Shown: in pieces, positions 1 to 64,000 of the stretch
Layout: every line of letters begins with the position of its first letter
How positions within the stretch are numbered: the first letter of the stretch is position 1
Assembly: GCA_963764625.1 (NCBI GenBank)
Contig: CAVXTH010000009.1
Coordinates: 448,001-512,000, forward strand
DNA length: 64,000 nucleotides
Source: Candidatus Krumholzibacteriota bacterium
GTDB taxonomy: Bacteria; Krumholzibacteriota; Krumholzibacteriia; JAJRXK01
Direction: 5' to 3'
The notes under the pieces: generated by a model
The model's input: only the letters and a program-made list of their open reading frames with translations
Databases searched by the model: none
Told to the model about the DNA's origin: nothing
Program-made: the position numbers and the translations under genes

Positions 1-246
1 CCCGCAGAAAACGACGTACCGCGCCTCTTTCTGCGCCGCCGCGTGCTGGGCCAGCTTGAAGGAATCTCCGGTCGCGTCGGCATGACGGAGGATCTCGTCC
101 GCCTGGTAATGGTGTCCCAGCAGAACCACGCTGGAACCGAGGGCCGTCTTCGCCGCCGCGATCCTCAAGCCTATTTCCTTCTCGGAGAGCGCAGTGATGC
201 TCTCGGGAAGAGGGGTGTAGGTCTTTTGCATCGTCGCGTCTCGCAT
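1..246 (-). CDS. nadA: Quinolinate synthase, N-terminal part (runs off window)
   Basis: Manual translation MRDATMQK...VVLLGHHYQADEILRHADATGDSFKLAQ...RYVVFCG has the NadA HxYQ, GDS and FCG motifs; lies directly downstream of nrtR. Confidence 0.9.
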   Translation of the reverse strand, partial: MRDATMQKTYTPLPESITALSEKEIGLRIAAAKTALGSSVVLLGHHYQADEILRHADATGDSFKLAQHAAAQKEARYVVFCG

Positions 247-264
247 GAGAAACACCTCGGAATG

Positions 265-987
265 TCAGAAGGGCAGGAAGAAGCCCTTTTCACGCAAGTG
301 GAGAAAATCGACGTCTTTGAACCGGTAGAGCTCGGCCGGACGTCCCGGACCCTCCGCGCGCTTTTCTCCCACTGGCTCGACCAGATCCAGGAGCTTCAAC
401 CGACGGCGGAAATTTCGTTTGTCCAAGGAACGATGGAGCACGATCTCGTAACTCGACTGCAGTTCCTTGAGGGTGAAGGTGGCGGGCATCAGCTGAAATC
501 CCAGAGTGGTGTACTCCAGCTTCGTGCGAACCCTGGCCAGCGCCGTGTCCAACATCTCACGGTGGTCGAAGGCCATGGCGGGCAAATCATCGACCGAGAA
601 CCAGCGGGCTTCCGCTTCGAGCCGATGCAGGGTGAGAGGGCAGAGATCCGCCGCCACCAGGGCCACGTAGGCCACGCTCACCACCCGGCCGCGGGTGTCC
701 CGCTCGGGTTCGCCGAAGGTGTAGAGCTGTTCCAGGTAGACGTCGTGCACTCCGGTGGCCTCCTGCAATTCGCGCCGGGCCGCCGACTCGAGGCTCTCCT
801 CGCAGCGCACGAAACCGCCGGGCAGCGCCCAGAGACCGGCGAAGGGTTCGTCGAGACGCTTCACCAGCACGAGCTTCAACTCGCCCTCCAGCACGGTGAG
901 GATGACCGTGTCCACCGTGAGGGGGAAGGAGGGGAGCCGGCGCGCCGGGGGCAGCTCCCGTTGAGGTATGGGGGCTTTGGTCAGCAT
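265..987 (-). CDS. nrtR: NrtR-family NUDIX/wHTH transcriptional regulator
   Basis: WALPGGF Nudix box, LEQLYTFG, RDxRGRVVS, C-terminal DKRNFRR...GRPA wHTH; start uncertain. Confidence 0.9.
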   Translation of the reverse strand: MLTKAPIPQRELPPARRLPSFPLTVDTVILTVLEGELKLVLVKRLDEPFAGLWALPGGFVRCEESLESAARRELQEATGVHDVYLEQLYTFGEPERDTRGRVVSVAYVALVAADLCPLTLHRLEAEARWFSVDDLPAMAFDHREMLDTALARVRTKLEYTTLGFQLMPATFTLKELQSSYEIVLHRSLDKRNFRRRLKLLDLVEPVGEKRAEGPGRPAELYRFKDVDFLHLREKGFFLPF

Positions 988-1019
988 GACACCCACTAAA
1001 TAGTGTTCGAATGACACTT
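976..1019. promoter_or_regulatory. Two tandem NrtR-type operators
   Basis: TAGTGT-tcgaatg-ACACTT (1001-1019) and TTGGT-cagcatg-ACACC (977-993) both match the GT-N7-AC palindromic NrtR core, upstream of nrtR-nadA. Confidence 0.75.
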
Positions 1020-1179
1020 ATGCAAGCCCACGGGCCGCGGCTGCCCGGGAGGCGGCTGGCGGTCCGCGCGAATCCGCCGGATCTTGAGCCTCGCCGAGTC
1101 GTCCCCTGGCGGCACCCCTTCTGCGCCGTCGGATTCGGTTCTCCCCTCGCGCGAGGCAAGCCAAGGACAGGTGAATTTG

Positions 1180-1770
1180 ATGATGAGGAAGATCACGGGC
1201 ATTCTGGCGGTAGCGCTCACGCTGCTCGGCGCCACGCTCGCCCAGGCGGCGCAGTGGAAAGTGGATACGAACCACTCGATCCTGAGCTTCAAGGTGCGCC
1301 ATCTCTTTTCGAAAGTGGATGGACGCTTCGACGATTGGTCCGCCTCCCTGAACTTCGATCCGGATCGAATCGAAGAGGGTGGTGTCACGGTCGAGATTCA
1401 AGCCGCGAGCGTCACCACCGACAACGATCGGCGTGACGCCGATCTGCGCTCACCCAATTTTTTCGATGTGGAGAAGTACCCGACCTTGAGCTTCAAGAGC
1501 GACAAGATCACCAAGGAAGGGGACGGGTACATCCTCTATGGTGCTCTCTCCATGCACGGGGTCACCAAGGAGGTCTCGTTTCCCTTTGAATTCAACGGTT
1601 CGGGGAGCGATCCGGGCGGGAACACTCGCGCCGGATTCAGTGCCAGACTCAGCTTGAACCGCAAGGACTACGGCATGGTGTGGAATCGGGCTCTCGACTC
1701 GGGCGGAATGCTCCTCGGTGACGACGTCGACATCGACATCTCCATCGAGGCGGTGGAAAGCAAGGACTGA
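1180..1770 (+). CDS. yceI: YceI-family periplasmic lipid/polyisoprenoid-binding protein
   Basis: Signal peptide; HSxxxFxVRH, RDADLRSPNFFD and HGVTK motifs. Confidence 0.9.
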   Translation: MMRKITGILAVALTLLGATLAQAAQWKVDTNHSILSFKVRHLFSKVDGRFDDWSASLNFDPDRIEEGGVTVEIQAASVTTDNDRRDADLRSPNFFDVEKYPTLSFKSDKITKEGDGYILYGALSMHGVTKEVSFPFEFNGSGSDPGGNTRAGFSARLSLNRKDYGMVWNRALDSGGMLLGDDVDIDISIEAVESKD

Positions 1771-1797
1771 GCGACCGCGGCCTGAGCCACGGGACGC

Positions 1798-2967
1798 TCA
1801 GCGGTAGCCGACCGCCACGTACCCGACCCAGTGGTGCAGGTTGTTGGGAGCCGTCGCGCCCAAGCCCAAGATCTCATCCAGGTCGAGGGAAGTCTCCGCC
1901 ACGCTCGTTCCGTAGTCGAGCAGGGTGCCGGAAAGGGTTTTCGAATCGAGGGTTTCGCTCACGCGCGAAGCCACGTCCAACCCGAAGGGCACCGAGAAGC
2001 GGCCACACCAAGTGAGCTTGTACTGCGTCACATCCTTGTCATCGACGAGGGTGTACAGGAACTCCTTTAGTCTCTTGCGCTGAATCGGGCCCGTCAGCTC
2101 AGCTTCGGCAAGAGAGCGGTCGCGATCGACCGCTTTCGCGTAGCCATCGATGTCGGTTCCGAAGCTAGCGAAGTTGTTCCCGCCCCAGCCTGAATCACCG
2201 TAATGCACTGCGTCGGAGGATGCGATGATCGCTACGTCCTTTCCCAGAGTCCAGCCCTTCTCCTTCATGATCTGCGACAGGGCGTCGCTGACCGATTTGG
2301 AGATGCGGTCGAGAGTCTTCCAATCCATGTAGGGGACGAGAATCGGAACGATCTCGACCTGGTGGTCGACCGCCTGCAACCAGGGGACGATTCCCTCCAC
2401 GGAGTGCTCGACAGTGTGCATGTCGTTGTTCACGATGAAATCGCCTGCGGGCAGACGTGACATCAGATCTTCACGAACTGGCGAAACGCTCACCGGACCG
2501 TAGGGTCCCCGCCAGGCCTTGAAGGAATCGAAGACCAGTTGGTCACGGCAATTGAAGACACTTGCCTTGTGGAAGACCCCAAACAGGATGACGGTCTTGG
2601 CGCGAATGTGGGGAGCGAGCAGCGCGTAGAGGCGACTTGCATAGTAGTAGTCGTCGTGGGGGCAGACTCCGGCGGCGAACGGAGTGTCGGGATCCCAGCC
2701 GGTCTCGTTCTTGATCTGCAATGCGCGCGGGGCTGACAGCGCTTGGCTTTGCGTGAGGACCGAGTCCATCTGCTCCGCGGTAGTGGCATACCCCAGGTCG
2801 TCCGCGAGACCGCGCAGCTCGTCGGTGGGCTGCACCGGAACCTTGGCCAGCAGATCCTTGGGACCCACCGCCCTTGTGGGCGGGGTCATCATCCGGGACC
2901 CGATGGGAAGGGACGAAAGAAAGAAAAGGAAGGGCAGAAGAGCGAATGTTCGCCGCGCTGAACTCAT
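1798..2967 (-). CDS. AmmeMemoRadiSam system protein B (Memo family)
   Basis: PHDDY, EHSVE, SSDAVHYG and TWCG motifs. Confidence 0.85.
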   Translation of the reverse strand: MSSARRTFALLPFLFFLSSLPIGSRMMTPPTRAVGPKDLLAKVPVQPTDELRGLADDLGYATTAEQMDSVLTQSQALSAPRALQIKNETGWDPDTPFAAGVCPHDDYYYASRLYALLAPHIRAKTVILFGVFHKASVFNCRDQLVFDSFKAWRGPYGPVSVSPVREDLMSRLPAGDFIVNNDMHTVEHSVEGIVPWLQAVDHQVEIVPILVPYMDWKTLDRISKSVSDALSQIMKEKGWTLGKDVAIIASSDAVHYGDSGWGGNNFASFGTDIDGYAKAVDRDRSLAEAELTGPIQRKRLKEFLYTLVDDKDVTQYKLTWCGRFSVPFGLDVASRVSETLDSKTLSGTLLDYGTSVAETSLDLDEILGLGATAPNNLHHWVGYVAVGYR

Positions 2968-3114
2968 GGGATTCTAGCCTCCTCGAACTCCGACTCCGCA
3001 AGAACTTGAAGCTATCCCGTAAGATAGTACCTTCTATCGAATCCCTCAACGGGTCCGGACGAAGGCGATGCTGCATTCAGCCGACGAGCCCGATTCTCTC
3101 GAAAGGATCCACGG

Positions 3115-4032
3115 ATGCACTTCATCAACAACCTCATCGGTGGCGTGAGTTGGGATATTGTGATCCTCGGCGGCCTGCGGATTTTGCTCATTCTGGTGAT
3201 GTTCTGGGTCGCAATGAGCGTGGTCAAGATGGGTCTCAAGCGCCTGGAAGAGAACCTGGTGCGTCGCGGCAAGGAATCCGGAGACATCGCCAACGAGGCG
3301 GAGAAGCGCGCGGAAACCCTGGTGCGGCTTCTGCGTCAGGCTGTGATCATCATGATGTGGGTGATGGCTGTTCTGGTGATCCTGCGCCAATTCGGGGTGG
3401 AGATCGGCCCCATCCTGGCGAGCGCCGGGGTGGCTGGAGTCGCGATCGGTTTCGGCGCCCAGAATCTGGTGCGCGACATCATCGCCGGTTTCTTCATGAT
3501 CCTGGAGAACCAGGTCCGCGTGGGGGACGTGGCCATCCTCAATGGAACCGGCGGGCTGGTGGAGCAGATCAATTTTCGCACCATCGTCCTGCGCGACCTT
3601 TCCGGCACCGTGCACGTGTTTCCCAACGGCACGGTGACCACGATGTCCAACCTCACCCGCGAGTGGTCCGCATACGTCTTCGACCTCGGCGTCGCATACA
3701 AGGAGGACGTCGATCAGGTGATCGAGTTGATCAAACAGGTCGGGGCCGAGCTGCGCAAGGATCCCGAATTCGGGAAATTGATGGTCGATGACATCGAGGT
3801 GTTCGGGGTGGATAACTTCGCTGACTCCGCGGTGGTCATCAAGGGCCGTCTGCGCACGCGCCCGATCAAGCAGTGGGCCGTCGGCCGCGAGTTCCGCCGC
3901 CGCATCAAGCACGCTTTCGACGAGGCGGGCGTCGAGATCCCGTTCCCACATCGCTCGATCTACTTCGGCGAGGCGAGCGAGCCCATCCTGGCGAAGCTGG
4001 TGAATGCACGCTCCGAGGCCAAGACCGAGTGA
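3115..4032 (+). CDS. MscS-family mechanosensitive channel
   Basis: GVAGVAIGFGAQNLVRD, ENQVRVGD, FPNG, GVEIPFP. Confidence 0.9.
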   Translation: MHFINNLIGGVSWDIVILGGLRILLILVMFWVAMSVVKMGLKRLEENLVRRGKESGDIANEAEKRAETLVRLLRQAVIIMMWVMAVLVILRQFGVEIGPILASAGVAGVAIGFGAQNLVRDIIAGFFMILENQVRVGDVAILNGTGGLVEQINFRTIVLRDLSGTVHVFPNGTVTTMSNLTREWSAYVFDLGVAYKEDVDQVIELIKQVGAELRKDPEFGKLMVDDIEVFGVDNFADSAVVIKGRLRTRPIKQWAVGREFRRRIKHAFDEAGVEIPFPHRSIYFGEASEPILAKLVNARSEAKTE

Positions 4033-4036
4033 GCCC

Positions 4037-4729
4037 TCAGCCCGGGCCTTTCCGCTGCTGTGGATTCCACACCGCGATGGCGTCGAGACCTTTGCGCTGA
4101 AGATCGGGGACTTCACAGCCGGCGGCCGGGTAACCCACCGGAAACAGGATGTAGGGTTTCTCGTTGCGGGGCCGGCCCAGGATCTCGCTCAGAAAGCCCA
4201 TCGGGCTGGGGGTGTGGGTGAGGGTGGCGAGCCCCATCCGGTGCAGCGCGGTGATGAAGAGCCCGCAGGCCAGACCCACGCTCTCGCTCACGTAGTAGTT
4301 CTTGCACTTCTGGCCGTCCGGGGAGAGCGAATAGCTCTCGGCGAAGACCACCACCAGCCAGGGGACCACCTCCAGGTAGGGTTTCTGCCAGTCGGTGCCC
4401 AAGGGCTGCACGGCCTCGATCCACTCTTTGGGCATGCGCCCCTGCTCATACGAAGCGTACTCCTCTCGTTCGGCCGCCAGGCGGATTTCGCGCTGTAGCC
4501 GGGGATCGTCGATCGCGACGAACTTCCAGGGTTGGCGATGGGCTCCACTGGGGGCGGTGGAGGCGGTACGGATGGCCAATTCGATCATCTCACGCGGGAC
4601 CGGATCGTCGCTGAAGTGCCGAACACTGCGCCGTCGGTCCATTTCGTCAAAGAAGGCGTGCCCTCTGCGCAGGGCTTCCTCGAGCTCGAGCCGCTTGGGG
4701 CGATAGGGCAGAAAGCCGGGTCGGTTCAC
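4037..4729 (-). CDS. Nitroreductase family, iodotyrosine deiodinase-like
   Basis: RRSVRHFS, TAPSGAHRQPW, LTHTPSPM; start taken at GTG 4729. Confidence 0.85.
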   Translation of the reverse strand: MNRPGFLPYRPKRLELEEALRRGHAFFDEMDRRRSVRHFSDDPVPREMIELAIRTASTAPSGAHRQPWKFVAIDDPRLQREIRLAAEREEYASYEQGRMPKEWIEAVQPLGTDWQKPYLEVVPWLVVVFAESYSLSPDGQKCKNYYVSESVGLACGLFITALHRMGLATLTHTPSPMGFLSEILGRPRNEKPYILFPVGYPAAGCEVPDLQRKGLDAIAVWNPQQRKGPG

Positions 4730-4854
4730 GGACGGGTCCCCCTTGGCTGGTGCTCTGACGGGTCGCATCACCTTACTCCCAGCTGCGACTGCGGACCAAG
4801 CCTCCAGCCAGCTCGGGGGCCGGGCCGAAAGTTCGGGATTTTTTCCGCAACCCA

Positions 4855-4879
4855 GGTGTATTATGCTCCGTAATACACC
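4855..4879. promoter_or_regulatory. YtrA-type GntR operator palindrome
   Basis: Perfect GGTGTATTA-N7-TAATACACC ending 1 nt before the GntR ATG. Confidence 0.8.
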
Positions 4880-4880
4880 C

Positions 4881-5282
4881 ATGTTCGCCGACCTCACCTT
4901 CGCCTTTCTCCTCGATCCCAATTCGGGGAACCCGCTGTACCGGCAGCTAATGGACCATTTGCGCCTCGAACTCTTCGCTGGGCGCCTACAACCGGGAACC
5001 ATGCTGCCTTCGGTGCGCCAACTGGCCCGCGAGCTCTCGATCAACCCCATGACCGTCTCCAAGGCCTACTCCCGCCTGCACGAGGAGGGAGCGTTGGAGC
5101 GCGTCCCCGGACTGGGCATGCGCGTCCCGCAGGACTCGGACCGCGGCCTCCAGGAACGCTTGCGCCGGGAGCTGCTACCCCGGCTCCAGGAAGTGGTGGA
5201 GCTGGCCGGAAAGGCCGGCCTCTCGCGTTCCCAGCTCTTGAGCCTCATCGAACCCCTGCTGGAGGATCTGAACCATGAGTGA
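4881..5282 (+). CDS. GntR-family regulator, YtrA subfamily
   Basis: PLYRQL...LPSVRQLARELSINPMTVSKAYSRL; short C-terminal domain; precedes an ABC ATPase. Confidence 0.9.
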   Translation: MFADLTFAFLLDPNSGNPLYRQLMDHLRLELFAGRLQPGTMLPSVRQLARELSINPMTVSKAYSRLHEEGALERVPGLGMRVPQDSDRGLQERLRRELLPRLQEVVELAGKAGLSRSQLLSLIEPLLEDLNHE

Positions 5283-6156
5283 AATCGTTCTTTTGGCGCA
5301 CGAGGTGGAGAAGCGCTTCGGCGAGAGACGCGTGCTCAACGGAGTGGACTGGGAGGTTCCCCGCGGCTCGATCGTCGGTCTCTTGGGACGCAACGCGGCC
5401 GGCAAGACCACACTTCTCAAGTTGGTGTTGGGACTCTTGCGTGCCGACCACGGTCAGATCGAACTGTTGGGCGAGGATCCCTGGGAATTCTCCGATGCGA
5501 CCAAGGCGAGGATCGGGTACGTGCCCCAGGAGTATCACCCCTATCCCTGGATGACGCCGCGGGAAGTGCTCGATTACATCGCCGCGTTCTATCCCCACTG
5601 GGACGCCCTGCTGATCGACGAGTTGATCCACCGCTGGCAGTTGGACACCGATCAACCGACCAAGGACCTCTCGGTGGGACAGCGGCAGAAACTCGGTTTG
5701 CTCGCGGCTCTGGGCAATCGCCCCGAGCTCTTGATTCTGGACGAGCCGGCCGCGAGTTTGGATCCGGCGGCACGACGCGCCTTCCTCGAGTTGATTCTGG
5801 AAGTGGTGAGTGAGGGCGAGCGCACCGTCATCTTCTCGACCCACATCCTCAGTGATCTCGAGCGCGTCGCCGATCGTGTCGCCATCCTTCGCGATGGGCG
5901 CATCGTCTACGACGATGAACTCGATTCTCTCAAAGACCGGGTCAAGAGAATGCGGATCATCGCTTCCTCCGATCTACCGCGCGATCTCGGTATCCCCGGA
6001 CTCTTGCAGTCCAAAGTGCGCGGGCGCGAGGCGGTGATCAGTGTGATCTGCGAGAACGGCTCTTTGGCCAAGGAACTGGAGCGGCGCTTCGCCGCACAGG
6101 TTCAGGTTCAAGAACTGAATCTGGAGGACATCTTCCTGGAGATGAGCCATGAGTAA
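5275..6156 (+). CDS. ABC transporter ATP-binding protein
   Basis: GRNAAGKTT Walker A, LSVGQRQK signature, LILDEP. Confidence 0.92.
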   Translation: MSEIVLLAHEVEKRFGERRVLNGVDWEVPRGSIVGLLGRNAAGKTTLLKLVLGLLRADHGQIELLGEDPWEFSDATKARIGYVPQEYHPYPWMTPREVLDYIAAFYPHWDALLIDELIHRWQLDTDQPTKDLSVGQRQKLGLLAALGNRPELLILDEPAASLDPAARRAFLELILEVVSEGERTVIFSTHILSDLERVADRVAILRDGRIVYDDELDSLKDRVKRMRIIASSDLPRDLGIPGLLQSKVRGREAVISVICENGSLAKELERRFAAQVQVQELNLEDIFLEMSHE

Positions 6157-7575
6157 CGCCCATACCGCGGCTCTTCGCGACTACGCGCGACGCGTCCGTT
6201 TTCCTCTGGCGCTCCTCCTTTCGTTCGTGCTCTTGACGATCGTGGGGGAGGGCCACCTGAAAGGCAAGGAGTGGGCGGGCCAAACCGGCTTTCTGATCAC
6301 CGGCATGCTGCTCATGATGTGGACGGGGCTGGTGAGTGGACACCTGAAGCAGGTTCTGGCGCGTCCCGAAGGGCAGGCTCGTGCCCCGCTTCGCACCGGT
6401 TCAGCTCGGGGTGGCGCTGCTGCTCGTTCTCCCCGCGCTTCTGCTCGCGATCGGTGGATCTCTCCTCGCCGGGCTCAGTCTCGTCGCTTCGCTCGCGCTC
6501 TCACTCTTCATCTTCAGTGTCTACTGGAGCTGGCCCTACTTCGTTGAGCACGGGAACACCCTCATGCTCTTAGGTCCCTCGCTGGTGTTCTGGGTCTCAC
6601 TGCTCACCGACCTTCACAGCCCGCGGACCTGGAACGCCTGGATCGAGTTCTGCGGAAACTTTCAGAGCGGGTGGCTGGTGGCCATCGTCGTCTCGCTCGT
6701 GCTCACCGTGTTCACGGTGCGCCGGATGTTGCATCTGAGCGAGAGCAATTTCGAATACCATCACGACCCCTCGATCTGCTGGCGCGGCGGCTCGAGCCCC
6801 GATTCCGGTACGCCGTTCATCGGCTTCTTCGTTCATCTCCTGCCCTGGCTGGGCCGATACTCGTTGAGGCCACGCCTCAGCGTGTACCGCTCGGGGGCCT
6901 TGCGGCGTATCGCACACTGGCGAAGGGGCATGGGGCCCCGCTCTCCCCTGGTGAGTGGGCTGGCCATGGCGGTGCTTGATGGCCCTGATGGGAGCGTTCT
7001 TTCTGGCGTACCACGAGAGGCATGGGCATGCGGAAACCGGGCTGATGTTCGTCTACTTGGTCATGCTCCCCTTCAGCCGCTATGGACACACGCATCGGCG
7101 GCGTGCCCGCGTGGAACGCGAAGCTCTCTTTCCCGTCGCCCGCGCGCAGCTGGTACGTGAGCTGGGAATGGCTTCGGCACTCGACATTTTGGCAAGCTGG
7201 TTCTGTCTCTGTCTCGCAACCCTGGCGCTGCGGACGGTCGGCCTCTTTGGCACCGTGTCCTGGGGATCGATTCCGTACCTCATGTCGCTCTCTCTGGGCA
7301 CCACTCTGTTGGGGATTGGAATCTCTCCGTGGTTTCTCCGACTCAACGGCGACAAGCTACCCTCGTTGCTCTTGAGTTTTCTCGTGCTCATCGTGGGCGT
7401 GTGCGCCGTTCTCCCCTTGCGGTCGTCGGTGGGTTACCGCGCGTGGGAGGCCTGGCTCTCGGTGGTTCTCGTGCTCTCGGGCCTGGGAGTCCTCGGCAGC
7501 CTACCTGGGGTATCGGAGCTGGAGCGATCTCGAGCTGGGGCGCAGCGATCTGTGGTAGAAGGCTTCAGCTCTTGA
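6149..7575 (+). CDS. ABC permease-like membrane protein, broken by apparent frameshifts
   Basis: Hydrophobic segments continue across three overlapping frames (6149, 6381, 6955); operon position. Confidence 0.6.
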
Positions 7576-8405
7576 GGAAATAGGGAACGAAACTGACGAG
7601 CGAGAGCACGACGGAGAGAATCGATCCCAGCGCGAGGACCAGGGCGCAGGTCACCACCCCGATGCCTTCGCGGTGTTCGGCCTCGGGCAAGAAGAAGCGC
7701 GCAGTGAGATAGCCGAACCCGAAGCCACCGAGGTGGGCCAGGTTGTTCGTGCGCGAGCCCATGAATCCCAATACGAGTAGGAGCCCAGCCCACATCAGGG
7801 CCTGACGGGTGATCGCATCGCCCAGATGGCCTCCGTGGGCGCGTCCGTAGATCACGGTCGCGGCCAAGAAGTCCGAAGATTCCTCCCGATGCTCCGACGG
7901 TGGGAGCGCCACTGACGAGATCGGAGACGAGGAACCCGCCGATCGATGCCACCATGAAGATGACGAAGTAGCGGGCCGGACCGAAGCTGTCGTCGATGGT
8001 GGGACCGATGCTGCGAATCCATAACAGATTGAAGCCGATGTGCAACAGACCGCCGTGTAGGAAGGTCGCTGATAACATGGTGTACCAGTGACCATGGCTG
8101 GCGGCCGCGCCCGAGGTCATCCCCAACATGAGGAGCGATCGGCCCGAAGGCGAGAGCATGCCGAAGATCCCACCCTGCGAGGACAGCGCGGCCCTCGGGT
8201 CGAGCGCAAGAGAGATCAGATAGAGCAGAATGCAGAACCAGGTGATGCCCGCGGTGGGATCGATCGATTCCAAAAGATGCGAGAGCGTCGAGGCATAGCC
8301 GAACATTCCCGGCTGCCAGCGGCGGCAAAAGGGACACCGCTCTTCATTGACGTCGATGAGTTTGCCGCAGGACGGACAGACGATGGAACCGCTGGTTTGA
8401 CGCAT
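7565..8405 (-). CDS. Rhomboid intramembrane protease with N-terminal zinc ribbon (frameshift near 7860)
   Basis: CPSCG..CPFC, FLHGGLLHIGFN, GASG, then NLAHLGG in a second frame. Confidence 0.85.
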
Positions 8406-8454
8406 GGAGCTTCAGGGCCTCGGCCGTAGGCTGCCGGGCGGTCGCACCCTTTCT

Positions 8455-9015
8455 CTAGAGGACGGCTTCGACCGAGCTGATCTCGGGAATGAAATGACGC
8501 AGCCGCGCCTCGATGCCCTGCTTGAGCGTCATGGTGGAGCTGGGGCAGCCGCCACATGCTCCCTGCATCTTCAAATAGACCACTCCCTCGCGATAGTCCA
8601 CGAAGACCACGTCGCCGCCATCCATTGCCACCGCGGGACGAATCTGGTCGTCGAGAATCTCTTTGATGCGACCGACGATGGCGCCCTCGCCTTTGGCGTG
8701 ATCGTCGTGCCCACCGGGAACCGCGGCTTCACCCGAGCGGAGGAAGTCACGAATGGCCTCGGAAACCCGTGGCGTCATCTCTTCCCACAAGCCCTCCGCG
8801 TTCGCAGTGACCGTGACCAGGTTTTGACTCACGAAGACTCCCTCGACGCCATCGACGTCGAAGACCCGCTTCGCCAGGGGGGAACGCAGCGCCGACTGGG
8901 GATCGCGAAAATCCGCGCTTCCGGTGGGCAGGAGAGTGCGTTCGGTGAGAAATTTCATGCTGCGGGGATTGGGAGTCCCCTGCACATGGATGGGGATCAG
9001 TGCCTCGGTACTCAT
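8455..9015 (-). CDS. Nfu/NifU-like Fe-S carrier
   Basis: TPNP N-terminal domain; DGGD and GACGGCPSS motifs. Confidence 0.9.
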   Translation of the reverse strand: MSTEALIPIHVQGTPNPRSMKFLTERTLLPTGSADFRDPQSALRSPLAKRVFDVDGVEGVFVSQNLVTVTANAEGLWEEMTPRVSEAIRDFLRSGEAAVPGGHDDHAKGEGAIVGRIKEILDDQIRPAVAMDGGDVVFVDYREGVVYLKMQGACGGCPSSTMTLKQGIEARLRHFIPEISSVEAVL

Positions 9016-9075
9016 GACCTTCCTTTAGGACTCAGGGAATGTCACCCCGGGATCGCCCGGTTCGCATGTCTATAT

Positions 9076-10191
9076 CTAATGCGAAGCGGCCGGCTTGGCT
9101 TCCTCCGATTGCGGCCACGCCCACACTCCGGGGATTTCACGCCCGCAGCTGGGGCAGGTTCCTTCGTTCTGCTCGTCGATCGCGAGTGCTCGCAGTTCGA
9201 CCTCAAATCCACGGCGCTCCACCAGGGTGGTGCCGCAATCGGGACAGAACGTCGATTCTCGCGGGTCCTTCTTGCCCGCCAGGTTGCCCAGATAGACGTA
9301 GCGAAGCCCTTCCTCGCGGGCGATTTCCCAGGCGCGGCCCAGAAGAGCACTTGAGGTGGCGGCGCGGTCGTTCATGCGATAGTCGGGGTGAAACGCGGTT
9401 AGATGCCAGGGAATCTCCTGGTCGAGACCGGCCAAGAACCGCGCCATCTCGCGAATCTCTCTTTCGTCGTCGTTGAACTCGGGAACCAGCAGGGTCACCA
9501 CCTCGACCCAGTAGCCCATCTGCTTCACGCTCTCCAGAGTTCTCAGCACGGCCTTCAGAGTGCCTCCGAGCTGGCGGTAGTCGGCGTCGCGGAAGCTCTT
9601 GAGGTCGACCTTGAACAGATCGAGTCGAGGTCGCAAGAACTCGAGGACTTCAGGGGTAGCGTTCCCGTTGCTCACGAATCCGCAGAGCATCCCCGCCGCT
9701 TTGGCTTCGTCGAAGACCGCCGCCGCCCACTCCGCGGTGATCAGCGGTTCGTTGTAGGTGCTGACCACCACCCGGCTACCCGCGCGGCGGGCCGCTTCCA
9801 CGATCTCCTTGGGGGTGCACTCGTGAAAGGAGGCGACGGCGTTCTCATCCCGTAGGGTCTGCGAGCTGATCCAGTTCTGGCAGTATCCGCAGTGGAGATC
9901 GCAGCCGAGCATCCCGAAACTGAGCGCTGGTTCTCCGGGCAAGACGTGGTAGAAGGGTTTCTTTTCGATGGGATCGCGCGCGAGCGCGTGCACGTAGCCG
10001 AAGGGCACGCGTAGCTCACCTTCTTGCAGGAAGCGCACGCGGCACACGCCGCTGCGATCCTTCGACAGACGACAGCGGTGCCCGCAGGCCAGGCAGCGCA
10101 GTCGACCTTGGCCCAGGTCCTCCACCAGCGCCCCGGCGGCGCTCGCCGTGTGCTGGGAGAGGAGTTCCTCAAGACCGGAGTTTGGGCTCAT
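9076..10191 (-). CDS. AmmeMemoRadiSam system radical SAM enzyme
   Basis: DPIEKKP, CDLHCGYCQN, YNEP, FHPDY, C-terminal CPxC. Confidence 0.9.
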   Translation of the reverse strand: MSPNSGLEELLSQHTASAAGALVEDLGQGRLRCLACGHRCRLSKDRSGVCRVRFLQEGELRVPFGYVHALARDPIEKKPFYHVLPGEPALSFGMLGCDLHCGYCQNWISSQTLRDENAVASFHECTPKEIVEAARRAGSRVVVSTYNEPLITAEWAAAVFDEAKAAGMLCGFVSNGNATPEVLEFLRPRLDLFKVDLKSFRDADYRQLGGTLKAVLRTLESVKQMGYWVEVVTLLVPEFNDDEREIREMARFLAGLDQEIPWHLTAFHPDYRMNDRAATSSALLGRAWEIAREEGLRYVYLGNLAGKKDPRESTFCPDCGTTLVERRGFEVELRALAIDEQNEGTCPSCGREIPGVWAWPQSEEAKPAASH

Positions 10192-10363
10192 CTTGCGCCT
10201 CCTGGCGCGGAATTCCGCGCACTGCGCCATGAAAGTCCAAAGCCTCGTCCCAAGCAAGGTTCTTGGCGAAGGCGCGGCAAGATCCATACTTGGGCTTTCA
10301 TCCCCGGCGGGATCGAAGCTACACTCATAGACCTCTCCCTAAGGGTTTTGGAGGCAGATTCGT

Positions 10364-11383
10364 ATGGAAGAGCGCTACCGAGAAGATACAGAGCAAAGCT
10401 ACCGCTTCGCCAAGGGCGAGTCGGCCGAACGCGGCCGCCCGATCGCGCTGGTCGCGGTGGGGGGGCACGCCTTCATGGAACCCGGGGGGAAGGGCACGAT
10501 CGAGGAACACGAGCGTTGCGCTTTCGCGCTCTGCGACAAACTGATGACCCTGGTGGAGCGCGGCTACGAGTTGGTGATCACGCACGGGAACGGGCCCCAG
10601 GTGGGAAGCCTCTTGCTCCAGCAGGAAGCGGCCCAGCCAGAAGTGGCCCCAATGCCGCTGGACGTACTGGTTGCGCAAACCGAGGGTTCGCTGGGCTACA
10701 TCCTGCAACAGGCCCTGCTCAACCAACTGCGGAGCCGAAACATCGGGCGCTACGTGGTGACGGTGGTCACGCAGGTCCTGGTGGACGAGAATGACGAGGC
10801 ATTCAACATGCCCACCAAACCCATCGGGCCCTTCTTGAGCGAGAAGGAAGCCAAGCGCCGCGCGAAGGAGCTCGGCTGGACCGTACGCGAGGACTCTGGC
10901 CGCGGTTGGCGCCGCGTGGTTCCCTCCCCGCGCCCGCTGAAAGTGATCCAGCGTCACATGATTCGTGACGCCGCGCACAAAGGCCACATCGTCCTCGCCT
11001 GTGGAGGGGGCGGCATACCCATCACCGAAGAGAAGGGCACGCGGGCCTACAAGGGTATGGAGGCGGTCATCGACAAGGACCTCACCTCTAGCGTGCTCGC
11101 CAGTCAGATCGGGGCCGAACTGTTGATCATCCTCACCGCGGTTCCGCAGGTGTACGCCGGATTCGGCAGCAAGGATCAACGTCCTCTAGGCGCCGTTACG
11201 CTGCAAGAAATCGAGCGTCTGCGCGCGGAGGGCAATTTTCCCGTGGGGAGCATGGGCCCCAAGATCGACGCGGTGATCCACTTCCTGAAATCGGGTGGGG
11301 TGCGCGGTCTCATCACCGATCCGCAGAGTCTGGCCGAAGCCCTGGAGGGCCAGGCGGGAACGCACCTCGTGGGACGCATCTGA
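10364..11383 (+). CDS. arcC: Carbamate kinase
   Basis: THGNGPQVG, PTKPIG, RRVVPSP, AVIDKD, GSMGPK. Confidence 0.92.
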   Translation: MEERYREDTEQSYRFAKGESAERGRPIALVAVGGHAFMEPGGKGTIEEHERCAFALCDKLMTLVERGYELVITHGNGPQVGSLLLQQEAAQPEVAPMPLDVLVAQTEGSLGYILQQALLNQLRSRNIGRYVVTVVTQVLVDENDEAFNMPTKPIGPFLSEKEAKRRAKELGWTVREDSGRGWRRVVPSPRPLKVIQRHMIRDAAHKGHIVLACGGGGIPITEEKGTRAYKGMEAVIDKDLTSSVLASQIGAELLIILTAVPQVYAGFGSKDQRPLGAVTLQEIERLRAEGNFPVGSMGPKIDAVIHFLKSGGVRGLITDPQSLAEALEGQAGTHLVGRI

Positions 11384-12209
11384 TGGGAACCCCCGCGCGG
11401 CGGCCCGCCGTCGTCCTGAGTATCGCGGGAAGCGATAGCGGCGGGGAGCGGGGGTGCAGGCCGACCTGCGAACCTTCTGCGCGCTGCGCGTCCACGGCAC
11501 CTTTGCGATCACGGCATTGACCGCGCAAAACACTCAGGGAGTGCGCCACATCGAAGTCGCGACGGCAGAGAGCGTTCGGCAGCAAATCCTGGCGGTTCGC
11601 GAGGATTTTTCCGTGGCGGCAGTGAAAACCGGCATGCTTGCCAGTAAAGAAATCGTTGAGACGGTAGCCGACACCCTGGGAACCGGGCCTTTCGGTCCCC
11701 TGGTGGTCGATCCGGTGCTCGACGCCCAAAGCGAGGGGGTGCTTTTGCCCAGGGAAGCTCTCGCGACGCTCAAGGATCGCCTCTTGCCTCTGGCCACGCT
11801 CCTCACACCCAACCTTCCCGAAGCGGAGGCGCTCTTGGGAAGGCCGATCCCGGAGGGCATGCGGGAACTGGAAGTCGCCGCGCGCGAGATCCTCCGACTG
11901 GGCGTAAAAGCGGTGTTGATCAAGGGAGGACACGCCGAAGGACCCACAGCGGACGACCTTTTCTTCGATGGCGCACAGTTTCGTGTCTTCACCGCGCCAC
12001 GGATCCCCACCTCCAGCACCCACGGCACCGGCTGCACGCTTTCGGCCGCCATCACCGCGCATCTGGCGCGGGGAGCTTCGTTGCTCGAGTCGATCGAGCG
12101 AGCGAAGATCTACCTGACCGAGGCCTTGAAGGGCGCGGTTGCTCTCGGCCGCGGCCACGGACCGCTGCATCATTTCCACGAGTTCTACACAGCCGGGGAT
12201 TCTGCCTGA
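11383..12209 (+). CDS. thiD: Hydroxymethylpyrimidine/phosphomethylpyrimidine kinase (frameshift near 11445)
   Basis: VLSIAGSDSGG in the ATG-11383 frame, then QADL, KTGML, TPNLPEA, HGTGCT. Confidence 0.88.
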
Positions 12210-12249
12210 GAGTTCAGATCTCGCCTCGCCACTCACTGCATGGGCTCGC

Positions 12250-13269
12250 TCAGTCGCGTCTACGCTCGAGGGAAGGGATCTCGACGTGGAATGGGCGGAT
12301 GGTGAGATCCCCGAACGAAACCCGGGAGCGATAGCTGAGTCGAGGTCCCTCGGGGTCGCTGATCTCCCCCTGTCCCTCGCCGCCGCTGACTTCGCCGAAC
12401 ACCGCCTTGGCATCGCCATGCCACACGGCGTTGTCCGGGAGTCGAAGCAGCATTTCGCCCATTCTCATGTTCGTCACCAGGGAGGAATCGCGCAGGAGCG
12501 GTCCCCCGAAATGGATCCTCATCTCTCCCATCTCGCCCACGATGAGAATGTTCTTGGCCGCCAGGCGGGAAACGCCGTTGATCTCGAATTCCCCCATCTT
12601 GCCTTCGAGGCTGAAGCGGTTCATGTCGAGGGGATTGGAGCGATCGACCTCCAGACGGTAGTCGCCCATCACCAACTTGGTGGAGAGCGTGGCCAGAGCG
12701 AGATTCGTCAAATCGATCTTTCCCTCTCCCTTAGCCAGAGAGAGTTGCAGCTCCATCGGTGTTTCCACCGGCAATTGGACCTCGATCCGGTTGTCGGGAT
12801 GATCTTCGCCCGAGAACTTCTTGCTGGCGAGCAGCCGGCGCATCCAGTGAATTCGCGCTTTGAAGGTGAGGTGGTAGAGCGGCGTTCCGTCGTCGTCGAC
12901 ATCGTACTTCTGCACGAGGTCGTAGCTGGACTCGTCGTACTTGGCCTCGACTTTGATCCCGTCCGCCGCCGATCCCGGGTCGATGTGGAACTCCGCTTCT
13001 TCCAGCTCGAGGACCACCCGCACCGGCGCGGCGCCAGGAGTCTTCTCGCTCTCGGTTCCCGTGGGTTCCTTGCGCTCCAGCTGGGTCTGAGAGGTCGAAG
13101 ACGGGGCGGCCGGCGCGTTCGTCTCCACCTGTTGTCCCAGCTTGGCGCTGACGATGGAAGGCTCCGGCACTCCACTCATGCGGGCGCTCAGCACGAAGAT
13201 CAGGGCGAGCACCAACACGACGAGAGGAGAGAGGAGGCAGCCGAGGGCAATCTTGCTGGCACGTCGCAT
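12250..13269 (-). CDS. Membrane-anchored beta-repeat hypothetical protein (LiaF/adhesin-like)
   Basis: N-terminal TM helix; repeated MGE/MGD beta-solenoid-like motifs. Confidence 0.55.
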   Translation of the reverse strand: MRRASKIALGCLLSPLVVLVLALIFVLSARMSGVPEPSIVSAKLGQQVETNAPAAPSSTSQTQLERKEPTGTESEKTPGAAPVRVVLELEEAEFHIDPGSAADGIKVEAKYDESSYDLVQKYDVDDDGTPLYHLTFKARIHWMRRLLASKKFSGEDHPDNRIEVQLPVETPMELQLSLAKGEGKIDLTNLALATLSTKLVMGDYRLEVDRSNPLDMNRFSLEGKMGEFEINGVSRLAAKNILIVGEMGEMRIHFGGPLLRDSSLVTNMRMGEMLLRLPDNAVWHGDAKAVFGEVSGGEGQGEISDPEGPRLSYRSRVSFGDLTIRPFHVEIPSLERRRD

Positions 13270-13495
13270 GGGGCGGGCTCCGTGGGAAGGGTCACAAAAC
13301 GGGCGGGGTCTAGCCCGGGGTGGACTACGGATCCTCTCCCGGCCCAGTTGCGCCGGAATGTATCTCGTCACTTCGGCGGCAAGCCGCGAGGCGCTGAGCC
13401 CCGAGCGGCTCATTTCCCTTCGCGGCCTTGCTCTCTGATATTATCTTTGTATCGGCGTAGGCCAGAATTTGCAACTTCGAGAAAGGACAGTCTGA

Positions 13496-15478
13496 ATGCC
13501 TCCCCTTACCCGGCTCCCCGGGCGGACAACTCCGCCCGTCCTCTCACGTTTCCTCTTGGTCTCGTTGCTCTTGACGGTATTTGCGACCCCCTCGCTCGCT
13601 TTGCGCGTAGCCTCGTGGAATGTCCTCAATGCAAGCCCAAGCAATCTGGCTTCACGCATCGTATACGTACGAACCGTGCTGACCGCGATTCATCCCGATT
13701 TGATGATCGCGGAAGAGATCATCGGCACCGATGGAGCTCAGAACTTCCTGGACAACGTGCTGAACAACATCGAACCCGGGCAGTGGAGCATGGCTCCCTT
13801 CGTGGAGGGGCCCGACACGGAAAGCGCCTGCTACTACCGGACCAGCGCTTTGAACTACCAGAGCATGGTCACGCTCCCCACCGCGCTGAGGAACATCTAC
13901 GGATGGGCCTTCAAGCCAGACGGTTACAGCGCGGCTGCCGCCGAGTTCCGCATCTACGCCGTGCATTTGAAGGCCAGTACGGGAACCGACAACGAGCAGA
14001 AGCGATTGGCCGAGGCCACGATTCTCCGCAATCACCTCAACTCGCTACCCGCGGGGAGTCATTTCTTGGTGGGGGGCGACTTCAATTTCTATTCCGCGAG
14101 TTCCGAGCCGGCTTGGGATGAGCTGACCGGAAGCGCCAGCGACAATGACGGGCGCTGCTACGATCCGATCGACCGGGTGGGGAGTTGGCACAACAATTCC
14201 GCGTTCGTGGATGTGCATTCACAGTCACCGCGACTCGACAATCTCGGAGACGGTGGTTCGACCGGTGGCCTGGATGATCGCTTCGACTTTCTGCTCGCCA
14301 ACGACGACATGCTCGACGGAGCCGGGATCGCCTATTTGGCCGGCACCTATACGACCTACGGACAGGACGGCAACCACTTCAACAAGAACATCACCGACTC
14401 GCCGACCATTCCGCAGGGGGCCACGATCGCCAATGCTCTCTTCCGCGGTTCGGACCATCTGCCCCTGTATCTCGAGCTGCAGATGCCCGCGGAGCTGCAG
14501 ATCACGGGAAACCTGGCCTTCGGCCGCGTCTTGATCGGAACCACTCCGCAAATCGGGCTCCAGGTAGCGAATCCCGCGCCGATTCCTTCCGATGCTCTCG
14601 ATTACAGCGTGCAGGCGAGCGCTGGATTCACCGCACCGTCCTCAAGCCCAAGCGTCGCGGCCGGTGGCTCCGGTTCGGCGAGCATCGGGGTCGTGACCTC
14701 GACGCCGGCCGATCTGACGGGCACCGTCGACTTCACCACCAACGCTCCCGACGATCCCACTCCGCAGGTGGCGGCGTCGGCGACGGTTCTGGCGCCGTCG
14801 GCACCTTCGGTTCGCTCCGACGCGCTGCTCAGCAGCGAGGCGGCCGATTTCGGCAGCCACGCGGTCGGCGAATTCAGCGACTTTCAAGTGGACGCGTACA
14901 ATTATGGTTTCACCACTCTACAGGCCCTGTTGAACGTCTATGAGGTACAGATTTCGGGCACCGACGCCGCGCGCTTCAGCGTGCCTTCGTTCGCGGCGCT
15001 CGACCTCGGGGCGACACCGGCTGCCTTCACAGTGCACTTCGACGATAGCGGCGCCACCGGGGGATCGGTCTACACGGCTAGCCTGCACTTCAAGACGCGG
15101 GATGAACAAGGCGTGTTGGGGGCGAGCGCGCGCAACGATCTCGTCTACGACCTGTCGGCGACGGTGGAAGCGGTGGGCACTGCCGCTCCGGCGATTCCCG
15201 GCATCACGCGGCTTCTCACGAATCACCCGAATCCGTTCAATCCGAGTACGACCATCCGCTTCGACCTTGCGCGGGCCGGCGCGGTGCATCTCTCCATCTA
15301 CGACGCGCGCGGCCGTCAGATCGCGACCCTGCTCGATGGCGGGCTGCCGGCGGGCTCTCATTCAACCATTTGGAACGGGGTCGACTCCACGGGACGTCAG
15401 GTCGCCAGTGGGGTATACTTCTACCGCTTCCAAGCCGATGGAGTCGATCAGACTCGGTCGATGACGCTCGTGCGCTGA
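13496..15478 (+). CDS. Secreted endonuclease/exonuclease/phosphatase protein with C-terminal FlgD-Ig domain
   Basis: SWNVLN, HLKAS, GDFN, DRFD, SDHLP; PNPFNP...GVYFYR tail. Confidence 0.88.
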   Translation: MPPLTRLPGRTTPPVLSRFLLVSLLLTVFATPSLALRVASWNVLNASPSNLASRIVYVRTVLTAIHPDLMIAEEIIGTDGAQNFLDNVLNNIEPGQWSMAPFVEGPDTESACYYRTSALNYQSMVTLPTALRNIYGWAFKPDGYSAAAAEFRIYAVHLKASTGTDNEQKRLAEATILRNHLNSLPAGSHFLVGGDFNFYSASSEPAWDELTGSASDNDGRCYDPIDRVGSWHNNSAFVDVHSQSPRLDNLGDGGSTGGLDDRFDFLLANDDMLDGAGIAYLAGTYTTYGQDGNHFNKNITDSPTIPQGATIANALFRGSDHLPLYLELQMPAELQITGNLAFGRVLIGTTPQIGLQVANPAPIPSDALDYSVQASAGFTAPSSSPSVAAGGSGSASIGVVTSTPADLTGTVDFTTNAPDDPTPQVAASATVLAPSAPSVRSDALLSSEAADFGSHAVGEFSDFQVDAYNYGFTTLQALLNVYEVQISGTDAARFSVPSFAALDLGATPAAFTVHFDDSGATGGSVYTASLHFKTRDEQGVLGASARNDLVYDLSATVEAVGTAAPAIPGITRLLTNHPNPFNPSTTIRFDLARAGAVHLSIYDARGRQIATLLDGGLPAGSHSTIWNGVDSTGRQVASGVYFYRFQADGVDQTRSMTLVR

Positions 15479-15502
15479 GCGGCGCGTAGTTGAAACGGGG
15501 GT

Positions 15503-15526
15503 GGTGAGCGCCCTTGGGCGCTCACC
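15503..15526. terminator. GC-rich intergenic hairpin
   Basis: GGTGAGCGCCC-TT-GGGCGCTCACC; no U-tract. Confidence 0.4.
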
Positions 15527-15533
15527 TCGGTCG

Positions 15534-18191
15534 ATGGCGAAATCCTTCCTTTCGGTTCTCGTGGCGGTGGGACTGCTGGGCGCCGGGCTCGGGTTTGCGC
15601 CAGCCCGGGCTCAGGAAAAAGGCATCAAGAGCCCCGCGCAGTGGCTGGGTCACCCTCTCGGCGCCGACCGAGAGCTGGCTGACTGGGACACCATCGTACG
15701 CTACAGCTACTACCTGAGCGGAGAGAGCGACCGCGTCGACGTGGTCGAACTCGGGCAGAGCACCCTCGGTAAACCCTTCATCCTGGTCATTCTGGGCAGC
15801 ACCGAGTCCGTGGCCGAGCGCGATCATCTGCAGGATCTCGTCCACCGTCTCACCGAGGTCTCCGCCACCTCCGAATCGCAGGCGCGCGAGTTCGCGCAAA
15901 AGGGCAAGGTCATCGTCGCGCTCTCGTTGGGTCTGCACGCGATCGAAGTCGGGGCCTCTCAGGCCTCGATGGAGATGATGTACGAGTTTGCCACCCGAAA
16001 CGACGCGAAGACACGGGCCATTCTGGACAACTGTCTTGTGCTCATGGTGCCCTCGATGAATCCCGATGGCCTGGACATCGTGGCCGACTGGTACAAGAAG
16101 AGCGTGGGGACACAGGCCGAGGGCAGTCCGCCCCCCTGGCTCTATCACCACTACGCGGGGCACGACAACAACCGCGACGGCTTCTTCAACAACCTGAAGG
16201 AGACCGCGCTCTGGTCTCGCCTGCTCTACGAAGACTGGTTGCCGCAGGTGGTCCTGGATGAGCACCAAATGGGGGCTTCCGGTCCTCGCCTCTTCTTACC
16301 GCCCTTCGACGATCCCATCTCGCCCTCGGTTCATCCTCTGGTTTACAGCCAGCTCTCCGCCGCGGGACAACAGATGGTGAGCGACCTCACCGCGAAGGGC
16401 TGGACCGGCATCGCCACCTCCACCATGTTCACCGCGGAGTGGCCGGGTTCAGTGCGCAGCACCGGGTTCTGGCACAACATGCTCGGCTTGCTCTCGGAGG
16501 TGGCGAGCGCGCGGATCGCGACCCCTCTCTATTTTGCGCCCGGAAGCCTGGAAGGTGGGGGACGGGGGCTGCCGTCGTACCGCAAGCAGGCCAACTTCCT
16601 CGCACCATGGAGCGGTGGATGGTGGCGTCTGGGTGACATCATCACGCTCGAAAACGACCTCACCTGGTCTCTGCTGGCCTGGACGGCGCGCGAGAGAGAA
16701 CAGCTCCTCTTCAATTTCTACCAGATGAACGCGGACGCGGTGCGGCGCGGCCGCAGCGAAGCGCCCTATGGATTCGTGGTGGGGGCGGATCAACACGACT
16801 CCGGCGCCGCGCACCGATTGGCCCGGCTCCTCCTGGATGGAGGGATCGAGTTGCGCTGGCTTGCGGGTCCGGCCGAAGTAGGGGGAAGGCTCTATCCGCA
16901 CGGCGCCTACCTGATCGACGCGGCACAGCCCTTTCGTCCTTTCCTCATGGAGATGCTCGACCCGCCCGACTATCCGCTGGGGGGCGGCTCGAAGGACGAA
17001 GCGCCCCCGCACCCCTACGACGTCACCGCCTGGAGTCTTCCCGCGCTCTTGGACCTGAGAATCGAGTCCTTGGCGAGGCCGCTGGACTTCGGCCGGGCGG
17101 CCAAGGTCCTGCGGCCCCAACGCCCGCTGGTGGAGAAGTTCCAGGGCCCGGTCCGCCTCCCCGCGAGCGACAACGCCAGCCATGTGGCGGTGGCGCGGCT
17201 CCTGGCCCGTGGCGTGACCGTCTGGCGCTGGATCGAGCCGCAAGACGCGGCCTTCGACTCGACCGGCGGGCCACGCCAGGGAGACTTCCTGCTCGAAAGC
17301 GGCCAGGAGGCGGACGCGATCTTCATGGCCTGTGGCGCGCGGCCGAGCCCTCTCTCCGCTCTCACCCTGCACCCGGACGAGCTGGGCTCGCGCGCCGTCA
17401 CCTTGCACGCACCCTCTCTGGCCTTGTACTGCCCGTGGGGCGGGAGCATCAGTGAAGGGTGGATGCGGCTCGTCCTCGACCGCGGAGGCTTCAGCTACCG
17501 GAGCTTACGGAACCAGGACTTCCGCGCTCTGGCGAACCGTGTCGATGGGGGAGCGGCGCTTCGAGCTAGCTATGACCTCATCGTGCTCCCTTCGATCTCG
17601 CCCGAGGTTCTCTCGCAGGGACGGGAGGAGGCGCGAGGCCCCGCCCTGACGCGCGCCACCTGGCCCGAGAAATACCAGGGTGGTCTGGACGACACGGGCG
17701 CGGCGAAACTCCTGGAGGGCTTCGTGCGCGAGGGTGGAACCCTCATCGCGCTGGGTGCGGCGACCCGCTGGACGAGCCACGCGCTCGAGCTGCCGGTCGA
17801 GCCCACCCTGGAGTTCCTCTCGCCCGAGCAATTCCAGGCCCCCGGGACTTTGGTGAGAGCCACGCTCGATCCCAAGCAGCCCTTGGCCTGGGGCATGCCA
17901 CCCTCGGTGGCGGTGTATCTCGCGGCGGGCGAGGCATTCCGGCCGCGGGCCTACACCGAGAAAATCGACGTCCCCGCGCTCTACGCGCGGCAGGATCTGC
18001 TCGTCTCGGGTCACCTCGTGGGTGGAGAACACCTCGCCGGCCGGCCGGCCCTGGTGGATCTCAAGCTCGGGAAGGGGAGAATCGTGCTCTTCGGCTTCTC
18101 TCCGCTGTATCGCGCCCAGACCGAGGCCACTTTCAAACTCCTCTTCAACGCGCTGCTGAGAGCCGGAGAGGGGACGGGAGCTTCAGGCTAG
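15534..18191 (+). CDS. M14 zinc carboxypeptidase with C-terminal GATase-like domain
   Basis: Signal peptide, HAIE, NPDG, DNNRD, PYDVTAW. Confidence 0.85.
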   Translation: MAKSFLSVLVAVGLLGAGLGFAPARAQEKGIKSPAQWLGHPLGADRELADWDTIVRYSYYLSGESDRVDVVELGQSTLGKPFILVILGSTESVAERDHLQDLVHRLTEVSATSESQAREFAQKGKVIVALSLGLHAIEVGASQASMEMMYEFATRNDAKTRAILDNCLVLMVPSMNPDGLDIVADWYKKSVGTQAEGSPPPWLYHHYAGHDNNRDGFFNNLKETALWSRLLYEDWLPQVVLDEHQMGASGPRLFLPPFDDPISPSVHPLVYSQLSAAGQQMVSDLTAKGWTGIATSTMFTAEWPGSVRSTGFWHNMLGLLSEVASARIATPLYFAPGSLEGGGRGLPSYRKQANFLAPWSGGWWRLGDIITLENDLTWSLLAWTAREREQLLFNFYQMNADAVRRGRSEAPYGFVVGADQHDSGAAHRLARLLLDGGIELRWLAGPAEVGGRLYPHGAYLIDAAQPFRPFLMEMLDPPDYPLGGGSKDEAPPHPYDVTAWSLPALLDLRIESLARPLDFGRAAKVLRPQRPLVEKFQGPVRLPASDNASHVAVARLLARGVTVWRWIEPQDAAFDSTGGPRQGDFLLESGQEADAIFMACGARPSPLSALTLHPDELGSRAVTLHAPSLALYCPWGGSISEGWMRLVLDRGGFSYRSLRNQDFRALANRVDGGAALRASYDLIVLPSISPEVLSQGREEARGPALTRATWPEKYQGGLDDTGAAKLLEGFVREGGTLIALGAATRWTSHALELPVEPTLEFLSPEQFQAPGTLVRATLDPKQPLAWGMPPSVAVYLAAGEAFRPRAYTEKIDVPALYARQDLLVSGHLVGGEHLAGRPALVDLKLGKGRIVLFGFSPLYRAQTEATFKLLFNALLRAGEGTGASG

Positions 18192-18426
18192 CTGCCCTGG
18201 CTTGGGTGCAATGCCGTTGGCGGCGCCGATTCCCATCCGCTCCATGAGAGTCCCTTGTCCAAAAAGCCCAGTCGGGACTGGACCTCGCTACCCCACGCTC
18301 TATATTGACGACCACTGGGGGATGAGCCCGAGGCGGAGCCAGCTTTCTTCCTCGTCGGCTTGCTCACAGTCCTAGACGCGCTTAGACTGCTTTCTTAAAT
18401 CATTAAGAGCGCGCGGGAGGTTTGCC

Positions 18427-18927
18427 TTGGCTTCAACAGACTCGAATTCGTCTACCTCAGATCCGCAGCTGAAGCAGATCCTCCGCAGCGAAAAAGTGCG
18501 CCACGTGATGATACGTGAGCCTTTCACCGTCCCTCTTCACTCTCCGGTGAACGAGGCGGTGGAGGGAATCAAGGAGCGCACCACGAAATACGCTCTGGTG
18601 GTCGAGGGAGAATCCCTCGCCGGGATCTTCACCGAACGCGATTACCTGGACAAAATCGCCGGGATGAGAGTTTCCCTGCAGCAGCCGGTCGACGAGTTCA
18701 TGACGCGTGAGCCGCAGTTCATAGGGCCCGACAACTCGATTGCGGAGGCTCTCGATCTCATCATCGAAGGCGGATACCGCCATCTTCCCGTGGTAGAGAA
18801 CAACAAGCTGGTGGGTGTTATCACCTCTCTGGGCATCGTGAAATACATCGCGGAGCTCTTTCCCACCGAGGTCTACAACTTGCCTCCCCGGCCGGGTCAG
18901 GTCATGAACCAGGCTGAGGGGGGTTGA
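18427..18927 (+). CDS. CBS-domain protein
   Basis: GIFTERD and RHLPVV CBS pair. Confidence 0.85.
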   Translation: MASTDSNSSTSDPQLKQILRSEKVRHVMIREPFTVPLHSPVNEAVEGIKERTTKYALVVEGESLAGIFTERDYLDKIAGMRVSLQQPVDEFMTREPQFIGPDNSIAEALDLIIEGGYRHLPVVENNKLVGVITSLGIVKYIAELFPTEVYNLPPRPGQVMNQAEGG

Positions 18928-18978
18928 TCGAGCATCGTTCGCTAGGACTTCAACCTGAACCTCGAGGACTGAAGATCA

Positions 18979-20835
18979 ATGTCAGAGCGCAAGGTGACAG
19001 AATTAGAATGTGTCACGATCCGCTTCGCGGGTGATTCCGGAGACGGGATGCAACTCACCGGCTCCCGCTTCACGGATACTGCAGCCTTGATCGGAAACGA
19101 CATCGCGACCTTCCCCGACTATCCGGCCGAGATCCGCGCCCCAGCCGGCTCTTTGGCGGGGGTATCGGGCTTTCAAATTCAGTTCAGTTCACACGACATT
19201 CGCACGCCCGGTGACCACCCCGACGTGCTGGTCGCCATGAACCCGGCCGCGCTCAAAGTAAACCTGAATGACCTTCCCAAGGGCGGCGTCCTGGTGGTGA
19301 ACGAGGATGCCTTCGCGAAGTCGAATTTGAAGTTCGCGGGGTACGAGACCAATCCGCTGGAAGACGGCTCTCTGGCCGAATACCGGCTCATCCGGGTCCC
19401 CATGACCGAACTGACCATCAAGGCGGTCGAAGAGACCGGCTTGAAGCGGAAGTTGGCCGAACGCTGCAAGAACTTCTTCGCCCTGGGTGTGATGTTCTAT
19501 CTCTATCAGCGCTCGCTCGACCCCACTCTGAAGTGGATCGAGCTGAAGTTCGGCGCCAAGCCCGAAATCGCGCAGGCCAACAAGCTCGCGCTCACCAAGG
19601 GCTTTCACTACGCCGAGACGGTGGAGGTCTTCCAGACCACCTACGAGGTCAAGAAGGCCGCTTTGCCTCCGGGAACCTACCGCAGCATCAACGGGAACCA
19701 GGCCCTCGCTCTGGGATTCGTCGCCGCGGGTTCGGTGGCTAAGACCCCCGTCTTCTACGGCTCGTATCCCATCACTCCGGCCAGCGACATCCTGCACGAG
19801 CTGGCGCGCCACAAGGGTTTCGGAGTGAAGACCTTCCAGGCCGAAGATGAAATCGCGGCCATCGGCGCCACGATCGGCGCGGCCTACGGCGGTTCGATCG
19901 CGGTCACCGGGACCAGCGGTCCCGGCGTGGCACTGAAGAGTGAGGCCATGGGACTCGCGGTGATGACCGAACTGCCGGTGGTCATCGTGAACGTACAGAG
20001 GGGAGGGCCCTCGACCGGACTTCCCACCAAGACCGAGCAGGCGGACCTCTTCCAGGCCGTACTGGGACGCAACGGCGAGTGTCCGATGCCGGTGATCGCG
20101 CCGTCGACGCCCGGCGACTGCTTCCACATCGCGATGGAAGCGGTGCGACTGGCAACCAAGTACATGACTCCGGTGATCGTGCTGTCCGACGGCTATCTGG
20201 CCAACGGGGCCGAGCCCTGGCGGATTCCCGATCTGACGGAGTTGCCCAGGATCGAGATCAAGTTCGCGACCAAGAGCGAAGGGGAGTTCATGCCCTATGA
20301 GCGCGATGCGAAGACCCTGTCGCGTCCCTGGGCCATCCCCGGAACCCCAGGTCTCGAGCACCGCATCGGCGGCCTCGAGAAGGACCATCTCACGGGAAAC
20401 GTGAGCTACGACCCCGAGAACCACGAAGAGATGATCAAGCTCCGCGCGCGCAAGGTCGCGGGCATCGTGGACGACATTCCCGATCTTGCGATCGAAGGCC
20501 CCGCCGACGCGGAGTTGCTCGTGTTGGGGTGGGGTTCGACCTACGGTGCCATCACGAGCGCCTGCGAATCCCTGCGGGTCACCGAAGGCCTGTCGGTCGC
20601 CAACGCGCACTTGCGCTATCTGAACCCGTTCCCCGCCAATCTCGGGAAGATTCTCGACAGTTTCGACCAGGTCCTGGTGCCTGAGATGAACATGGGTCAG
20701 CTCCGCCGTCTCCTGCGCGCCGAGTACCTCAAGCCGGTCATGGGCTTGAGCAAAGTGCAAGGAAAGCCGTTCAAGGTGGAGGAGATCGCGGAGAAGGTCA
20801 GAGCCCTTTTGCAGAAGAAGGCTGTCGCCAGATGA
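18979..20835 (+). CDS. korA: 2-oxoacid:ferredoxin oxidoreductase alpha subunit
   Basis: AGDSGDGMQ, YPITPAS, QAEDEIAA, QRGGPSTGLPT. Confidence 0.93.
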   Translation: MSERKVTELECVTIRFAGDSGDGMQLTGSRFTDTAALIGNDIATFPDYPAEIRAPAGSLAGVSGFQIQFSSHDIRTPGDHPDVLVAMNPAALKVNLNDLPKGGVLVVNEDAFAKSNLKFAGYETNPLEDGSLAEYRLIRVPMTELTIKAVEETGLKRKLAERCKNFFALGVMFYLYQRSLDPTLKWIELKFGAKPEIAQANKLALTKGFHYAETVEVFQTTYEVKKAALPPGTYRSINGNQALALGFVAAGSVAKTPVFYGSYPITPASDILHELARHKGFGVKTFQAEDEIAAIGATIGAAYGGSIAVTGTSGPGVALKSEAMGLAVMTELPVVIVNVQRGGPSTGLPTKTEQADLFQAVLGRNGECPMPVIAPSTPGDCFHIAMEAVRLATKYMTPVIVLSDGYLANGAEPWRIPDLTELPRIEIKFATKSEGEFMPYERDAKTLSRPWAIPGTPGLEHRIGGLEKDHLTGNVSYDPENHEEMIKLRARKVAGIVDDIPDLAIEGPADAELLVLGWGSTYGAITSACESLRVTEGLSVANAHLRYLNPFPANLGKILDSFDQVLVPEMNMGQLRRLLRAEYLKPVMGLSKVQGKPFKVEEIAEKVRALLQKKAVAR

Positions 20836-20854
20836 GCCCGAAAGGAAGAATGAG

Positions 20855-21877
20855 ATGAACACCGCCGGCGCGACCGCAGAGAAGCTCACCCGCAAGGACT
20901 TCGCCAGCGACCAAGACGTTCGCTGGTGTCCCGGTTGTGGGGACTACTCCATTCTGAGTCAGGTTCAGAAGGTGATGCCCGAGTTGGGCTATCCCAAAGA
21001 GGACATCGTCTTCATCAGCGGAATCGGTTGCTCCAGCCGCTTCCCCTATTACATGGACACCTACGGATTCCACAGCATCCACGGCCGCGCCATCACCCTG
21101 GCCACTGGACTGCGGATCGCGAATCCTGACTTGAGCATCTGGGTGATTACCGGGGACGGCGACGGCCTCTCGATCGGGGGGAATCACTTCCTGCACGGTC
21201 TGCGTCGCAACCTGGACATCAACGTCATCCTCTTCAACAACCGCATCTATGGTCTGACGAAGGGTCAGTACTCGCCGACCTCCGAATACGGCAAGAAGAC
21301 CAAGTCCAGCCCGCAGGGTACGGTGGAGCATCCCATTCGGCCCATTTGCGTGGCGCTGGCGGCCGAGGCGACCTGGGTGGGACGATCCACTGACAGCGAC
21401 ACCAAGCACCTGGCACAGATGATCGAGCTGATGGCCAAGCACGACGGGGTTTCTTTCCTCGAGGTCTATCAGAACTGCATCATCTTCAACGACAAGGCCT
21501 TCGAGGAATACACCGCGAAGGCGGAGCGCGAAGACCACATGATGTACCTACAGCCCGGCGAGCCGATTCGCTTCGGGAAAGACCTTCAGCACGGACTGCG
21601 CCTCAACGGTCTGCGTCCCGAGAAAGTCACCGTGGGCGAGAATGGCGTCACCGAGAAGGACCTCATGGTCCACGACGCCACCAACCCGGCCATGGCCTAC
21701 CTGCTCGCTACTCTGGACTATCCCGACTTTCCGGTTCCCACCGGAGTGTTCCTGGACGTGAAGAGGGACATCTACGAGCAGAGCCTGCAGGCTCAGGTTG
21801 ATACCGCGCAGAAGCGCAAGGGAGCCGGCGACTTGTCCGCTCTGCTGAACGGTCCGAACACCTGGGTGGTCGACTGA
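20855..21877 (+). CDS. korB: 2-oxoacid:ferredoxin oxidoreductase beta subunit
   Basis: WCPGCG, GIGCSSR, GDGD...NN TPP-binding motif. Confidence 0.93.
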   Translation: MNTAGATAEKLTRKDFASDQDVRWCPGCGDYSILSQVQKVMPELGYPKEDIVFISGIGCSSRFPYYMDTYGFHSIHGRAITLATGLRIANPDLSIWVITGDGDGLSIGGNHFLHGLRRNLDINVILFNNRIYGLTKGQYSPTSEYGKKTKSSPQGTVEHPIRPICVALAAEATWVGRSTDSDTKHLAQMIELMAKHDGVSFLEVYQNCIIFNDKAFEEYTAKAEREDHMMYLQPGEPIRFGKDLQHGLRLNGLRPEKVTVGENGVTEKDLMVHDATNPAMAYLLATLDYPDFPVPTGVFLDVKRDIYEQSLQAQVDTAQKRKGAGDLSALLNGPNTWVVD

Positions 21878-21896
21878 ACGCGAAAGAGAGTTGGGT

Positions 21897-22415
21897 ATGG
21901 ATTGTCCCCTCTGTGGCCACGAAAATCTTCCCGGAGCCGACTCCTGTGAAGTCTGTCACGGCGATTTGGCCGCGGCCGATGTGGAGAATTTTCGAAACCG
22001 TCTGAAAGACGGGGTCCTCGGGGACACGCTCTCTCAGCTGGGAACTCTCAAGCCCGGGGTCATGAGCCCAAGCGGAACCGTCGCGGATGCGCTTCCCTTG
22101 ATGCGCGCGGACCGGCGCGGCAGTGTGCTCATCTGCGATGAAAACGGAGTGGTCGGGATCTTCACCGAACGCGATCTCATCCGCCGGGTGGCGCCCGACG
22201 CCGACCTCACCACCTTGAAGATTTCCGAGGTGATGACCCCTGATCCCTTCACCTACTCCCCGAACGACAACATCGCCTACGCCCTCAACGGCATGACCGC
22301 CTGGGGCAATCGGCACCTTCCCATCTGCGATGAGAACGGAACCCTGACCGGCTTCGTCTCGGTGCGCAAAGTTCTAGGGCACATCAAGGAGCGTTGCGAC
22401 AGCGGCGACTGCTGA
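21897..22415 (+). CDS. Zinc-ribbon plus CBS-domain protein
   Basis: CPLCGHEN..CEVC, then GIFTERD and RHLPI. Confidence 0.85.
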   Translation: MDCPLCGHENLPGADSCEVCHGDLAAADVENFRNRLKDGVLGDTLSQLGTLKPGVMSPSGTVADALPLMRADRRGSVLICDENGVVGIFTERDLIRRVAPDADLTTLKISEVMTPDPFTYSPNDNIAYALNGMTAWGNRHLPICDENGTLTGFVSVRKVLGHIKERCDSGDC

Positions 22416-22673
22416 GGGGACTCGGCGCGAGCACGCAATCCTCTGAAGAGCCTTCTATCCGGGTATTCTGGTCCATCTTGCCTGACCGGCCGCGGCCCGC
22501 GGCAACACAGGACAATTGAGTCTGCTGTAGGACTGTGGACGGCCACAAGCGGGTATGCCATCATCAATCGTCCCTGCGTGCAGATTTGACCATCCCTCGC
22601 TCCCGGGTGGTCGTCGGGCGCCCCCCAGCCAATTGTCCACCAGGCACGAGTGTAAACGTTCGAGGTGACAGGC

Positions 22674-24077
22674 ATGCGTATGCGGTTCTTAGTTCTTCTT
22701 CTCTTTGTTGCGGTCGCCATGCCGCTGCTGGATGGTTGCGGAAGCGACCCGACTGGCCCTGAGAACGGCGGATCGTCCGCGTTCTCGCGTATGATTTTCG
22801 GGAGCGGAACCGACAATACGCTCTCGGGCGACGTCGCCGTGACCTCCGACGGCCTGAGGGTGATGGTAGGGCAGTGCGGCCATTCGCTGCAGATCACCGG
22901 CTCCTCCACGACTTTGGATCCCTCGGGTACTTCGCACTTCTTCGTGGCCGGGTTCAATGCGGATGGTTCGACCTCCTCGGTCACCCTCGTCCCCGGTGCT
23001 GGCACTCCCCCGGAAATCCACGCGATGGTGAGCGACCCGAGCAACAACCTCGTGATCGCGGGGTTTTTCTTTTCCGACATTACCTTTGGATCCATCAACC
23101 TGACCGGCAGCGGCAGCGGGGACGTGTTCGTGGCCAAGTTGGATGCCACCGGTCACCCGATGTGGGCTCAGGGGGGGACGCAGGGAGTGCTCGATGACGA
23201 GGCCACCGACCTCGCGGTAGCTCCGGACGGCTCCATCTATGTCGCCGGTCTTGCCTACGGAGAGATCGGGCTTGCCGGAGTGACAGCGGGAGTTGCCGGA
23301 AAGTACAGTGGTTATCTTGTGAAGCTGGGCGCCAATGGAGATGGTATCTGGCAAAAGACGGCGACTGCGACGTCCCAGTCAACCTGCTGGGGGACGGCCG
23401 TCAGTCAAGACGGCTCAGTGCTCGTGTGTGGGGATTTCGCTGGCTCGAGCGTGACGATCGGTGGAGTGGTCCTGCCCAACGACGGATTGGCCAACGCGTT
23501 CATATCCCGCTTCAGCGCCGGTGGCGCGGGGATGGGCAACATCCGCATCGGTGGGCCAGGTACCGCCGTCGCGCGGCGGGTCGCCACCATAGGCGACGAG
23601 CCCGTCGTCGCGGGCACCTTCACGGGAACCGCTGACTTCGATGTCGACACCTCCGCGGGATCCATGGCTGCGGTGGGGATCGACGTGTTCATCGCGCGTT
23701 ATAGCCGGGCCGGAGAGCTACGTTGGGTGGTGACCCTCGGCGGAGCCGACGACCAGTTCGTCAGCGACTTGGCCCTCACCGACTCCGGCGATATCGTGGT
23801 CTGCGGGACCTTCTCTACCATCCTCACTGCGGGGTCGACGACGCTCAACTCGGTCGGCGCGACCGACGCGTATTTCGCGCGCGTGTCGGCTGACGGCCAG
23901 GTGCGCTCGGCGCAAAGGGTGGGCGGCTCGAACGATGAAACGACTACCGGCATAGCGGTGTCGGGAGCTTCCATCATCGTGGTCGGCAGCAGCAAATCCA
24001 ACGACTTGAGCTTCCCCGACGGATCGCAGCGGCCGCTGGCAGGTGAGATCGATGCCTTCATCTATCAGCAGCCCTAG
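22674..24077 (+). CDS. Beta-propeller (SBBP-like) lipoprotein
   Basis: Lipobox LDGC; repeated DxFxAxxxxxG and VxGxF motifs. Confidence 0.75.
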   Translation: MRMRFLVLLLFVAVAMPLLDGCGSDPTGPENGGSSAFSRMIFGSGTDNTLSGDVAVTSDGLRVMVGQCGHSLQITGSSTTLDPSGTSHFFVAGFNADGSTSSVTLVPGAGTPPEIHAMVSDPSNNLVIAGFFFSDITFGSINLTGSGSGDVFVAKLDATGHPMWAQGGTQGVLDDEATDLAVAPDGSIYVAGLAYGEIGLAGVTAGVAGKYSGYLVKLGANGDGIWQKTATATSQSTCWGTAVSQDGSVLVCGDFAGSSVTIGGVVLPNDGLANAFISRFSAGGAGMGNIRIGGPGTAVARRVATIGDEPVVAGTFTGTADFDVDTSAGSMAAVGIDVFIARYSRAGELRWVVTLGGADDQFVSDLALTDSGDIVVCGTFSTILTAGSTTLNSVGATDAYFARVSADGQVRSAQRVGGSNDETTTGIAVSGASIIVVGSSKSNDLSFPDGSQRPLAGEIDAFIYQQP

Positions 24078-24125
24078 GCGGAGAACGCCAAGCCCTGACG
24101 ACCATCAACCTGCGAGGTCCTAGTC

Positions 24126-25523
24126 GTGCGTCCAACCCTCTTTCGTTTACTCGTCGTCGCGCTCTTTGCGTCGTTGGCGCTGAGCGGCTGTGGGAACGGC
24201 TCCACTTCCCCCGAGGATGGCGGACTCGCCGCGTTCGCGAAGCGTATGGGCTGTCGTCCCGACCTCAGCACGACGGCCGATGCCGTGGTCGTGACCTCGG
24301 ACGGGAATCGCATCGTGGTGGGTTCCTTCAGCGGGATGCTCCACCTCGCGGGCTCACCCGATTCATTGTCCGCGGGTGGGACCTCACGTATCTACTTTGC
24401 TGCTTTTGGTCGCGACGGTTCGCTCGCATGGCTCACCTCGGCCGCCGGTGGCGGCGCCCCGAGCATCGCGAACATGACGCGGGATGCGAGCGACAACCTC
24501 CTCCTCGTCGGCACCTACGACGGAAGCATCAATTTCGGCGGGATCACGCTCCCCAACAGCGGCGGTACTAACATCTTTTTCGCCAAGCTCGACAAGGACA
24601 CCCAGCCAATCTGGGTTCTCGGTGCTTCCTCGAGCGGGATGGACGATGGCGAAGACATTGCGGCCGACAGCGACGGCAATGTCTACATCTGCGGGTACGC
24701 CGGCGATGAAATGACAGTGGCGGGGGAGGACGTGGGTGTGCCGGGGCATGTGACGGGCTTCCTCGTGAAGCTGCTCGACAACGGTGGTGGGCGTTGGGGT
24801 GAGACCGCGGCGACGACTGGAGTCTCCAGCTGCCAGGGGGTTGCCGTGAGCGCGGATGGCACGGTCGTGGTGTGTGGAACCTACGCCGAGAATTCGGTGG
24901 ATATCTCCGGCGAGGTCCTCCCCAACGACGGCTACACCGACAGCTTCATCGGACGTTTTGGCGCCGATGGCTCCAGGCTGGGCGCCATTCACCTCGGTGG
25001 CGCCGGCGGCACCACCGTGCGCGCGGTGACGACGCTGGGCAACGACGCCATCGTCACCGGGTTCTTCAACGGAACGGTGGACTTCGATCTCAACACCGCC
25101 GCTGGCAGTGCCACCTCGTCAAGCGCCGACGCATTCGTAGCGTGTTACAGCGAGGCGGGTGAGCTGCTCTGGCTCAAGACCTTCGGACCGGGGGACGATC
25201 AGATTGGGTTGCGACTCGCCCGCATGGATGGAAATCGTATCCTGCTGAGCGGCCAGTTCTCGAGCTCCATCACTCTCGGTTCGAAGACTCTCACGTCCAC
25301 CGGAGAGCAGGACGTGTTCTTCGCCCGTTTGGACGCCGAGGGCAATGTCCTCAGCGTCGGCCAGATCGGCGGCTCCGACACCGAAGAATCCGCGTCTGCA
25401 GCCGTCGACGGTTCGACGGCGGTCGTCGTGGGGCTAAGCTGGTCAGATGAAACAATCTTCCCCAATGGAACCCAGCTGAGCCGCTTCGGCAAGCTCGACG
25501 GCTTCCTTTACCAGCAGCCCTAG
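24126..25523 (+). CDS. Beta-propeller lipoprotein, tandem paralog of the previous gene
   Basis: Lipobox LSGC; collinear motifs and shared YQQP C-terminus. Confidence 0.75.
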   Translation: MRPTLFRLLVVALFASLALSGCGNGSTSPEDGGLAAFAKRMGCRPDLSTTADAVVVTSDGNRIVVGSFSGMLHLAGSPDSLSAGGTSRIYFAAFGRDGSLAWLTSAAGGGAPSIANMTRDASDNLLLVGTYDGSINFGGITLPNSGGTNIFFAKLDKDTQPIWVLGASSSGMDDGEDIAADSDGNVYICGYAGDEMTVAGEDVGVPGHVTGFLVKLLDNGGGRWGETAATTGVSSCQGVAVSADGTVVVCGTYAENSVDISGEVLPNDGYTDSFIGRFGADGSRLGAIHLGGAGGTTVRAVTTLGNDAIVTGFFNGTVDFDLNTAAGSATSSSADAFVACYSEAGELLWLKTFGPGDDQIGLRLARMDGNRILLSGQFSSSITLGSKTLTSTGEQDVFFARLDAEGNVLSVGQIGGSDTEESASAAVDGSTAVVVGLSWSDETIFPNGTQLSRFGKLDGFLYQQP

Positions 25524-25533
25524 GAGGTTTGCG

Positions 25534-26013
25534 GTGCGAGTGATCGTAATGGCACTGGCAGTGCTCATGATTCTGGCTTCCGGATGCGGCAGCGACTCCC
25601 CTTCGGGTGTCCAGAACACGACGCCGACCACCTACGAATTGAGCGCGGGGCCGGGCTGGTTTGTCACCTCCCCGGACGTCGACCTTTCCAAGTTCTCCAG
25701 CGTAAGTATCGTCGTGACCTTCAAGAGCAACGCGGCGACCGATTTCACGTTCAGCACTTCACCTCAGTTCCAGCTCTGGACGCATCCCGACGTATACGAT
25801 CTTACTCAGCCGGGAACCGTCACGATCAACGATGAGCCGTCGGGCCAGGCGAGCCCTGGAAGCACGTTCATGTACGATCTGACGGTCGACCTGACCAACA
25901 TACCGCCCAACCAGGTTCACATCGCCCTGCGCCCGACGGAGGACACTACCTACGGTACGCTGGGAACATCAAAGATCTCGGTGTCTTCGTCTGAAGTAAA
26001 GTTCACGCCCTAG
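25534..26013 (+). CDS. Hypothetical lipoprotein
   Basis: GGAGG RBS; lipobox ASGC. Confidence 0.65.
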   Translation: MRVIVMALAVLMILASGCGSDSPSGVQNTTPTTYELSAGPGWFVTSPDVDLSKFSSVSIVVTFKSNAATDFTFSTSPQFQLWTHPDVYDLTQPGTVTINDEPSGQASPGSTFMYDLTVDLTNIPPNQVHIALRPTEDTTYGTLGTSKISVSSSEVKFTP

Positions 26014-26166
26014 AGCGCATGCCTGGCCGTGACTGCTCGGCCGACAAGCGGGCACCGGCCTTCGAAACGGCTGCCCGATGGAGGTGTATCCTCAGTGTCC
26101 TGCGGTATGATTGACCACACCGAATTCACCGACCGCGGCGCTTCCCGTAACCCGCGAGGTAACACC

Positions 26167-27924
26167 ATGTCGCGACGATCCCCCCTCTGCCTGGTCGTCC
26201 TCGCTGCCGCCGCGGCGCTGGCCGTCGGCTGTGGCGGTGGCAGCCCTACGGCCCCACCGACGCCCCAACCCACCGGCTCCGCCGCGACCTGGCACGCCGA
26301 CCTCTACGGAGGCACCTTCACGTCGATCTGGGGCGCTTCACCCCAGGCCCTCCACGTGGCGACCAGCCAGATGACGCTCTTTTACGACGGCTCTACATGG
26401 CGCGCTTACCCCACAGGCGAAATCAGCTACGTCAACGACCTCTGGGGCACCGCGGCCGACAACGTCTACGCGACCAGCATCACCGGCAACGTCCTCCACT
26501 TCAATGGAACCGTGTGGGACACGTCGACCACGACGACCAAGATCCTCCGCACTGTGTGGGGAACCGGGCCGAACAACGTCTACGTCGGGGGGAGCGACGG
26601 TCTCATCCTCCACTACGACGGATCGAACTGGAGCCCGGAGACCACCGGCGTGAACTGGCAATTCGTGGAGATCTGGGGGACCGGTCCGAACGACATCTTC
26701 GCCCTCAGCCAGGAAGCTCGGGAGACGATGACGTTCACCGGCTCGTTTCTCCACTACAACGGGACTGACTGGGAGACGCGCTCCTTGAGCGGCCCCATGG
26801 GAATCCAGTCGGTATGGGGCTCGGGACCCGGAAAGATTTACATTTCCGACAACCAGGGCACGATCTTCGGCGGCGACGGCACGAACTTCTCAGACCGCAC
26901 GCCTCCCATCGACCAGCCGATCATAGACATTGCCGGACTTCCCTCGGGCGTGCTCTACGGATCTACGTCCACGCAGATCTACACCATGCTGGGGAACGCG
27001 CCCGGCCTTGATCCCGGCGAGACGATCTACGACCTGTGGGCGGCGCCGTGGGGAACGGTGTACGCCGTCGGGCAGGCCGGGACCGTGGTTTCGACCACCG
27101 GGTCCGATTGGAACGTGGTGTACGGTAAGAATCAGAATTATTCGCTGCGGACGGCCTTCGGATCGTCGTTGAACGACGTCTTCGCGCTCGGCGATGCCGG
27201 CGGGTTCCACTACGACGGGAGCAGCTGGACGCCGATGCCAGTACCGGTTCCCATACGGGCCGGCACGGCGACGTCGGCGAGCTTCGCGGTCGTCGTCGGC
27301 GACCTGGGCGCGATCGAGACGTGGGACGGAAGCTCCTGGCACGAGGCGCAGAGTCCCACGACGGTGCGACTCGAGGCAGTCTACGCGGCGTCCTCGAGTA
27401 ATGTGTTCGCCGCGGGAAAGAATGACGTCATCGTCCACTACGACGGCACGCAGTGGTCGCAGATCTATCCACCGAGTGCATCGACCGGCTGGCTCCTCGG
27501 TATCCATGGCTCGGACGCGAACAACGTGTTTGCCTGCGGCACAAACGGCGAGGTGCTCCACTTCGACGGGACAAACTGGACGCCGATGTCGACGCCGATC
27601 TCCACCGCGCTGCAGGCCGTATGGGCGTTTTCCCCGGACAATGCATTCGCGGTCGGCGGGTCCGGCGTCGTGCTGCACTACGACGGCAGCCAATGGCAGG
27701 TGATGCCGATCGGGACGACGGACTATCTGTGGAGTATCTGGGCGAGTGGTCCCAACGACATCTACGTGATGTCGACGAAAGACACGATGTTCCACTACGA
27801 CGGAGAGAAGTGGGCACCTTTCCCCGCTCCGCCGACCGGCCTGGTGAGCCCGATGTGGGGCACGGGCGGCCGTCTCTACGTGGTGGGCGTGGGGTCGACG
27901 GTGATGAGCCTCCGGATCCACTAG
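26167..27924 (+). CDS. Beta-propeller repeat lipoprotein
   Basis: Lipobox AVGC; about 40-aa repeats WGxxxNxxY...HYDGxxW. Confidence 0.75.
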   Translation: MSRRSPLCLVVLAAAAALAVGCGGGSPTAPPTPQPTGSAATWHADLYGGTFTSIWGASPQALHVATSQMTLFYDGSTWRAYPTGEISYVNDLWGTAADNVYATSITGNVLHFNGTVWDTSTTTTKILRTVWGTGPNNVYVGGSDGLILHYDGSNWSPETTGVNWQFVEIWGTGPNDIFALSQEARETMTFTGSFLHYNGTDWETRSLSGPMGIQSVWGSGPGKIYISDNQGTIFGGDGTNFSDRTPPIDQPIIDIAGLPSGVLYGSTSTQIYTMLGNAPGLDPGETIYDLWAAPWGTVYAVGQAGTVVSTTGSDWNVVYGKNQNYSLRTAFGSSLNDVFALGDAGGFHYDGSSWTPMPVPVPIRAGTATSASFAVVVGDLGAIETWDGSSWHEAQSPTTVRLEAVYAASSSNVFAAGKNDVIVHYDGTQWSQIYPPSASTGWLLGIHGSDANNVFACGTNGEVLHFDGTNWTPMSTPISTALQAVWAFSPDNAFAVGGSGVVLHYDGSQWQVMPIGTTDYLWSIWASGPNDIYVMSTKDTMFHYDGEKWAPFPAPPTGLVSPMWGTGGRLYVVGVGSTVMSLRIH

Positions 27925-27988
27925 CGGCCGGGTGTCCCTACCAGAAACTCCATCCGCATTGCCTAGCATGAACTCACTGCACACAGCC

Positions 27989-28369
27989 ACGGATAGTGGA
28001 TTGTATACGGCGCTTTAGCCGAAAAGCGAGCAACGACCTTCGAAACGGGTGCTCCTTGCGCTGTGTTCTCGGTGCGATGATCACGATGAGGATTGATCGT
28101 CGATCCGCGACTCACCCTACCGCAACTCTGTTCGCCCGACATGCGCCCACCTGAGCGGCTTCCACCTATCCTCGTGCGGGTCGTTGCCGCCGATCCGTGC
28201 CAGGTGTCTGAGAATCCGGTCCACCACCGCTGCTTCGTCGATCACCGACACGATCTTCATGGTTACCCCGCACTGCGGGCAGAGCATGGGGTCCACCTCG
28301 AAGATCCTGCGCAGCAGGCGTGCCCAGCTGCGGCTGCGCATGCCGCAGCTCTCGCAGCACCAGCCGTAG
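27989..28369 (-). mobile_element. ISCR/IS91-like ori-side stub, copy 1
   Basis: Starts ACGGATAGTGGATTGTATAC; homologous to 49334 onward with a 105-bp internal deletion; scrambled right junction. Confidence 0.9.
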
Positions 28370-28393
28370 GAAGGGCTCGACGGCTTGTGAGTC

Positions 28394-29230
28394 TCAGTCG
28401 AAATGCTTCTTGAGCGCGTCGAGAACCGAGCTCCACGCGTGGTCGAAATAGTCATACACCTCGTTCCACTGGCCGCCCACACCCCAGCCGATCTGTGACA
28501 GGGTGACCGTCACTGTACCGTCCTCGTTCTCCTCGAATGTCATCACTACTTCGGTGCGGTACCCTCGCTCAGCTTCAAACTTGGGTGGAGCGTTCCAGGT
28601 GAACGCCAGCATAGTCTGTGGCAGATACGCCAGTACCCTACAGCCTTCGCCGCCGCGGTCGCCGGAGGCAGCTTCTTGGTTGAAGTACCATTCATACCGG
28701 CCGCCTGGCTTCAGCTCAATTGCGCTGTTGATCCTAAGGAATTGCCTGAGTCCATCGGACGTCGTGAACGACCGCCAGACATCGCCTATAGGAGCGTTGA
28801 CTCTGACAGTCTTGTCGATTCTCTGGTTCGAGATCTGTTCCGGCAGTTTGTCGCGGCCGTGCATGAGCGATGCAACGAACGGATAGAGCTTGTAGGTATG
28901 GACGCCGGCGACGACCGACGGTTCTTTGTCCATGATTTCGCGGGCTCCGGCTTCGTCGGCGACCTGCAGGACAACGACGCCGCCCAGTCCGAAAGCCGGG
29001 CCGGCCAGAAGCATCGTTCCGTCATACATCAGGTTGCGCAAGTAGACGAAGTGCTTCTCAAGAACCGCTTCTTCGTCCGGAGTCATGTTGCTCGGCCAGT
29101 CGGCGCGGGTCCCCTCGAGCAGCACCAGGAATTGTCTCTTCGGCATAGCATCCTCGGCGGCCGCCCGGTGCGGGAGCGCGAACTGCAGCATCAGACCGAG
29201 CAGCATGAGCGATTGTGTTAGTTTCTTCAT
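28394..29230 (-). CDS. Secreted YciI-domain plus SRPBCC/AHSA1-domain fusion
   Basis: Signal peptide; HFVYL..LAGP YciI-like half; VWRSFTT, LAFTWNAPP and YFDHAW SRPBCC half. Confidence 0.75.
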   Translation of the reverse strand: MKKLTQSLMLLGLMLQFALPHRAAAEDAMPKRQFLVLLEGTRADWPSNMTPDEEAVLEKHFVYLRNLMYDGTMLLAGPAFGLGGVVVLQVADEAGAREIMDKEPSVVAGVHTYKLYPFVASLMHGRDKLPEQISNQRIDKTVRVNAPIGDVWRSFTTSDGLRQFLRINSAIELKPGGRYEWYFNQEAASGDRGGEGCRVLAYLPQTMLAFTWNAPPKFEAERGYRTEVVMTFEENEDGTVTVTLSQIGWGVGGQWNEVYDYFDHAWSSVLDALKKHFD

Positions 29231-29256
29231 TTTCACCGTTCCTGCATTGATGCCTG

Positions 29257-29646
29257 TCACTCCCAGGCGCTCTGCTGTCGCGGCGTGCGCCCGAACTTCT
29301 GCGTGGCGAAACCGAGGAGCAGGCCGACGATGGTGCCGGGGATCATGATCTCAGCGTAGTAGTAGTTCCCCTCGGCGGTCGGCTGCATCGCCACGAGATA
29401 GGCCAGGATGAGTCCGACGGCGCCGCCGAAGAGGATGCCGATCGGGAGCGACGTTACTTTACGGGCAAAGAACCCGGCGGCGAGGCCGACCAGCAGTCCC
29501 TTGATTCCCGAAAAGAACATGATAGATCCGACCATCGACTTCGTTTCGGGATAGAAGAAGCTGGTGGCGCCGTCAATTGCCCCGAGCAGAAGGCCGAGGA
29601 TGATTCCGATCACTGGTTTGGACACGGTAGGTCTCCCTTGGTTCAT
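29257..29646 (-). CDS. Small 4-TM membrane protein
   Basis: Four Gly-rich hydrophobic segments. Confidence 0.7.
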   Translation of the reverse strand: MNQGRPTVSKPVIGIILGLLLGAIDGATSFFYPETKSMVGSIMFFSGIKGLLVGLAAGFFARKVTSLPIGILFGGAVGLILAYLVAMQPTAEGNYYYAEIMIPGTIVGLLLGFATQKFGRTPRQQSAWE

Positions 29647-29699
29647 TGTCCTGCGAGTGTCACCGTTCTATTACACACCGAGACAAATCTCTTTAACTC

Positions 29700-30644
29700 T
29701 CAGCGGAGAAAATACAGAATGACACGCGCCAGGATATAGGCGCACACCAGTAACACAATGAACTTGTTGCGTTTAACGAACCGTAGCGCTCGCTCGAAGA
29801 AATTCTCCGGGTAAGCAAGTACTGTTTGGTTGGCCAGCCACGCCTGGATATCGTCGATCAGCGGCTGGACCGTCGGATAGCGGTCATCCGGATGAGCCGC
29901 GCGACAGGTCGCGATGATCGCCACCAGCGGCCGCGGAATCTTCTTGCCGGACCAATCGACCGGCCGATCGTCCGGATCGGTTGGTGCTCGCCCGGTCAGG
30001 AGATATTGCAGCACACCGCCGAGCGCAAAGATGTCGGCACGGTGATCAATCTGCTCCGCCCCCGCCACCTGCTCCGGCGCCATATAGCCGGGGGAGCCGG
30101 CGACAGTGCTCTCCGCCTCCGGCTCGGTCGTCAGCCGGGCAATCCCCCAATCCATCACCAACAATTCGCCGAACGACCCGACCATGATATTCTCCGGCTT
30201 CAGGTCGCGGTGGATGACGCCGCCCGCATGGGCGAACGCTACCGGTTCGCAGATACGGATAAACAGATCGAGACGGCGTGGGAGCGAACGATCGGGCGTA
30301 CACCACTGGTCGAGCCGTTCTCCCTGCACATGCTTCATCGCATAATAGAAGCGGCCGTCGGGCAGCTCACCCAGATCGTGTACCGGCACAATGCCCGGAT
30401 GCTCGAGGCTGGCGATGATCCGTGCCTCGGCGCGCAGCCGATTCGTCAGGTTGTCCGACATCACCGCGACGGAGATGAGCTTGAGTGCGACTTTGCGCAG
30501 AAGGGCCGTATCCTCGGCTAGCCAGACTGCTCCCATCCCCCCTTCACCCAGCTTTTCGATCAGCCGGTAGCGGGTGTCGGACAAGTCCGGTTGGTCGAGA
30601 AGCAGCCGCAAGTGCCTGAGGTGTTTGTCGGACAGTTCACTCAT
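29700..30644 (-). CDS. Hanks-type Ser/Thr protein kinase with C-terminal TM helix
   Basis: GEGGMG, VALK, HRDLKPEN, DWG, YMAPEQ. Confidence 0.92.
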   Translation of the reverse strand: MSELSDKHLRHLRLLLDQPDLSDTRYRLIEKLGEGGMGAVWLAEDTALLRKVALKLISVAVMSDNLTNRLRAEARIIASLEHPGIVPVHDLGELPDGRFYYAMKHVQGERLDQWCTPDRSLPRRLDLFIRICEPVAFAHAGGVIHRDLKPENIMVGSFGELLVMDWGIARLTTEPEAESTVAGSPGYMAPEQVAGAEQIDHRADIFALGGVLQYLLTGRAPTDPDDRPVDWSGKKIPRPLVAIIATCRAAHPDDRYPTVQPLIDDIQAWLANQTVLAYPENFFERALRFVKRNKFIVLLVCAYILARVILYFLR

Positions 30645-31401
30645 TCGGATTGATTCCCAACAGGCGTCGCACTTCGTCACGGTACTCATCGTCGGTGGCG
30701 GTCAGCATCTTCAATCGTTCCAGCACAATGGCGCGAAAAGTCCGCCGCGCCAACGCGAGATAGTTGGTCACGTCGGTCTGGCGCAGGCCGAATTGCTCGG
30801 CGAGGTCGGCGTAGGACAACCGCAGCGACTGCTCGACCCGATCGATGTCGTACCTTTCAAACAAACGATAGTACACCTCTTTCCCCTGCTGCATGAGCGT
30901 TTCCTTCAGTTGTACCAGAGACGAATCGAACAGCGCCCGCGTCAACTCGATTTCAAACTGCTGCTCGGCCGACGTGCCGCCGGAGGCAAATCGTTCCAGC
31001 TCCCGTTCGGCAACCGTATAGTCGAGCGAGACAACCTCGAGGTCGCCGCCCCGTTTCTGTCGCGAGGCCGCTTTCAGTTCGTTGTTCATCATTCGGTCGA
31101 GGACCGTTCGCAGGTAGGTGCGGAAGCGCGCTTTCGACGGATCGAAGTCGGCCAGGAATTCCTTTTCGATCACGCGGGCAAAAAACTCCTGCGTCAGATC
31201 ACGGGCGTCGTCGCCGCTCCTCTGCCATTTCAACCTGATGTACTTGTACACTGGCTTCCAGTAGACATCGACCAGCGCATGCAGCGCCCGCCGCCGCACA
31301 TCGCGTTCACCGCTGCCGAGCGCCCGGATGGCGGAATAGCGAGTCGGTGGAAACCGGTCGGATCGGTCATGATGTAGGCTGTCGATCATCGCGTGCGCCA
31401 C
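30637..31401 (-). CDS. ECF sigma factor, kinase-associated type
   Basis: FPPTRYS, YWKPVY, DLTQEFF, RFRTYL; overlaps the kinase start. Confidence 0.85.
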   Translation of the reverse strand: MAHAMIDSLHHDRSDRFPPTRYSAIRALGSGERDVRRRALHALVDVYWKPVYKYIRLKWQRSGDDARDLTQEFFARVIEKEFLADFDPSKARFRTYLRTVLDRMMNNELKAASRQKRGGDLEVVSLDYTVAERELERFASGGTSAEQQFEIELTRALFDSSLVQLKETLMQQGKEVYYRLFERYDIDRVEQSLRLSYADLAEQFGLRQTDVTNYLALARRTFRAIVLERLKMLTATDDEYRDEVRRLLGINPNE

Positions 31402-31409
31402 TTTCGCTT

Positions 31410-31449
31410 ACGGATAGTGGATTGTATACGGTGCTTCGGTTTAAGAGCG
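31410..31449 (-). mobile_element. 40-bp ori stub, copy 2a (no cargo)
   Basis: ACGGATAGTGGATTGTATACGG plus a degenerate first hairpin, abutting the next ori. Confidence 0.85.
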
Positions 31450-31880
31450 ACGGATAGTGGATTGTATAGGGTACTTCGGCCGAAAAGCGAGCCTCGACCT
31501 TTGAAACGGGTGCTCTTTACGCTGTGTTCTCGGTGCGATGATCACCATGAGGATTGATCGTCGATCCGCGACTCACCCTACCGCAACTCTGTTCGCCCGA
31601 CATGCGCCCACCAGAGCGGCTTCCACCTATCCTCGTGCGGGTCGTTGCCGCCGATCCGTGCCAGGTGTCTGAGAATCCGGTCCACCACCGCTGCTTCGTC
31701 GATCACCGACACGATCTTCATGGTTCCCCCGCACTGCGGGCAGAGCATGGGGTCCAGCTCGAAGATCCTGCGCAGCAGGCGTGCCCAGCTGCGGCTGCGC
31801 GCAGTGGAGGGTGCCCTGGCGATCGTCGCGTCCTGGGGGTTGGCTCTTGCCCCTCGGGCCCGGTGCGAGTACCAGCCGTA
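31450..31880 (-). mobile_element. ori-side stub, copy 2b
   Basis: Same ori and 105-bp deletion; homology ends at ...ACCAGCCGTA. Confidence 0.9.
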
Positions 31881-32155
31881 ATGCGAATGTGCTGGGTGGG
31901 GTGTTGTTCGGCGTCGGCATCGCGCTTCTGATCGAACGATTCAGGCCGCCGTTTCGAATCGTGGGACTGGGACTCGGCGGGGCGGTGAGCATCAACCTCT
32001 GCGGCGGCGTGGTGCTGGCGCACTGGCTGGCGACGGGTCGTCTGACACCGTCGATGCTGGGCATATTCGCTCTCTGGACGCTCGTGTTGTTGCTCTTCGG
32101 CCTGAGTTTCGTCGAGTTATACAGCCACCTGAAAACGGACCCGCGAGACGTCTGA
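31881..32155 (+). pseudogene. 3' fragment of a membrane protein gene
   Basis: ANVLGGVLFGVGIAL...AVSINLCGG frame begins at the IS junction with no start codon. Confidence 0.6.
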
Positions 32156-32442
32156 CGCGCGTAGACACACTCCAAGCGAAGGCCGCCGAATCCCCGCGTC
32201 CTAACGAGCATGGCCTCGACAACCACGGTCGCGTGGCTCTTGTCGTCGAACTACTTTGTCAGATCGCGGAGCAGCCGATCACGCTCCTGCCGCGCTTGTC
32301 CTCACGATTCCACCGCGGTCATGGAGACATTCGGGAGACGGCGTCCCCGGGTCGGCGGGATACTGGTGGAGCCGGGTGTTTCGCTGTAGTAAACTAGACA
32401 TTTACCGGAACCATCCGCACGCCTGCCCAAACAGGAGAGGTG

Positions 32443-33978
32443 ATGACCGTGCGACACCGACTATTCTGCGGCATCGTTCTTCAATCCCTGGTCCTCATCA
32501 ACACTCCGACCGGCGCCACCACGCGGATCGTCAAACCGGACGGCACCGGCGATGTCCCCACCATCCAGGACGGCGTCAACGCCTCCCTACCGGGTGACAG
32601 TGTGGTCCTCGCCCCGGGCATCTTCACCGGCGTTGGCAACCGGGATGTGGACTACGGCGGCAAGGCCATCGTCGTCACGTCACAGGGCGGCGCGGCGGCC
32701 ACCATCATCGATTGCGAGGGACTGGGACGCGGATTCCAGTTCGTCAACGGCGAGGACAGTACCTCGGTGCTTTCCAACGTCACCATCACCAACGGACACG
32801 AGACTTCGGGTGGAGCGATCTATGCCTTCGGTGCCGCACCCACCATCACGGACAACATCATCACCGGCAACACGGCCGACGAATATGGCGGGGGAATCTA
32901 CTCGCTCGAGGCAACACCCGGAGGGGGGCGGATCGCGCACAACACCATCTCGGACAACGATGTGGACACCGGCATGAGCGGCCTCGGCCGGGGTGGCGGG
33001 ATACTGGCCGAGACCATCCAGGTCATCGAGGACAACACGATTACGAGGAACTCCGCTGACAATGGGGGCGGCGTGTGGTTCCAGGGTACATCGGGCCCCC
33101 TAACGCTCGGCTCCCTGATCAACAACACGATCACCAACAACACCGCGCACTTCCATGGTGGCGGAGTCTATGTCAACCTCGGGGCTCTGTCCCTTGCGGG
33201 GAATCTCATCATCGGGAACTACGCAGCCACTTTGGGCGGCGGCATGTATCTGTTGAGAGTGAACGACGCGATCGAGAATTGCGTGGTGGCCAATGACTCG
33301 TGCGGAGTGATAGGCTCGGGAATCTATCTCTTTCAGTCGTTTCCGACGCTGACGAACGTCACCATGGCGTACAATATGGGGCCCGACGCCATCGCCCTCG
33401 ACCAGAGCTCTGTAACTATCGAGCGATCGATCATCGCGTTCAACAGCGGCTACGCCATTGGCTGCTATTCGTATCTGAGCCAGGAGACCTGCGTGGATTT
33501 CTACGGCAACCAGAGCAATGGGACCTGCGTTTCCGGCAGCGACGTGTTCTACCTCGACCCGTTGTTCTGCGATGCAACCAATGGGGACTATCGCCTCGCA
33601 TCCGGGTCGCCATGTCTGCCCGCCAACAGTCCGTGCGGCCAGCTGGTGGGTGCCTTGCCGGAGTGCGTTGCGACCGGCGTGGGCCCCACGCCACGGACCG
33701 ACGGGGCGGTACTGGAGATCTTCCCCAATCCATTCAATCCATCCACTACGATTCGCTACGGTTTCGCGCGTAGGAACGGCCCGGTGACGGTCGTTATCTA
33801 CGACGTGCGCGGACGCCGGGTGCGCACGCTGGTGAACGAACAACAAGCCGCGGCGGTGCGGTCGGTGAAATGGGACGGGCGCGATGACAACGGTGTCGCG
33901 GCGGGTTCGGGTGTCTACTTCTGCCAGGTCAAAGCACCCGGCGTTCTGGCGGCGCGTCGCATGGTGCTCCTGAAGTGA
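32443..33978 (+). CDS. Secreted right-handed beta-helix protein with FlgD-Ig tail
   Basis: PTIQDG, NxA..GGG repeats, DPLFCD, PNPFNP tail. Confidence 0.85.
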   Translation: MTVRHRLFCGIVLQSLVLINTPTGATTRIVKPDGTGDVPTIQDGVNASLPGDSVVLAPGIFTGVGNRDVDYGGKAIVVTSQGGAAATIIDCEGLGRGFQFVNGEDSTSVLSNVTITNGHETSGGAIYAFGAAPTITDNIITGNTADEYGGGIYSLEATPGGGRIAHNTISDNDVDTGMSGLGRGGGILAETIQVIEDNTITRNSADNGGGVWFQGTSGPLTLGSLINNTITNNTAHFHGGGVYVNLGALSLAGNLIIGNYAATLGGGMYLLRVNDAIENCVVANDSCGVIGSGIYLFQSFPTLTNVTMAYNMGPDAIALDQSSVTIERSIIAFNSGYAIGCYSYLSQETCVDFYGNQSNGTCVSGSDVFYLDPLFCDATNGDYRLASGSPCLPANSPCGQLVGALPECVATGVGPTPRTDGAVLEIFPNPFNPSTTIRYGFARRNGPVTVVIYDVRGRRVRTLVNEQQAAAVRSVKWDGRDDNGVAAGSGVYFCQVKAPGVLAARRMVLLK

Positions 33979-34018
33979 TATGGAAAGCGGAGTCTCGTTG
34001 GCAAACAAAAGTTTGGTG

Positions 34019-34265
34019 ACGGATAGTGGATTGTATACGGCGCTTTAGCCGAAAAGCGAGCAACGACCTTCGAAACGGGTGCTCTTTGCGCTGTGTTCTC
34101 GGTGCGATGATCACCATGAGGATTGATCGTCGATCCGCGACTCACCCTACCGCAACTCTGTTCGCCCGACATGCGCCCACCTGAGCGGCTTCCACCTATC
34201 CTTGGGCACACCGTACCCCCGACGCTCGTGCTGTTGCGCATTCGTCGGGAGGCTGAGGGTACTGG
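34019..34265 (-). mobile_element. ori-side stub, copy 3 (247 bp)
   Basis: Homology to the full element ends at ...GAGGGTACTGG. Confidence 0.9.
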
Positions 34266-34483
34266 CTGACCAAGTCGGGCAGGCAGCGAAAGATCGGCAA
34301 GATCGTCAGCGGTGGAGGTTGTGCTCTGGTGGTTCTTGCGGTGAGCGTGGCGGTGCTGACTCTTCTGAGCTGGGTGAGTCTGTAGGCAACCGCGGCGGAG
34401 TTGAAGCGATTCGGATTTCGTCGCATAATGGAATGGTCGCGGCATATTGATTGATCTGCACATTTGCAAGGTTGGTAAAGCTC

Positions 34484-35059
34484 ATGAGATGTGGAATTGC
34501 CTGCGGGCTGTTACTCTCGTTGCTCCTTTTCCTCGCTCCGAGCACGAACGCACAGGATGTCCCGGGAAATGTCTTCTTGGGAGTGCCCTCAATTCTCACT
34601 CACTACGTGCTCGTGTGTCTTCCTCCCGAGGGGGGCGTCTACGCGCTCGCCACTGAACCGCTGGAGCCGGTGAAGTCGGTGCGCTTCCAGGTCACCTGGC
34701 CGGACGGAGTCGATCACGATCAGGGGAGCGTGATCTGGCCGGGCGCGGTCGATGTCTCCGAACCCGGTGACGACATCTGGGACATCGTGTTCGAGGAATG
34801 TCGCGACAAACCGGGCAGCACTCTGTACCTCGTGAACTACGGAGGGGTGGATTATTACGGTCAAAGGGGCTGGATGTGCCCGTATGGTGACGTGGTTCCC
34901 CGACCGGTGTGGACGCTGTGTTCCGGGGAAACCATCGAAGCCTCGCTCTTCGACATGGGCCCTTCCTGGGTGGATGGCTGTTCTCCTTTTGGAAACAACT
35001 TCTGCGAGGTCATCCCCGCCCAGGCGCAGAGCTGGGGCACCCTGAAGTCCAGCTACTGA
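34484..35059 (+). CDS. Secreted hypothetical protein ending SWGTLKSSY
   Basis: Signal peptide, Cys-containing body, conserved-looking C-terminal motif. Confidence 0.7.
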   Translation: MRCGIACGLLLSLLLFLAPSTNAQDVPGNVFLGVPSILTHYVLVCLPPEGGVYALATEPLEPVKSVRFQVTWPDGVDHDQGSVIWPGAVDVSEPGDDIWDIVFEECRDKPGSTLYLVNYGGVDYYGQRGWMCPYGDVVPRPVWTLCSGETIEASLFDMGPSWVDGCSPFGNNFCEVIPAQAQSWGTLKSSY

Positions 35060-35079
35060 GAATGAAGTGGAGAGGATCG

Positions 35080-35418
35080 ATGGATCGCAAGAAGGCCGTT
35101 CGAGACTATTAGGAGTCCGCGCGCCCGGCGGGAGTCTACCGCGTGCAGCACACGCCGAGCGGCCGCACTCTTTTGGGATCCAGTCCCGATGCGCCGGCGA
35201 TGCTCAACCGCATTCGCTTTCAGTTGCAGACGAAGGGGCATCCCAATCGCAAGCTTCAGGCCGACTGGAATGCCGATGGCGCGGATGCCTTCACCTTCGA
35301 AGTCTTGGATCTGCTGCCGCCCACCGAGAACGAAGTGAAGGACCCGGCCGCAGAGTTGGCCGCTCTCGAGGAATTGTGGCAAGACAAACTGCAGATCGCG
35401 GAAGAGCTGCGCTACTAG
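35080..35418 (+). pseudogene. GIY-YIG family small protein with in-frame TAG at 35110
   Basis: MDRKKAVRDY*..AGVYRV..RFQL..HPNRKLQADW; the second copy has AAG at this codon. Confidence 0.7.
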
Positions 35419-35510
35419 TCTCGCCATGAACATTGACTGGCACGAAGAGGCCAGCTTCAGATAGGATTTCATTTCTAAACCACCGGCCACGTATTCCCAC
35501 GAGGGCAAGC

Positions 35511-36239
35511 ATGTCTGAAAGTTCCGTTGCTCGTTGGCCCCAGCACTACGCGCGTCTCTGTGGCTTCTTTTATCTGTACATCATCGTGGCCGGCATCTTC
35601 GCCGAACTCTTCGTTCGCGCGAAGCTCGTCATTCCGACCGACGCCGGCGCGACAGCCCACAACATCCTGAGCCACGAATCGCTGTTCCGGATTGGGTTTT
35701 CCGGCGAGATCCTGCATCTCTCCTTCGACGTCATGGTGGCAGTGATTCTGTACGCGTTGCTTCGCCCTGTCGATCGCAGCATTGCCCTCCTCGCCGCGTT
35801 CATGCGCTTTGCCTGTGATCTCATCTTGGCCGTGGCGAGCATGAGCCACTTCGCGGCATTGAAGCTCTTGCATGGAGGCGCTGCTCTCGAGTCCTTTTCC
35901 TCGGGACAACTGCATTCGCTCGCACTGTGGGTGATGAATCTTCACGGCGACGCCTATGCCATCAGTCTCGTCTTCTTCGGCTTCGCATGTCTCGCCCTGG
36001 GGCACCTTCTCTTTTACTCAGACTTTCTCCCCAAGGCCCTCGGTGTTCTGCTCGCTCTCGCCGGAGTCTGCTACCTCTTCACGAGCTTCGCCCAGTTCCT
36101 GGATCCGGCCTTCGCCCAGCGACTCTTTCCCGTCTTCTTCATTCCGTGCTTTGTGGGCGAGCTCGGCTTCGCGCTGTGGATGCTCGTGAAGGGCGTGAAA
36201 GTTGAAAAGTGGAGAGAGCGGGCGCTCGCGCAGGACTAA
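35511..36239 (+). CDS. DUF4386-like membrane protein
   Basis: ARLCGFFYL, DAGATAHNI, GELGFALWMLVKG; multiple TM segments. Confidence 0.75.
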   Translation: MSESSVARWPQHYARLCGFFYLYIIVAGIFAELFVRAKLVIPTDAGATAHNILSHESLFRIGFSGEILHLSFDVMVAVILYALLRPVDRSIALLAAFMRFACDLILAVASMSHFAALKLLHGGAALESFSSGQLHSLALWVMNLHGDAYAISLVFFGFACLALGHLLFYSDFLPKALGVLLALAGVCYLFTSFAQFLDPAFAQRLFPVFFIPCFVGELGFALWMLVKGVKVEKWRERALAQD

Positions 36240-36391
36240 ACCCCTAACGGGGCGGTTGGCGACAGACCCGTTGTCCGTCCAGGCTATCAACTCTTGACCG
36301 CCCGGGCAGAAGTGGTCCACGCTCAGCTCATCCGTCCCCTCCCCCTACAGGTCTTAGTTTACGCTTCGTGTGCTGCTCAGGAGGCATTGCC

Positions 36392-36976
36392 GTGACCAAA
36401 TTTCGTTGGGTGTTGTTGCTCGCTTTGATTCTCATGGGACTTTGGGCTCGTGAAGCTTCGGCTCAAGGACGACCCGATCCCGCAAAACTCATGGCGGCTC
36501 AGCGAGAGGCGATGAGCCGACTTGCCATCATGGATGGGGTGTGGAGGGGTGCCGCTTCGATCAGCATGGGTCCGGACGGGAAGCACGAAATCACCCAGAC
36601 AGAACGGGTTGGATCGTTCTTGGATGGTTCCGTGAAAGTCGTCGAGGGCCGCGGCTACGAGGCAGACGGCACGGTCAGTTTCAATGCGCTGGGCATCATC
36701 TCCTACGACCCTGAGTCCAAGAGTTACACGATGCATTCCTATGCGCAGGGGAATGTCGGTGACTTCGTATTGACTCCTACGGGCGATGGCTACAGCTGGG
36801 AGATCCCCGCTGGACCCATGAAGATAAAATACACGGCCACCATCAAGGATGGAACTTGGATCGAAACCGGAGACCGCGTATTGCCGGGCAAGGAGCCGGT
36901 GCGGTTCTTGGAGATGAAGCTCGAACGTGTCGGAGATACCGACTGGCCGTCCGCAAACGCAGTGAAGCCCCAGTGA
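36392..36976 (+). CDS. Secreted DUF1579-like beta-barrel protein
   Basis: Signal peptide; GVWRG, QTERVG, FNALGIISYD. Confidence 0.65.
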   Translation: MTKFRWVLLLALILMGLWAREASAQGRPDPAKLMAAQREAMSRLAIMDGVWRGAASISMGPDGKHEITQTERVGSFLDGSVKVVEGRGYEADGTVSFNALGIISYDPESKSYTMHSYAQGNVGDFVLTPTGDGYSWEIPAGPMKIKYTATIKDGTWIETGDRVLPGKEPVRFLEMKLERVGDTDWPSANAVKPQ

Positions 36977-37103
36977 GCGAGTGCGCCCTGCATGCTTCCG
37001 CGGAAGTGGCCGCGGGCCGGGGTCTTGTTCATATTCTGGTACGTAGAATTCCCGCCAGCGCGGGAAACGCAACAGATAACTCGGCCCCGAAAGGAGCTTC
37101 AGT

Positions 37104-37235
37104 ATGAAGCTGAGAAGCAAATTGTGGAGCGCTGCGCTTCTTCTCGTCGCAGTACTCTGGTCGATCGCCGCTTTCGCCAAGAACACTGACCAGAAGATCG
37201 TCGTCAAGGACGTCGGCTTTTCCACTCCCGAGTCG
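37104..37235 (+). pseudogene. 5' fragment of a secreted SMP-30/gluconolactonase-like protein, cut by ori copy 4
   Basis: AGGAG RBS; MKLRSKLWSAALLLVAVLWSIAAFA...VGFSTPES, then the ori. Confidence 0.65.
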
Positions 37236-37670
37236 ACGGATAGTGGATTGTATACGGCGCTTTAGCCGAAAAGCGAGCAACGACCTTCGAAACGGGTGCT
37301 CTTTGCGCTGTGTTCTCGGTGCGATGATCACCATGAGGATTGACCGTCGATCCGTGCCAGGTGTCTGAGAATCCGGTCCACCACCGCTGCTTCGTCGATC
37401 ACCGACACGATCTTCATGGTTCCCCCGCACTGCGGGCAGAGCATGGGGTCCAGCTCGAAGATCCTGCGCAGCAGGCGTGCCCAGCTGCGGCTGCGCGCAG
37501 TGGACGGTGCCCTGGCGATCGTCGCGTCCTGGGGGGTGGCTCTTGCCCCTCGGGCCCGGTGCGAGTACCAGCCGTAGTAACGGACCAGGTGCTGCCGTGG
37601 CGCGGGGATCTAGGCGCACAGACGGCGGATCATCTCCAGAACATCGAGTTCGAGATCACGTTGGCCGGTG
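37236..37670 (-). mobile_element. ori-side stub, copy 4
   Basis: Internal deletion between CGATCCG microhomologies; homology ends at TTGGCCGGTG. Confidence 0.9.
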
Positions 37671-37841
37671 AGGCGCTTGGTCAACTGTTTGAGGATGCCA
37701 TCGTTGCCGAGAAACTCCTCGGGCTTCTTGCCGGCGATGAGCTCATCGAGCAACTTGTCGGTAGGATCTGGCTTGGCCATGGCTCTTCTCCTTTGATAGA
37801 GTATAGTTCAAGGCCAGTTACACAGAAAAGCTTACAGTCTT
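37671..37841 (-). mobile_element. IS256-family left-end fragment
   Basis: Minus strand AGACTGTAAGCTTTTCTGTGTAAC IR-like end; ATG 37780 gives MAKPDPTDKLLDELIAGKKPEEFLGNDGILKQLTKRL. Confidence 0.75.
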
Positions 37842-37872
37842 GATAATGGAAGCTCAAACACGAGGATTGAAA

Positions 37873-38982
37873 ATGAAGCGAAATCACCTCTATTTCATTA
37901 TCACGCTGTTGCTTGTCGCGATGGCGGTCGTCGGCTGCTCTGACAACGGCACCGCCCCGGTGCTCGACAAGGGCCCGGCTATCACACGCGTTTGGATCGA
38001 GGGCGCGCTCAACGTATCCCTCGGTGGCACCACGGCCATGAAGGCCATGGTCATGTACGAGGACGGCACAACCCACGATGTCACCGAAGACGCCGCCTGG
38101 GACACGCTCGACCCCACCGTGGCTACCGCGGACAACGGCGTCGTGACAGCGGTCGACATCGGTGTCACCCAGGTGCGCATCCGCTACCGCGGCGTCACCT
38201 TCTCCGACTTTCTCGGTGTTCCGACGCGTGGGTATCCTCAGGGCTCCATCTCACTCGAGGGATACAGCGGGGTCGACCAGGCACTCCAGCTCAACCCCGG
38301 CGAGACCCGTCAGCTCAAGATCGAGATTCGATACCCCGACGCCACCACGCTCGACATCACCGACCGCGCGGTCTTCGACTCGTCCAACCCCGCCGCCATT
38401 TCCGTCGATCCATTCGGAGTGGCCACCGTCCACGTCGACCAGGGCGCGACCGAGCTCTGGATCGAGTACCGTGGCCAGTACGCGCAGTTCACACTGCAGG
38501 TGGGTGACCCCCTGCCCAAGCAGTACGAAGTCTATGTGGAAGCCGAAAGATTCGCGGCGCCCAATTCGTGCGACAGCGCCACCAACGCTGATGGCGGCGA
38601 CGGCGAATTCTGTTACCAGATCAACGTCGTTACGCCGACCGGCGACCGCCTGCTCGTCGCCGAGACCACCGACTATCCCAGCAAGGACCACGTCATCCAC
38701 GTTGACCAGAACGGATCGCTGACCCTCAACTCCGCGCAGCTCGGCCCGCTCCCACTCAGCGAAATCCAGGCCCTCGAGGTCGAAGTGCGCGTGACCGAGT
38801 GGGACCTGCAGTGGACCGACTTCGGCGACCCCATACACGATTCCGATATGGACGACAGGTCGGACAGCCGCGTCTATCGCGGCTCCGACGGCTTTTCGCC
38901 CGGCGTCCACACCATCAACCTCACCGGATCCGCCGACTGCGAAGTCGAGGTCAGCTTCCGCATCATCGCCGTCCAGCTGTAG
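37873..38982 (+). CDS. Lipoprotein with two bacterial Ig-like (Big_2-type) domains
   Basis: Lipobox VVGC; YxDxTTxDxT...WxxxDPTVA and SSNPA repeats. Confidence 0.75.
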   Translation: MKRNHLYFIITLLLVAMAVVGCSDNGTAPVLDKGPAITRVWIEGALNVSLGGTTAMKAMVMYEDGTTHDVTEDAAWDTLDPTVATADNGVVTAVDIGVTQVRIRYRGVTFSDFLGVPTRGYPQGSISLEGYSGVDQALQLNPGETRQLKIEIRYPDATTLDITDRAVFDSSNPAAISVDPFGVATVHVDQGATELWIEYRGQYAQFTLQVGDPLPKQYEVYVEAERFAAPNSCDSATNADGGDGEFCYQINVVTPTGDRLLVAETTDYPSKDHVIHVDQNGSLTLNSAQLGPLPLSEIQALEVEVRVTEWDLQWTDFGDPIHDSDMDDRSDSRVYRGSDGFSPGVHTINLTGSADCEVEVSFRIIAVQL

Positions 38983-39020
38983 CCCCCACCCGGAAGGGCG
39001 CAGGAACGCAAGGGCCCCGT

Positions 39021-39119
39021 ACGGATAGTGGATTGTATACGGCGCTTTAGCCGACAAGCGAGCAACGACCTTCGAAACGGGTGCTCTTTGCGCTGTGTTC
39101 TCGGTGCGATGATCACCAT
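39021..39119 (-). mobile_element. ori-side stub, copy 5 (about 100 bp)
   Basis: Ori and hairpins only. Confidence 0.9.
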
Positions 39120-39170
39120 ATTGACCTTGGTGCGATGAAGAGTTTGAAGAAGCAGCAACAGATGAAAGGA

Positions 39171-39194
39171 GCCGCGGCCCTCTGGGGCCGCGGC
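39171..39194. terminator. GC-rich hairpin
   Basis: GCCGCGGCCC-TCTG-GGGCCGCGGC. Confidence 0.45.
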
Positions 39195-40037
39195 CTGTCC
39201 CTGCCCCGAGTTCAATAAGCAAGTGCAACACTTCTGGCTTAGCGACTTCCGCGCTAGAATGCGCGGATTATGTCTAAACACTACAAGCACTTGTCCGAAG
39301 AGGAGCGGGATCGTCTGGCGATCCTCAAGGGCCAGGACCTGCCGATGAGAGCGATCGCGGCTCAACTCGGTCGGTCTCCCTCGACGATCTCACGGGAGCT
39401 GCGTCGTAACGCCTCCTCCGGCAGATCAAGCGGCTATCTGCCCCATAAAGCCCAAACCGAAGCCGACCTTCGTTGGAGGCAAAGTCATCGTCGGCTGCGT
39501 CTGAAAGCCCCCTTCCTGAGGTCATATGTCCGAATCGGTCTCAAACGAGGCTGGTCACCCGAGCAGATCGCCGGACGACTTCGATACGAAGGTCACTCGC
39601 TGACCGTCAGTCACGAAGCCATCTATCAATGGATCTACCTCGAGGCTAGGGAGCTGATCCCTCGGCTCGCCAAGTCTCACCGCAAACGACTACCGCGCCG
39701 GTATTGCAAACACTCCCGATTCCGTATCCCCAACAGGGTTTTCATCTCCGAACGCCCCCAGCATGTGCTTACACGGGAATAGCCAGGACACTGGGAGGTC
39801 GACACCGCCAACTCACCTCGCGGGACGGCGGCGCTCGCTGTTGCTGTCGAACGCAAGACTCGGTACATGAGGATCAAGGCCATCTCTCGAAAAACGGCTA
39901 TGGCGTTCCGCAAGTCGCTGGTTGAAAGTCTCGGCAGCTATCCCGACCACATCCGAGCGACAATCACTTACGATAACGGTGCAGAGAACACATGCCATTG
40001 CTGGGTCGATCGCGCCCTGGGCACTCAGGCGTACTAC
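39195..40037 (+). mobile_element. IS30-family element, truncated, with TAG at 39780
   Basis: YKHLS..ER, RSPSTISRELRRN, WSPEQIAG, then GHWEVDT, VERKTRY, TITYDNG; C-terminus missing. Confidence 0.88.
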
Positions 40038-40264
40038 GACGGCCCCATTCGTGACTCTCAGCAAAACAGAGACGCCGTGCTGCGCAAGTATTCGAAACGT
40101 GCCCGAATGTGGCAAACGAAAGGCCCACCTGCGGTGAGCGATACGGCCTGCGTTAAGAAAACGAGGCCACCTGATTAGGCGGCCTCGATAAGTGGCTCCC
40201 CTTTCGTGACTCGCAGCGAAAGGGTCTATGTTCGGGGGTTGACTAGGTCCGTAATCTCTGTGGC

Positions 40265-41416
40265 TCACTGGCCGCCGCGGAAGAGAGCCTTTAGTCCTCC
40301 GAAGCTTGTGGCCTCTGTGGGCACGGGAGCTCCTGCGAAGGGTTCGAAATCCGCGATTCCTGTCTCCAGAGCGGAGTCGTGATTGTCATAGATGCGCGCA
40401 GCGATCTCCGTAGGATCGGTTGTCCCCCAGTAGTTGTTCGTGAAGTCATAATGCCTGATCTCAGGCGCGGTATCTCCCGTCAAATAAGCCAGATATCCTT
40501 GTGAAGAAATTAAGTCGTTCTCGTTGACATGCACAGTGCTAGGCGAACCAATCCATATTCCGTATAACTGTGAATTCAGCAGCTCATTCTGATGAAGGTC
40601 TACCGTAGCGTAGTTGCTGATATCAACATGCCATCCATTGTTCTGAAGCGTGTTGTCAGCAACCGTCACCACGGTCCCGCTTTCTAACAATACGATCCCA
40701 GAGTACATGACATTTTCGATTGTGCAGTTCTCGATGAACCCCGGACAATTGTCAAATTGGATTCCTACACTACCTCCATTGATATGCGTGTAGCTGATCT
40801 GAGCTTCTTGCGGTGATCCTAGCGTAATTCCATATCCGACATTATCTGTCAACTCGCAATGGCTGATGCGAATCAGTCCCCCTGTAAATGGCACATGAAT
40901 GCCGTCCTCGTTGTTATGCATGATGCTATGATCAATCGTAAGGGGACCTTCCGGCTCAAAGCCAAATTTGCAGTATCGTGCCACACAATCCGCTATGTAG
41001 AAATCCCCTAGGGAGTACGCGCCCACCCAAGTGTTCTCAAATGTCATCTTTTCGATGTGAGTTACGCTGACGTTTTGGGCGACGACCAATCCCACGGGAT
41101 CTCCCTGGGCAGTGGTGGGTGCGGTAGGACCGATGATCACGGCATCTCGATCCGTCCCTATTATCGTCAGATTGTCTACCCGAACTACTAGATGCGCGTC
41201 GCGTCGTACGCCGCTGTTGAAATAGAACTCCGTGACTTCTTCATATCTTCCAGGTCCGATCAACAGAGTATCCCCCGCTGCTGCAGCGTCGGCTGCTGGC
41301 TGCAGCAGGGTATAATCTCCCGTGCCATTTTTCATCACGGTGATGGTATTGGACCAAGCCGCCGTCGAGAGGAGAAGTAGAGCCAAACTGAATGTGGCAA
41401 GGATGGAGTTGCGCAT
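40265..41416 (-). CDS. Secreted beta-helix (NosD-like) protein ending SFGGLKALFR
   Basis: Signal peptide, GDYTLLQPA, GDTLLIGPG, NNYWG; lower GC. Confidence 0.8.
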   Translation of the reverse strand: MRNSILATFSLALLLLSTAAWSNTITVMKNGTGDYTLLQPAADAAAAGDTLLIGPGRYEEVTEFYFNSGVRRDAHLVVRVDNLTIIGTDRDAVIIGPTAPTTAQGDPVGLVVAQNVSVTHIEKMTFENTWVGAYSLGDFYIADCVARYCKFGFEPEGPLTIDHSIMHNNEDGIHVPFTGGLIRISHCELTDNVGYGITLGSPQEAQISYTHINGGSVGIQFDNCPGFIENCTIENVMYSGIVLLESGTVVTVADNTLQNNGWHVDISNYATVDLHQNELLNSQLYGIWIGSPSTVHVNENDLISSQGYLAYLTGDTAPEIRHYDFTNNYWGTTDPTEIAARIYDNHDSALETGIADFEPFAGAPVPTEATSFGGLKALFRGGQ

Positions 41417-41475
41417 GCTGTTGCCTTCTCGAACTGCGGGTTGGGGCTATGGACCCCAACCCACTACTCCTACAG

Positions 41476-41620
41476 TTAACGCACGACCGTGACGCGTGTC
41501 TTGAGGTCCTTTCCGTCCGCCAACATCCGGACAAAATAGACTCCGCTGGAAACCTGGGTTCCAGCACTGTCCTGGCCTTTCCATTGTACCACATGGGGGC
41601 CCGGCCCAAAGACCTGGGGG
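41476..41620 (-). pseudogene. FlgD-Ig C-terminal gene fragment cut by IS3
   Basis: WKGQDSAGTQVSSGVYFVRM...RVTVVR*. Confidence 0.75.
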
Positions 41621-43139
41621 TGCTTGCCGTCAGACTGATTGAGACAGATCCAAGCTAAAAATAGAGGACACTTCTGAGGTATCCTTAAGAACCCCAAAGG
41701 GAGTGTACCATGTCCGAATCTACGAGTCCCGAGTCGAAAGTCCGTGAGATCCGCCGCAAGACACGCAGACGTTACAGCGCGGAGGAGAAGATTCGTATCG
41801 TCCTGGACGGATTGAAGGGTGAGGACAGTATTGCCGAGCTCTGTCGTCGGGAGGGGATTAGCCCGAATCTCTACTACACCTGGTCCAAGGAGTTTCTGGA
41901 GGCCGGCAAGCGCCGTCTGATGGGCGACACCAAGCGCGAGGCGAGCAGCAGCGAGGTAGAGGATCTTCGTCAGGAGAACAGCGAGCTGAAGCATACGGTC
42001 GCCGATCTGACGCTGCGTGTCCGTGGGCTCAAAAAAAATATCAGTGGCTTAGACGGCGGACGGGGCCGCTGACGATGCGATTCAGTCAGCCGGAAAGGAT
42101 GGAGATCATCCGCCTGGTCGAGGAGTCGGAGCTGGGAGTGAAGCAAACGCTGCAGGAGCTGGATGTTCCTCGGAGTACCTTCTACCGCTGGTATCGGCGC
42201 TACGAGGAGGCAGGCTACGAGGGCCTGGCCTTGAGGCAATCAGCGCGGCAATTCTGGAATCGGATTCCCGATCCTGAGAGGCAGCAGGTTGTGGAAACAG
42301 CGCTGGAGAAGCCCGAGATGAGCCCCCGGGAGCTGGCCTGGCACATCACGGATACCCAGGGGCTGTACATCTCCGAGTCCAGCGTCTACCGCATCCTGAA
42401 GGACTTCGATCTGGTGACCAGTCCGCACTACATCGTGATGCACGCCGCGGATGAGTTTGCGCGGCCGACGCGGGCGATCCACGAGCTGTGGCAGACGGAT
42501 TTCACCTACTTCCGGATCGTCCACTGGGGCTGGTACTACCTGCTGACGATCCTGGACGATTACAGCCGCTACATCATCGCCTGGAAGCTCTATACGGGGA
42601 TGGGGACTGCGGATGTCACCGATCTCCTCGATGAGGCGATCGAGAAGACAGGCGCGGATCACGTGGCGGTGAAACATCGACCCAGGCTGCTTTCGGACAA
42701 TGGACCTTGCTTCGTCTCTCAGGAGCTGAAGGAGTATCTGCAGGCCCATGAGATGAGGCACACCCGTGGCAAGCCCTACCATCCGATGACGCAGGGGAAG
42801 ATCGAGCGTTACCACCGGACGATGAAGAACGTGGTGAAGCTGAAGAACTACTACGCACCGGGGGAGCTGAGCGAAGAGCTCGAGCGCTTCGTCCACTACT
42901 ACAATCACCAGCGCGTCCACGAGTCGCTGAGCAACCTGACCCCGGCTGATGTGTATCTAGGTCGGGGGCGGGAGATCCAGACGGCCCGACAGCGGCTGAA
43001 GACACAGACGCTACGCCGTCGCAAGCGTTACAACAAAGGCCTCAATCCACGGAAGGAGGAGCTGATTCTACCGTCGATCTATCGCGAAAGTGTCCTTTAG
43101 CAATCGGCGCAATTTGTCTCATTCAGTTGACGACGTACA
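41621..43139 (+). mobile_element. IS3-family insertion sequence, apparently intact
   Basis: TG...CA ends with imperfect IRs (TGCTTGCCGTCAGACTGATTGAGACAGAT / ATTTGTCTCATTCAGTTGACGACGTACA); orfA and orfB. Confidence 0.88.
41710..43100 (+). CDS. IS3 transposase OrfAB, probable programmed -1 frameshift
   Basis: orfA 41710-42072 HTH; A8 run at 42031-42038 with the -1 frame open into orfB 42075-43100 (WQTD, SDNG, KIER DDE). Confidence 0.85.
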
Positions 43140-43398
43140 GGGCTTTATGGGGCAGATAGCCGCTTGATCTGCCGGAGGAGGCGTTACGACGCAGCTCCCG
43201 TGAGATCGTCGAGGGAGACCGACCGAGTTGAGCCGCGATCGCTCTCATCGGCAGGTCCTGGCCCTTGAGGATCGCCAGACGATCCCGCTCCTCTTCGGAC
43301 AAGTGCTTGTAGTGTTTAGACATAATCCGCGCATTCTAGCGCGGAAGTCGCTAAGCCAGAAGTGTTGCACTTGCTTATTGAACTCGGGGTAGGGACAG
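43140..43398 (-). mobile_element. Second IS30 left end, inverted, truncated by IS3
   Basis: Reverse complement of about 39195-39453. Confidence 0.88.
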
Positions 43399-43772
43399 AC
43401 GCTGGTCACCCGACGACCAGAGCTGCCAAGGCAAATTTCAAACTTTACATGACTCAAGACTGGACGTATTATCCCCAAGAACCGGACAGCGCTCCCTTCC
43501 ATCGTCCGGTATTGGCTCTCACTCATGATGAAATCGTGGTCTAGGGACCAGGGCCACCCCACTCAAGAGTCTCTCGGAGTATGAGAGTTCTCTCTGAGCA
43601 GGCGTACGCTGAGTGCTGCTCTAAAGGAGGCAGAGACTTCGCTTGGCCCTCGTTGCCAAAATTAGGGTAGTGATAAATCGATGAGCTACCGCTTCGCCGC
43701 GACTTAGGGGAAATCTCACTTGCCTATGACACTGGTACTACTTGGACCAGGGAACACTGAAGGGAGAATCGC

Positions 43773-44375
43773 GTGAAGTACTTACCTTTTGTAATGCTGA
43801 TTGTCCTATCAATCGCATGTGCAAGTGCAACAGTCGCTACAGCACAATGTGAATGGTGCACTAGCATTGATGAGGAAGCTTGGTGTATCAACAACCCGAC
43901 CGGCTATGTTCTCTGCCAAACTCAAGGCGGCGGCTGTGTTTTCTCGGGCGGTACCTGTCCTTCTGGGGGTGGAAGTGGTTGCTTCCTGGAGGGGACCATG
44001 ATTTTGACTCCAAGCGGCGAAAGGCCCATCGAGTCGATCAAGACCGGTGAGTTCGTCGTCGGGAGATGTGGTGACGGCGGCACATGCGCCGAGAAGGTCA
44101 AGGCCACGATGAAGTTTCTTGCCAATGGATACTTAAGAATTAACGATGTTATTGAAGTGACTCCGACACATCCCTTCTGGGTCGGCGGCAAATGGATTCA
44201 GGCGGGCGAGCTGAAGCCTGGTGATGAACTGGAGAGTGATCAAGGGGAGAGAATGAAGGTCGCATCAATCGAATGGATCAACAAGGGTGTGCGTGTGTTG
44301 AATTTGGACGTGGGGATGAGTTCAACGTTTTATGCGAACGACATTCTTGTGCACAACAAGGAAATCATAAAGTAG
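43773..44375 (+). CDS. Secreted Cys-rich peptide fused to a Hint (bacterial intein-like) domain
   Basis: Signal peptide; 45-aa segment with 6 Cys; CFLEGT, TPTH and LVHN Hint blocks; KEIIK tail. Confidence 0.85.
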   Translation: MKYLPFVMLIVLSIACASATVATAQCEWCTSIDEEAWCINNPTGYVLCQTQGGGCVFSGGTCPSGGGSGCFLEGTMILTPSGERPIESIKTGEFVVGRCGDGGTCAEKVKATMKFLANGYLRINDVIEVTPTHPFWVGGKWIQAGELKPGDELESDQGERMKVASIEWINKGVRVLNLDVGMSSTFYANDILVHNKEIIK

Positions 44376-44485
44376 GTTCAGAAGCGGTATCTGTTGCATC
44401 CCAGTGCCACGTAGCTGGGGTGCAACACATAACTTTGATTTGCGAGCGCCATCGGACTCTTAGAGGGCGACCTTAGGGGGCACAA

Positions 44486-45547
44486 ATGAAAGCCACATTG
44501 CTTGCTGTCACATTGCTCTTCATCCAACTTCTCCTGCTCAACTCGCTGAAAGCAGGCGAGATATCTTGGGTGGAGCCGCGTGAGGCCCTACTCAAGCCGG
44601 ATTTGGTTGTTGGGGACAGTGAGAAGGAAGATGGCGTTCTGATAGGACGTGTCAACAATGTCGTGGTCGATTCACAGGGCAATTTCTACGTAGGCGATTA
44701 TGGCTTCATGTGGATTGCGTGCTTCTCAGATTCTGGAAAGTTTCTGAGAAAATTCGGATCAAAGGGCGAGGGCCCCGGTGAACTAATGAGACCATTTGTA
44801 ATGGCAATCGATAGCCGCAATCGCCTGGTGTTCGCAGGAAATGGAGGACGTGTCACGCTGCTCGACACGGAAGGAACGTTTCTCGATGAATTCACTCGAG
44901 AGGGACGAGGCTCCTTCACCTATTCTCTGCAGTTTGATTCGTTAGGAGATCTTTACGTAGTTGCGCCAGATATTTTGAACCAGCAGATGATTCATGTCTA
45001 CACGCCCCAGTGGAAGTACTTGAGATCATTCGGGGATACATATGCTGTCGGAACCAAGGAAGATACAAGGACGGAAGGTCTCTACGCATCGGGCTTTCTT
45101 TCAATAGGAACCGATGATGCGTTGTATTACGTTCAAACGTCACCCTACTTACTCCGTAAGTACAAGAGCGATGGAACTCTTGTGGCCTCGACGAATCAAG
45201 GCGTGGGAGAGTTTGTACCCAAGCCACCCGAGGTGGACTATACGGGAGCAACTATCGACGTAAAATACATTGGGGGTAGCACTGGAATCGTAGTGAGTCC
45301 TAATGAAGTGGTGATCACCACGGCCTACAGAAAGACTGAGGAAGGGGAAACAGAAAGTCTTATCCTCTTTCACGATTCGCAACTTCGACTGCTTGCCAGG
45401 CTACCGAAGAGAGGATATTGCCGCGTGGTTGGGTGCGATCATGAGGGGCGCATCTTTTTGGTGTCAAGAGCTGGGGATGTCCCCCTACTGACACGATACA
45501 GGCTGTCCTTCGAGAAGAGAGTTTCAGCAGCGTCCCGACAAGAGTAG
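44486..45547 (+). CDS. Secreted 6-bladed beta-propeller (NHL/TolB-like)
   Basis: Signal peptide; VDSQGNFYVGD, GKFLRKFGSKGEGPGE. Confidence 0.82.
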   Translation: MKATLLAVTLLFIQLLLLNSLKAGEISWVEPREALLKPDLVVGDSEKEDGVLIGRVNNVVVDSQGNFYVGDYGFMWIACFSDSGKFLRKFGSKGEGPGELMRPFVMAIDSRNRLVFAGNGGRVTLLDTEGTFLDEFTREGRGSFTYSLQFDSLGDLYVVAPDILNQQMIHVYTPQWKYLRSFGDTYAVGTKEDTRTEGLYASGFLSIGTDDALYYVQTSPYLLRKYKSDGTLVASTNQGVGEFVPKPPEVDYTGATIDVKYIGGSTGIVVSPNEVVITTAYRKTEEGETESLILFHDSQLRLLARLPKRGYCRVVGCDHEGRIFLVSRAGDVPLLTRYRLSFEKRVSAASRQE

Positions 45548-45933
45548 GCGGGGTATGCATGGAGAAGTGGCGGCGCAAACGAGCGGACCGCTAGCCCCTG
45601 ACATGCGCCCGGTGGTGAAGCGCCAGACTTACCAGAATGAAGGCTTGGTGAGTATGAGGTCCAGGGAGGATTGATTGGAAGGTTGTCGTGAGCATGGCCT
45701 GTCCAACAGAGACTGTCTGTAATCGCCGGTCCAATACTGCGGCGGGCGCCGGTCGAAAACCGCGGCATCGTGACCTTGAGATATGCACTCGGAGCGCGCC
45801 AAATTTGTCGGGTCTACAGGTTTCGCGTAACTGGTGCTGTGGCACCGACATCACTTTTTGCGTGGTTAATATTCCGTTACAGTGTAACCGGTCGCTCTAG
45901 GGAGTCTTGCGTTCTCGGTTTTGTCGCGGATTC

Positions 45934-47502
45934 CTATCTCTCATCTGCGATGGAGCGCATGGGATCGTCAGCGAAGTTCTCTTTCCACAGCCTCGGGGTC
46001 AGCTGATGGACCTTGTTGGCGGGGTGCGTTGCGATCCGCTGCAGCACATCGACCAGGTAGACGTAGGGATCGATCTCGTGCATGCGACAGGTTCGTAGTA
46101 AACTCTGGACCACGGCCACCTGCTGCGCTCCCATCTCCGTCCAACAAAAGAGCCAGTTTTTTCTTCCCAACGCAATCGGCCTGATCTCACGCTCGAGATG
46201 ATTCGTGTCCAAAGGCACGTCGGGATTCTCGAGAAATACCCTCAAGGCCTTCTCTCGATCCAGCGTGTAATGTGCCGCTTTGGTAAATAGGCTGCTGGGT
46301 AAGAGCAAGTGATCGTGAAAGGCCTCGGCAAGCCACGCAAAGAAGCGATCGACAGTCGGTTTACAATGTACCGCCCGGTAAAGCAGCGCCTTCTCTTCGG
46401 ACCGATGCTTCTCCTTTAGAATCGATTCGTGCTTGTACAGCTCGGCAATCCAATCCAGAGCCTTCTTTGCCAAAGCCGGCTCGCTCGCTTCGGCCTGCAC
46501 AAACTTGCGGCGAGTGTGACTCCAACACTGCGCGCGGGTGACACCCTCGCTTGCTTTTGCAAAGCGCTCGTAGGCCTCATAGCCATCGCTCAGGAGCACA
46601 CCCTGGTAGGCTCCCAGTGCCTCGTGAATCACCCGCGTCGCCCGCGTTGCAGCAAAGACGAAGGCGATCTCCTTCTTCTCACCGAAGATCGGCCAAAAGT
46701 AGCCGGTCTTCATCTTCCCCTTGCCCTTACGCCCCGCCTTGATCGGCGTTTCGTCCATGGCCAGCACCTGACTGTCGAGGATCGAGGAGAGCTGGGCCTG
46801 GTAGAGGGGCACCAGGAGCTCGCTGGTGCGCTGCGCCCAATTGGTCAGCGTGGAGCGACTGAGGTGGACCCCGGCCTGCTCCATGCGCTGGTGCTGGCGA
46901 TAAAGGGGTAAGTGATACACAAACTTATCGATGAGTGTACACGCTAAGACGCTCACGTCGGCCACACAGCGTTCGAGCACGGTAGGAGGGAAGTCGGGCG
47001 CAAGGAAGGCCCCATTGTCCTTGCGTTTGATCACGGGTCTGCGGTAGCGCACGATCTCGTAGGTAGCGGGCTTCTGGAGAAGACGGCTCGTGGTCTTGTG
47101 GCCGACAATATCATAGCTACCAGGATCGAGGGCCTCAGCCTCGGGGCACGCGAGAGTTTCCTCCCGCACCGGCAGTGAAGGGTCAAATCGAAGTTTGGTG
47201 CTGTCACTGGGCCCAGAAAACCGTTTGCGCCGGGCATGGCCTTCGACTTTGGTCTCCTCCACGGGTGTGGCCTCTATGGCCTGAAGGCTTTCTCCCAGGG
47301 ACAGCTGGCGGGATTCATCGAGGGTCAGGCGGCGCTCGGACTTCTCCCCGAAGAGCTGGCGTTTGAACCAATCGAGTTGGTGCTGCAGCTCGTCGATGCG
47401 CTCAGTAAGTTGTTCGTTGGTTTTCTCGATCGCAGTCTTGGCCTCGAGCAGCGCGGCAATCTCTTCGCGGTTCATCGTGTCTGCGCGCTCTAAAGAAGTC
47501 AT
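45934..47502 (-). CDS. tnpC: IS66 transposase TnpC
   Basis: FGEKSER, HLPLYRQ, MDET, CWSHTRRKF, TNHLEREIR, GRKNWLF. Confidence 0.92.
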   Translation of the reverse strand: MTSLERADTMNREEIAALLEAKTAIEKTNEQLTERIDELQHQLDWFKRQLFGEKSERRLTLDESRQLSLGESLQAIEATPVEETKVEGHARRKRFSGPSDSTKLRFDPSLPVREETLACPEAEALDPGSYDIVGHKTTSRLLQKPATYEIVRYRRPVIKRKDNGAFLAPDFPPTVLERCVADVSVLACTLIDKFVYHLPLYRQHQRMEQAGVHLSRSTLTNWAQRTSELLVPLYQAQLSSILDSQVLAMDETPIKAGRKGKGKMKTGYFWPIFGEKKEIAFVFAATRATRVIHEALGAYQGVLLSDGYEAYERFAKASEGVTRAQCWSHTRRKFVQAEASEPALAKKALDWIAELYKHESILKEKHRSEEKALLYRAVHCKPTVDRFFAWLAEAFHDHLLLPSSLFTKAAHYTLDREKALRVFLENPDVPLDTNHLEREIRPIALGRKNWLFCWTEMGAQQVAVVQSLLRTCRMHEIDPYVYLVDVLQRIATHPANKVHQLTPRLWKENFADDPMRSIADER

Positions 47503-47511
47503 GCATTCTTT

Positions 47512-47865
47512 CTAGCGCATTTGTGATCTTCTTCCAAGTGGAATCCCATCCAAGAGCAAACGGAACGCCTTCTCGCTCAGCTCCTGTTTCGCCGAGGAAT
47601 CCGGCAGGACAAAGCGGCCGCGTTCGAGGCGTTTCGCAAAGAGACAAAAGCCAGTGCGATCCCAGTACACCAGCTTCAGATAATTGCGGCGGCGGTTGAA
47701 GAAGACGAAGAGCGTCCCCGTGAGCGGGTCTTCTGCGAGCACACTTGTAACCACTCCCAAAAGCCCATCGAACTGTTTGCGCATGTCGACCGGCTCGCGG
47801 TAGGCGAGGATACGAGGGACAGTGGACGAAAACAGCACGCCTAGCTCCGCAGCCGGAGAACGCAT
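47512..47865 (-). CDS. tnpB: IS66 accessory protein TnpB
   Basis: PVDMRKQFDGL, WDRTGF..KRLERGRF. Confidence 0.9.
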   Translation of the reverse strand: MRSPAAELGVLFSSTVPRILAYREPVDMRKQFDGLLGVVTSVLAEDPLTGTLFVFFNRRRNYLKLVYWDRTGFCLFAKRLERGRFVLPDSSAKQELSEKAFRLLLDGIPLGRRSQMR

Positions 47866-48152
47866 CCGCCGGGCAGCTCGAGCTCGACGGTCCAGGGGGC
47901 AAGCTCTTCCCTTTGCGGAGTGATCTCCACGAAGGACTCCTGCGCAGTCTGCGAATTCGTCTCGGCCAAAGTAACCTCAGAACGGCGTTGCGAACTCCTC
48001 AACTTCCGATGCCAGCGCGCGAAGCTGGCCGCATGGATGTGCTCTCGTTCGCAGAACTTCTCACGGCTCAATCTGCTCTTATCGAAGCTATCGAAGATCT
48101 CCGACCACTCCGCGGCGCTGCGGTGAACCTTACCATCGGCGGTGACTCGCAT
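47841..48152 (-). CDS. tnpA: IS66 accessory protein TnpA
   Basis: W..S.LS..FC.RE HTH and FVE...VELELPGG. Confidence 0.8.
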   Translation of the reverse strand: MRVTADGKVHRSAAEWSEIFDSFDKSRLSREKFCEREHIHAASFARWHRKLRSSQRRSEVTLAETNSQTAQESFVEITPQREELAPWTVELELPGGCVLRLRS

Positions 48153-48254
48153 GAAATCCTCCTCGTTGGAACTCCAGGACCAATCACCGATCCTGGCTAC
48201 GAAAAGGATGTAGCAAATCATGAGCAGTATGGGAATACTCCCCAGAGTGACCGG

Positions 48255-49333
48255 TTACTTTGCGGCTGCCCACCTGCGTAGCACTCTTCGCTCCATATTC
48301 GCGTACTTCTCAGCTGAACGTACATAGGCAAAAGTTGACATATCCTCATCCTCTGTTGATGTCGTGAATGAATCAACTAGCACATCTTTGGCTGTAGGCC
48401 AAAATGCACTCCAGTGTCCATCAAAGTTTGGAGTACTCGTGACCACATGGAGGATGGAGCTCGGTTCAATTTCCTTGCGTGCATATACGCCAGCCAGCGC
48501 GAGCGCATGGAATCGAAGTCGTCGCAAGAAGCGAAGCTCTGGAGTCTCCTTCGCAGTTCTCTTGCAGTCATCACTGATCCGAAGGTAAAAAGCAAGGGCG
48601 AGGAGGAGTTCACCAAAAGTGTCTTCCGACCAGAGGTTTTCTATTTTTCCATCAACACCAAAAGCACGCTCATATGCTCCACCAGATTCTGCATGTGTCC
48701 AGAGTGATTTGGGAGCGGAATGAATGAGTGTCGGTTCCTCCAAGAACGCATAACGAATCTTGGCCATCTCTTCCAATTTGATGCCTGTGCCAGTGCCGCG
48801 TCTCCCAACAGCACGCTTGCGCACATACTTAATTTTCGGCAGAGGACCGCGGGCCTTGCGATCCTTAAATTGTTTCTCTAGGAACAACTGAATCGGGTCA
48901 TTTGACCTGAAATCCGATACCTTGATTTGATTCTGAGAGTTGTTGAACTGTATGATCTGACGATTGAATCCCTTTTCCGTCTTGTAGTCTTCGCTTTGTG
49001 TCAGTCGAAACAGTACTTCCACTTCTTTCAGTGGAGGCTGGTTCGCCAAGCTGGAGACAGTCTGCGCCCCATTGATTATTTGCATGTTCTCCGCGGTCAG
49101 CCTGTTACCGTCGACATCAAATGATGTGCATATTGCGGACACTCCGTTATTGAAGTAGAAGAACTTCTCTGGATCTTCAGATGCGGTCTGGCCTATTGCT
49201 TTGTTTATCCCCCGATTCCCCAGATATCCCCTTATGTTGAATGCGTAGAGGGAGTGTCGATACTGATTAGCCAAGTTGCGTAGAGAGTTGCCTTTAATAC
49301 AAGCAATGAGAGTTCGATAGGGCTCCTCCTTCT
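48255..49333 (-). pseudogene. AIPR-family (abortive infection phage resistance) fragment
   Basis: NIRGYLG, FFYFNNGV, QIINGAQT, NSQN; frame open up to the ori junction; stop codon supplied by the IS66 IR; low GC. Confidence 0.82.
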
Positions 49334-51123
49334 ACGGATAGTGGATTGTATACGGCGCTTTAGCTGAAAAGCGAGCACCGAACTTCAGAACGGGTGCTCT
49401 TTGCGCTGTGTTCTCGGTGCGATGATCACGATGAGGATTGATTGTCGATCCCCGACTCACCCTACCGCAACTCTGTTCGCCCGACATGCGCCCACCTGAG
49501 CGGCTTCCACCTATCCTTGGGCACACCGTACTCCCGACGCTCGTGCCCTTGCGCGTTCGTCGGGAGGCTGAGGGTACTGGTAGGGGTTCATGCTCTTGGC
49601 GGAGCTCGTTGCGCCGTCCCCTCGTGCGGGTCGTTGCCGCCGATCCGTACCAGGTGTCTGAGAATCCGGTCCACCACCGCTGCTTCGTCGATCACCGACA
49701 CGATCTTCATGGTTCCCCCGCACTGCGGGCAGAGCATGGGGTCCAGCTCGAAGATCCTGCGCAGCAGGCGTGCCCAGCTGCGGCTGCGCGCAGTGGACGG
49801 TGCCCTGGCGATCGTCGCGTCCTGGGGGTTGGCTCTTGCCCCTCGGGCCCGGTGCGAGTACCAGCCGTAGTATCTGACCAAATGCTGCCGTGGCGCGGGG
49901 ATCTGGGCGCACAGACGGCGGATCATCTCCAGAACATCGAGTTCGAGATCACGTTGGCCGGTGCTGGGATGGATCGGTGTCCGAACCCGAACCTGCTTGG
50001 CGTCGAGCGGGGTGATCGCGTCGAGCCGGATCGGCGCGCGGGTGATGTATCGCGCGAGATGCTCCTGGCGCTCGGTGTGATCGGGCAGCACCGGCTCGCC
50101 GGCATGGACCCCGAAGCCCGAGTGCTGCCATGACAGGAGCATGGCCTCGGTCTCCTCGCGCAGGCGCTTCGCGCGCCGGAGCTCTTTAAGCACCAGCCGT
50201 CGGAACAGCTCAGTCAGCGTCTTCTGATCCCACCACTCGACGCGCTCAAACCATGGATCGCCGCGGCGCGGTAGGTGGAACGCTCCCTCGGTGATCAGCG
50301 CGTGGACGTGCGGATGGAAGTTCGCGGCGTAGCTGCCGAAGGTCTGGATCGACGCGATTGTGCCCACCTGCGCCCGGGGGTCATCGACCGCCTCGCACAG
50401 CAGGCGCTGGGTCGCCTGGTGCGCGCAGCGCGGAAGGATCGACAACAGTCGGCGCTCCCGCTCGAACAATCCACGGATCACCTTGGGTACCGTGAACACC
50501 ACGTGGCGGTGGGCAACCGGGCTGAGCACCTCCTCGACCAGATGTTCAGCAAAAAGAGCAGCGCGCTTGGCCTGGCAGCTCGGACAGAAGTTGCGGGTCT
50601 GGCAGCTGAACGCCAGCAGGTGCTCGCCGTGACAGTTCGGGCAGCGGATGCGCGCGAAGCCGCCTTCGAGGCGACCGCACTCGAGATACTGGTCAACCAC
50701 GCGTCGCACAACAGCGCGCAAGGGGCCGTACTGGTGCTCGAAGCGCTCGTCGTACTCGCGGAAGAAACGCTCACCGTGGCGGTCGAAGAGTTGGTAGAGC
50801 GCGGTGCGCTCAGGATGGCGGGGCCGGTAGAGCCTGACGAAAGATGCAACCGCGGTACCTGGCAAAATGCCTCCCAGAGAGGGAGGCATTCGCGTGCTTC
50901 GACGCTCCTGCATGGATAGGGGAGGCCAGAGAGCATGGCAACACAACCCTTGTCGAGGTGGCACGGGCTCTTCAGGTGCATGTGATTTCGCGTAGACTTG
51001 GGCCGGCGATCAAGTTTGATGAACTCGCGCCGTTGCTCGTCCGTCGGAAGCCTGGGCGGCATCGTATAGTCGCGCCGTCGCCCCCTTGAAAAACTTCATC
51101 GAAGCCCATTGCACACTCATCTG
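49334..51123 (-). mobile_element. Full-length IS91/ISCR-like rolling-circle element (1790 bp), copy 6
   Basis: Ori end about 250 bp downstream of the transposase stop; far boundary ...CACACTCATCTG defined by shared end with the 60117 copy. Confidence 0.92.
49588..50964 (-). CDS. IS91/ISCR-family HUH transposase
   Basis: YRPRHPE; Zn-binding CG..CPNC..SC..FCPSC; HPHVH (HUH); LARYITR; RYYG; C-terminal DP..CPQCG; start uncertain. Confidence 0.93.
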   Translation of the reverse strand: MPPRQGLCCHALWPPLSMQERRSTRMPPSLGGILPGTAVASFVRLYRPRHPERTALYQLFDRHGERFFREYDERFEHQYGPLRAVVRRVVDQYLECGRLEGGFARIRCPNCHGEHLLAFSCQTRNFCPSCQAKRAALFAEHLVEEVLSPVAHRHVVFTVPKVIRGLFERERRLLSILPRCAHQATQRLLCEAVDDPRAQVGTIASIQTFGSYAANFHPHVHALITEGAFHLPRRGDPWFERVEWWDQKTLTELFRRLVLKELRRAKRLREETEAMLLSWQHSGFGVHAGEPVLPDHTERQEHLARYITRAPIRLDAITPLDAKQVRVRTPIHPSTGQRDLELDVLEMIRRLCAQIPAPRQHLVRYYGWYSHRARGARANPQDATIARAPSTARSRSWARLLRRIFELDPMLCPQCGGTMKIVSVIDEAAVVDRILRHLVRIGGNDPHEGTAQRAPPRA

Positions 51124-51440
51124 AGGTATATGCAGGGGCGATGCACGGAATTGGTGGGACCTGGGCAAGTCGATTCCAGGGCGTGATGGACGAGTTGGAT
51201 GCGAATACTCCCCCATTGTTCATCTACGACCAACTTCGGGCAGCGTTCCCAGAAGTCAAAACCTATGCCCTTTGGAGGTTGGGCTACTTGCCCGATGAGA
51301 GTGCCACACGCCAACTGATAGAGGATGTTCTGCTCGGTGCTGGGAACTCAGTGGTTGGCAGACTTGCGCCCACATATACCTATGAGCAACTGAGTCTGAA
51401 CAGCGCGGATTACACATCGACGAGTATGTGCGCATCTGAG

Positions 51441-52151
51441 CTATCCCTTCCTCTTATAAAACTGTCTGATTTCGGCCTTAAGTTGACCAAGGCTGCGTGA
51501 GTCTGGCTCCGTCACAAGACTACCTAGCGCAGCACTGCCTTGTTTTCCCGAGGCATGGGCTTGAAGAGCAAGAGCTTCATCGTACCCAGTTTGCCTAAGG
51601 ACAACGCACGAAGCTGTGGATGAACACTCGAGGTATCGGATGAACCCCGCCTTGGCCAAGCCACAAATGGGAGAATTGCGGTATTCCTCCGACCAAGTTT
51701 CTTTCGGGAACACCTCAGGTGGATTCCGAACTAAAACCACGATTACCCTGACTCCAAGTGGTAGGCTTGGATCAGGCCTATTAGAGAATGCTGCCGGCTG
51801 AAAGACTGGTCCACTAGGCGTATCGAATACACCTCGATGCGTGAACAGTTTCACACTATCCCCACATGCTCCAGCCAGGACCTCTTCCACTGCAATGGTA
51901 GCTTCGAGATAGTAGTAGTCCGATGGAGGAAAGAAGAGGGCCTGTTTCGTCGAAACAATTGTACCGACTACCGCAGCTCGCATATCGATCAGAGGTGGGA
52001 ATTCTGGTTCTCCCCGGTGCCCATATCGATGGGCAGAAGGATTGATTACTACGGGCTTGCCTCTTGCCTTGGCGCAAGCTGGAATGAGCCAGCAGCTGGC
52101 TATAACCAACACCTCCGCCAGCAGTAGCCTCCAATATCCCTGCGAGATCAT
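51441..52151 (-). CDS. Secreted hypothetical protein
   Basis: GGAGG RBS, ATG at 52151, signal-like N-terminus, VVGTIVS..VEEVLAG; low GC. Confidence 0.55.
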   Translation of the reverse strand: MISQGYWRLLLAEVLVIASCWLIPACAKARGKPVVINPSAHRYGHRGEPEFPPLIDMRAAVVGTIVSTKQALFFPPSDYYYLEATIAVEEVLAGACGDSVKLFTHRGVFDTPSGPVFQPAAFSNRPDPSLPLGVRVIVVLVRNPPEVFPKETWSEEYRNSPICGLAKAGFIRYLECSSTASCVVLRQTGYDEALALQAHASGKQGSAALGSLVTEPDSRSLGQLKAEIRQFYKRKG

Positions 52152-52525
52152 GTTTTTCCTCCAAATTTCTAGGACGGCACCGAGTGCTGCATGGTTGGCG
52201 AATCTCAACTTCCTGTTACATTCGTGCCATATTTCATTGCTGCAACCATCGAAAGCGGCTTCAATACCCAAGCTTAACATGGATTCAGACCGTGTGTGGT
52301 TCCCTGGGATTCCAGGTAGAAAGCAAGAGACACTCGTCTTCGTTGTGGATTCGGGTGATTGAAGCACATTCGAATCTCACCGTATGGGCTTGAGCAATAA
52401 GATCTACAAGGGGATCCCACGTCCCACGCAGCGCCTGCCAAGACCCTCCCTACGGCTGCACCCAATCCTGCCAGAGATGGGCCAAGCAGTGATACTTGAG
52501 GTACTGAGCGACAAGTGTGTGCCGG

Positions 52526-52772
52526 ACGGATAGTGGATTGTATACGGCGCTTTAGCCGAAAAGCGAGCAACGACCTTCGAAACGGGTGCTCTTTGCGCTG
52601 TGTTCTCGGTGCGATGATCACCATGAGGATTGATCGTCGATCCGCGACTCACCCTACCGCAACTCTGTTCGCCCGACATGCGCCCACCTGAGCGGCTTCC
52701 ACCTATCCTTGGGCACACCGTACCCCCGACGCTCGTGCTGTTGCGCATTCGTCGGGAGGCTGAGGGTACTGG
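52526..52772 (-). mobile_element. ori-side stub, copy 7 (same 247-bp stub as copy 3)
   Basis: Same truncation point and same cargo junction as 34019-34265. Confidence 0.9.
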
Positions 52773-52990
52773 CTGACCAAGTCGGGCAGGCAGCGAAAGA
52801 TCGGCAAGATCGTCAGCGGTGGAGGTTGTGCTCTGGTGGTTCTTGCGGTGAGCGTGGCGGTGCTGGCTCTTCTGAGCTGGGTGAGTCTGTAGGGAACCGC
52901 GGCGGAGTTGAAGCGATTCGGATTTCGTCGCATAATGGAATGGTCGCGGCATATTGATTGATCTGTACATTTGCAAGGTTGGTAAAGCTC

Positions 52991-53565
52991 ATGAGATGTG
53001 GAATTGCCTGCGGGCTGTTACTCTCGTTGCTCCTTTTCCTCGCTCCGAGCACGAACGCACAGGATGTCCCGGGAAATGTCTTCTTGGGAGTGCCCTCAAT
53101 TCTCACTCACTACGTGCTCGTGTGTCTTCCTCCCGAGGGGGGCGTCTACGCGCTCGCCACTGAACCGCTGGAGCCGGTGAAGTCGGTGCGCTTCCAGGTC
53201 ACCTGGCCGGACGGAGTCGATCACGATCAGGGGAGCGTGATCTGGCCGGGCGCGGTCGATGTCTCCGAACCCGGTGACGACATCTGGGACATCGTGTTCG
53301 AGGAATGTCGCGACAAACCGGGCAGCACTCTGTACCTCGTGAACTACGGAGGGGTGGATTACCACGGTCAAAGGGGCTGGATGTGCCCGTATGGTGACGT
53401 GGTTCCCGACCGGTGTGGACGCTGTGTTCCGGGGAAACCATCGAAGCCTCGCTCTTCGACATGGGCCCTTCCTGGGTGGATGGCTGTTCTCCTTTTGGAA
53501 ACAACTACTGCGAGGTCATCCCCGCCCAGGCGCAGAGCTGGGGCACCCTGAAGTCCAGCTACTGA
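52991..53565 (+). pseudogene. Second copy of the SWGTLKSSY protein (1-bp deletion)
   Basis: GGTTCCCG versus GGTTCCCCG in copy 1. Confidence 0.7.
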
Positions 53566-53585
53566 GAATGAAGTGGAGAGGATCG

Positions 53586-53923
53586 ATGGATCGCAAGAAG
53601 GCCGTTCGAGACTATAAGGAGTCCGCGCGCCCGGCGGGAGTCTACCGCGTGCAGCACACGCCGAGCGGCCGCACTCTTTTGGGATCCAGTCCCGATGCGC
53701 CGGCGATGCTCAACCGCATTCGCTTTCAGTTGCAGACGAAGGGGCATCCCAATCGCAAGCTTCAGGCCGACTGGAATGCCGATGGCGCGGATGCCTTCAC
53801 CTTCGAAGTCTTGGATCTGCTGCCGCCCACCGAGAACGAAGTGAAGGACCCGGCCGCAGAGTTGGCCGCTCTCGAGGAATTGTGGCAAGACAAACTGCAG
53901 ATCCGGAAGAGCTGCGCTAATAA
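53586..53923 (+). CDS. Second GIY-YIG copy (no internal stop; 3' indel)
   Basis: MDRKKAVRDYKESARPAGVY... Confidence 0.7.
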
Positions 53924-54016
53924 GTCTCGCCATGAACATTGACTGGCACGAAGAGGCCAGCTTCAGATAGGAATTCATTTCTAAACGAACGGCCACGTAT
54001 TCCCACGAGGGCAAGC

Positions 54017-54612
54017 ATGTCTGAAAGTTCCGTTGCTCGTTGGCCCGAGGACTACCGCGTCTCTGTGGCTTCTTTTATCTGAACATCATCGTGGCCGGCA
54101 TCTTCGCCGAACTCTTCGTTCGCGCGAAGCTCGTCATTCCGACCGACGCCGGCGCGACAGCCCACAACATCCTGAGCCACGAATCGATGTTCCGGATTGG
54201 GTTTTCCGGCGAGATCCTGCATCTCTCCTTCGACGTCATGGTGGCAGTGATTCTGTACGCGTTGCTTCGCCCGTCGATCGCAGCATTGCCCTCCTCGCCG
54301 CGTTCATGCGCTTTGCCTGTGATCTCATCTTGGCCGTGGCGAGCATGAGCCATTCGCGGCATTGAAGCTCTTGCATGAGGCGCTGCTCTCGAGTCCTTTT
54401 CCTCTGGACAACTGCATTCGCTCGCACTGTGGGTGATGAATCTTCACGGCGACGCCTATGCCATCAGTCTCGTCTTCTTCGGCTTCGCATGTCTCGCCCT
54501 GGGGCACCTTCTCTTTTACTCAGACTTTCTCCCCAAGGCCCTCGGTGTTCTGCTCGCTCTCGCCGGAGTCTGCTACCTCTTCACGAGCTTCGCCCAGTTC
54601 CTGGATCCGGCC
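54017..54612 (+). pseudogene. Second DUF4386-like copy, frameshifted and cut by ori copy 8
   Basis: Matches 35511-36110 with several indels; ends GGATCCGGCC|ACGGATAG. Confidence 0.8.
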
Positions 54613-55892
54613 ACGGATAGTGGATTGTATACGGCGCTTTAGCCGAAAAGCGAGCAACGACCTTCGAAACGGGTGCTCTTTGCGCTGTGTTCTCGGTGCG
54701 ATGGTCACGATGAGTATTGATGGTCGGTCCCCGACTCACCCGACCGCAACTCTGTTCGCCCGACATGCGCCCACCTGAGCGGCTTCCACCTATCCTTGGG
54801 CACACCGTACCCCCGACGCTCGTGCTGTTGCGCATTCGTCGGGAGGCTGAGGGTACTGGTAGGGGTTCATGCTCTTGGCGGAGCTCGTTGCGCGGTTCCC
54901 TCGTGCGGGTCGTTGCCGCCGATCCGTGCCAGGTGTCTGAGAATCCGGTCCACCACGGCTGCTTCGTCGATCACCGACACGATCTTCATGGTTCCCCCGC
55001 ACTGCGGGCAGAGCATGGGGTCCACCTCGAAGATCCTGCGCAGCAGGCGTGCCCAGCTGCGGCTGCGCGCAGTGGAGGGTGCCCTGTCGATCGTCGCGTC
55101 CTGGGGGTTGGCTCTTGCCCCTCGGGCCCGGTGCGAGTACCAGCCGTAGTATCTGACCAAATGCTGGCGCGGTGCGGGGATCTGGGCGCACAGACGGCGG
55201 ATCATCTCCAGAACATCGAGTTCGAGATCACGTTGGCCGGTGCTGGGATGGATCGGTGTCCGAACCCGCACCTGCTTGGCGTCGAGCGGGGTGATCGCGT
55301 CGAGCCGGATCGGCGCGCGGGTGATGTACCGCGCGAGGTGCTCCTGGCGCTCGGTGTGATCGGGCAGCACCGGCTCGCCGGCATGGACCCCGAAGCCCGA
55401 GTGCTGCCATGACAGGAGCATGGCCTCGGTCTCCTCGCGCAGGCGCTTCGCGCGCCGGAGCTCTTTAAGCACCAGCCGTCGGAACAGCTCAGTCAGCGTC
55501 TTCTGATCCCACCACTCGACGCGCTCAAACCATGGATCGCCGCGGCGCGGTAGGTGGAACGCTCCCTCGGTGATCAGCGCGTGGACGTGCGGATGGAAGT
55601 TCGCGGCGTAGCTGCCGAAGGTCTGGATCGACGCGATTGCGCCCACCTGCGCCCGGGGGTCATCGACCGCCTCGCACAGCAGGCGCTGGGTCGCCTGGTG
55701 CGCGCAGCGCGGAAGGATCGACAACAGTCGGCGCTCCCGCTCGAACAATCCACGGATCACCTTGGGTACCGTGAACACCACGTGGCGGTGGGCAACCGGG
55801 CTGAGCACCTCCTCGACCAGATGTTCAGCAAAAAGAGCAGCGCGCTTGGCCTGGCAGCTCGGACAGAAGTTGCGGGTCTGGCAGCTGAACGC
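54613..55892 (-). mobile_element. ori-side partial element, copy 8 (transposase lacks N-terminus)
   Basis: Homology to the full copy ends within the AFSC codons. Confidence 0.92.
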
Positions 55893-56041
55893 TGGCCGAC
55901 GGGACCTTCGAGGCGGGGCACTACGTCCGCAGCTGGGATGGACGCGACAAGAGCGGAAGGGTCGTGCCCTCGGGCGTGTACCTCGCGCGCTTGAAAGCAG
56001 GCGACCGGGTGGAGACGCAGAAGATGGCTTTGCTCAAGTAG
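55893..56041 (+). pseudogene. FlgD-Ig C-terminal fragment
   Basis: LADGTFEAGHYVRSWDGRDKSGRVVPSGVYLARL...KMALLK*. Confidence 0.75.
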
Positions 56042-56096
56042 TGAAAATGCGGCTTTAATCAGGCTGATGGCGGACTGACTGGTCCAGTCTCGCCAG

Positions 56097-56124
56097 GGCC
56101 CCGGGCGGAAGTCCGGGGCCTTTT
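56097..56124 (+). terminator. Rho-independent terminator
   Basis: GGCCCCGGGC-GGAA-GTCCGGGGCC followed by TTTT. Confidence 0.7.
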
Positions 56125-56268
56125 CTCGCGATTGCGAACCCAACAGAATTGAAAGCGACTTTCAGTTGCGAGGAAGATCGAAGTGCCGGCGGGCGAGGGT
56201 GGAGGTGTATACTGCATCCAGATTCCATCTGGGCTCCCTGTCATGAGTGAACACAGGAGGGTCCCGGT

Positions 56269-59049
56269 ATGTCCACTGCCTGGCGTGTCGGGAGCTGGTG
56301 TCATCGGCTCCGGCCGCTTCTACTCTACCTCCTCATTCCCCTTCTCATCCTCGGACCTCACGCCTCGAGTTCGCACGCGGCGAGTCCGGATTCCCTGGCC
56401 ACGCAGCCGGACACGGCAAACAGCAGCCACCTCCTGCGTGCCCGACTCGACAATGGGCTCCGGGTGGTAATCGTTCCAAAGCCGCAGGAAGTGCTCGTCC
56501 GAGCTCTCCTCCTCTACGATGCCGGTGCCTGTCGCGAGCCGGAGGGCAAGGGGGGACTCGCCCACCTCGTCGAGCACCTCATGTTCGCGAGCAGTGCCCC
56601 AAGACCCGACGAAAGCTTGCGTCAGCGACTGAGACTGCACGCGATCGACGATCGTGGCTGGACCAGCTCCTTTGCCATGGGCTACCAATGGGATTGTCTA
56701 CCAGAAGAGCTTCCCGTTTTGCTCGAGATCGAAGCCGAGCGGATGGCCGGTCTCGCGTTGAGTGAAGCGACCTTCGAACGGGAACGAAACGTCGTGTTGC
56801 GGGAGAAAGATTTCCGTGGCGAGAGAGACGCCTGGGAGGAATTGATCTCGAACTGCTACCGCGCCGCCTACAAGGGGCATCCGCTCGGACGCGATGTCTC
56901 CGGAACCGTCGAGTCCGTCTCGCAGCTCAGTCTGCAGGACGTGCGCGAGTTCCACGAGGAATACCTCCGGCCCGGTCGCGCGATCCTGGTGATCGAAGGG
57001 CCGGCGTCGCCCCAGATCGTCGTACGGCAAGTCCGCAAGAGCTTCGAGCCAGTACAGAAGCCCGGCTCGGGAACCGAGGCCACACTGCCTTCGCTTCCAA
57101 AGCTCGCGCACCACAGTGTGATCAGTGATCGACCCGATTTTCAGGGCTTCCAGGTTGCTTACGGATTGCGGACTCCAACCCGAACCCCGCACGACCTGGT
57201 CATGAACGCCATCCTGTGCGAATTGTTGGACTCCTGGGTGGGTGCGCTCAGTTCCTACTCCATGGGCAAAGAGAGGCTGCTCGTGGTCCATCGCTGGTAT
57301 TCTCGGTACTTCGCGGGCCCGGAGTTTGTCACCATGGAGGTCAACGCGGACTACGATGCCCAGGAGGCTCTGTCCTGGCTCTGGAACGACATCGTGAGGA
57401 GTGGCCGTCATCTGCGAAACAGGATCAGGTTTCCTGCCATCATCGAAGGGGCACGCCGACGACTTTCTCAGCACGGTTTGCGCTCCGGTTCGGATCTCAC
57501 GGATCTCGCCATGAACGAGCTGGCGGTCGGTCCCACCGCGTCGTTGAGCGTTTTGGACTCGATTCTATCGAAAGTCGACGAGGAAGATTGCCTGGAGTAC
57601 TTCCATCGCGCGATCAACAACGAGTGCAGCGTCAACACAGTCGTCCATGGCAAGGGATCCAAACGCAAGCTCGAGCTCAATACGGTGGGAATGGCCAGCG
57701 CGACCGCGCAGGACAGTACTGGCTACAAGCCGGCACCGAGTCCCGATCCGGAACGGCTCGAGGAACTCCTGCAACTCTACGAGCGCTGCGGTCTACCCAG
57801 GATGGAACGAGTCTCTCTGCCCGATCAGGGCAGCTTGTACTTGTGGGAGCAACCCGAGAGCCAGGAAATGCGTGTGGCGGGTCTGCGGTGTTTCCGCGGC
57901 CTTCGAGACCTCGAAGCCTCGGGTAAGCCGGGAATGAACGCGCTCTACAACGTCACGGCGTCCTATGCATCCAGGCGGGATGACCCGGATGAGGAACCGG
58001 AAATCTATCACCTTCCCTACGGAACCAGATTCCTTGCTGATGCCTTCGAGTACAACTTCTCGGCCCATGGCCGAAGCGAGGACCTGGACGGGATACTCTC
58101 CACTTTGTCAGAGCGGTTGAACAAGAAGGGGCTCGATGCCGCTGCGTGGGGAAGAACCTTGAGGCATGTCGATCTCTGGTTCGCGAAAGACTATGTGGAT
58201 GCGCAATTGCTCGCTCAACGGTATCGGCGCTCACTCGTCTTCGGTCCAGAGCATCCTTCTCGCTATTCCGAGATTTGCCCCCCCGAGACCTATGACAAGA
58301 TCAAATACAAAGACATCAGCAAATTCCACCAGAACCTCGCATCCCGGGATGGACTCCTGTGGTTCGCGAGCGGAAGAGTTGATTCGGCCCGGCTGGTTCG
58401 CGCTCTGCCGAAGCTGATCAAACGGGACAAGAAGCCGAAACTGATGGAAACCATCCCGGGCGCTCCTCCGCTGAAGCGGATCAGCGGTCGCATCTTTCCC
58501 GCATTCGAGTGCTCGGACGCAAGAGTCGTGCTGTCGTTGCCTGCGATCGACGTGTCCGCGGTGCCGAATGCCTGGGCCCACTGGGAGATTCTGCGGGCCA
58601 TGTTGCACCAGCAGCTCTTCCAAGAACTCCGCGAAAGGGAGAGCCTCGTCTACGTAGTCCAAGCGGACGAGGATCTCCAGGGAGACCGGTTCTCTCTCAC
58701 GATCAGCGCCAGCACGTCTCCCGAACGAGCGGAACGGGTATTCTCGATCCTGTGCGAGTTTCTGAAGAGAGTTCGATCACGCGCGGTCGAGGAGTCTCCC
58801 TTCCTGCTCGCCAAACTCGATGCAATCCACCATCTGCTGCGAGCAGAGGAAGATCCTGCTCTCGCTCTCGCCCGAATGGAGTGGATGGCGCGGTTCGGTC
58901 CCATACCAGAGAATCCCACTGAGGAACTCATCGATCTGGACCTGGCCTCCTTTCAGAGCTTCCTAAAACAGACCGTAAACCCGGACGCCTTCGTCTTCAC
59001 CGTCGTGGGCCCGATCCTGGAGGATGAGATCGAGAGTTTTACCTTCTGA
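56269..59049 (+). CDS. M16 (insulinase/pitrilysin) zinc peptidase
   Basis: LDNGL, GLAHLVEHLMF (HxxEH), ERNVVLRE, LRERESLVY. Confidence 0.85.
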   Translation: MSTAWRVGSWCHRLRPLLLYLLIPLLILGPHASSSHAASPDSLATQPDTANSSHLLRARLDNGLRVVIVPKPQEVLVRALLLYDAGACREPEGKGGLAHLVEHLMFASSAPRPDESLRQRLRLHAIDDRGWTSSFAMGYQWDCLPEELPVLLEIEAERMAGLALSEATFERERNVVLREKDFRGERDAWEELISNCYRAAYKGHPLGRDVSGTVESVSQLSLQDVREFHEEYLRPGRAILVIEGPASPQIVVRQVRKSFEPVQKPGSGTEATLPSLPKLAHHSVISDRPDFQGFQVAYGLRTPTRTPHDLVMNAILCELLDSWVGALSSYSMGKERLLVVHRWYSRYFAGPEFVTMEVNADYDAQEALSWLWNDIVRSGRHLRNRIRFPAIIEGARRRLSQHGLRSGSDLTDLAMNELAVGPTASLSVLDSILSKVDEEDCLEYFHRAINNECSVNTVVHGKGSKRKLELNTVGMASATAQDSTGYKPAPSPDPERLEELLQLYERCGLPRMERVSLPDQGSLYLWEQPESQEMRVAGLRCFRGLRDLEASGKPGMNALYNVTASYASRRDDPDEEPEIYHLPYGTRFLADAFEYNFSAHGRSEDLDGILSTLSERLNKKGLDAAAWGRTLRHVDLWFAKDYVDAQLLAQRYRRSLVFGPEHPSRYSEICPPETYDKIKYKDISKFHQNLASRDGLLWFASGRVDSARLVRALPKLIKRDKKPKLMETIPGAPPLKRISGRIFPAFECSDARVVLSLPAIDVSAVPNAWAHWEILRAMLHQQLFQELRERESLVYVVQADEDLQGDRFSLTISASTSPERAERVFSILCEFLKRVRSRAVEESPFLLAKLDAIHHLLRAEEDPALALARMEWMARFGPIPENPTEELIDLDLASFQSFLKQTVNPDAFVFTVVGPILEDEIESFTF

Positions 59050-59103
59050 CTACCGCCTAGTCGCGGCGAACGTCATGGCTCTTCGATCAGGTCGAAACAA
59101 ACA

Positions 59104-59129
59104 AGCGCCCGGTGTCACCACCGGGCGCT
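59104..59129. terminator. Hairpin between convergent genes
   Basis: AGCGCCCGGTG-TCAC-CACCGGGCGCT. Confidence 0.7.
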
Positions 59130-59156
59130 GTTGTCAGGTAGAGTATAGGACGGAGC

Positions 59157-59415
59157 TCAGCTCTTCTCCTTCATCTTCTCTTCCTTCTTCATCATCTTAG
59201 CCATCTCGGCCTTGTTCTTCTCGGCCCAGGCATGAAGCTCGGCGACGACCTTCGGATTGTCGGAGGTAATGACCGCGATATCGCCGTTCTTGGTTTGAAC
59301 GTCTTCGTAGTGGGCGCCCTTCATCATACAGTTGGTGAGCGCGGTACAGCTTCCGCACAGGGTCACGGCTTCACCGGCCTGAATCTTCTTTTGGCAAGCC
59401 GCCATATCCATATGG
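59157..59415 (-). pseudogene. 3' fragment of a Cys/Met-rich protein, cut by ori copy 9
   Basis: Frame runs to the ori junction; LCGSC motif. Confidence 0.55.
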
Positions 59416-60117
59416 TCGGATAGTGGATTGTATACGGCGCTTTGGACGCCGAGCGAGCAACGACCTTCGAAACGGGTGCTCTTTGCGCTGTGTTCTCGGT
59501 GCGATGATCACCATGAGGATTGATCGTCGATCCGCGACTCACCCTACCGCAACTCTGTTCGCCCGACATGCGCCCACCTGAGCGGCTTCCACCTATCCTC
59601 GTGCGGGTCGTTGCCGCCGATCCGTGCCAGGTGTCTGAGAATCCGGTCCACCACCGCTGCTTCGTCGATCACCGACACGATCTTCATGGTTCCCCCGCAC
59701 TGCGGGCAGAGCATGGGGTCCACCTCGAAGATCCTGCGCAGCAGGCGTGCCCAGCTGCGGCTGCGCGCAGTGGAGGGTGCCCTGTCGATCATCGCGTCCT
59801 GGGGGTTGGCTCTTGCCCCTCGGGCCCGGTGCGAGTACCAGCCGTAGTATCTGACCAAATGCTGGCGCGGTGCGGGGATCTGGGCGCACAGACGGCGGAT
59901 CCTGCATGGATAGGGGAGGCCAGAGAGCATGGCAACACAACCCTTGTCGAGGTGGCACGGGCTCTTCAGGTGCATGTGATTTCGCGTAGACTTGGGCCGG
60001 CGATCAAGTTTGTTGAACTCGCGCCGTTACTCGTCCGTCGGAAGCCTGGGCGGCATCGTATAGTCGCGCCGTCGCCCCCTTGAAAAACTTCATCGAAGCC
60101 CATTGCACACTCATCTG
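59416..60117 (-). mobile_element. Non-autonomous two-ended mini element (702 bp), copy 9
   Basis: Both ends of the full element retained; 105-bp and 983-bp internal deletions. Confidence 0.92.
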
Positions 60118-60271
60118 TTTGTACTATATTGCATCTACGCACCGCCACCTTTTCTTTGTCTGATCGTGCGGCGTTGCCAATGGGTGAATGGGAATGTGAT
60201 CCTTGAACTGCACATGCTGCGTGGGTTAAGCTCGATTTCGTTCCCCATCTCCCTCATTTCCGAGGACATTC

Positions 60272-60956
60272 ATGAACCGACTCAAGCCCGTATTGCGTGC
60301 CGTTGCATGTTTGGCCGCCCTTGCAGCATTCGGATCCTGCTCGGACAGCAAGAGCCCCACTGCCGGAAGCGGTACCTGCGGTGACGAAAGCGTACACTGC
60401 GTTTACGCGATCATTCATACCGCCGACTGGAGCACTGGTGTGGACTACCTCGGATCTAGACTGGACCAGACCGACTACTACGGTACCACCGATCTGCCGC
60501 TCGCGAACATCGAGGGCGTGTCTCCGGGAGACCAGATCTACGTCGGAATCACTCTGTCGCCCGCCCTGGTCGTCAGCAGCAACATACCTCCTGAGGTAGT
60601 CTTGCAGGTGGCCGGGGCACTCCTGGGTGGAAGCACGGATCTCGTGGTACAGACTGAACCGTCTATCTCGATGCGGGGTGACTGGCAGACCATACAGTAT
60701 CCGAGGGTCAATCTTCGCGGCAAGAGCGACGACAGGCAACTGTGACAGCATGAACGCAGAGTGGAGAGCGACGGGGTTGTCGGCGGGTGACGAGCTGCGC
60801 GGCTTTTCCCTCAGCTTCACGGTTCCCGAAACCTGGTCGAACGGTACGTCGATACGGGCAAGCCAGACCATTCCGGTCGAACGAATCGACTGGATCGCGT
60901 CACTCTCGGGTGATACCAGCGGGGAGGTCCCTCCCATCCAGTTGAAGGAGCGATGA
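60272..60956 (+). CDS. Hypothetical lipoprotein (apparent frameshift near 60740)
   Basis: GAGGA RBS, lipobox FGSC; reading continues in the 60627-60956 frame. Confidence 0.55.
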
Positions 60957-60985
60957 TCAAAGAGGCGGTTGCCTGGCTCCATGAC

Positions 60986-63900
60986 CTAACGCAGCAGAGG
61001 TGATCCGGCGGGTCTGTACCGTGCCGGGAATTTGCAGCCTTGCGAAGTAGGTGCCCGAAGCGAGCGCGGCTCCGCTGTCATCTCGTCCCGTCCAGCTGGC
61101 GCTGTGCGTTCCAGAAGTCTCCTCCTCGTCAACGAGTGTTGCGACCCGCCGGCCTCGCACGTCGAACACCTCGAGGCTCACGCGTCCTGCGCGTGGCAGC
61201 CGGTAGTTCAGAAGGGTTCGCCCGCCAAAGGGATTCGGGCTCGGGGGCGCGAACCAAAACTGCGTCGCCGCAATGGGCGTGGCCGCGGTGCCGAGAAGCG
61301 CTGTCCGCAGGTCTGTCTCGGTCAACGAGTTGTACGGAAGCCCGATCCAGGGACTGAATTCGAAATAGGGACTGCGCGAGCGAAAGCGCAGCCGCCAGTG
61401 ATACGCGGTCTCCGAAGTGGCACCGGTGACGGGCTGCTCGAGAGCGACCGCGCTCCCTGCCGAAGTGGGTGCACCCGTGTCGGTGTAGGGACCCCTCTGG
61501 AGCACCCCATCGAACGGGACTCCGACCGGCTTCACCTCGTATTCCATTTGGACTCTGGTACGTCCCGCCGGGCATCGGCCCAGCGCCTTTAGGGCCCAGG
61601 CGGTTTGGACGTTGGACGCGCCGAGCAAATCGATCGGGGCCGAACCGTCGTACTGCGCCTGGCGCGGTATCTTGGGGAGACCGTTGCCGTCGTTGCCAGG
61701 GTGCAGGTAGATCTGATCGAAGCCCCACTTGGTCACCAGCAAATCGGTAAAACCGTCTCCGTTCACGTCGCCGGCGGTGGCAACGACTTGGCCCATCGAA
61801 GCATCAGCCTGATTCGATTCGAAGAACCACTCGTCGCCGATCGGAGGAAAGCTCGACGGTGCGCCGAAGAATACCGTCACCTTCCCCTCGAATTGCTGGC
61901 CATGACTGTACCGCGGCGAGCCGACCACGATATCAGAATACCCGTCTCCATTCAGGTCGCCTGCGTAGCCAACCGAGAGCCCCAGATTCTCACCCAAAGT
62001 CCCCAGGCGACTCCAAGCCTCGTTTTCGTCGATCCCCGTTGGACCACCCAGGTGCACTTGCACGATTCCGTCGAGCGATTGACCCCCGAGCACGATGTCC
62101 GAGTATCCGTCACCGTTCAAATCGCCGGCACTATCCACCGCCACGAGATTGGTGCTGGGAGTGCTCAACCAACAATAGGCCTGGGGGATGAGTTGAAGCC
62201 CAGAGGGAGATCCGAGGTACACCATCGCCACTCCGCGGTTGTCGCCGAAACCGGAGAGCGTCCGAAAATTCCCGACGAGCACGTCAGAATACCCGTCGGC
62301 GTTGACATCTCCGGCGCTCGCCACCGTGTTTCCCACGCCCTCTCGCGTGACGGACCACGAGGGCGATGTCTCCAAACCGGTGGCGGACCCACGGAACAAA
62401 TATGCCGTGGAACTGCCAACCCCATCCGCTCCCACCAAGACGTCTCCGTAACCGTCTCCATCGACGTCGCCAGCATCCGAAACGGCAGATCCGAACAAGC
62501 TGTTCTGCGCGTCTCCCACTTTGGACCACGAGGACGTAATGGAGAGTCCACTCGGACCTCCGTCGAACTCGAAGACCTTCCCTTCACCACCTTGGCTGGC
62601 GTTGAAATCGGGGTCGCCCACCAGTACGTCGGTGTACCCGTCGCCGTTGACATCCCCAGCGAGCGAGACCGAAGCTCCATACGACTGAGGTGCCGCTCTG
62701 CGAGCTCGACCAGGAGGGACTCGTCGACAGCCCGTACGCAGTTCCCAGATACAGGCGGGCGCGCCCATGCCCGGACATGAAGTTGCTGTAGTTGGGGGCG
62801 CCGACGATGACGTCCGAATAGCCGTCGCCGTTCACGTCTCCCGCCGTCGAAGCCGCGTGTCCGTTGTCGGTATCGGCGGCTCCGTCCGAAGCGATCCAAC
62901 CGGGCGCCTCCGAGGGATATCGTTGTCCACCCGTAAAGACCCACGCTGTGCCGAGGTTGGAGTAGTTGGGACTCGTGAGATCGCGGTAGGGTTCTCCTAC
63001 GATGATCTCGGAGAAGCCATCCCCATTGACGTCTCCCGCGGTGCACACGGCGCTGCCGAATTGCGTATCGAAAGAGCCAGAAGTTCGTGTACAGGGGGAC
63101 GTCGAGGGTCCAGCGGAACTCCCGAAATACACGGAAATGTGTCCCTGGTATCCCGGTGCGCCCGGGCTGCCGACGATGATCTCGGCGTAGCCGTCGCCGT
63201 CAAGGTCACCTGCGGTGGACACTGCGATACCGTAACGCTGCCCGGTGACCACCCCGACCTGAGTCCAGACCGGCGTGGTGGCCAGACCAGTGGGACCTCC
63301 CAGATACACGTCGGCCCTGCCCACCACGTCGACTAAATTCGGTGTGTACTTGGGAGCACCCACGATCACGTCGGCGTAGCCGTCGCCATTGACGTCACCT
63401 GCAGTGCAAACCGAGGTGCCGAGTTGTGAACCCAAGCCCCCCGTGACGGACCAATTCTCCGTGCCTCCGATCCCAGAAGGGGATCCGTAATAGGCGAAGA
63501 CCTTGCCGTTGTCGTTGGCAGTGTTCCCGAACGCGTCGTAGCCCGGTGCTCCCACGAGGATGTCGTCATAGCCGTCGCCGTTGACATCGCCCGCAGTCGC
63601 TACCCAGCTGCCAAAATGTGCGCTTTCGGTCCAACCAAAGAGGACTGCATCGTAGGAAGTCGAAGGTCCACTGGGAGAGCCATAGTAGACATAGACTGCG
63701 CCAGACTCGGCCCCCAATAGACCGCCCCCGACACCACGGGCACCCACGACGACATCGGCATACCCATCGCCGTTGACGTCGCCAGCCGTGCATACCGAGC
63801 TGCCGAACAGGGCGCCGGCCAGGTTGATTTCGGCCGTCCAGTCGGGGCTGCCCGAGATCGGGTTGGGCGCGGTAGAGCCGAACCAGATGTAAGCGCGCCC

Positions 63901-64000
63901 TTCCCCAGATTCGCCGTTGGTGTATTGCCAGGCGCCGACGATGACGTCGTCGTAACCGTCGCCGTTGACATCGCCGGCCGCCGAAACCGAGTTTCCAAGA
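60986..64000 (-). CDS. Large FG-GAP/integrin-alpha repeat protein with FlgD-Ig tail (runs off window; several frameshifts)
   Basis: Many AGDVNGDGYxDxxVGxP repeats across three frames; PNPF...SGTYFARL tail. Confidence 0.85.

What the first reader, a model, noticed from the sequence alone, without database searches (positions are those of the whole stretch)
27989..64000. Head-to-tail ISCR/IS91 ori-end array collecting gene cargo: a possible integron analogue built by an HUH transposase
Seen: ten copies of the end (A)CGGATAGTGGATTGTATA, all in the same orientation, at 27989, 31410, 31450, 34019, 37236, 39021, 49334, 52526, 54613 and 59416. Each has a sharp ori boundary and a variable-length element remnant (40-1790 bp). 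Except for the 40-bp stub, each is followed by 1.4-10 kb of unrelated DNA, largely signal-peptide, lipoprotein or FlgD-tail genes. Only one transposase is intact, and no copy occurs in the first 28 kb. Known: IS91/ISCR HUH elements start rolling-circle transposition at oriIS and can co-mobilise DNA on the ter side. Inference: one transposase acting in trans has repeatedly stacked ori+cargo modules at one locus, giving an ordered cassette array for surface and secreted proteins with no integrase or attC sites.
Basis: partly seen in the sequence, partly recalled or inferred. Interest (0 to 1): 0.93.

Follow-up and report, generated by a model that had tools for sequence, protein, structure and literature searches.

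The report
Rolling-circle transposon array stacking captured DNA
A rolling-circle (IS91-type) jumping gene in an uncultured Krumholzibacteriota bacterium has built a 45-kb island of about a dozen head-to-tail modules, each starting at the element's origin end and carrying DNA picked up elsewhere, some of it from a sister species' chromosome.

Summary
The 18-mer occurs 10 times in the window, all on the + strand, against 0 expected. In the 3.57-Mb genome there are 11 exact copies, one diverged relic and one partial relic, all in this locus and all in the same orientation.

The element is a distant IS91-family member with a Y2-HUH transposase. The repeated end lies on the oriIS side, downstream of tnpA.

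The array fills a 44.9-kb island (window 22416 to 67331-equivalent). Two congeners have an empty site there. A third has the island at the same site with different modules.

Each module is an ori, a ter-side-truncated stretch of IS, then foreign DNA that ends at the first base of the next ori. One cargo is 98% identical to a sister species' core chromosome and is cut at both ends.

Short tandem "stubs" of the ori terminus (14-40 nt) mark the nick site.

My best reading is that one-ended rolling-circle products were joined at resident ori nick sites. The integron-like "cassette platform" function is not supported. I class this as a new variant of a known kind.

The parts
22416..64000 (.). Genomic island. 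It continues to window-equivalent 67331 and is 44,916 bp in all.
   Evidence: In G004 the left flank ends at the equivalent of 22415 and the right flank starts 4 bp later at the equivalent of 67332. G001 has a 152-bp spacer at the same site.
26037..26098 (+). Partial, decayed ori relic (profile positions 27-87)
   Evidence: nhmmer with the ori profile: E 1e-4 genome-wide and 2e-8 locally
27989..28339 (+). Unit 1: ori plus IS remnant (IS positions 1-184 and 287-456)
28340..31409 (.). Unit 1 cargo: AHSA1/YCII protein, a 129-aa membrane-like ORF, a Ser/Thr kinase and an ECF sigma factor, all on the - strand
   Evidence: Pfam. No close DNA match in 5 relatives.
31410..31449 (+). Unit 2: 40-nt stub, a copy of the ori terminus through the first hairpin that directly abuts the next ori
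   Evidence: An independent metagenome contig (X2 record 12) spans 31177-31513.
31450..31880 (+). Unit 3: ori plus IS remnant (positions 1-184 and 287-536)
31881..34018 (.). Unit 3 cargo: beta-helix protein with a FlgD_ig/Por_Secre tail (32440-33978, +)
34019..34265 (+). Unit 4: ori plus IS remnant (positions 1-247)
34266..37235 (.). Unit 4 cargo: 202-aa, 91-aa, DUF4386 and DUF1579 genes. It is a captured copy of a sister species' core chromosome.
   Evidence: 97.8% identical to G003:C20:89359-92329. That record continues on both sides and is collinear with G000's own C5 at 76-83%. The cargo ends at the base before the ori at 37236.
37236..37670 (+). Unit 5: ori plus IS remnant (positions 1-118 and 304-630)
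   Evidence: The G002 homologue has positions 1-630 undeleted.
37671..39020 (.). Unit 5 cargo: 380-aa lipoprotein-like ORF with no Pfam hit
   Evidence: 99.5% identical to the G002 array across 37344-40035.
39021..39119 (+). Unit 6: ori plus a 99-nt remnant
   Evidence: The same 99-nt remnant is present in G002.
39120..49333 (.). Unit 6 cargo mosaic: IS30-type HTH fragment, NosD/beta-helix gene, IS3-family element (41621-43140), PT-HINT fragment, beta-propeller ORF, IS66-family element (45883-48258) and an AIPR gene
   Evidence: Pfam. The IS3 and IS66 copies are 98.6% and 100% identical to copies in the G002 array and are single-copy in G000.
49334..51123 (+). Unit 7: the only full-length element copy (1790 nt). 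It has no terminal inverted repeats.
49588..50964 (-). Intact IS91-family Y2-HUH transposase (458 aa), with HPHVH and YYGWY motifs seen by eye
51124..52525 (.). Unit 7 cargo: 308-aa ORF (-) with no Pfam hit
52526..52772 (+). Unit 8: ori plus IS remnant (positions 1-247). It is a copy of unit 4.
52773..54612 (.). Unit 8 cargo: a shorter copy of the unit 4 cargo. It stops inside the DUF4386 gene exactly at the next ori and carries 6 single-base deletions.
54613..55892 (+). Unit 9: ori plus IS remnant (positions 1-1280, transposase residues 117-458)
55893..59415 (.). Unit 9 cargo: M16 peptidase (56269-59049, +) and an 84-aa ORF
59416..60152 (+). Unit 10: internally deleted (MITE-like) element with both ends (positions 1-184, 287-591 and 1573-1790) plus 35 nt shared with unit 11
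60153..64000 (.). Unit 10 cargo (runs to 64443): FG-GAP/FlgD_ig genes. It is a xenologue of the native locus G000:C7:243-247 kb.
   Evidence: 73.5% nt and 80.6% aa identity to C7. G003:C37 and G002:C17 hold syntenic homologues at 76-87%.

Best explanation
The locus is a genomic island assembled mostly by an IS91-family rolling-circle element.

On the + strand each module begins at the element's oriIS nick site (N|ACGGATAG...). It continues into the element for a variable distance. That distance ranges from a 40-nt stub, through remnants of 99 to 1280 nt, to the full 1790 nt. The module then carries whatever DNA lay beyond that copy at an earlier location.

Proposed mechanism, in order:
1. Ori-anchored derivatives of the element insert at chromosomal sites, in this lineage or in relatives. 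These derivatives arise by premature termination, normal termination or short read-through.
2. Because they lack a working terIS, the next rolling-circle round reads through into neighbouring DNA. This is one-ended transposition.
3. The 3' end of the displaced strand is joined to the 5' end made by nicking a resident ori. The transposase may do this directly. Alternatively the strand is closed into an ori-cargo circle that then recombines with a resident ori.

Repetition stacks modules head-to-tail on the ori side of a founder copy. That founder's relic abuts the right flank. Homologous recombination in the flanks and between ori repeats then moves modules or whole islands between species.

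Shown: the family assignment, the anatomy, the genome-wide confinement and orientation, the foreign origin and exact limits of the cargos, the duplicated module, the stubs and the empty sites.
Inferred: the joining chemistry, action of the single transposase in trans, and the order of events.
For: 1. Family and polarity. Pfam gives Y2_Tnp (5.8e-26) and Zn_Tnp_IS91 (4.2e-21). NCBIfam transpos_IS91 scores 196 bits against a cut-off of 125. The repeated end lies 254 nt past the tnpA stop. There are no terminal inverted repeats.

2. All copies are anchored at the ori. In G000, 11 of 11 IS copies start at IS position 1 and all losses are internal or on the ter side. This matches the products measured experimentally for IS801. 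Those were 229-, 360- and 679-nt ori-end fragments, and read-through products carrying 290-1431 nt (PMC3189936, passages read).

3. Confinement and orientation. G000 has 12 forward and 0 reverse ori hits, all in one locus. G002 has 0 forward and 13 reverse, 10 of them within 44 kb of one contig. In 208 genomes of the phylum only these two have more than 3 hits.

4. The cargo is foreign and precisely bounded. Window 34265-37235 is 97.8% identical to G003:C20:89359-92329. The match starts at the end of the IS remnant and stops at the base before the next ori. G003's DNA continues on both sides and is collinear with G000's own C5 at 76-83%. The cargos of units 10 and 11 have native paralogues at 80.6% and 86.6% aa identity elsewhere in the genome.

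5. A module was copied as a unit. Unit 8 is 99.2% identical to unit 4 and shares 39 derived differences against G003. It ends inside the DUF4386 gene exactly at the next ori.

6. Stubs. Tandem copies of the first 40 nt of the ori occur in G000, and of the first 14, 28 and 38 nt in G002. Each directly abuts a full ori. This is what nick, short extension and rejoining at this site would leave.

7. There is no consensus in the 12 sequences that precede the oris. This fits arbitrary 3' ends rather than a target motif.

8. Site occupancy. G001 and G004 have an empty site. G002 has an island at the same site with a different set of modules. A metagenome contig (L101) is 99.7-99.8% identical to G002 but lacks about 4.9 kb between two oris.

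9. IS91 transposes through a bottom-strand ssDNA circle with joined ori and ter ends (PMC13181058, passages read).
Against: - Nothing here shows the joining step itself.
- The same final structure would arise from RecA-type recombination between an ori-cargo circle and a resident ori.
- Clustering is not specific to this element. The genome's only rve hit above the cut-off and its IS66 are also in the island, and no DDE_Tnp_1 was found. So the island may simply be where foreign DNA arrives or is tolerated.
- The left 3.6 kb of the island (22416-25991) has no recognisable ori at its left edge.
- The IS91 hallmark of a conserved tetranucleotide next to oriIS is not seen.
- The true terIS is undefined. 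Units 10 and 11 share 35 nt that unit 7 lacks. The other full-length copies (G002:C8, L081) sit at the same founder position, so they cannot settle it.
- Hairpins at the ori can be drawn, but covariation is not above the controls.
- Related elements in Eisenbacteria, Planctomycetota and two other metagenome loci show no ori repeats within 10 kb on either side (0 of 4 loci). If stacking is a property of the element, it belongs to this lineage only.
- Most junctions rest on this one MAG assembly. Public contigs covered only pieces.
- G000 and G002 share ancestry of parts of the island, so they are not two independent replicates.
Confidence: 0.6

Rival explanations
1. Rolling-circle capture makes the same ori-cargo circles, but stacking is done by host homologous recombination. 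Double-stranded ori-cargo circles, or incoming DNA from another species' array, recombine with resident ori remnants (100-250 bp or more of at least 90% identity). This is the model proposed for ISCR1 modules rescued by homology.
For: It yields exactly the observed cargo|ori junctions and the uniform orientation. Identity between G000 and G002 is 98-100% in the right part of the island and decays to about 75% over about 1.7 kb of the flanking gene, a signature of homologous recombination. L101 has a hybrid ori relative to G002. [quoted passage not shown]
Against: The stubs of 14-40 nt start at the first base of the ori and are too short to be recombination substrates. They point to activity at the nick site. 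For IS91, double-stranded circles were not inserted by TnpA (no transformants), but bottom-strand ssDNA circles were (PMC13181058). That result concerns the transposase, not RecA.
Confidence: 0.2
2. Safe-haven accumulation. Ordinary insertions of full-length copies land in a tolerant, horizontally acquired island. Deletions and rearrangements then remove the ter sides. There is no ori-directed process.
For: The island also holds the genome's only IS3-family and IS66-family copies and an IS30 fragment, in an otherwise IS-poor genome. Internal deletions do occur after insertion: unit 5 lacks positions 119-303 that its G002 homologue keeps. For IS801, most natural fragments were attributed to reorganisation rather than one-ended transposition (PMC3189936).
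Against: All 12 of 12 copies share one orientation (two-sided p about 5e-4 if orientation were random). All 11 of 11 copies retain the ori, and none in G000 is truncated on the ori side. DNA on the two sides of the remnants has different origins (units 4, 9 and 10). A duplicated module ends exactly at an ori. The stubs also argue against this.
Confidence: 0.1
3. Adaptive, integron-like cassette platform. The ori array exists to collect, order and express genes for secreted and surface proteins.
For: Modules are stacked at one site. About 10 of 21 island proteins look secreted or lipidated by eye. Three carry FlgD_ig hits, one below the cut-off. Module content differs between close relatives.
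Against: Gene orientation is mixed relative to the ori. The cargo includes gene fragments (PT-HINT, IS30 HTH, truncated DUF4386), other insertion sequences and a decaying duplicate. No tyrosine recombinase lies in the island: 6 of 6 PF00589 hits are on C6 or C2. No expression data exist. The background frequency of secreted proteins in this genome was not measured.
Confidence: 0.06
4. Assembly artefact: repeat-driven chimeric joins in a metagenome-assembled genome.
For: The genome is a MAG. A 98% G003-like segment inside a G000 contig could in principle be a chimeric join. I could not lay raw reads of the source sample.
Against: Most repeats are only 99-430 nt and sit in a 1.13-Mb contig. The unit 4 junction occurs twice in different contexts. 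G002, an independently assembled MAG, shares 37344-40035, including the unit 5|unit 6 ori junction, at 99.5%. Metagenome contigs L101 (three oris in one orientation on 6.3 kb) and L081 show the same architecture. A salt-marsh contig spans the unit 1|stub|unit 3 junctions.
Confidence: 0.04

Closest known systems
IS91 / IS801 / IS1294 one-ended rolling-circle transposition
   Same: Y2-HUH transposase with a Zn-binding N-terminus. Distinct ori and ter ends with no inverted repeats and no target duplication. Ori-anchored truncated products and read-through capture of DNA beyond ter. An ssDNA circle intermediate. (PMC3189936 and PMC13181058, passages read.)
   Different: Under 40% aa identity to any plasmid-borne relative. 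No conserved tetranucleotide next to the ori. All copies lie in one head-to-tail array at one locus instead of being dispersed. Stubs of the ori terminus are present. No orf121-like gene is seen in the 159-nt leader.
ISCR elements in resistance islands (ISCR1 modules in complex class 1 integrons, ISCR2 arrays)
   Same: IS91-like elements, often truncated, flanking captured genes. Circular element+cargo modules and tandem copies are reported (PMC3940617 and PMC7722449, passages read). The 'gene-capturing system' idea of Toleman et al. 2006 is recalled, not read here.
   Different: Not a member of ISCR clade Ia (182 bits against a cut-off of 925). The cargo is not resistance genes. There are about 12 different modules rather than repeats of one module. 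A donor sequence with both capture breakpoints is identifiable. The host is an uncultured environmental phylum.
Helitrons (eukaryotic rolling-circle transposons)
   Same: Truncation and read-through create new 3' ends and capture host DNA. Circles with a precise head-to-tail junction form. [quoted passage not shown]
   Different: The Helitron transposase carries a helicase domain. Helitrons insert at AT dinucleotides and are dispersed genome-wide. Here there is a single bacterial locus.
Integrons
   Same: Site-directed, same-orientation stacking of acquired modules at one locus. Module content differs between close relatives.
   Different: No IntI tyrosine recombinase in the island. No attC-type module ends. 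No common promoter logic, since gene orientation is mixed. Modules are 1.4-10 kb with several genes, fragments and other insertion sequences. The resemblance is to the outcome only.
IS91-associated catabolic gene cluster with circular cIS91sdpA (Sphingobium herbicidovorans)
   Same: Several IS91-family copies within one gene cluster, with one-ended transposition proposed and an element+cargo circle detected (PMC5737581, passages read).
   Different: It has few copies and lies on a megaplasmid, and its duplications were attributed to tandem repeat duplication. No ori-anchored nested remnants or stubs are described in the passages I read.

Membership tests
IS91 family (rolling-circle insertion sequences) | Y2-HUH transposase with an N-terminal zinc-binding domain | tested here: met
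   Pfam Y2_Tnp 92 bits (cut-off 20.9) and Zn_Tnp_IS91 75 bits (cut-off 26.3). NCBIfam transpos_IS91 196 bits (cut-off 125), profile positions 4-355 of 356. HPHVH and YYGWY read by eye.
IS91 family (rolling-circle insertion sequences) | Two different ends (oriIS downstream of tnpA, terIS upstream) and no terminal inverted repeats | tested here: met
   No inverted pair joins the two termini among the 21 pairs listed. The end sequences differ. The repeated end lies downstream of the tnpA stop.
IS91 family (rolling-circle insertion sequences) | Subterminal hairpins at oriIS | tested here: inconclusive
   Two hairpins can be drawn at positions 23-40 and 41-67, and 77.6% of cells pair. Covariation is not above the shuffles (62 of 500 reach it). 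Folding z-scores range from -2.2 to +0.9.
IS91 family (rolling-circle insertion sequences) | No target-site duplication | tested here: met
   The flanks of the complete copies (units 7, 10 and 11) show no direct repeat. This was read directly from the sequence.
IS91 family (rolling-circle insertion sequences) | Conserved target tetranucleotide (GTTC/CTTG type) abutting oriIS | tested here: not met
   The 12 sequences preceding the oris share no tetranucleotide. In the model they are arbitrary 3' ends of the preceding module, so this may reflect the array context rather than the element's target rule.
IS91 family (rolling-circle insertion sequences) | One-ended transposition products (ori-anchored truncations, read-through with flanking DNA) | tested here: met
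   These are structural footprints only. 11 of 11 copies are ori-anchored with variable 3' extents. A module with captured DNA has been duplicated. Units 10 and 11 share 35 nt beyond position 1790.
IS91 family (rolling-circle insertion sequences) | Transposition activity and nick at the ori boundary | not testable with these tools
   This needs biochemistry or genetics. The stubs that start at the first ori base are indirect evidence.
ISCR (clade Ia) | Transposase reaches the NCBIfam ISCR_clade_Ia model cut-off | tested here: not met
   182 bits against a cut-off of 925
Integron | IntI-type tyrosine recombinase adjacent to the array | tested here: not met
   PF00589 search of the whole genome: 6 of 6 hits are on C6 and C2, none on C9. 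None was found among the 31 island or flank ORFs scanned with Pfam.
Integron | attC sites bounding single-gene cassettes in one orientation | tested here: not met
   Modules are bounded by IS91-type oris and hold 1-10 kb with genes on both strands. No attC model was run.

The most novel reading that the evidence does not exclude
In this reading, the oriIS nick site of this IS91-family element works as a dedicated integration site. The transposase joins the 3' end of any strand it has displaced to a nicked resident ori. This makes a recombinase-free, self-targeting platform that stacks genes. Its ori-to-ori modules can be copied, lost and swapped between species' arrays. The platform samples core chromosomal DNA of related species. 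If so, the same chemistry could explain how ISCR-type multi-gene regions are built.
Probability: 0.35. Interest if true: 0.8.

Novelty: new variant of a known kind. Interest (0 to 1): 0.6.

Why it matters
Gene capture by IS91/ISCR elements is widely assumed, but the evidence is largely circumstantial. PMC4778049 says so in its introduction.

This locus is a natural record in which several features are readable from sequence:
- the donor sequence;
- both capture breakpoints;
- the carrier remnant;
- the landing junction;
- a later duplication of the module.

The array suggests a concrete, testable rule: incoming strands are joined at resident ori nick sites. That rule would explain head-to-tail IS91/ISCR arrays in general.

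The locus also documents recent gene flow between species of an uncultured phylum. Island DNA is 98-100% identical between genomes whose flanks are about 80% identical.

An HUH enzyme that integrates ssDNA next to its own ori could also be useful as a tool.

Tried and rejected
- Hairpin support: the folding energies of the ori and ter regions, and a pair count on 17 ori variants, gave no significant signal. I claim only that hairpins can be drawn.
- True terIS: I looked for an independent full-length copy at another site. G002:C8 and metagenome contig L081 both sit at the same founder position with the same right flank. I cannot say whether the 35 nt shared by units 10 and 11 are element or flank.
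- Consensus at remnant 3' ends and unit 3' ends: none seen.
- Left edge of the island: a sensitive nhmmer scan of 22300-22800 found no ori.
- G005 (another genus, transposase 55-64% identical): 11 of 12 transposase fragments on contig C28 are on one strand. I could find only 1-3 ori-like ends and a messy repeat structure, so I did not use it as a replicate.
- Distant relatives (L045, L047, L097, L124): no ori repeats within 10 kb on either side.
- G052:C26 has two ori-like 19-mers 27 nt apart. These proved to be a 27-nt tandem repeat with no transposase and no ori-profile hit nearby. I rejected it as unrelated.
- In the phylum scan, the 29 singleton or low-count hits at 3 mismatches in 23 other genomes compare with 11 hits of the reversed control. 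I did not interpret them.
- G003: there is no transposase or IS hit, but its contigs end near this locus. C8 ends at the equivalent of window 18000-18622, and no orthologue of the right-flank gene was found. G003 therefore says nothing about presence or absence of the island.
- Read laying: all four runs are short contigs. Most junctions have no cover, which proves nothing. One joint (27962 to 39194, side 29) was too weak to use.
- No tRNA and no Rfam family in the window.
- Supplements of the cited papers could not be seen. The supplementary figures of PMC4778049 on abutting Helitrons, and the annotation files of PMC3189936, may bear on how new the head-to-tail arrangement is.
- Literature searches for a described ori-targeted IS91/ISCR array found none in the listings and passages I read. 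This is not proof that none is in print.

Full report
OBSERVATION

The 18-mer CGGATAGTGGATTGTATA occurs 10 times in the window, always on the + strand, with none expected in 100 shuffles. The window is G000:C9:448001-512000 of a 3.57-Mb, 9-contig genome.

In the whole genome the exact motif occurs 11 times, all on C9 in the + orientation. The extra copy is at window-equivalent 64445. A blastn search with the full-length copy (49334-51123, 1790 nt) gave 17 segments, all in this locus and all co-oriented.

A profile built from the ori copies found two further sites. One is a diverged relic at 67230-67323 (+). The other is a partial relic at 26037-26098 (+). Nothing else in the genome scored below E = 1.

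With the preceding base, the units start as follows:

| Unit | Start | IS content |
|---|---|---|
| 1 | 27989 | positions 1-184, 287-456 |
| 2 | 31410 | 40-nt stub |
| 3 | 31450 | 1-184, 287-536 |
| 4 | 34019 | 1-247 |
| 5 | 37236 | 1-118, 304-630 |
| 6 | 39021 | 1-99 |
| 7 | 49334 | 1-1790, full length |
| 8 | 52526 | 1-247 |
| 9 | 54613 | 1-1280 |
| 10 | 59416 | internally deleted, both ends present |
| 11 | 64444-equivalent | same derivative as unit 10 |

WHAT THE ELEMENT IS

The only intact frame, 49588-50964(-), matches Pfam Y2_Tnp and Zn_Tnp_IS91 and the NCBIfam IS91-family model above their cut-offs. It does not reach the ISCR clade Ia model. Its translation shows HPHVH and YYGWY motifs by eye.

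It is under 40% identical to any plasmid-borne relative in PLSDB. The element has no terminal inverted repeats and no visible target duplication.

The repeated end lies downstream of the tnpA stop, which is the oriIS side in IS91-family elements (PMC13181058 and PMC3189936, passages read). The + strand therefore reads 5'-ori to ter-3'. This is the polarity of the strand displaced in rolling-circle transposition.

Titles of the sister genome's records name the group as Candidatus Krumholzibacteriota.

THE LOCUS IS AN ISLAND

In congener G004 the stop codon of the left-flank gene (window 22415) and the stop of the convergent right-flank gene (equivalent 67332) are 4 bp apart. In G001 they are 152 bp apart. 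The island is therefore 22416-67331, or 44,916 bp, and none of the cargo is resident DNA of this site.

G003 is uninformative, because its contigs end near the locus.

Congener G002 has an island at the same site, in the opposite contig orientation. Its flanks are 78-84% identical to G000. Thirteen of its 13 ori hits are on one strand, 10 of them within 44 kb.

Its modules mostly differ from those of G000, but some pieces are nearly identical:
- window 37344-40035 at 99.5%, which includes the unit 5|unit 6 ori junction;
- an IS3-family element at 98.6%;
- an IS66-family element at 100%;
- unit 11 with its cargo and the relic ori at 98.8%.

Identity falls from 98-100% inside the island to about 75% over roughly 1.7 kb of the right-flank gene. 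This pattern is expected for transfer by homologous recombination in the flank.

A metagenome contig (L101) is 99.7-99.8% identical to the G002 array. It lacks about 4.9 kb between two oris and has a different ori variant at the junction.

WHERE THE CARGO COMES FROM

Window 34265-37235 is 97.8% identical to G003:C20:89359-92329. The match begins at the last base of the 247-nt IS remnant and ends at the base before the next ori.

In G003 the DNA continues on both sides. The whole G003 region is collinear with G000's own contig C5 at 76-83%. So G000 carries both its native orthologue and, in the array, a near-identical copy of a sister species' version.

Unit 8 repeats unit 4 (ori, 247 nt of IS, and cargo) at 99.2%. 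The two share 39 differences against G003, so they descend from one capture event. Unit 8 stops inside the DUF4386 gene exactly at the next ori and has six single-base deletions.

The unit 10 cargo (FG-GAP genes) has a native paralogue on C7 at 73.5% nt and 80.6% aa identity, with syntenic homologues in G003:C37 and G002:C17. The unit 11 gene has a paralogue on C3 at 86.6% aa.

The other cargos have no close relative in the genome.

For units 4, 9 and 10, the DNA on the two sides of the IS remnant matches different places in relatives. These remnants are therefore not simple insertions into a pre-existing stretch.

FOOTPRINTS AT THE ORI

A 40-nt copy of the ori terminus directly precedes the ori of unit 3. 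G002 has three more such stubs, of 14, 28 and 38 nt. Two of them are identical to the ori that follows. L081 may have a 6-nt stub.

All stubs start at the first base of the ori. The 12 sequences that precede the oris share no motif.

MECHANISM

The anatomy fits known IS91-family behaviour. IS801 produces ori-anchored fragments of 229, 360 and 679 nt, and read-through products that carry 290-1431 nt of neighbouring DNA (PMC3189936). IS91 moves through a bottom-strand ssDNA circle in which the two ends are joined (PMC13181058).

I propose three steps:
1. Ori-anchored derivatives land at chromosomal sites.
2. Lacking a working ter, they read through into adjacent DNA.
3. The 3' end of that strand is joined to the 5' end of a nicked resident ori.

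Repeating these steps grows the array on the ori side of a founder, whose relic abuts the right flank. The stubs would be the same reaction after only 14-40 nt of synthesis.

The anatomy, cargo provenance, module duplication, orientation and confinement are shown. The joining chemistry, action in trans and order of events are inferred.

RIVALS

Homologous recombination of ori-cargo circles with resident oris gives the same structure, and I cannot exclude it. The flank gradient and the hybrid ori in L101 show that recombination does act here.

A pure safe-haven account gains some weight from two results. The island also holds the genome's only rve hit above the cut-off and its IS66-family element. 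No DDE_Tnp_1 was found. It does not explain the 12 of 12 co-orientation, the 11 of 11 ori-anchored copies, the exact cargo|ori junctions or the stubs.

An assembly artefact is unlikely, for four reasons. The repeats are short relative to a 1.13-Mb contig. One junction is shared with G002. L101 and L081 have the same architecture. A salt-marsh contig spans unit 1|stub|unit 3. I could not check every junction with raw reads.

The integron-like functional reading lacks support. Gene orientation is mixed. The cargo includes fragments and other insertion sequences. No tyrosine recombinase lies in the island.

COMPARISON AND NOVELTY

The element is a distant IS91-family member. It meets the family's protein and end features but lacks a conserved ori-adjacent tetranucleotide in this context.

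Multi-copy IS91/ISCR regions with captured genes, element+cargo circles, tandem modules and abutting Helitrons are all described (PMC3940617, PMC7722449, PMC5737581 and PMC4778049, passages read).

Four features go beyond what I read in those passages:
- a roughly 12-module, single-locus, single-orientation array made of ori-anchored remnants;
- the ori stubs;
- a capture event with identified donor DNA and both breakpoints;
- exchange of modules between species.

In four literature searches I found no description of ori-directed stacking. Related elements in other phyla showed no arrays in 0 of 4 loci examined. In 208 genomes of the phylum, only G000 and G002 carry this ori in numbers. I class the finding as a new variant of a known kind, with interest 0.6.

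Noticed in passing
window-equivalent 64444-70200 (L018:444-6200) compared with G002:C9: Identity between the two species is 98-100% in the right part of the island. It decays stepwise (97, 94, 92, 88, 79, 74%) across the flanking gene 67332-68963. This looks like a recombination tract from inter-species transfer of the island.
   Followed up: partly
window 45883-48258 and 41621-43140: An IS66-family element is 100% identical, and an IS3-family element 98.6% identical, to copies in the G002 array. Both are single-copy in G000. Their order and orientation are inverted relative to the oris in G002.
   Followed up: partly
window 40036-40201: A repeat of about 165 bp has 89-95% copies in G002:C3, G003:C32 and G003:C14, and an 84% copy on G000:C4. 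It may be a small non-autonomous mobile element.
   Followed up: no
window 48255-49274(-) and 43773-44375(+): An AIPR (abortive-infection type) protein gene and a pretoxin-HINT fragment lie inside unit 6. This is defence or polymorphic-toxin debris within the island.
   Followed up: no
G005:C28:9000-42500 and G005:C6:1-15000 (L036-L040): Another genus carries many fragments of a 55-64%-identical IS91-family transposase. On C28, 11 of 12 are on one strand, which suggests similar arrays. The ends are too decayed for me to define units.
   Followed up: partly
G002:C8:488684-502376 and G002:C9:218898-228743: The G002 MAG holds two copies of the right flank (83-84% to G000). One lies next to a full-length IS with a TAG stop in the transposase, and the other next to the internally deleted derivative. 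G002 has about 7% contamination, so this may be two strains binned together.
   Followed up: no
IS positions 185-286 (window 49518-49619): A 102-nt segment is present in units 4, 7, 8 and 9 but absent from units 1, 3, 10 and 11 and from L101. This is an indel polymorphism that defines two lineages of the element.
   Followed up: no
window 62269-64000(-): Ten copies of a repeat spaced about 190 nt apart lie within an FG-GAP repeat protein gene. This is ordinary repeat-domain structure, not part of the IS array.
   Followed up: no
whole genome G000: The genome is poor in insertion sequences. The only rve-domain hit above the cut-off is in the island. A weak hit on C6 is below the cut-off. There is no DDE_Tnp_1 hit.
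   Followed up: partly

What the first reader, a model, noticed from the sequence alone, without database searches (positions are those of the whole stretch)
34019..54612. A duplicated ori+cargo unit defines the mobile module and shows a variable far end
34019-36110 recurs at 52526-54612. Homology starts exactly at the ori, the left flanks are unrelated, and both copies have the same 247-bp stub and the same stub-cargo junction (GTACTGG|CTGACC). The first unit runs on to 37235, whereas the second stops inside the DUF4386-like gene, exactly at the next ori. So the moved unit is ori + remnant + ter-side cargo, with no ter sequence and no target duplication, as expected for one-ended rolling-circle transposition.
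Basis: partly seen in the sequence, partly recalled or inferred. Interest (0 to 1): 0.8.

Follow-up and report, generated by a model that had tools for sequence, protein, structure and literature searches.

The report
Rolling-circle transposon stub capturing relative's genes
The 247-base starting end of an IS91/ISCR-type jumping gene is fused to DNA 98% identical to a related species' ordinary chromosome, and this unit occurs twice, cut off at two different points, in a chain of twelve such ends at one chromosomal site, which likely records rolling-circle capture of random neighbouring genes and would let that step be tested.

Summary
Observation confirmed. 34019-36110 recurs at 52526-54612 (98.9%). 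Each copy is a 247-nt non-coding ori end of an IS91/ISCR-like element plus cargo. A congeneric genome (G003) holds the whole cargo at 98%, uninterrupted and without the element, so all three breakpoints are exact: mid-gene, 0-1 bp microhomology, no tetranucleotide, no target duplication. Copy 2 keeps four donor alleles that copy 1 lost, so it is a real second haplotype; its frameshifts look like sequencing errors, and no contig bridges its junctions. The reading is only partly right: both far ends abut another ori, which plain one-ended transposition into a new target does not predict. All 12 oris of the genome lie co-oriented in one 39-kb array at a site empty in two congeners and filled in a third; 5 of 25 ori junctions are 6-40-nt ori-in-ori restarts. 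Most likely: copying starts at ori, stops at random, the 3' end is joined to an ori, and units land at resident oris (RecA or transposase). Later trimming by the next ori is the main rival. New variant of known ISCR/IS801 behaviour. The scan noted this array before (e1-6549835) and a similar pile-up in another genome (e1-7752552).

The parts
34019..34265 (+). ori end plus non-coding stub (element nt 1-247), copy 1
   Evidence: lies 3' of the transposase gene in the near-full copy
34266..37235 (+). cargo of copy 1: 2970-nt fragment 98% identical to G003:C20:89360-92329
34266..34385 (+). 3' part of a 67-aa gene, cut after codon 28 at the stub junction (1 bp microhomology)
   Evidence: intact in L108 and L109
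34484..35059 (+). hypothetical protein gene, no Pfam hit
35062..35418 (+). hypothetical protein gene, no Pfam hit
35511..36239 (+). DUF4386 membrane protein gene, intact in copy 1
36392..36976 (+). DUF1579 gene (copy 1 only)
37104..37235 (+). first 44 codons of a 303-aa gene, cut by the next ori (0 bp microhomology)
   Evidence: contigs of 3 of 4 runs go on past 37235 into unlike DNA
37236..37670 (+). next ori plus internally deleted remnant (nt 1-118, 304-630)
49334..51123 (+). near-full element; ori at 49334
49588..50889 (-). only intact IS91-family HUH transposase gene in the genome (Y2_Tnp, Zn_Tnp_IS91); start codon inferred
52526..52772 (+). ori plus stub, copy 2, identical to copy 1
52773..54612 (+). 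cargo of copy 2, ends after codon 200 of DUF4386; 4 donor alleles kept, 18 error-like private changes
54613..55892 (+). next ori plus 1280-nt remnant; ori alleles at nt 92-118 differ from 52526 and mostly match metagenome locus L038
27989..28339 (+). ori plus remnant (array member)
31410..31880 (+). 40-nt ori start directly followed by a second ori plus remnant (ori-in-ori)
39021..39119 (+). 99-nt ori stub; same junction in G002
59416..60152 (+). ori plus doubly deleted element; further oris lie just past the window at window-equivalent 64444 and 67230
21891..22415 (+). CBS-domain gene, fixed left flank of the array site

Best explanation
The two copies are ori+stub+cargo units of an IS91/ISCR-like element, likely made by rolling-circle copying that starts at ori base 1, stops at a sequence-independent point and has its 3' end joined to an ori, so that each unit likely enters the array at an ori already there. 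Step 1 (junction shown, route inferred): a 247-nt ori end became fused mid-gene to the chromosome of a G003-like congener, most simply by a prematurely stopped one-ended insertion. Step 2 (structure shown, chemistry inferred): transposase supplied in trans (intact gene at 49588-50889) nicks the ori, copying runs through the stub into the flank and ends 2970 or 1845 nt into it; the free 3' end is ligated bluntly to an ori 5' end, which is the circle-closing reaction. Step 3 (inferred): the product is not opened at that junction into a new target but recombines with a resident ori, by RecA crossover in the shared ori sequence or by transposase strand exchange at the nick, which keeps the cargo|ori junction, gives no target duplication, and explains one site and one orientation. 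The two copies descend from one captured ancestor; copy 2 was not copied from today's copy 1.
For: Donor-like locus contiguous across all three breakpoints, microhomology 1/0/0 bp; cargo 97.8% to G003 against 76-81% for the surrounding orthologous backbone. Same left junction, two far ends, both at ori nt 1. 12 of 12 oris of G000 co-oriented within 39 kb; 12 of 13 in G002 at the same site; site empty in G004 and G001. 5 of 25 distinct ori junctions are ori starts of 6, 14, 28, 38 and 40 nt joined to another ori (about 5e-6 if trimming points were random); the 38-nt one is also in a short-read contig. No missing gene half found in either array (4 of 4). The element next to the HNH gene has four mutually unrelated left neighbours in four sequences. 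L037 and G002 share a 987/987 identical left flank but differ in ori alleles from nt 31 on. Circle-then-recombination is the published model for multicopy ISCR1 units (PMC7707992 passages).
Against: No circle or activity was observed. No contig bridges the junctions of copy 2. Adjacent tandem copies of long units, expected from in-place restarts, are not seen. The left end of the array (22417 to about 26000) and the off-array site in G002:C2 have extra DNA with no ori on its left, which ori+cargo units do not explain. Step 1 needs scattered ori stubs in donors, yet G003 has none in its assembly (93% complete) and G000 none outside the array. Recombination inside element bodies also occurs (same 591/1573 deletion behind two ori types), so some junction pairs may be recombinant. 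For IS801 most genomic fragments were judged rearrangements, not one-ended events (PMC3189936 passages).
Confidence: 0.58

Rival explanations
1. Trimming: the unit landed longer, and the far ends were made later when the next ori inserted into the cargo or deleted leftwards into it, with RecA between repeats removing the other half. The far end then says nothing about where copying stopped.
For: Each far end coincides with an ori, as any ori-made junction would. Recombination between elements is evident. IS801 makes deletions by one-ended events and by recombination (PMC6354349 passages).
Against: Needs two or more events per junction; no split target survives in the 4 tests or around the youngest near-full copy; 5 of 25 junctions fall within 40 nt of an ori start; left neighbours of one element are unrelated rather than nested.
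Confidence: 0.2
2. Copy 2 is the array allele of a co-occurring strain that the assembler placed in tandem with this strain's array; the unit and its second far end are real but not a duplication within one cell.
For: About 1.8% error-like changes in 53404-54405 suggest thin read support, while neighbouring segments match G002 with 0 gaps over 2365 and 2376 bp; no bridging contig; arrays differ between strains.
Against: Both boundaries fall on ori nt 1 and the flanks are unique; the repeats (247 nt, 2.1 kb) are short for a 1.1-Mb-contig assembly; contamination estimate 1%.
Confidence: 0.12
3. Classical one-ended transposition into new targets, with clustering due to local hopping or tolerance of this island.
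For: Exact ori end, ragged far end, no target duplication; one off-array copy exists in G002 and scattered copies in G005.
Against: Far ends abut oris in 2 of 2 copies; no target halves; no tetranucleotide; 12 of 12 oris in 1% of the genome.
Confidence: 0.07
4. One locus assembled twice.
For: Copy 2's private changes are error-like and 5 of its 6 deletions are contradicted by contigs.
Against: Copy 2 has the outgroup allele at 4 sites where copy 1 differs, both alleles occur in contigs, and its two junctions are new and exact.
Confidence: 0.03

Closest known systems
ISCR elements (multicopy ISCR1 units in complex class 1 integrons; ISCR2-tet(X) tandems)
   Same: HUH transposase, ori about 250 nt past its stop (254 here, 244 in an E. 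coli plasmid element), run-through capture of flanking DNA, proposed circle then homologous recombination giving head-to-tail units (PMC7707992, PMC7722449 passages).
   Different: Fixed chromosomal site in an environmental lineage, 11-12 oris, mostly transposase-less stubs of many lengths, unselected-looking fragments of congeners' chromosomes cut mid-gene, ori-in-ori restarts; the only shared homology is the ori/stub itself.
IS801 / IS91 / IS1294 one-ended transposition
   Same: Fixed ori, variable far end, short ori-side fragments (229, 360, 679 nt for IS801), no target duplication, action in trans (PMC3189936, PMC6354349, PMC13181058 passages).
   Different: Those insert and stop at tetranucleotides and land in new targets; here no 4-mer at either end and far ends are joined to oris.
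Integrons (functional analogy only)
   Same: One chromosomal platform collecting variable gene blocks in one orientation, with blocks shared between species.
   Different: No integrase among the array ORFs scanned; blocks are ragged fragments, not single-gene cassettes.
Helitron tandem arrays and gene capture (eukaryotic)
   Same: Rolling-circle element giving tandem arrays and capturing gene fragments (PMC12001565 passages).
   Different: Different element class and host; no helicase; analogy only.

Membership tests
IS91 family / ISCR | HUH transposase with Y2_Tnp and Zn_Tnp_IS91 domains | tested here: met
   PF04986 E 6e-26, PF14319 E 4e-21; HPHVH and YITR motifs, 32-36% to plasmid transposases
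IS91 family / ISCR | oriIS downstream of the transposase gene, exact conserved end | tested here: met
   254 nt past the stop; exact end in 28 listed copies; related ends in G005, G065, G071 and L113
IS91 family / ISCR | no terminal inverted repeats, no target duplication | tested here: met
IS91 family / ISCR | terIS with a subterminal palindrome where copying stops | tested here: inconclusive
   hairpin at 50866-50890 over the likely start codon, but every copy that reaches it runs past it
IS91 / IS801 / IS1294 proper | tetranucleotide target next to ori | tested here: not met
   25 distinct junctions, 25 different 4-mers, flat base counts
IS91 / IS801 / IS1294 proper | one-ended events stop at a target-like tetranucleotide | tested here: not met
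   0 of 19 stub ends; cargo ends GTCG|GTCG and GGCC|TTCG
IS91 proper | orf121 overlapping tnpA | not tested
   no search made
IS91 family / ISCR | rolling-circle activity, ssDNA circles | not testable with these tools
   only assembled contigs were available
ISCR1-type multicopy units | circle rescued by homologous recombination | tested here: inconclusive
   exchange point lies within nt 1-91 for copy 2 and nt 1-30 for L037/G002, which fits RecA or transposase; body recombinants also exist
Integron | tyrosine integrase IntI at the array | tested here: not met
   no integrase family among the ORFs scanned (37, 17, some outside the array; not every ORF was scanned)
Integron | whole-gene cassettes with attC sites | tested here: not met
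   unit boundaries cut genes; attC not modelled
tRNA-targeted genomic island | tRNA/tmRNA at the boundary | tested here: not met
   0 genes in window and 5 flanking loci

The most novel reading that the evidence does not exclude
The transposase uses its own ori as an attachment site: it nicks a resident ori, lets a variable length be recopied, and joins incoming DNA or its own nascent end back to that ori without RecA and without target or stop sequence. The locus is then an integron-like chromosomal collector, built by an HUH transposase, that samples random pieces of related species' chromosomes and trades them between species.
Probability: 0.3. Interest if true: 0.85.

Novelty: new variant of a known kind. 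Interest (0 to 1): 0.55.

Why it matters
ISCR elements are blamed for moving many resistance genes, yet a 2022 paper still notes the lack of experimental demonstration of their rolling-circle mechanism (PMC9376610 passage) and a 2026 paper says they 'may' transpose this way (PMC13393415 passage). This unit gives a natural capture product with its donor-like locus and two far ends at base resolution, next to an intact transposase and a minimal ori. It makes three points testable: whether such elements stop without a sequence signal, whether units land at resident oris, and whether RecA is needed. If the transposase does the landing, it is a new way to build a gene array.

Tried and rejected
Target or stop consensus: none. 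Target duplication: none. Circular permutation of the cargo: rejected, the donor runs on linearly on both sides. Copy 2 as a decayed pseudogene: rejected in favour of sequencing error (0 transitions of 11 against 25 of 39 among shared differences, P about 1e-5; 5 of 6 deletions contradicted, 1 deletion and the insertion not covered). Depth as copy number: not used, contigs at depth 2-8. Uncovered junctions in the runs are no evidence either way. Orientation rule against GC skew: array and G002:C2 site point opposite ways if synteny holds, so no rule. Near-identical donors for other units: none in G001-G004 apart from units shared with G002's array; best native homologues 76-87%. Equally large arrays elsewhere in the class: only pairs or small clusters (G065, G071, G015, G021) and a degraded cluster of 7 remnants, 6 co-oriented, in G005. 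Pattern scans gave many chance hits: 5 of 10 metagenome loci were true oris, and most of the 51 genome loci had no transposase nearby. The two classic ISCR papers (Toleman 2006, Schleinitz 2010) were not held; what I say of them comes from citing papers. No structure prediction was run.
Full report
1. Observation. Self-BLAST of the window gives 34018-36110 against 52525-54612 at 98.9%, with 16 substitutions and 7 one-base gaps. Both copies begin with the same 247 nt, identical to each other, that also begin ten other elements in this contig. The junction GTACTGG|CTGACC is shared; copy 1 runs to 37235 and copy 2 to 54612, each directly followed by another such start.

2. What the repeat is. The near-full copy at 49334-51123 encodes on the minus strand an HUH transposase with Y2_Tnp and Zn_Tnp_IS91 domains, the only intact one in the genome. 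The repeated start lies 254 nt beyond its stop codon; in an IS91-family element of an E. coli plasmid the end lies 244 nt beyond, and the ends form a graded series from ACGGATAGTGGATTGTATAC here through GCGGATAGCGGTTTGTATCC (G005) and GCGGATAGGAGTTTCAACCC (G065) to GCGTATAGGAAGTTCAAACG (L113). It is therefore an oriIS. The 247-nt stub stops 8 nt before the transposase stop, so it is non-coding. The catalytic region reads YITR as in L113; that this single-tyrosine form marks ISCR rather than IS91 proper is recalled, not tested. The only genome-collection records with this ori beside such a transposase are titled Candidatus Krumholzibacteriota, so the host probably belongs to that phylum; those records are not counted as separate evidence.

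3. The donor. The whole 2970-nt cargo is present at 98% in G003, another genome of the genus, in one piece and with no ori. G003's flanking backbone is only 76-81% identical to G000's own orthologous locus on C5, while the cargo is 97.8% identical; G002 has the native locus at 84%. So the cargo came horizontally from a G003-like chromosome. The three breakpoints are exact: after codon 28 of a 67-aa gene (1 bp microhomology with the stub), after codon 200 of the DUF4386 gene (0 bp) and after codon 44 of a 303-aa gene (0 bp). Contigs from 3 of 4 runs also run past 37235 into other DNA, and one holds the cargo start behind non-stub DNA. G003 has no ori or Y2 transposase in its assembly, but it is 93% complete and lacks the array's right flank altogether.

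4. Is copy 2 real? Of 23 differences, G003 sides with copy 2 at 4, with copy 1 at 18, and with neither at 1. The 18 are 7 indels and 11 transversions with no transition, against 25 transitions among 39 differences both copies share against G003 (P about 1e-5). Contigs from four runs of one study, which may include the source sample, contradict 5 of the 6 deletions and support none, but carry copy 2's alleles at 53362-3 (X5) and 53616 (X3) and copy 1's alleles there too (X10). Segments nearby match G002 with no gap over 2365 and 2376 bp. So copy 2 is a real second haplotype, poorly polished, and both copies descend from one captured ancestor. No listed contig bridges 52525|52526 or 54612|54613 (5 rows of the table not shown); one contig does hold the junction at window-equivalent 64444. 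A co-occurring strain merged into the contig remains possible (0.12).

5. Context. All 12 oris of the 3.57-Mb, 96%-complete genome lie on one strand between 27989 and window-equivalent 67230. The array sits between a CBS-domain gene and an aldehyde dehydrogenase gene (the label rocA is recalled) whose stop codons are 4 bp apart in G004 and about 150 bp apart in G001. G002 has its own array there; 12 of its 13 pattern matches are at this site (10 on C9, 2 on a second copy of the site on C8), and 1 is at another locus. G000 and G002 share array pieces at 98.6-100% against 82-83% for the flanks. There is no tRNA at the borders and no integrase among the ORFs scanned. Stub lengths vary from 6 to 1790 nt.

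6. Tests of mechanism. No target signal: 25 distinct left junctions, 25 different 4-mers. No stop signal: 0 of 19 stub ends carry an IS91/IS801/IS1294-type 4-mer. No split targets: the missing halves of four cut genes were not found in either array, using own-genome paralogues as queries, and the G003 flanks match only C5. Ori-in-ori: 5 of 25 junctions are an ori start of 6, 14, 28, 38 or 40 nt joined to a second ori; with segments averaging about 4 kb this has a chance of about 5e-6 under random trimming, and the 38-nt form is in a short-read contig. Swaps at the ori: the element beside the HNH gene has four unrelated left neighbours in G000, two G002 contigs and L038, three of them joined at ori nt 1; L037 and G002 share 987 of 987 flank bases but differ in the ori from nt 31; 52526 keeps the 34019 alleles while 54613 has other, mostly natural alleles at nt 92-118, so the exchange lay within nt 1-91. 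Against a purely transposase-driven account, the same internal deletion is found behind two ori types, which needs recombination in the element body. Against ori+cargo units as the whole story, the array's left end and the G002:C2 site have extra DNA with no ori to its left, and long adjacent tandem copies are absent.

7. Model. Joining a far 3' end to the ori 5' end is the circle-closing step of rolling-circle transposition (IS91 circles have ori and ter juxtaposed; PMC13181058 passages). Transposition into a new target would open that junction; here it is kept. I therefore read each cargo|ori joint as such a junction, made by copying from ori to a random stop, with the unit entering at a resident ori by RecA crossover or transposase strand exchange (0.58). 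The very short restarts are too small to be circles rescued by recombination and suggest that the transposase can rejoin a nascent end to an ori in place; that is the basis of the novel case (0.3).

8. Comparison with what is known. IS801 gives one-ended fragments of 229, 360 and 679 nt and run-through captures, all ending at tetranucleotides, and most of its genomic fragments were judged rearrangements (PMC3189936 passages); it also makes deletions with a fixed ori and a variable border (PMC6354349 passages). Multicopy ISCR1 units are explained by a circle and homologous recombination (PMC7707992 passages); ISCR2-tet(X) composites by transposition and recombination (PMC7722449 passages); an IS91-linked circle and tandem duplications are described in a sphingomonad (PMC5737581 passages). 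I saw passages only, no whole texts and no supplements; Toleman 2006 and Schleinitz 2010 were not held. Searches for an ori array, integron-like head-to-tail IS91 structure or ori-in-ori insertion found no such description (open-licence library only), so absence from print is not established. Related elements in other genera form co-oriented pairs or small clusters, not arrays of this size. The scan noted this array earlier (e1-6549835) and a similar pile-up in another genome (e1-7752552, not checked).

9. Verdict. Real feature; new variant of a known kind. Its value is the base-exact donor, two far ends from one capture, and the lack of any target or stop sequence. Interest 0.55.

Noticed in passing
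window 37671-40035, 41621-43140, 45883-48258; window-equivalent 65181-67330: Array pieces, including an IS66 element and an rve-type IS, are 98.6-100% identical in G002, whose backbone is 82-83% identical: recent exchange between species at the same site.
   Followed up: partly
G002:C9 array, reverse-strand positions 27879-29421 and 69121-70662 of the joined L022-L026 stretch: A second duplicated cargo (97.9%); one copy ends at an ori, the other ends at the same base but is followed by an element lacking its first ~212 nt, as if the ori had been cut out precisely (3 bp microhomology).
   Followed up: partly
L028 / L033; own genome C5:351250-351480: G002's one off-array element sits, with 4.5 kb of extra DNA on its ori side, between copies of a long nested palindromic repeat that occupies the empty site in G000.
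   Followed up: partly
window-equivalent 67230-67291 (L001:5230-5291): A diverged 62-nt ori about 100 nt from the aldehyde dehydrogenase stop codon, shared by G000 and both G002 copies of the site: candidate founder of the array.
   Followed up: partly
window 26040-26074: Decayed ori-like stretch lacking its first ~25 nt, left of the first exact ori.
   Followed up: no
window 50866-50890: Perfect 10-bp hairpin over the likely transposase start codon; ter-like or translational control; no copy ends there.
   Followed up: partly
window 59900-60152 and 50906-51123: Two elements carry 34 and 69 nt of the HNH gene's upstream region on their far side, so they look like run-through daughters of the HNH-adjacent copy with two further far ends.
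   Followed up: partly
window 34266, 36110, 37235: All three breakpoints fall on codon boundaries of the cut genes; with three cases and one 1-bp ambiguity this is probably chance.
   Followed up: no
window 43773-44375 and 48255-49274: A Hint-domain protein (PT-HINT) and an AIPR gene whose 5' end abuts the ori at 49334.
   Followed up: no
L106 (NZ_CP058410.1, Trichlorobacter lovleyi plasmid): Best plasmid match to the transposase (36%); 14 matching places in the record, and two copies within 41 kb each preceded by the same toxin-antitoxin pair and hydrolase gene: a multicopy rolling-circle unit with fixed cargo in a cultured strain.
   Followed up: no
L094-L095 (G005:C28:8719-24001): Seven IS91-type remnants, six co-oriented, with different and decayed oris, in another genus of the family.
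   Followed up: partly

Follow-up and report, generated by a model that had tools for sequence, protein, structure and literature searches.

A small exported protein combining a six-cysteine module with a type-A bacterial intein-like domain, encoded beside a beta-propeller predicted to bind it

Organization of the locus

Two adjacent genes on the forward strand were examined within the window, the whole 64,000-nucleotide stretch of Krumholzibacteriota DNA that was analysed. The first is an ORF of 200 codons (43773-44375, +) with a GTG start codon, and a Shine-Dalgarno-like GGGAG (43762-43766, +), read from the sequence, lies 6 nt before the GTG. Its product consists, in order, of a signal peptide (residues 1-24; 43773-43844, +), for which cleavage after ...ATA (Ala24) is suggested by eye, a 45-residue N-extein formed by a six-Cys module and a Gly-rich linker and ending in Gly69 (residues 25-69; 43845-43979, +), a complete Hint domain (residues 70-195; 43980-44357, +) and a C-extein tail, KEIIK (residues 196-200), which occupies 44358-44375 (+) together with the stop codon, according to the translation. 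This is the layout described in an earlier note on this DNA; the translation is identical to the string given there (MKYLPFVMLIVLSIACASATVATA, QCEWC...GGGSG, CFLEGT..., TPTHPF, ...LVHN, KEIIK), and the Hint assignment is borne out by a Pfam match above the cut-off. The database entry for this gene (P0001) contains only a 125-aa call starting at Met76, which lacks catalytic Cys70 and everything before it (Cys module and signal peptide). Since the alignments of homologues begin at residues 3-10 of the 200-aa ORF, the longer, GTG-started ORF is the real one. Such truncation at an internal Met by gene callers hides a family of these genes.

The second gene (44486-45547, +) encodes an exported NHL-type six-bladed beta-propeller of 353 aa that begins with an N-terminal hydrophobic leader. 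The protein matches the Pfam family DUF5128 ("6-bladed beta-propeller", E 4e-6), while NHL was matched in four of five neighbour homologues. The AlphaFold2 model has a mean pLDDT of 85.9, and its top Foldseek matches in the PDB are the NHL domains of TRIM, Brat and Thin, in agreement with the six-bladed propeller described in the earlier note. The term DUF5128 was not found in any paper of the literature searched. A propeller enzyme of the PAL, lactonase or ScyF type was considered and rejected (the ScyF model gave 56 bits against a cut-off of 350); no enzyme occurs among the top structural matches, and a 10-sequence alignment of the propeller contains no invariant His or Cys. A paralogue of the propeller (C9:674339-675355) has no Hint neighbour.

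Mobile elements flank the pair. To its left are an IS3-family element with OrfA and OrfB (41710-43100, +; Pfam rve, HTH_32 and related domains) and a fragment consisting only of an IS30-type transposase HTH (43123-43323, -; 66-aa ORF, Pfam HTH_38, E 4.6e-18), and to its right is an IS66-family element of three ORFs (45934-48221, -; Pfam DDE_Tnp_IS66, TnpB_IS66). The G+C content is 0.49-0.53 across 43500-45500 and 0.55-0.61 on either side, so that the lower-GC segment claimed previously is indeed present. Rfam yielded nothing above threshold in 43100-45950, and the promoter/terminator and repeat scans of the stretch were uninformative. Neither protein was matched in PADLOC, and NCBIfam returned nothing useful for either of them. 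The matches from sequencing runs were all short contigs that reproduce parts of the stretch exactly. One of them, from an RNA library, spans 43600-43766 and ends shortly before the start codon; it is evidence neither for transcription of the genes nor for a habitat.

Identity of the Hint domain

By sequence and by fold, the Hint domain belongs to the type-A bacterial intein-like (BIL) domains, which correspond to PT-HINT in Pfam. The PT-HINT model (PF07591) matched residues 76-195 with an E-value of 9.2e-14 and 52.3 bits (cut-off 27.7), and a match to Hint_2 spans residues 70-100, Cys70 included. The best solved relative in a PDB sequence/profile search was 2lwy, the "bacterial intein-like domain" of Clostridium thermocellum (E 7.5e-27), which also headed the Foldseek results (TM 0.86, rmsd 1.6). 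The AlphaFold2 model has a pLDDT of ∼89-98 over residues 70-195. In the ESM Atlas only generic Hint clusters were found, every score being below 0.9. The catalytic set comprises Cys70, Thr130-x-x-His133 and His194-Asn195; in the 41 aligned family members described below, Cys70, His194 and Asn195 are invariant, and the conservation of Thr130 and His133 is 90% or more.

Four features of a type-A BIL are found in the protein: the Hint fold, an N-terminal Cys with a block-B TxxH, a C-terminal His-Asn and no Cys, Ser or Thr at position +1. The same combination, likewise with no endonuclease, occurs in the known type-A BIL domains, that of C. thermocellum among them. A canonical intein interrupts a conserved host protein and has Cys, Ser or Thr at +1, so that its exteins become spliced; the flanks here are different, consisting of a signal peptide and Cys module on one side and a 5-aa tail on the other, with Lys at +1. 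The earlier note had drawn attention to this Lys; Lys196 is present as described, but it is not peculiar to the protein, since Lys occupies +1 in 40 of the 41 family members and in 232 of the 296 domains of the whole Hint clade. The absence of a toxin domain, also claimed in that note, was confirmed: only five residues follow Asn195, and across the family the tail measures 4-29 aa (median 7) and contains 23% Pro.

Type-A BIL domains are credited to Amitai et al. 2003 and Dassa et al. 2004, as cited in PMC4031507. According to PMC4031507 and PMC7664689, BILs have no +1 nucleophile and yield mainly cleaved products. The chemistry expected to be shared with these domains is thus thioester formation and Asn cyclisation, with cleavage dominant. 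In contrast to the characterised type-A BILs, the domain here accounts for two thirds of an exported protein of 200 aa, the remainder of which is a six-Cys peptide and a tail (5-7 residues), and a propeller gene is its conserved neighbour.

A family of small six-Cys Hint proteins

An exhaustive search yielded 11,867 matches in total; 45 of the best 149 were single-Hint proteins of no more than 240 aa. There are ∼45 unnamed homologues of ∼200 aa with the same layout, and no account of this combination of signal peptide, six-Cys module, BIL domain and short tail was found in the literature searched. Roughly 44 members of the family come from metagenomes. The 41 members that were aligned show 32-45% identity to the window protein, and all of them carry a hydrophobic leader. 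Conservation within the module is restricted to the Cys residues and one Gly: C26, C48 and C55 are invariant, and C29, C38 and C62 are at least 90% conserved. The module contains exactly six Cys in 31 of the 41 members, has a median length of 44 aa and ends in Gly (position -1) in 35. Its net charge is negative in 39 members and its Lys content is 1.0%; the residue at position -2 before the first conserved Cys is Ala, Gly or Ser in 25. AlphaFold2 predicts four short strands for the module, with block-mean pLDDT values of ∼59-82.

In a FastTree phylogeny the Hint domains of the family constitute one clade (51 of 51 tips). The family also forms one branch with an SH-aLRT of 94 (shuffles were as low in 0 of 500), and the support of its clade against three outgroups is 100/97. 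The earlier note had named truncation of a long toxin as one of the findings that would speak against its interpretation. With the same small layout in ∼45 homologues and their Hint domains in one clade, the small architecture is inherited and not truncated.

Longer secreted proteins with a related organization at their C-terminal end (Cys-rich region, HNK-type Hint domain and short tail) are encoded in uncultured bacteria and archaea (loci L049, L066, L088, L089, L090 and L100). They share the Hint clade, the Cys-rich stretch preceding Cys1, the +1 Lys and the short tail, but they are 400-1400 aa in length and their loci contain no propeller of the window's family. The six-Cys family is the minimal form and a separate clade. 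A profile search with an 8-sequence alignment gave mostly Hint-only relatives among the matches listed. Three samples of genomes, 193 from neighbouring phyla, 401 from the phylum of G208 and 301 from that of G210, yielded no full-length family match (E <= 1e-45).

Linkage of the Hint and propeller genes

The six-Cys Hint family is present in 9 of 208 genomes of the window's phylum. In eight of these nine, a propeller gene of one family adjoins the Hint gene on the same strand (upstream in three, downstream in four and on both sides in one), and the pairing proposed in the earlier note is therefore conserved. The rest of the gene neighbourhood is different in each of the genomes checked. The pairs are very divergent, with 33-49% identity among the Hint proteins and 22-38% among the propellers; even a pair from the same genus shows only 38% identity for each of the two proteins.

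The propeller is frequently found alone: 22 of 30 propeller loci examined are without a Hint gene in the nearest 1.5 kb. Propellers that do have a Hint neighbour fail to group together as a clade (9 labelled rows require 8 changes, compared with a shuffled mean of 7.9). No mirror-tree signal was detected among six pairs, the identities of the Hint proteins and of their linked propellers being uncorrelated (Mantel r -0.2, p 0.76). Three of the nine Hint genes are decayed copies: that of G170 has a stop codon or frameshift, that of G195 lacks the N-terminal half and that of G018 breaks off at an IS3 element. The idea that solo propellers have a different Cys-rich partner next to them was rejected, as such an ORF recurs in only two loci.

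Predicted complex of the pro-protein and the propeller

Co-folding of the peptide with the propeller had been proposed in the earlier note. When the pro-protein was co-folded with the propeller, the score was 0.76, versus 0.01 for the best of three controls; the score is the model's own confidence and no measurement. Of 157 solved complexes 116 attained the mark reached by this co-fold, as did 2 of 215 mismatched pairs; these counts are only rough because own alignments were used. The three runs have at least 90% of their contacts in common, and the pLDDT of the partner is at least 82. Binding of the pro-protein by the propeller is thus supported as a prediction by a controlled co-fold.

The predicted interface includes residues 28-59 of the module and, beyond what had been proposed, residues 114-118 and 170-174 of the Hint domain, so that the Cys module and a Hint loop would both lie on one face of the propeller. 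The propeller contacts are spread over the blades and include the invariant D193 and R195 and a loop at residues 255-261. In each protein, conservation is lower at the predicted interface than elsewhere (0.44 versus 0.54 and 0.35 versus 0.54). This fits a diversifying interface, although surface exposure alone could also explain it.

Comparison with other Hint-containing systems

Polymorphic toxins with PT-HINT domains (CdiA, Rhs, MafB) share with the window protein the match to PF07591 above the cut-off. In contrast to these toxins, the window protein has neither a toxin domain after the Hint domain nor a large carrier before it, and its neighbour is an exported propeller of 350 aa and not a small cytoplasmic immunity protein. 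A polymorphic toxin gene would be followed directly by its cognate immunity gene; the neighbour here is conserved and is a predicted binder, yet it is upstream in three genomes, exported and often alone.

The topology of the Hedgehog/Hog proteins is the same, i.e., a signal peptide, an N-terminal cargo ending in Gly, a Cys-Phe and a C-terminal Hint domain, and by this likeness the cargo would be released through a thioester. The similarity is weak (E ∼1e-3 in the PDB sequence search, Foldseek rank 26), and, unlike Hedgehog, the window protein has no sterol-recognition region, retains the C-terminal His-Asn and ends five residues later. The Tetrahymena BUBL domain BIL2 (6Y75/6TMM) is also a BIL with an N-extein ending in Gly and provides a precedent for ATP-independent ligation directed to Lys. 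Its N-extein, however, is a ubiquitin-like domain, the protein is eukaryotic and cytosolic, and the identity is only 23-24%.

BIL/PT-HINT domains are very common, as the 11,867 matches show, but few biological purposes are known for them outside polymorphic toxins. The present family represents the smallest natural BIL setting found, in which a single peptide and BIL domain go with a single predicted partner. This simplicity makes it well suited to studies of how a secreted BIL uses its thioester.

Proposed function and alternative explanations

The conserved family, the near-constant propeller neighbour and the predicted binding together have the appearance of a self-maturing peptide with a partner protein. 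The explanation that we prefer, and to which we give somewhat better than an even chance, is that self-cleavage of the BIL domain releases an acidic, disulfide-rich peptide, for which the co-encoded propeller serves as binding and working partner. The two genes would then constitute a small exported cassette, the first of them encoding a pro-protein. Once the protein has been exported through Sec and has lost its signal peptide, the BIL domain would turn the peptide bond between Gly69 and Cys70 into a thioester and Asn195 would cyclise, with cleavage as the main outcome, as in characterised BILs. The product freed in this manner would be an acidic peptide of ∼44 residues with three disulfides, possibly carrying the 5-residue tail, and the NHL propeller would bind the pro-protein, the peptide or both on one face. 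Release of this kind would represent a ribosomal route to disulfide-rich peptides in which no separate protease is needed. The role of the genes is most likely that of a fast-diversifying pair, either ligand and receptor or toxin and immunity protein. Points against the preferred explanation are that Cys70 might be oxidised in the periplasm, that most propeller loci have no Hint gene nearby and the Hint-linked propellers form no clade, that the two proteins show no correlated divergence, and that three of the nine copies are decayed. No route of export across an outer membrane is evident for the pair, and "secreted" may therefore mean periplasmic only.

A specific toxin-immunity function, in which the BIL domain frees an antibacterial or otherwise antagonistic disulfide-rich peptide and a periplasmic propeller sequesters the pro-protein or the peptide, is unlikely but deserves serious consideration. 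The distribution of the family among the 208 genomes is patchy, IS3 elements lie beside the pair in three genomes, divergence is extreme even within one genus, and the predicted interface is variable. The three decayed peptide genes stand beside intact propellers, and the many lone propellers resemble orphan immunity genes; moreover, PT-HINT is otherwise a module of polymorphic toxins. Against such a function, the module is nearly always anionic, unlike typical cationic peptide toxins, and the system has no toxin domain, recognisable export system or mirror-tree signal. In addition, the solo propeller that G000 and G002 carry beside a DegV-type gene has the look of vertical inheritance.

It is also improbable, though well worth weighing, that the BIL domain acts outside the cytoplasm as a single-use, ATP-free ligase and, bound on the propeller, passes the Gly69 thioester to an amine or to the peptide's own N-terminus. 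The six-Cys module would in that event be covalently attached or cyclised and not merely released, and the system would be to bacteria what Hedgehog lipidation or BUBL "ubiquitination by splicing" is to eukaryotes.

The first of these outcomes, attack on the BIL thioester by an amine and attachment of the module through Gly69, seems to us quite unlikely. The attacking group might be the epsilon-amine of the conserved +1 Lys, a propeller Lys or an envelope amine; such ligation would amount to a new extracytoplasmic conjugation chemistry. BUBL BIL2, the second-best structural match, makes a Lys-epsilon isopeptide and, with no need for ATP, attaches its N-extein to substrates (PMC8616854). The nearly constant +1 Lys, an N-extein that usually ends in Gly and is poor in Lys, and a propeller predicted to hold the pro-protein are all consistent with ligation. 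On the other hand, the scissile bond (residues 69/70) and Lys196 are absent from the confident interface residues, the propeller alignment contains no invariant Lys, and the characterised BILs mostly only cleave (PMC4031507, PMC7664689).

Head-to-tail cyclisation, in which the N-terminus freed by signal peptidase would attack the thioester to give a cyclic three-disulfide peptide, is very unlikely. The first conserved Cys is located 0-2 residues past the likely signal-peptidase site, and type-A BIL thioesters are open to attack by a free alpha-amine (PMC4031507). The residue preceding this Cys, however, is Ala, Gly, Ser, Thr or Cys in only 20 of the 41 members; in about half of them signal peptidase is unlikely to accept it at position -1, so that an N-terminal Cys is not general.

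Finally, PT-HINT normally precedes toxin domains and the locus is dense with IS elements, but it is highly improbable that the protein is the remnant of a long PT-HINT toxin that lost its N-terminal carrier and C-terminal toxin among these elements, given that the signal peptide, Cys framework and short tail of the 200-aa layout are conserved among divergent homologues whose Hint domains form one clade, and that intact copies are found among housekeeping genes in other genomes.

Gene A, its Product and the Adjacent Propeller Gene

Translation of gene A (43773-44375, + strand) gave a hydrophobic leader ending ...ATVATA, followed by QCEWCTSIDEEAWCINNPTGYVLCQTQGGGCVFSGGTCPSGGGSG; after the six-Cys module come CFLEGT..., TPTH (residues 130-133), VHN (193-195), KEIIK and the stop codon. 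The string read in the earlier note was recovered exactly, and translation and Pfam bore out its parts, i.e., the hydrophobic leader (read by eye as a signal peptide), Cys module, Hint domain and KEIIK. The protein matched Pfam PT-HINT above the curated cut-off (E 9.2e-14), and the Pfam Hint_2 match spans a block beginning at Cys70. A GGGAG motif is located 6 nt 5' of the GTG start. The next gene (gene B, 44486-45547), 110 nt 3' on the same strand (+), encodes a protein of 353 aa with a leader peptide and a match to DUF5128 ("6-bladed beta-propeller"), as had been proposed. The lower-GC segment described for both genes was likewise evident, G+C being 0.49-0.53 over the pair versus 0.55-0.61 in the surroundings.

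A 209-nt metatranscriptome contig is identical to window positions 43600-43766, ending 7 nt 5' of the GTG, and is too little for a transcript call.

The database entry for gene A (P0001) comprises 125 aa and starts at Met76; leader, Cys module and catalytic Cys70 are missing from it. Such internal-Met76 starts occur in P0001, P0131 and P0168, yielding products of 125-127 aa without signal peptide, Cys module or catalytic Cys. Its homologues show the long form of gene A to be the real one. Two further cluster representatives align from residue 76 only, and the small Hint family is therefore probably under-counted in protein databases.

Type of Hint Domain

The closest solved structure to the family profile was 2LWY, a bacterial intein-like (BIL) domain from Clostridium thermocellum (E 7.5e-27). 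The AlphaFold2 model of gene A (mean pLDDT 86.9; ∼89-98 in the Hint part) superposed on 2LWY with a TM of 0.86, followed among the structural matches by the Tetrahymena BUBL BIL2 domain and then mini-inteins, Hedgehog ranking only 26th. The domain has Cys1, TxxH and a terminal His-Asn and lacks a +1 nucleophile; it thus shows all sequence criteria of a type-A BIL and belongs to the type-A BIL/PT-HINT class. Assignments of gene A as a polymorphic toxin, an intein or a Hedgehog protein were rejected. The +1 residue is indeed Lys rather than Cys, Ser or Thr, as had been remarked, but this is not peculiar to gene A: Lys occupies the position in 232 of 296 domains and is thus a trait of the whole Hint clade.

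According to the accounts in PMC4031507 and PMC7664689, type-A BILs make an N-terminal thioester and cyclise the terminal Asn; their products are mostly cleaved, and the flanks can be ligated through the freed alpha-amine. For Tetrahymena BIL2, a Lys-epsilon isopeptide and ATP-free conjugation of the N-extein to substrates are described (PMC8616854). PMC2362128 treats secreted bacterial proteins in which two conserved cysteines precede a C-terminal Hint-like domain; these form a group different from the gene A family.

A Family of Small Single-Hint Proteins

Gene A matched 11,867 proteins (E <= 1e-3) in an exhaustive HMMER search over 1.84 billion representatives. Among the best 149 non-self matches, 45 were single-Hint proteins of no more than 240 aa that align nearly end to end with gene A and show the signal + Cys-rich + Hint architecture for which a search had been proposed; 97 carried two to seven Hint domains, often back to back, and seven were of other types. 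P0034-P0043 and others (∼850-1100 aa) contain three to five Hint domains back to back (seven in one case), often almost without spacers, and end in a C-terminal region of ∼430 aa.

The family alignment comprised gene A and 40 small matches chosen by length from the best-hit list. C26, C48, C55, Cys70, His194 and Asn195 were invariant, and C29, C38, C62, Phe71, Thr130, His133 and Lys196 were at least 90% conserved. The module (median length 44 residues) contains exactly six Cys in 31 of the 41 members, seven in four and eight in six; it is Lys-poor and anionic in 39, with next to nothing conserved between the cysteines. Gly directly precedes Cys70 in 35 members, and Lys is the first residue of the Pro-rich C-terminal tail (median 7 residues) in 40.

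The Hint domains of the small family form one clade. All 51 family tips grouped together among 251 Hint domains (FastTree); the family occupied one branch (SH-aLRT 94) in an IQ-TREE analysis of its 51 rows with 45 random domains of the 200 others, and this branch had support of 100/97 in a carefully built tree that included three outgroup domains. Ten members checked in the database lacked a name or were listed as "hypothetical", and most were singletons from short contigs. Given the 45 small proteins of the same layout and the single Hint clade, gene A is a member of a family and not a truncated long toxin, the reading that the earlier note had named as its refutation.

Pairing with the Propeller

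The small Hint family was found in 9 of 208 phylum genomes (E <= 1e-30), PT-HINT occurring only once in the window's own genome. The neighbourhoods of these copies were retrieved and every ORF was searched with the propeller HMM; L025, L026 and L069, which are three of the nine places again with identical ORFs, were counted once. In eight of the nine genomes, the adjacent same-strand gene encodes a propeller of one family, so that the suggested co-occurrence was upheld. The propeller lies downstream of the Hint gene in G000 (the window's genome), G001, G007 and G170, upstream in G056, G057 and G195, and on both sides in G055. In the ninth genome, G018, an IS3 element cuts the Hint gene, which is on a 9-kb contig, and the propeller is on a different contig. 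The remaining flanking genes differ in each case (tRNA synthetases, penicillin amidase, dihydroorotate dehydrogenase, permease, oxidoreductases, IS3 elements). The pairs are highly divergent, both proteins being 38% identical between two genomes of one genus. Five of the nine Hint gene copies are intact, one is cut by a contig end and three are decayed.

The propeller family is wider than the Hint family (36 matches in 30 of 208 genomes), and 22 of the 30 propeller loci examined have no Hint gene within 1.5 kb. Four of these 22 are short contigs, in whose genomes the search of the 208 genomes found no family gene at all. The Hint-linked propellers were scattered in a tree of 30 propellers, from which two partial rows were omitted along with four second copies whose locus was not returned. 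Across 6 pairs, the identity between Hint proteins showed no correlation with that between their linked propellers. Together, the Hint-less propellers, the scattered tree, the absent correlation and a solo paralogue in the window's own genome weigh against reading the two genes as plain one-to-one partners.

The window's propeller is sister to a solo paralogue in its own genome (C9:674339-675355; L009 5337-6374, strand -), with 55% identity and a lipoprotein-type leader (LASC) in the paralogue. The solo copy looks vertically inherited, and the Hint-linked copy may derive from it. It lies just downstream of a DegV/DAK-type gene, an arrangement also seen in G002. In two genomes, solo propellers are followed by a secreted protein with 8-12 Cys and no Hint domain (L215 150-857 (-) and L206 764-1258 (-); 63% identical), which may be an alternative partner. 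In two genomes, solo propellers are followed downstream (L205 2582-2884, L207 2601-2873) by an ORF of ∼90-100 aa consisting almost wholly of Lys/Arg/Ala/Val repeats (KRKAKRKV...).

Predicted Complex

A co-fold of peptide and propeller had been advised in the earlier note; the one run here, with controls, paired the mature gene A protein (residues 25-200, alignment of 41) with the mature propeller (residues 24-353, alignment of 10). The pair scored 0.76, versus 0.01 for the best of three controls. Of 157 solved complexes 116 reach this mark, as do 2 of 215 mismatched pairs; these counts apply only roughly here, custom alignments having been used. The runs share at least 90% of contacts, with partner pLDDT of at least 82. 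Since we know of no solved BIL-propeller complex, a pass through a structure already known to the model seems unlikely. The prediction supports rather than proves binding of the gene A protein to the propeller. The confident predicted contacts involve not only module residues 28-59 but also Hint residues (114-118 and 170-174), as well as propeller residues from several blades, the invariant D193 and R195 among them; neither the scissile bond nor Lys196 belongs to this confident set. At the predicted interface both proteins vary more than elsewhere, in a comparison uncorrected for surface exposure. In the structure search the propeller model resembled NHL binding domains, not enzymes, and the 10-sequence alignment has no invariant His or Cys.

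A Probable Two-Gene Exported Cassette

The best-supported account is that of a two-gene exported cassette. The BIL domain would cleave itself and free a peptide that is small, acidic and disulfide-rich, has a hypervariable surface and may be joined to the short C-terminal tail, and the NHL propeller would bind the pro-protein or the peptide. The self-maturing peptide with a cognate propeller suggested in the earlier note is partly supported, by the architecture, the pairing and the predicted binding. Rapid divergence, patchy distribution, neighbouring IS elements, a variable interface and peptide genes decayed beside intact propellers are all consistent with a ligand-receptor or toxin-immunity pair that is diversifying. 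The outcome may, less probably, be covalent (Lys-directed ligation or cyclisation); if so, the peptide would be attached or cyclised, not merely released. That the peptide is anionic and no export route is evident speaks against a classical bacteriocin.

Literature searches returned no account of a minimal protein made up of signal peptide, six-Cys peptide, BIL and short tail, or of such a protein being paired with a propeller. The broader theme recurs elsewhere, and the novelty here lies in the minimal family together with its partner.

Insertion-Sequence Surroundings

The gene pair sits within an IS-dense patch (39270-50964). To its left are two IS30-type HTH fragments (39270-39782 and, nearer the pair, 43123-43323) and an IS3 element (41710-43100); to its right are an IS66 element (45934-48221) and an IS91/Y2-type transposase (49588-50964). 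An AIPR/AbiU-like ORF (48255-49274, - strand) abuts the IS66 element; its match is confined to positions 239-422 of an AbiU model 537 positions long, and it is therefore read as an N-terminally truncated abortive-infection gene. The patch also holds low-G+C cargo genes, including one for a secreted right-handed beta-helix protein (40265-41416).
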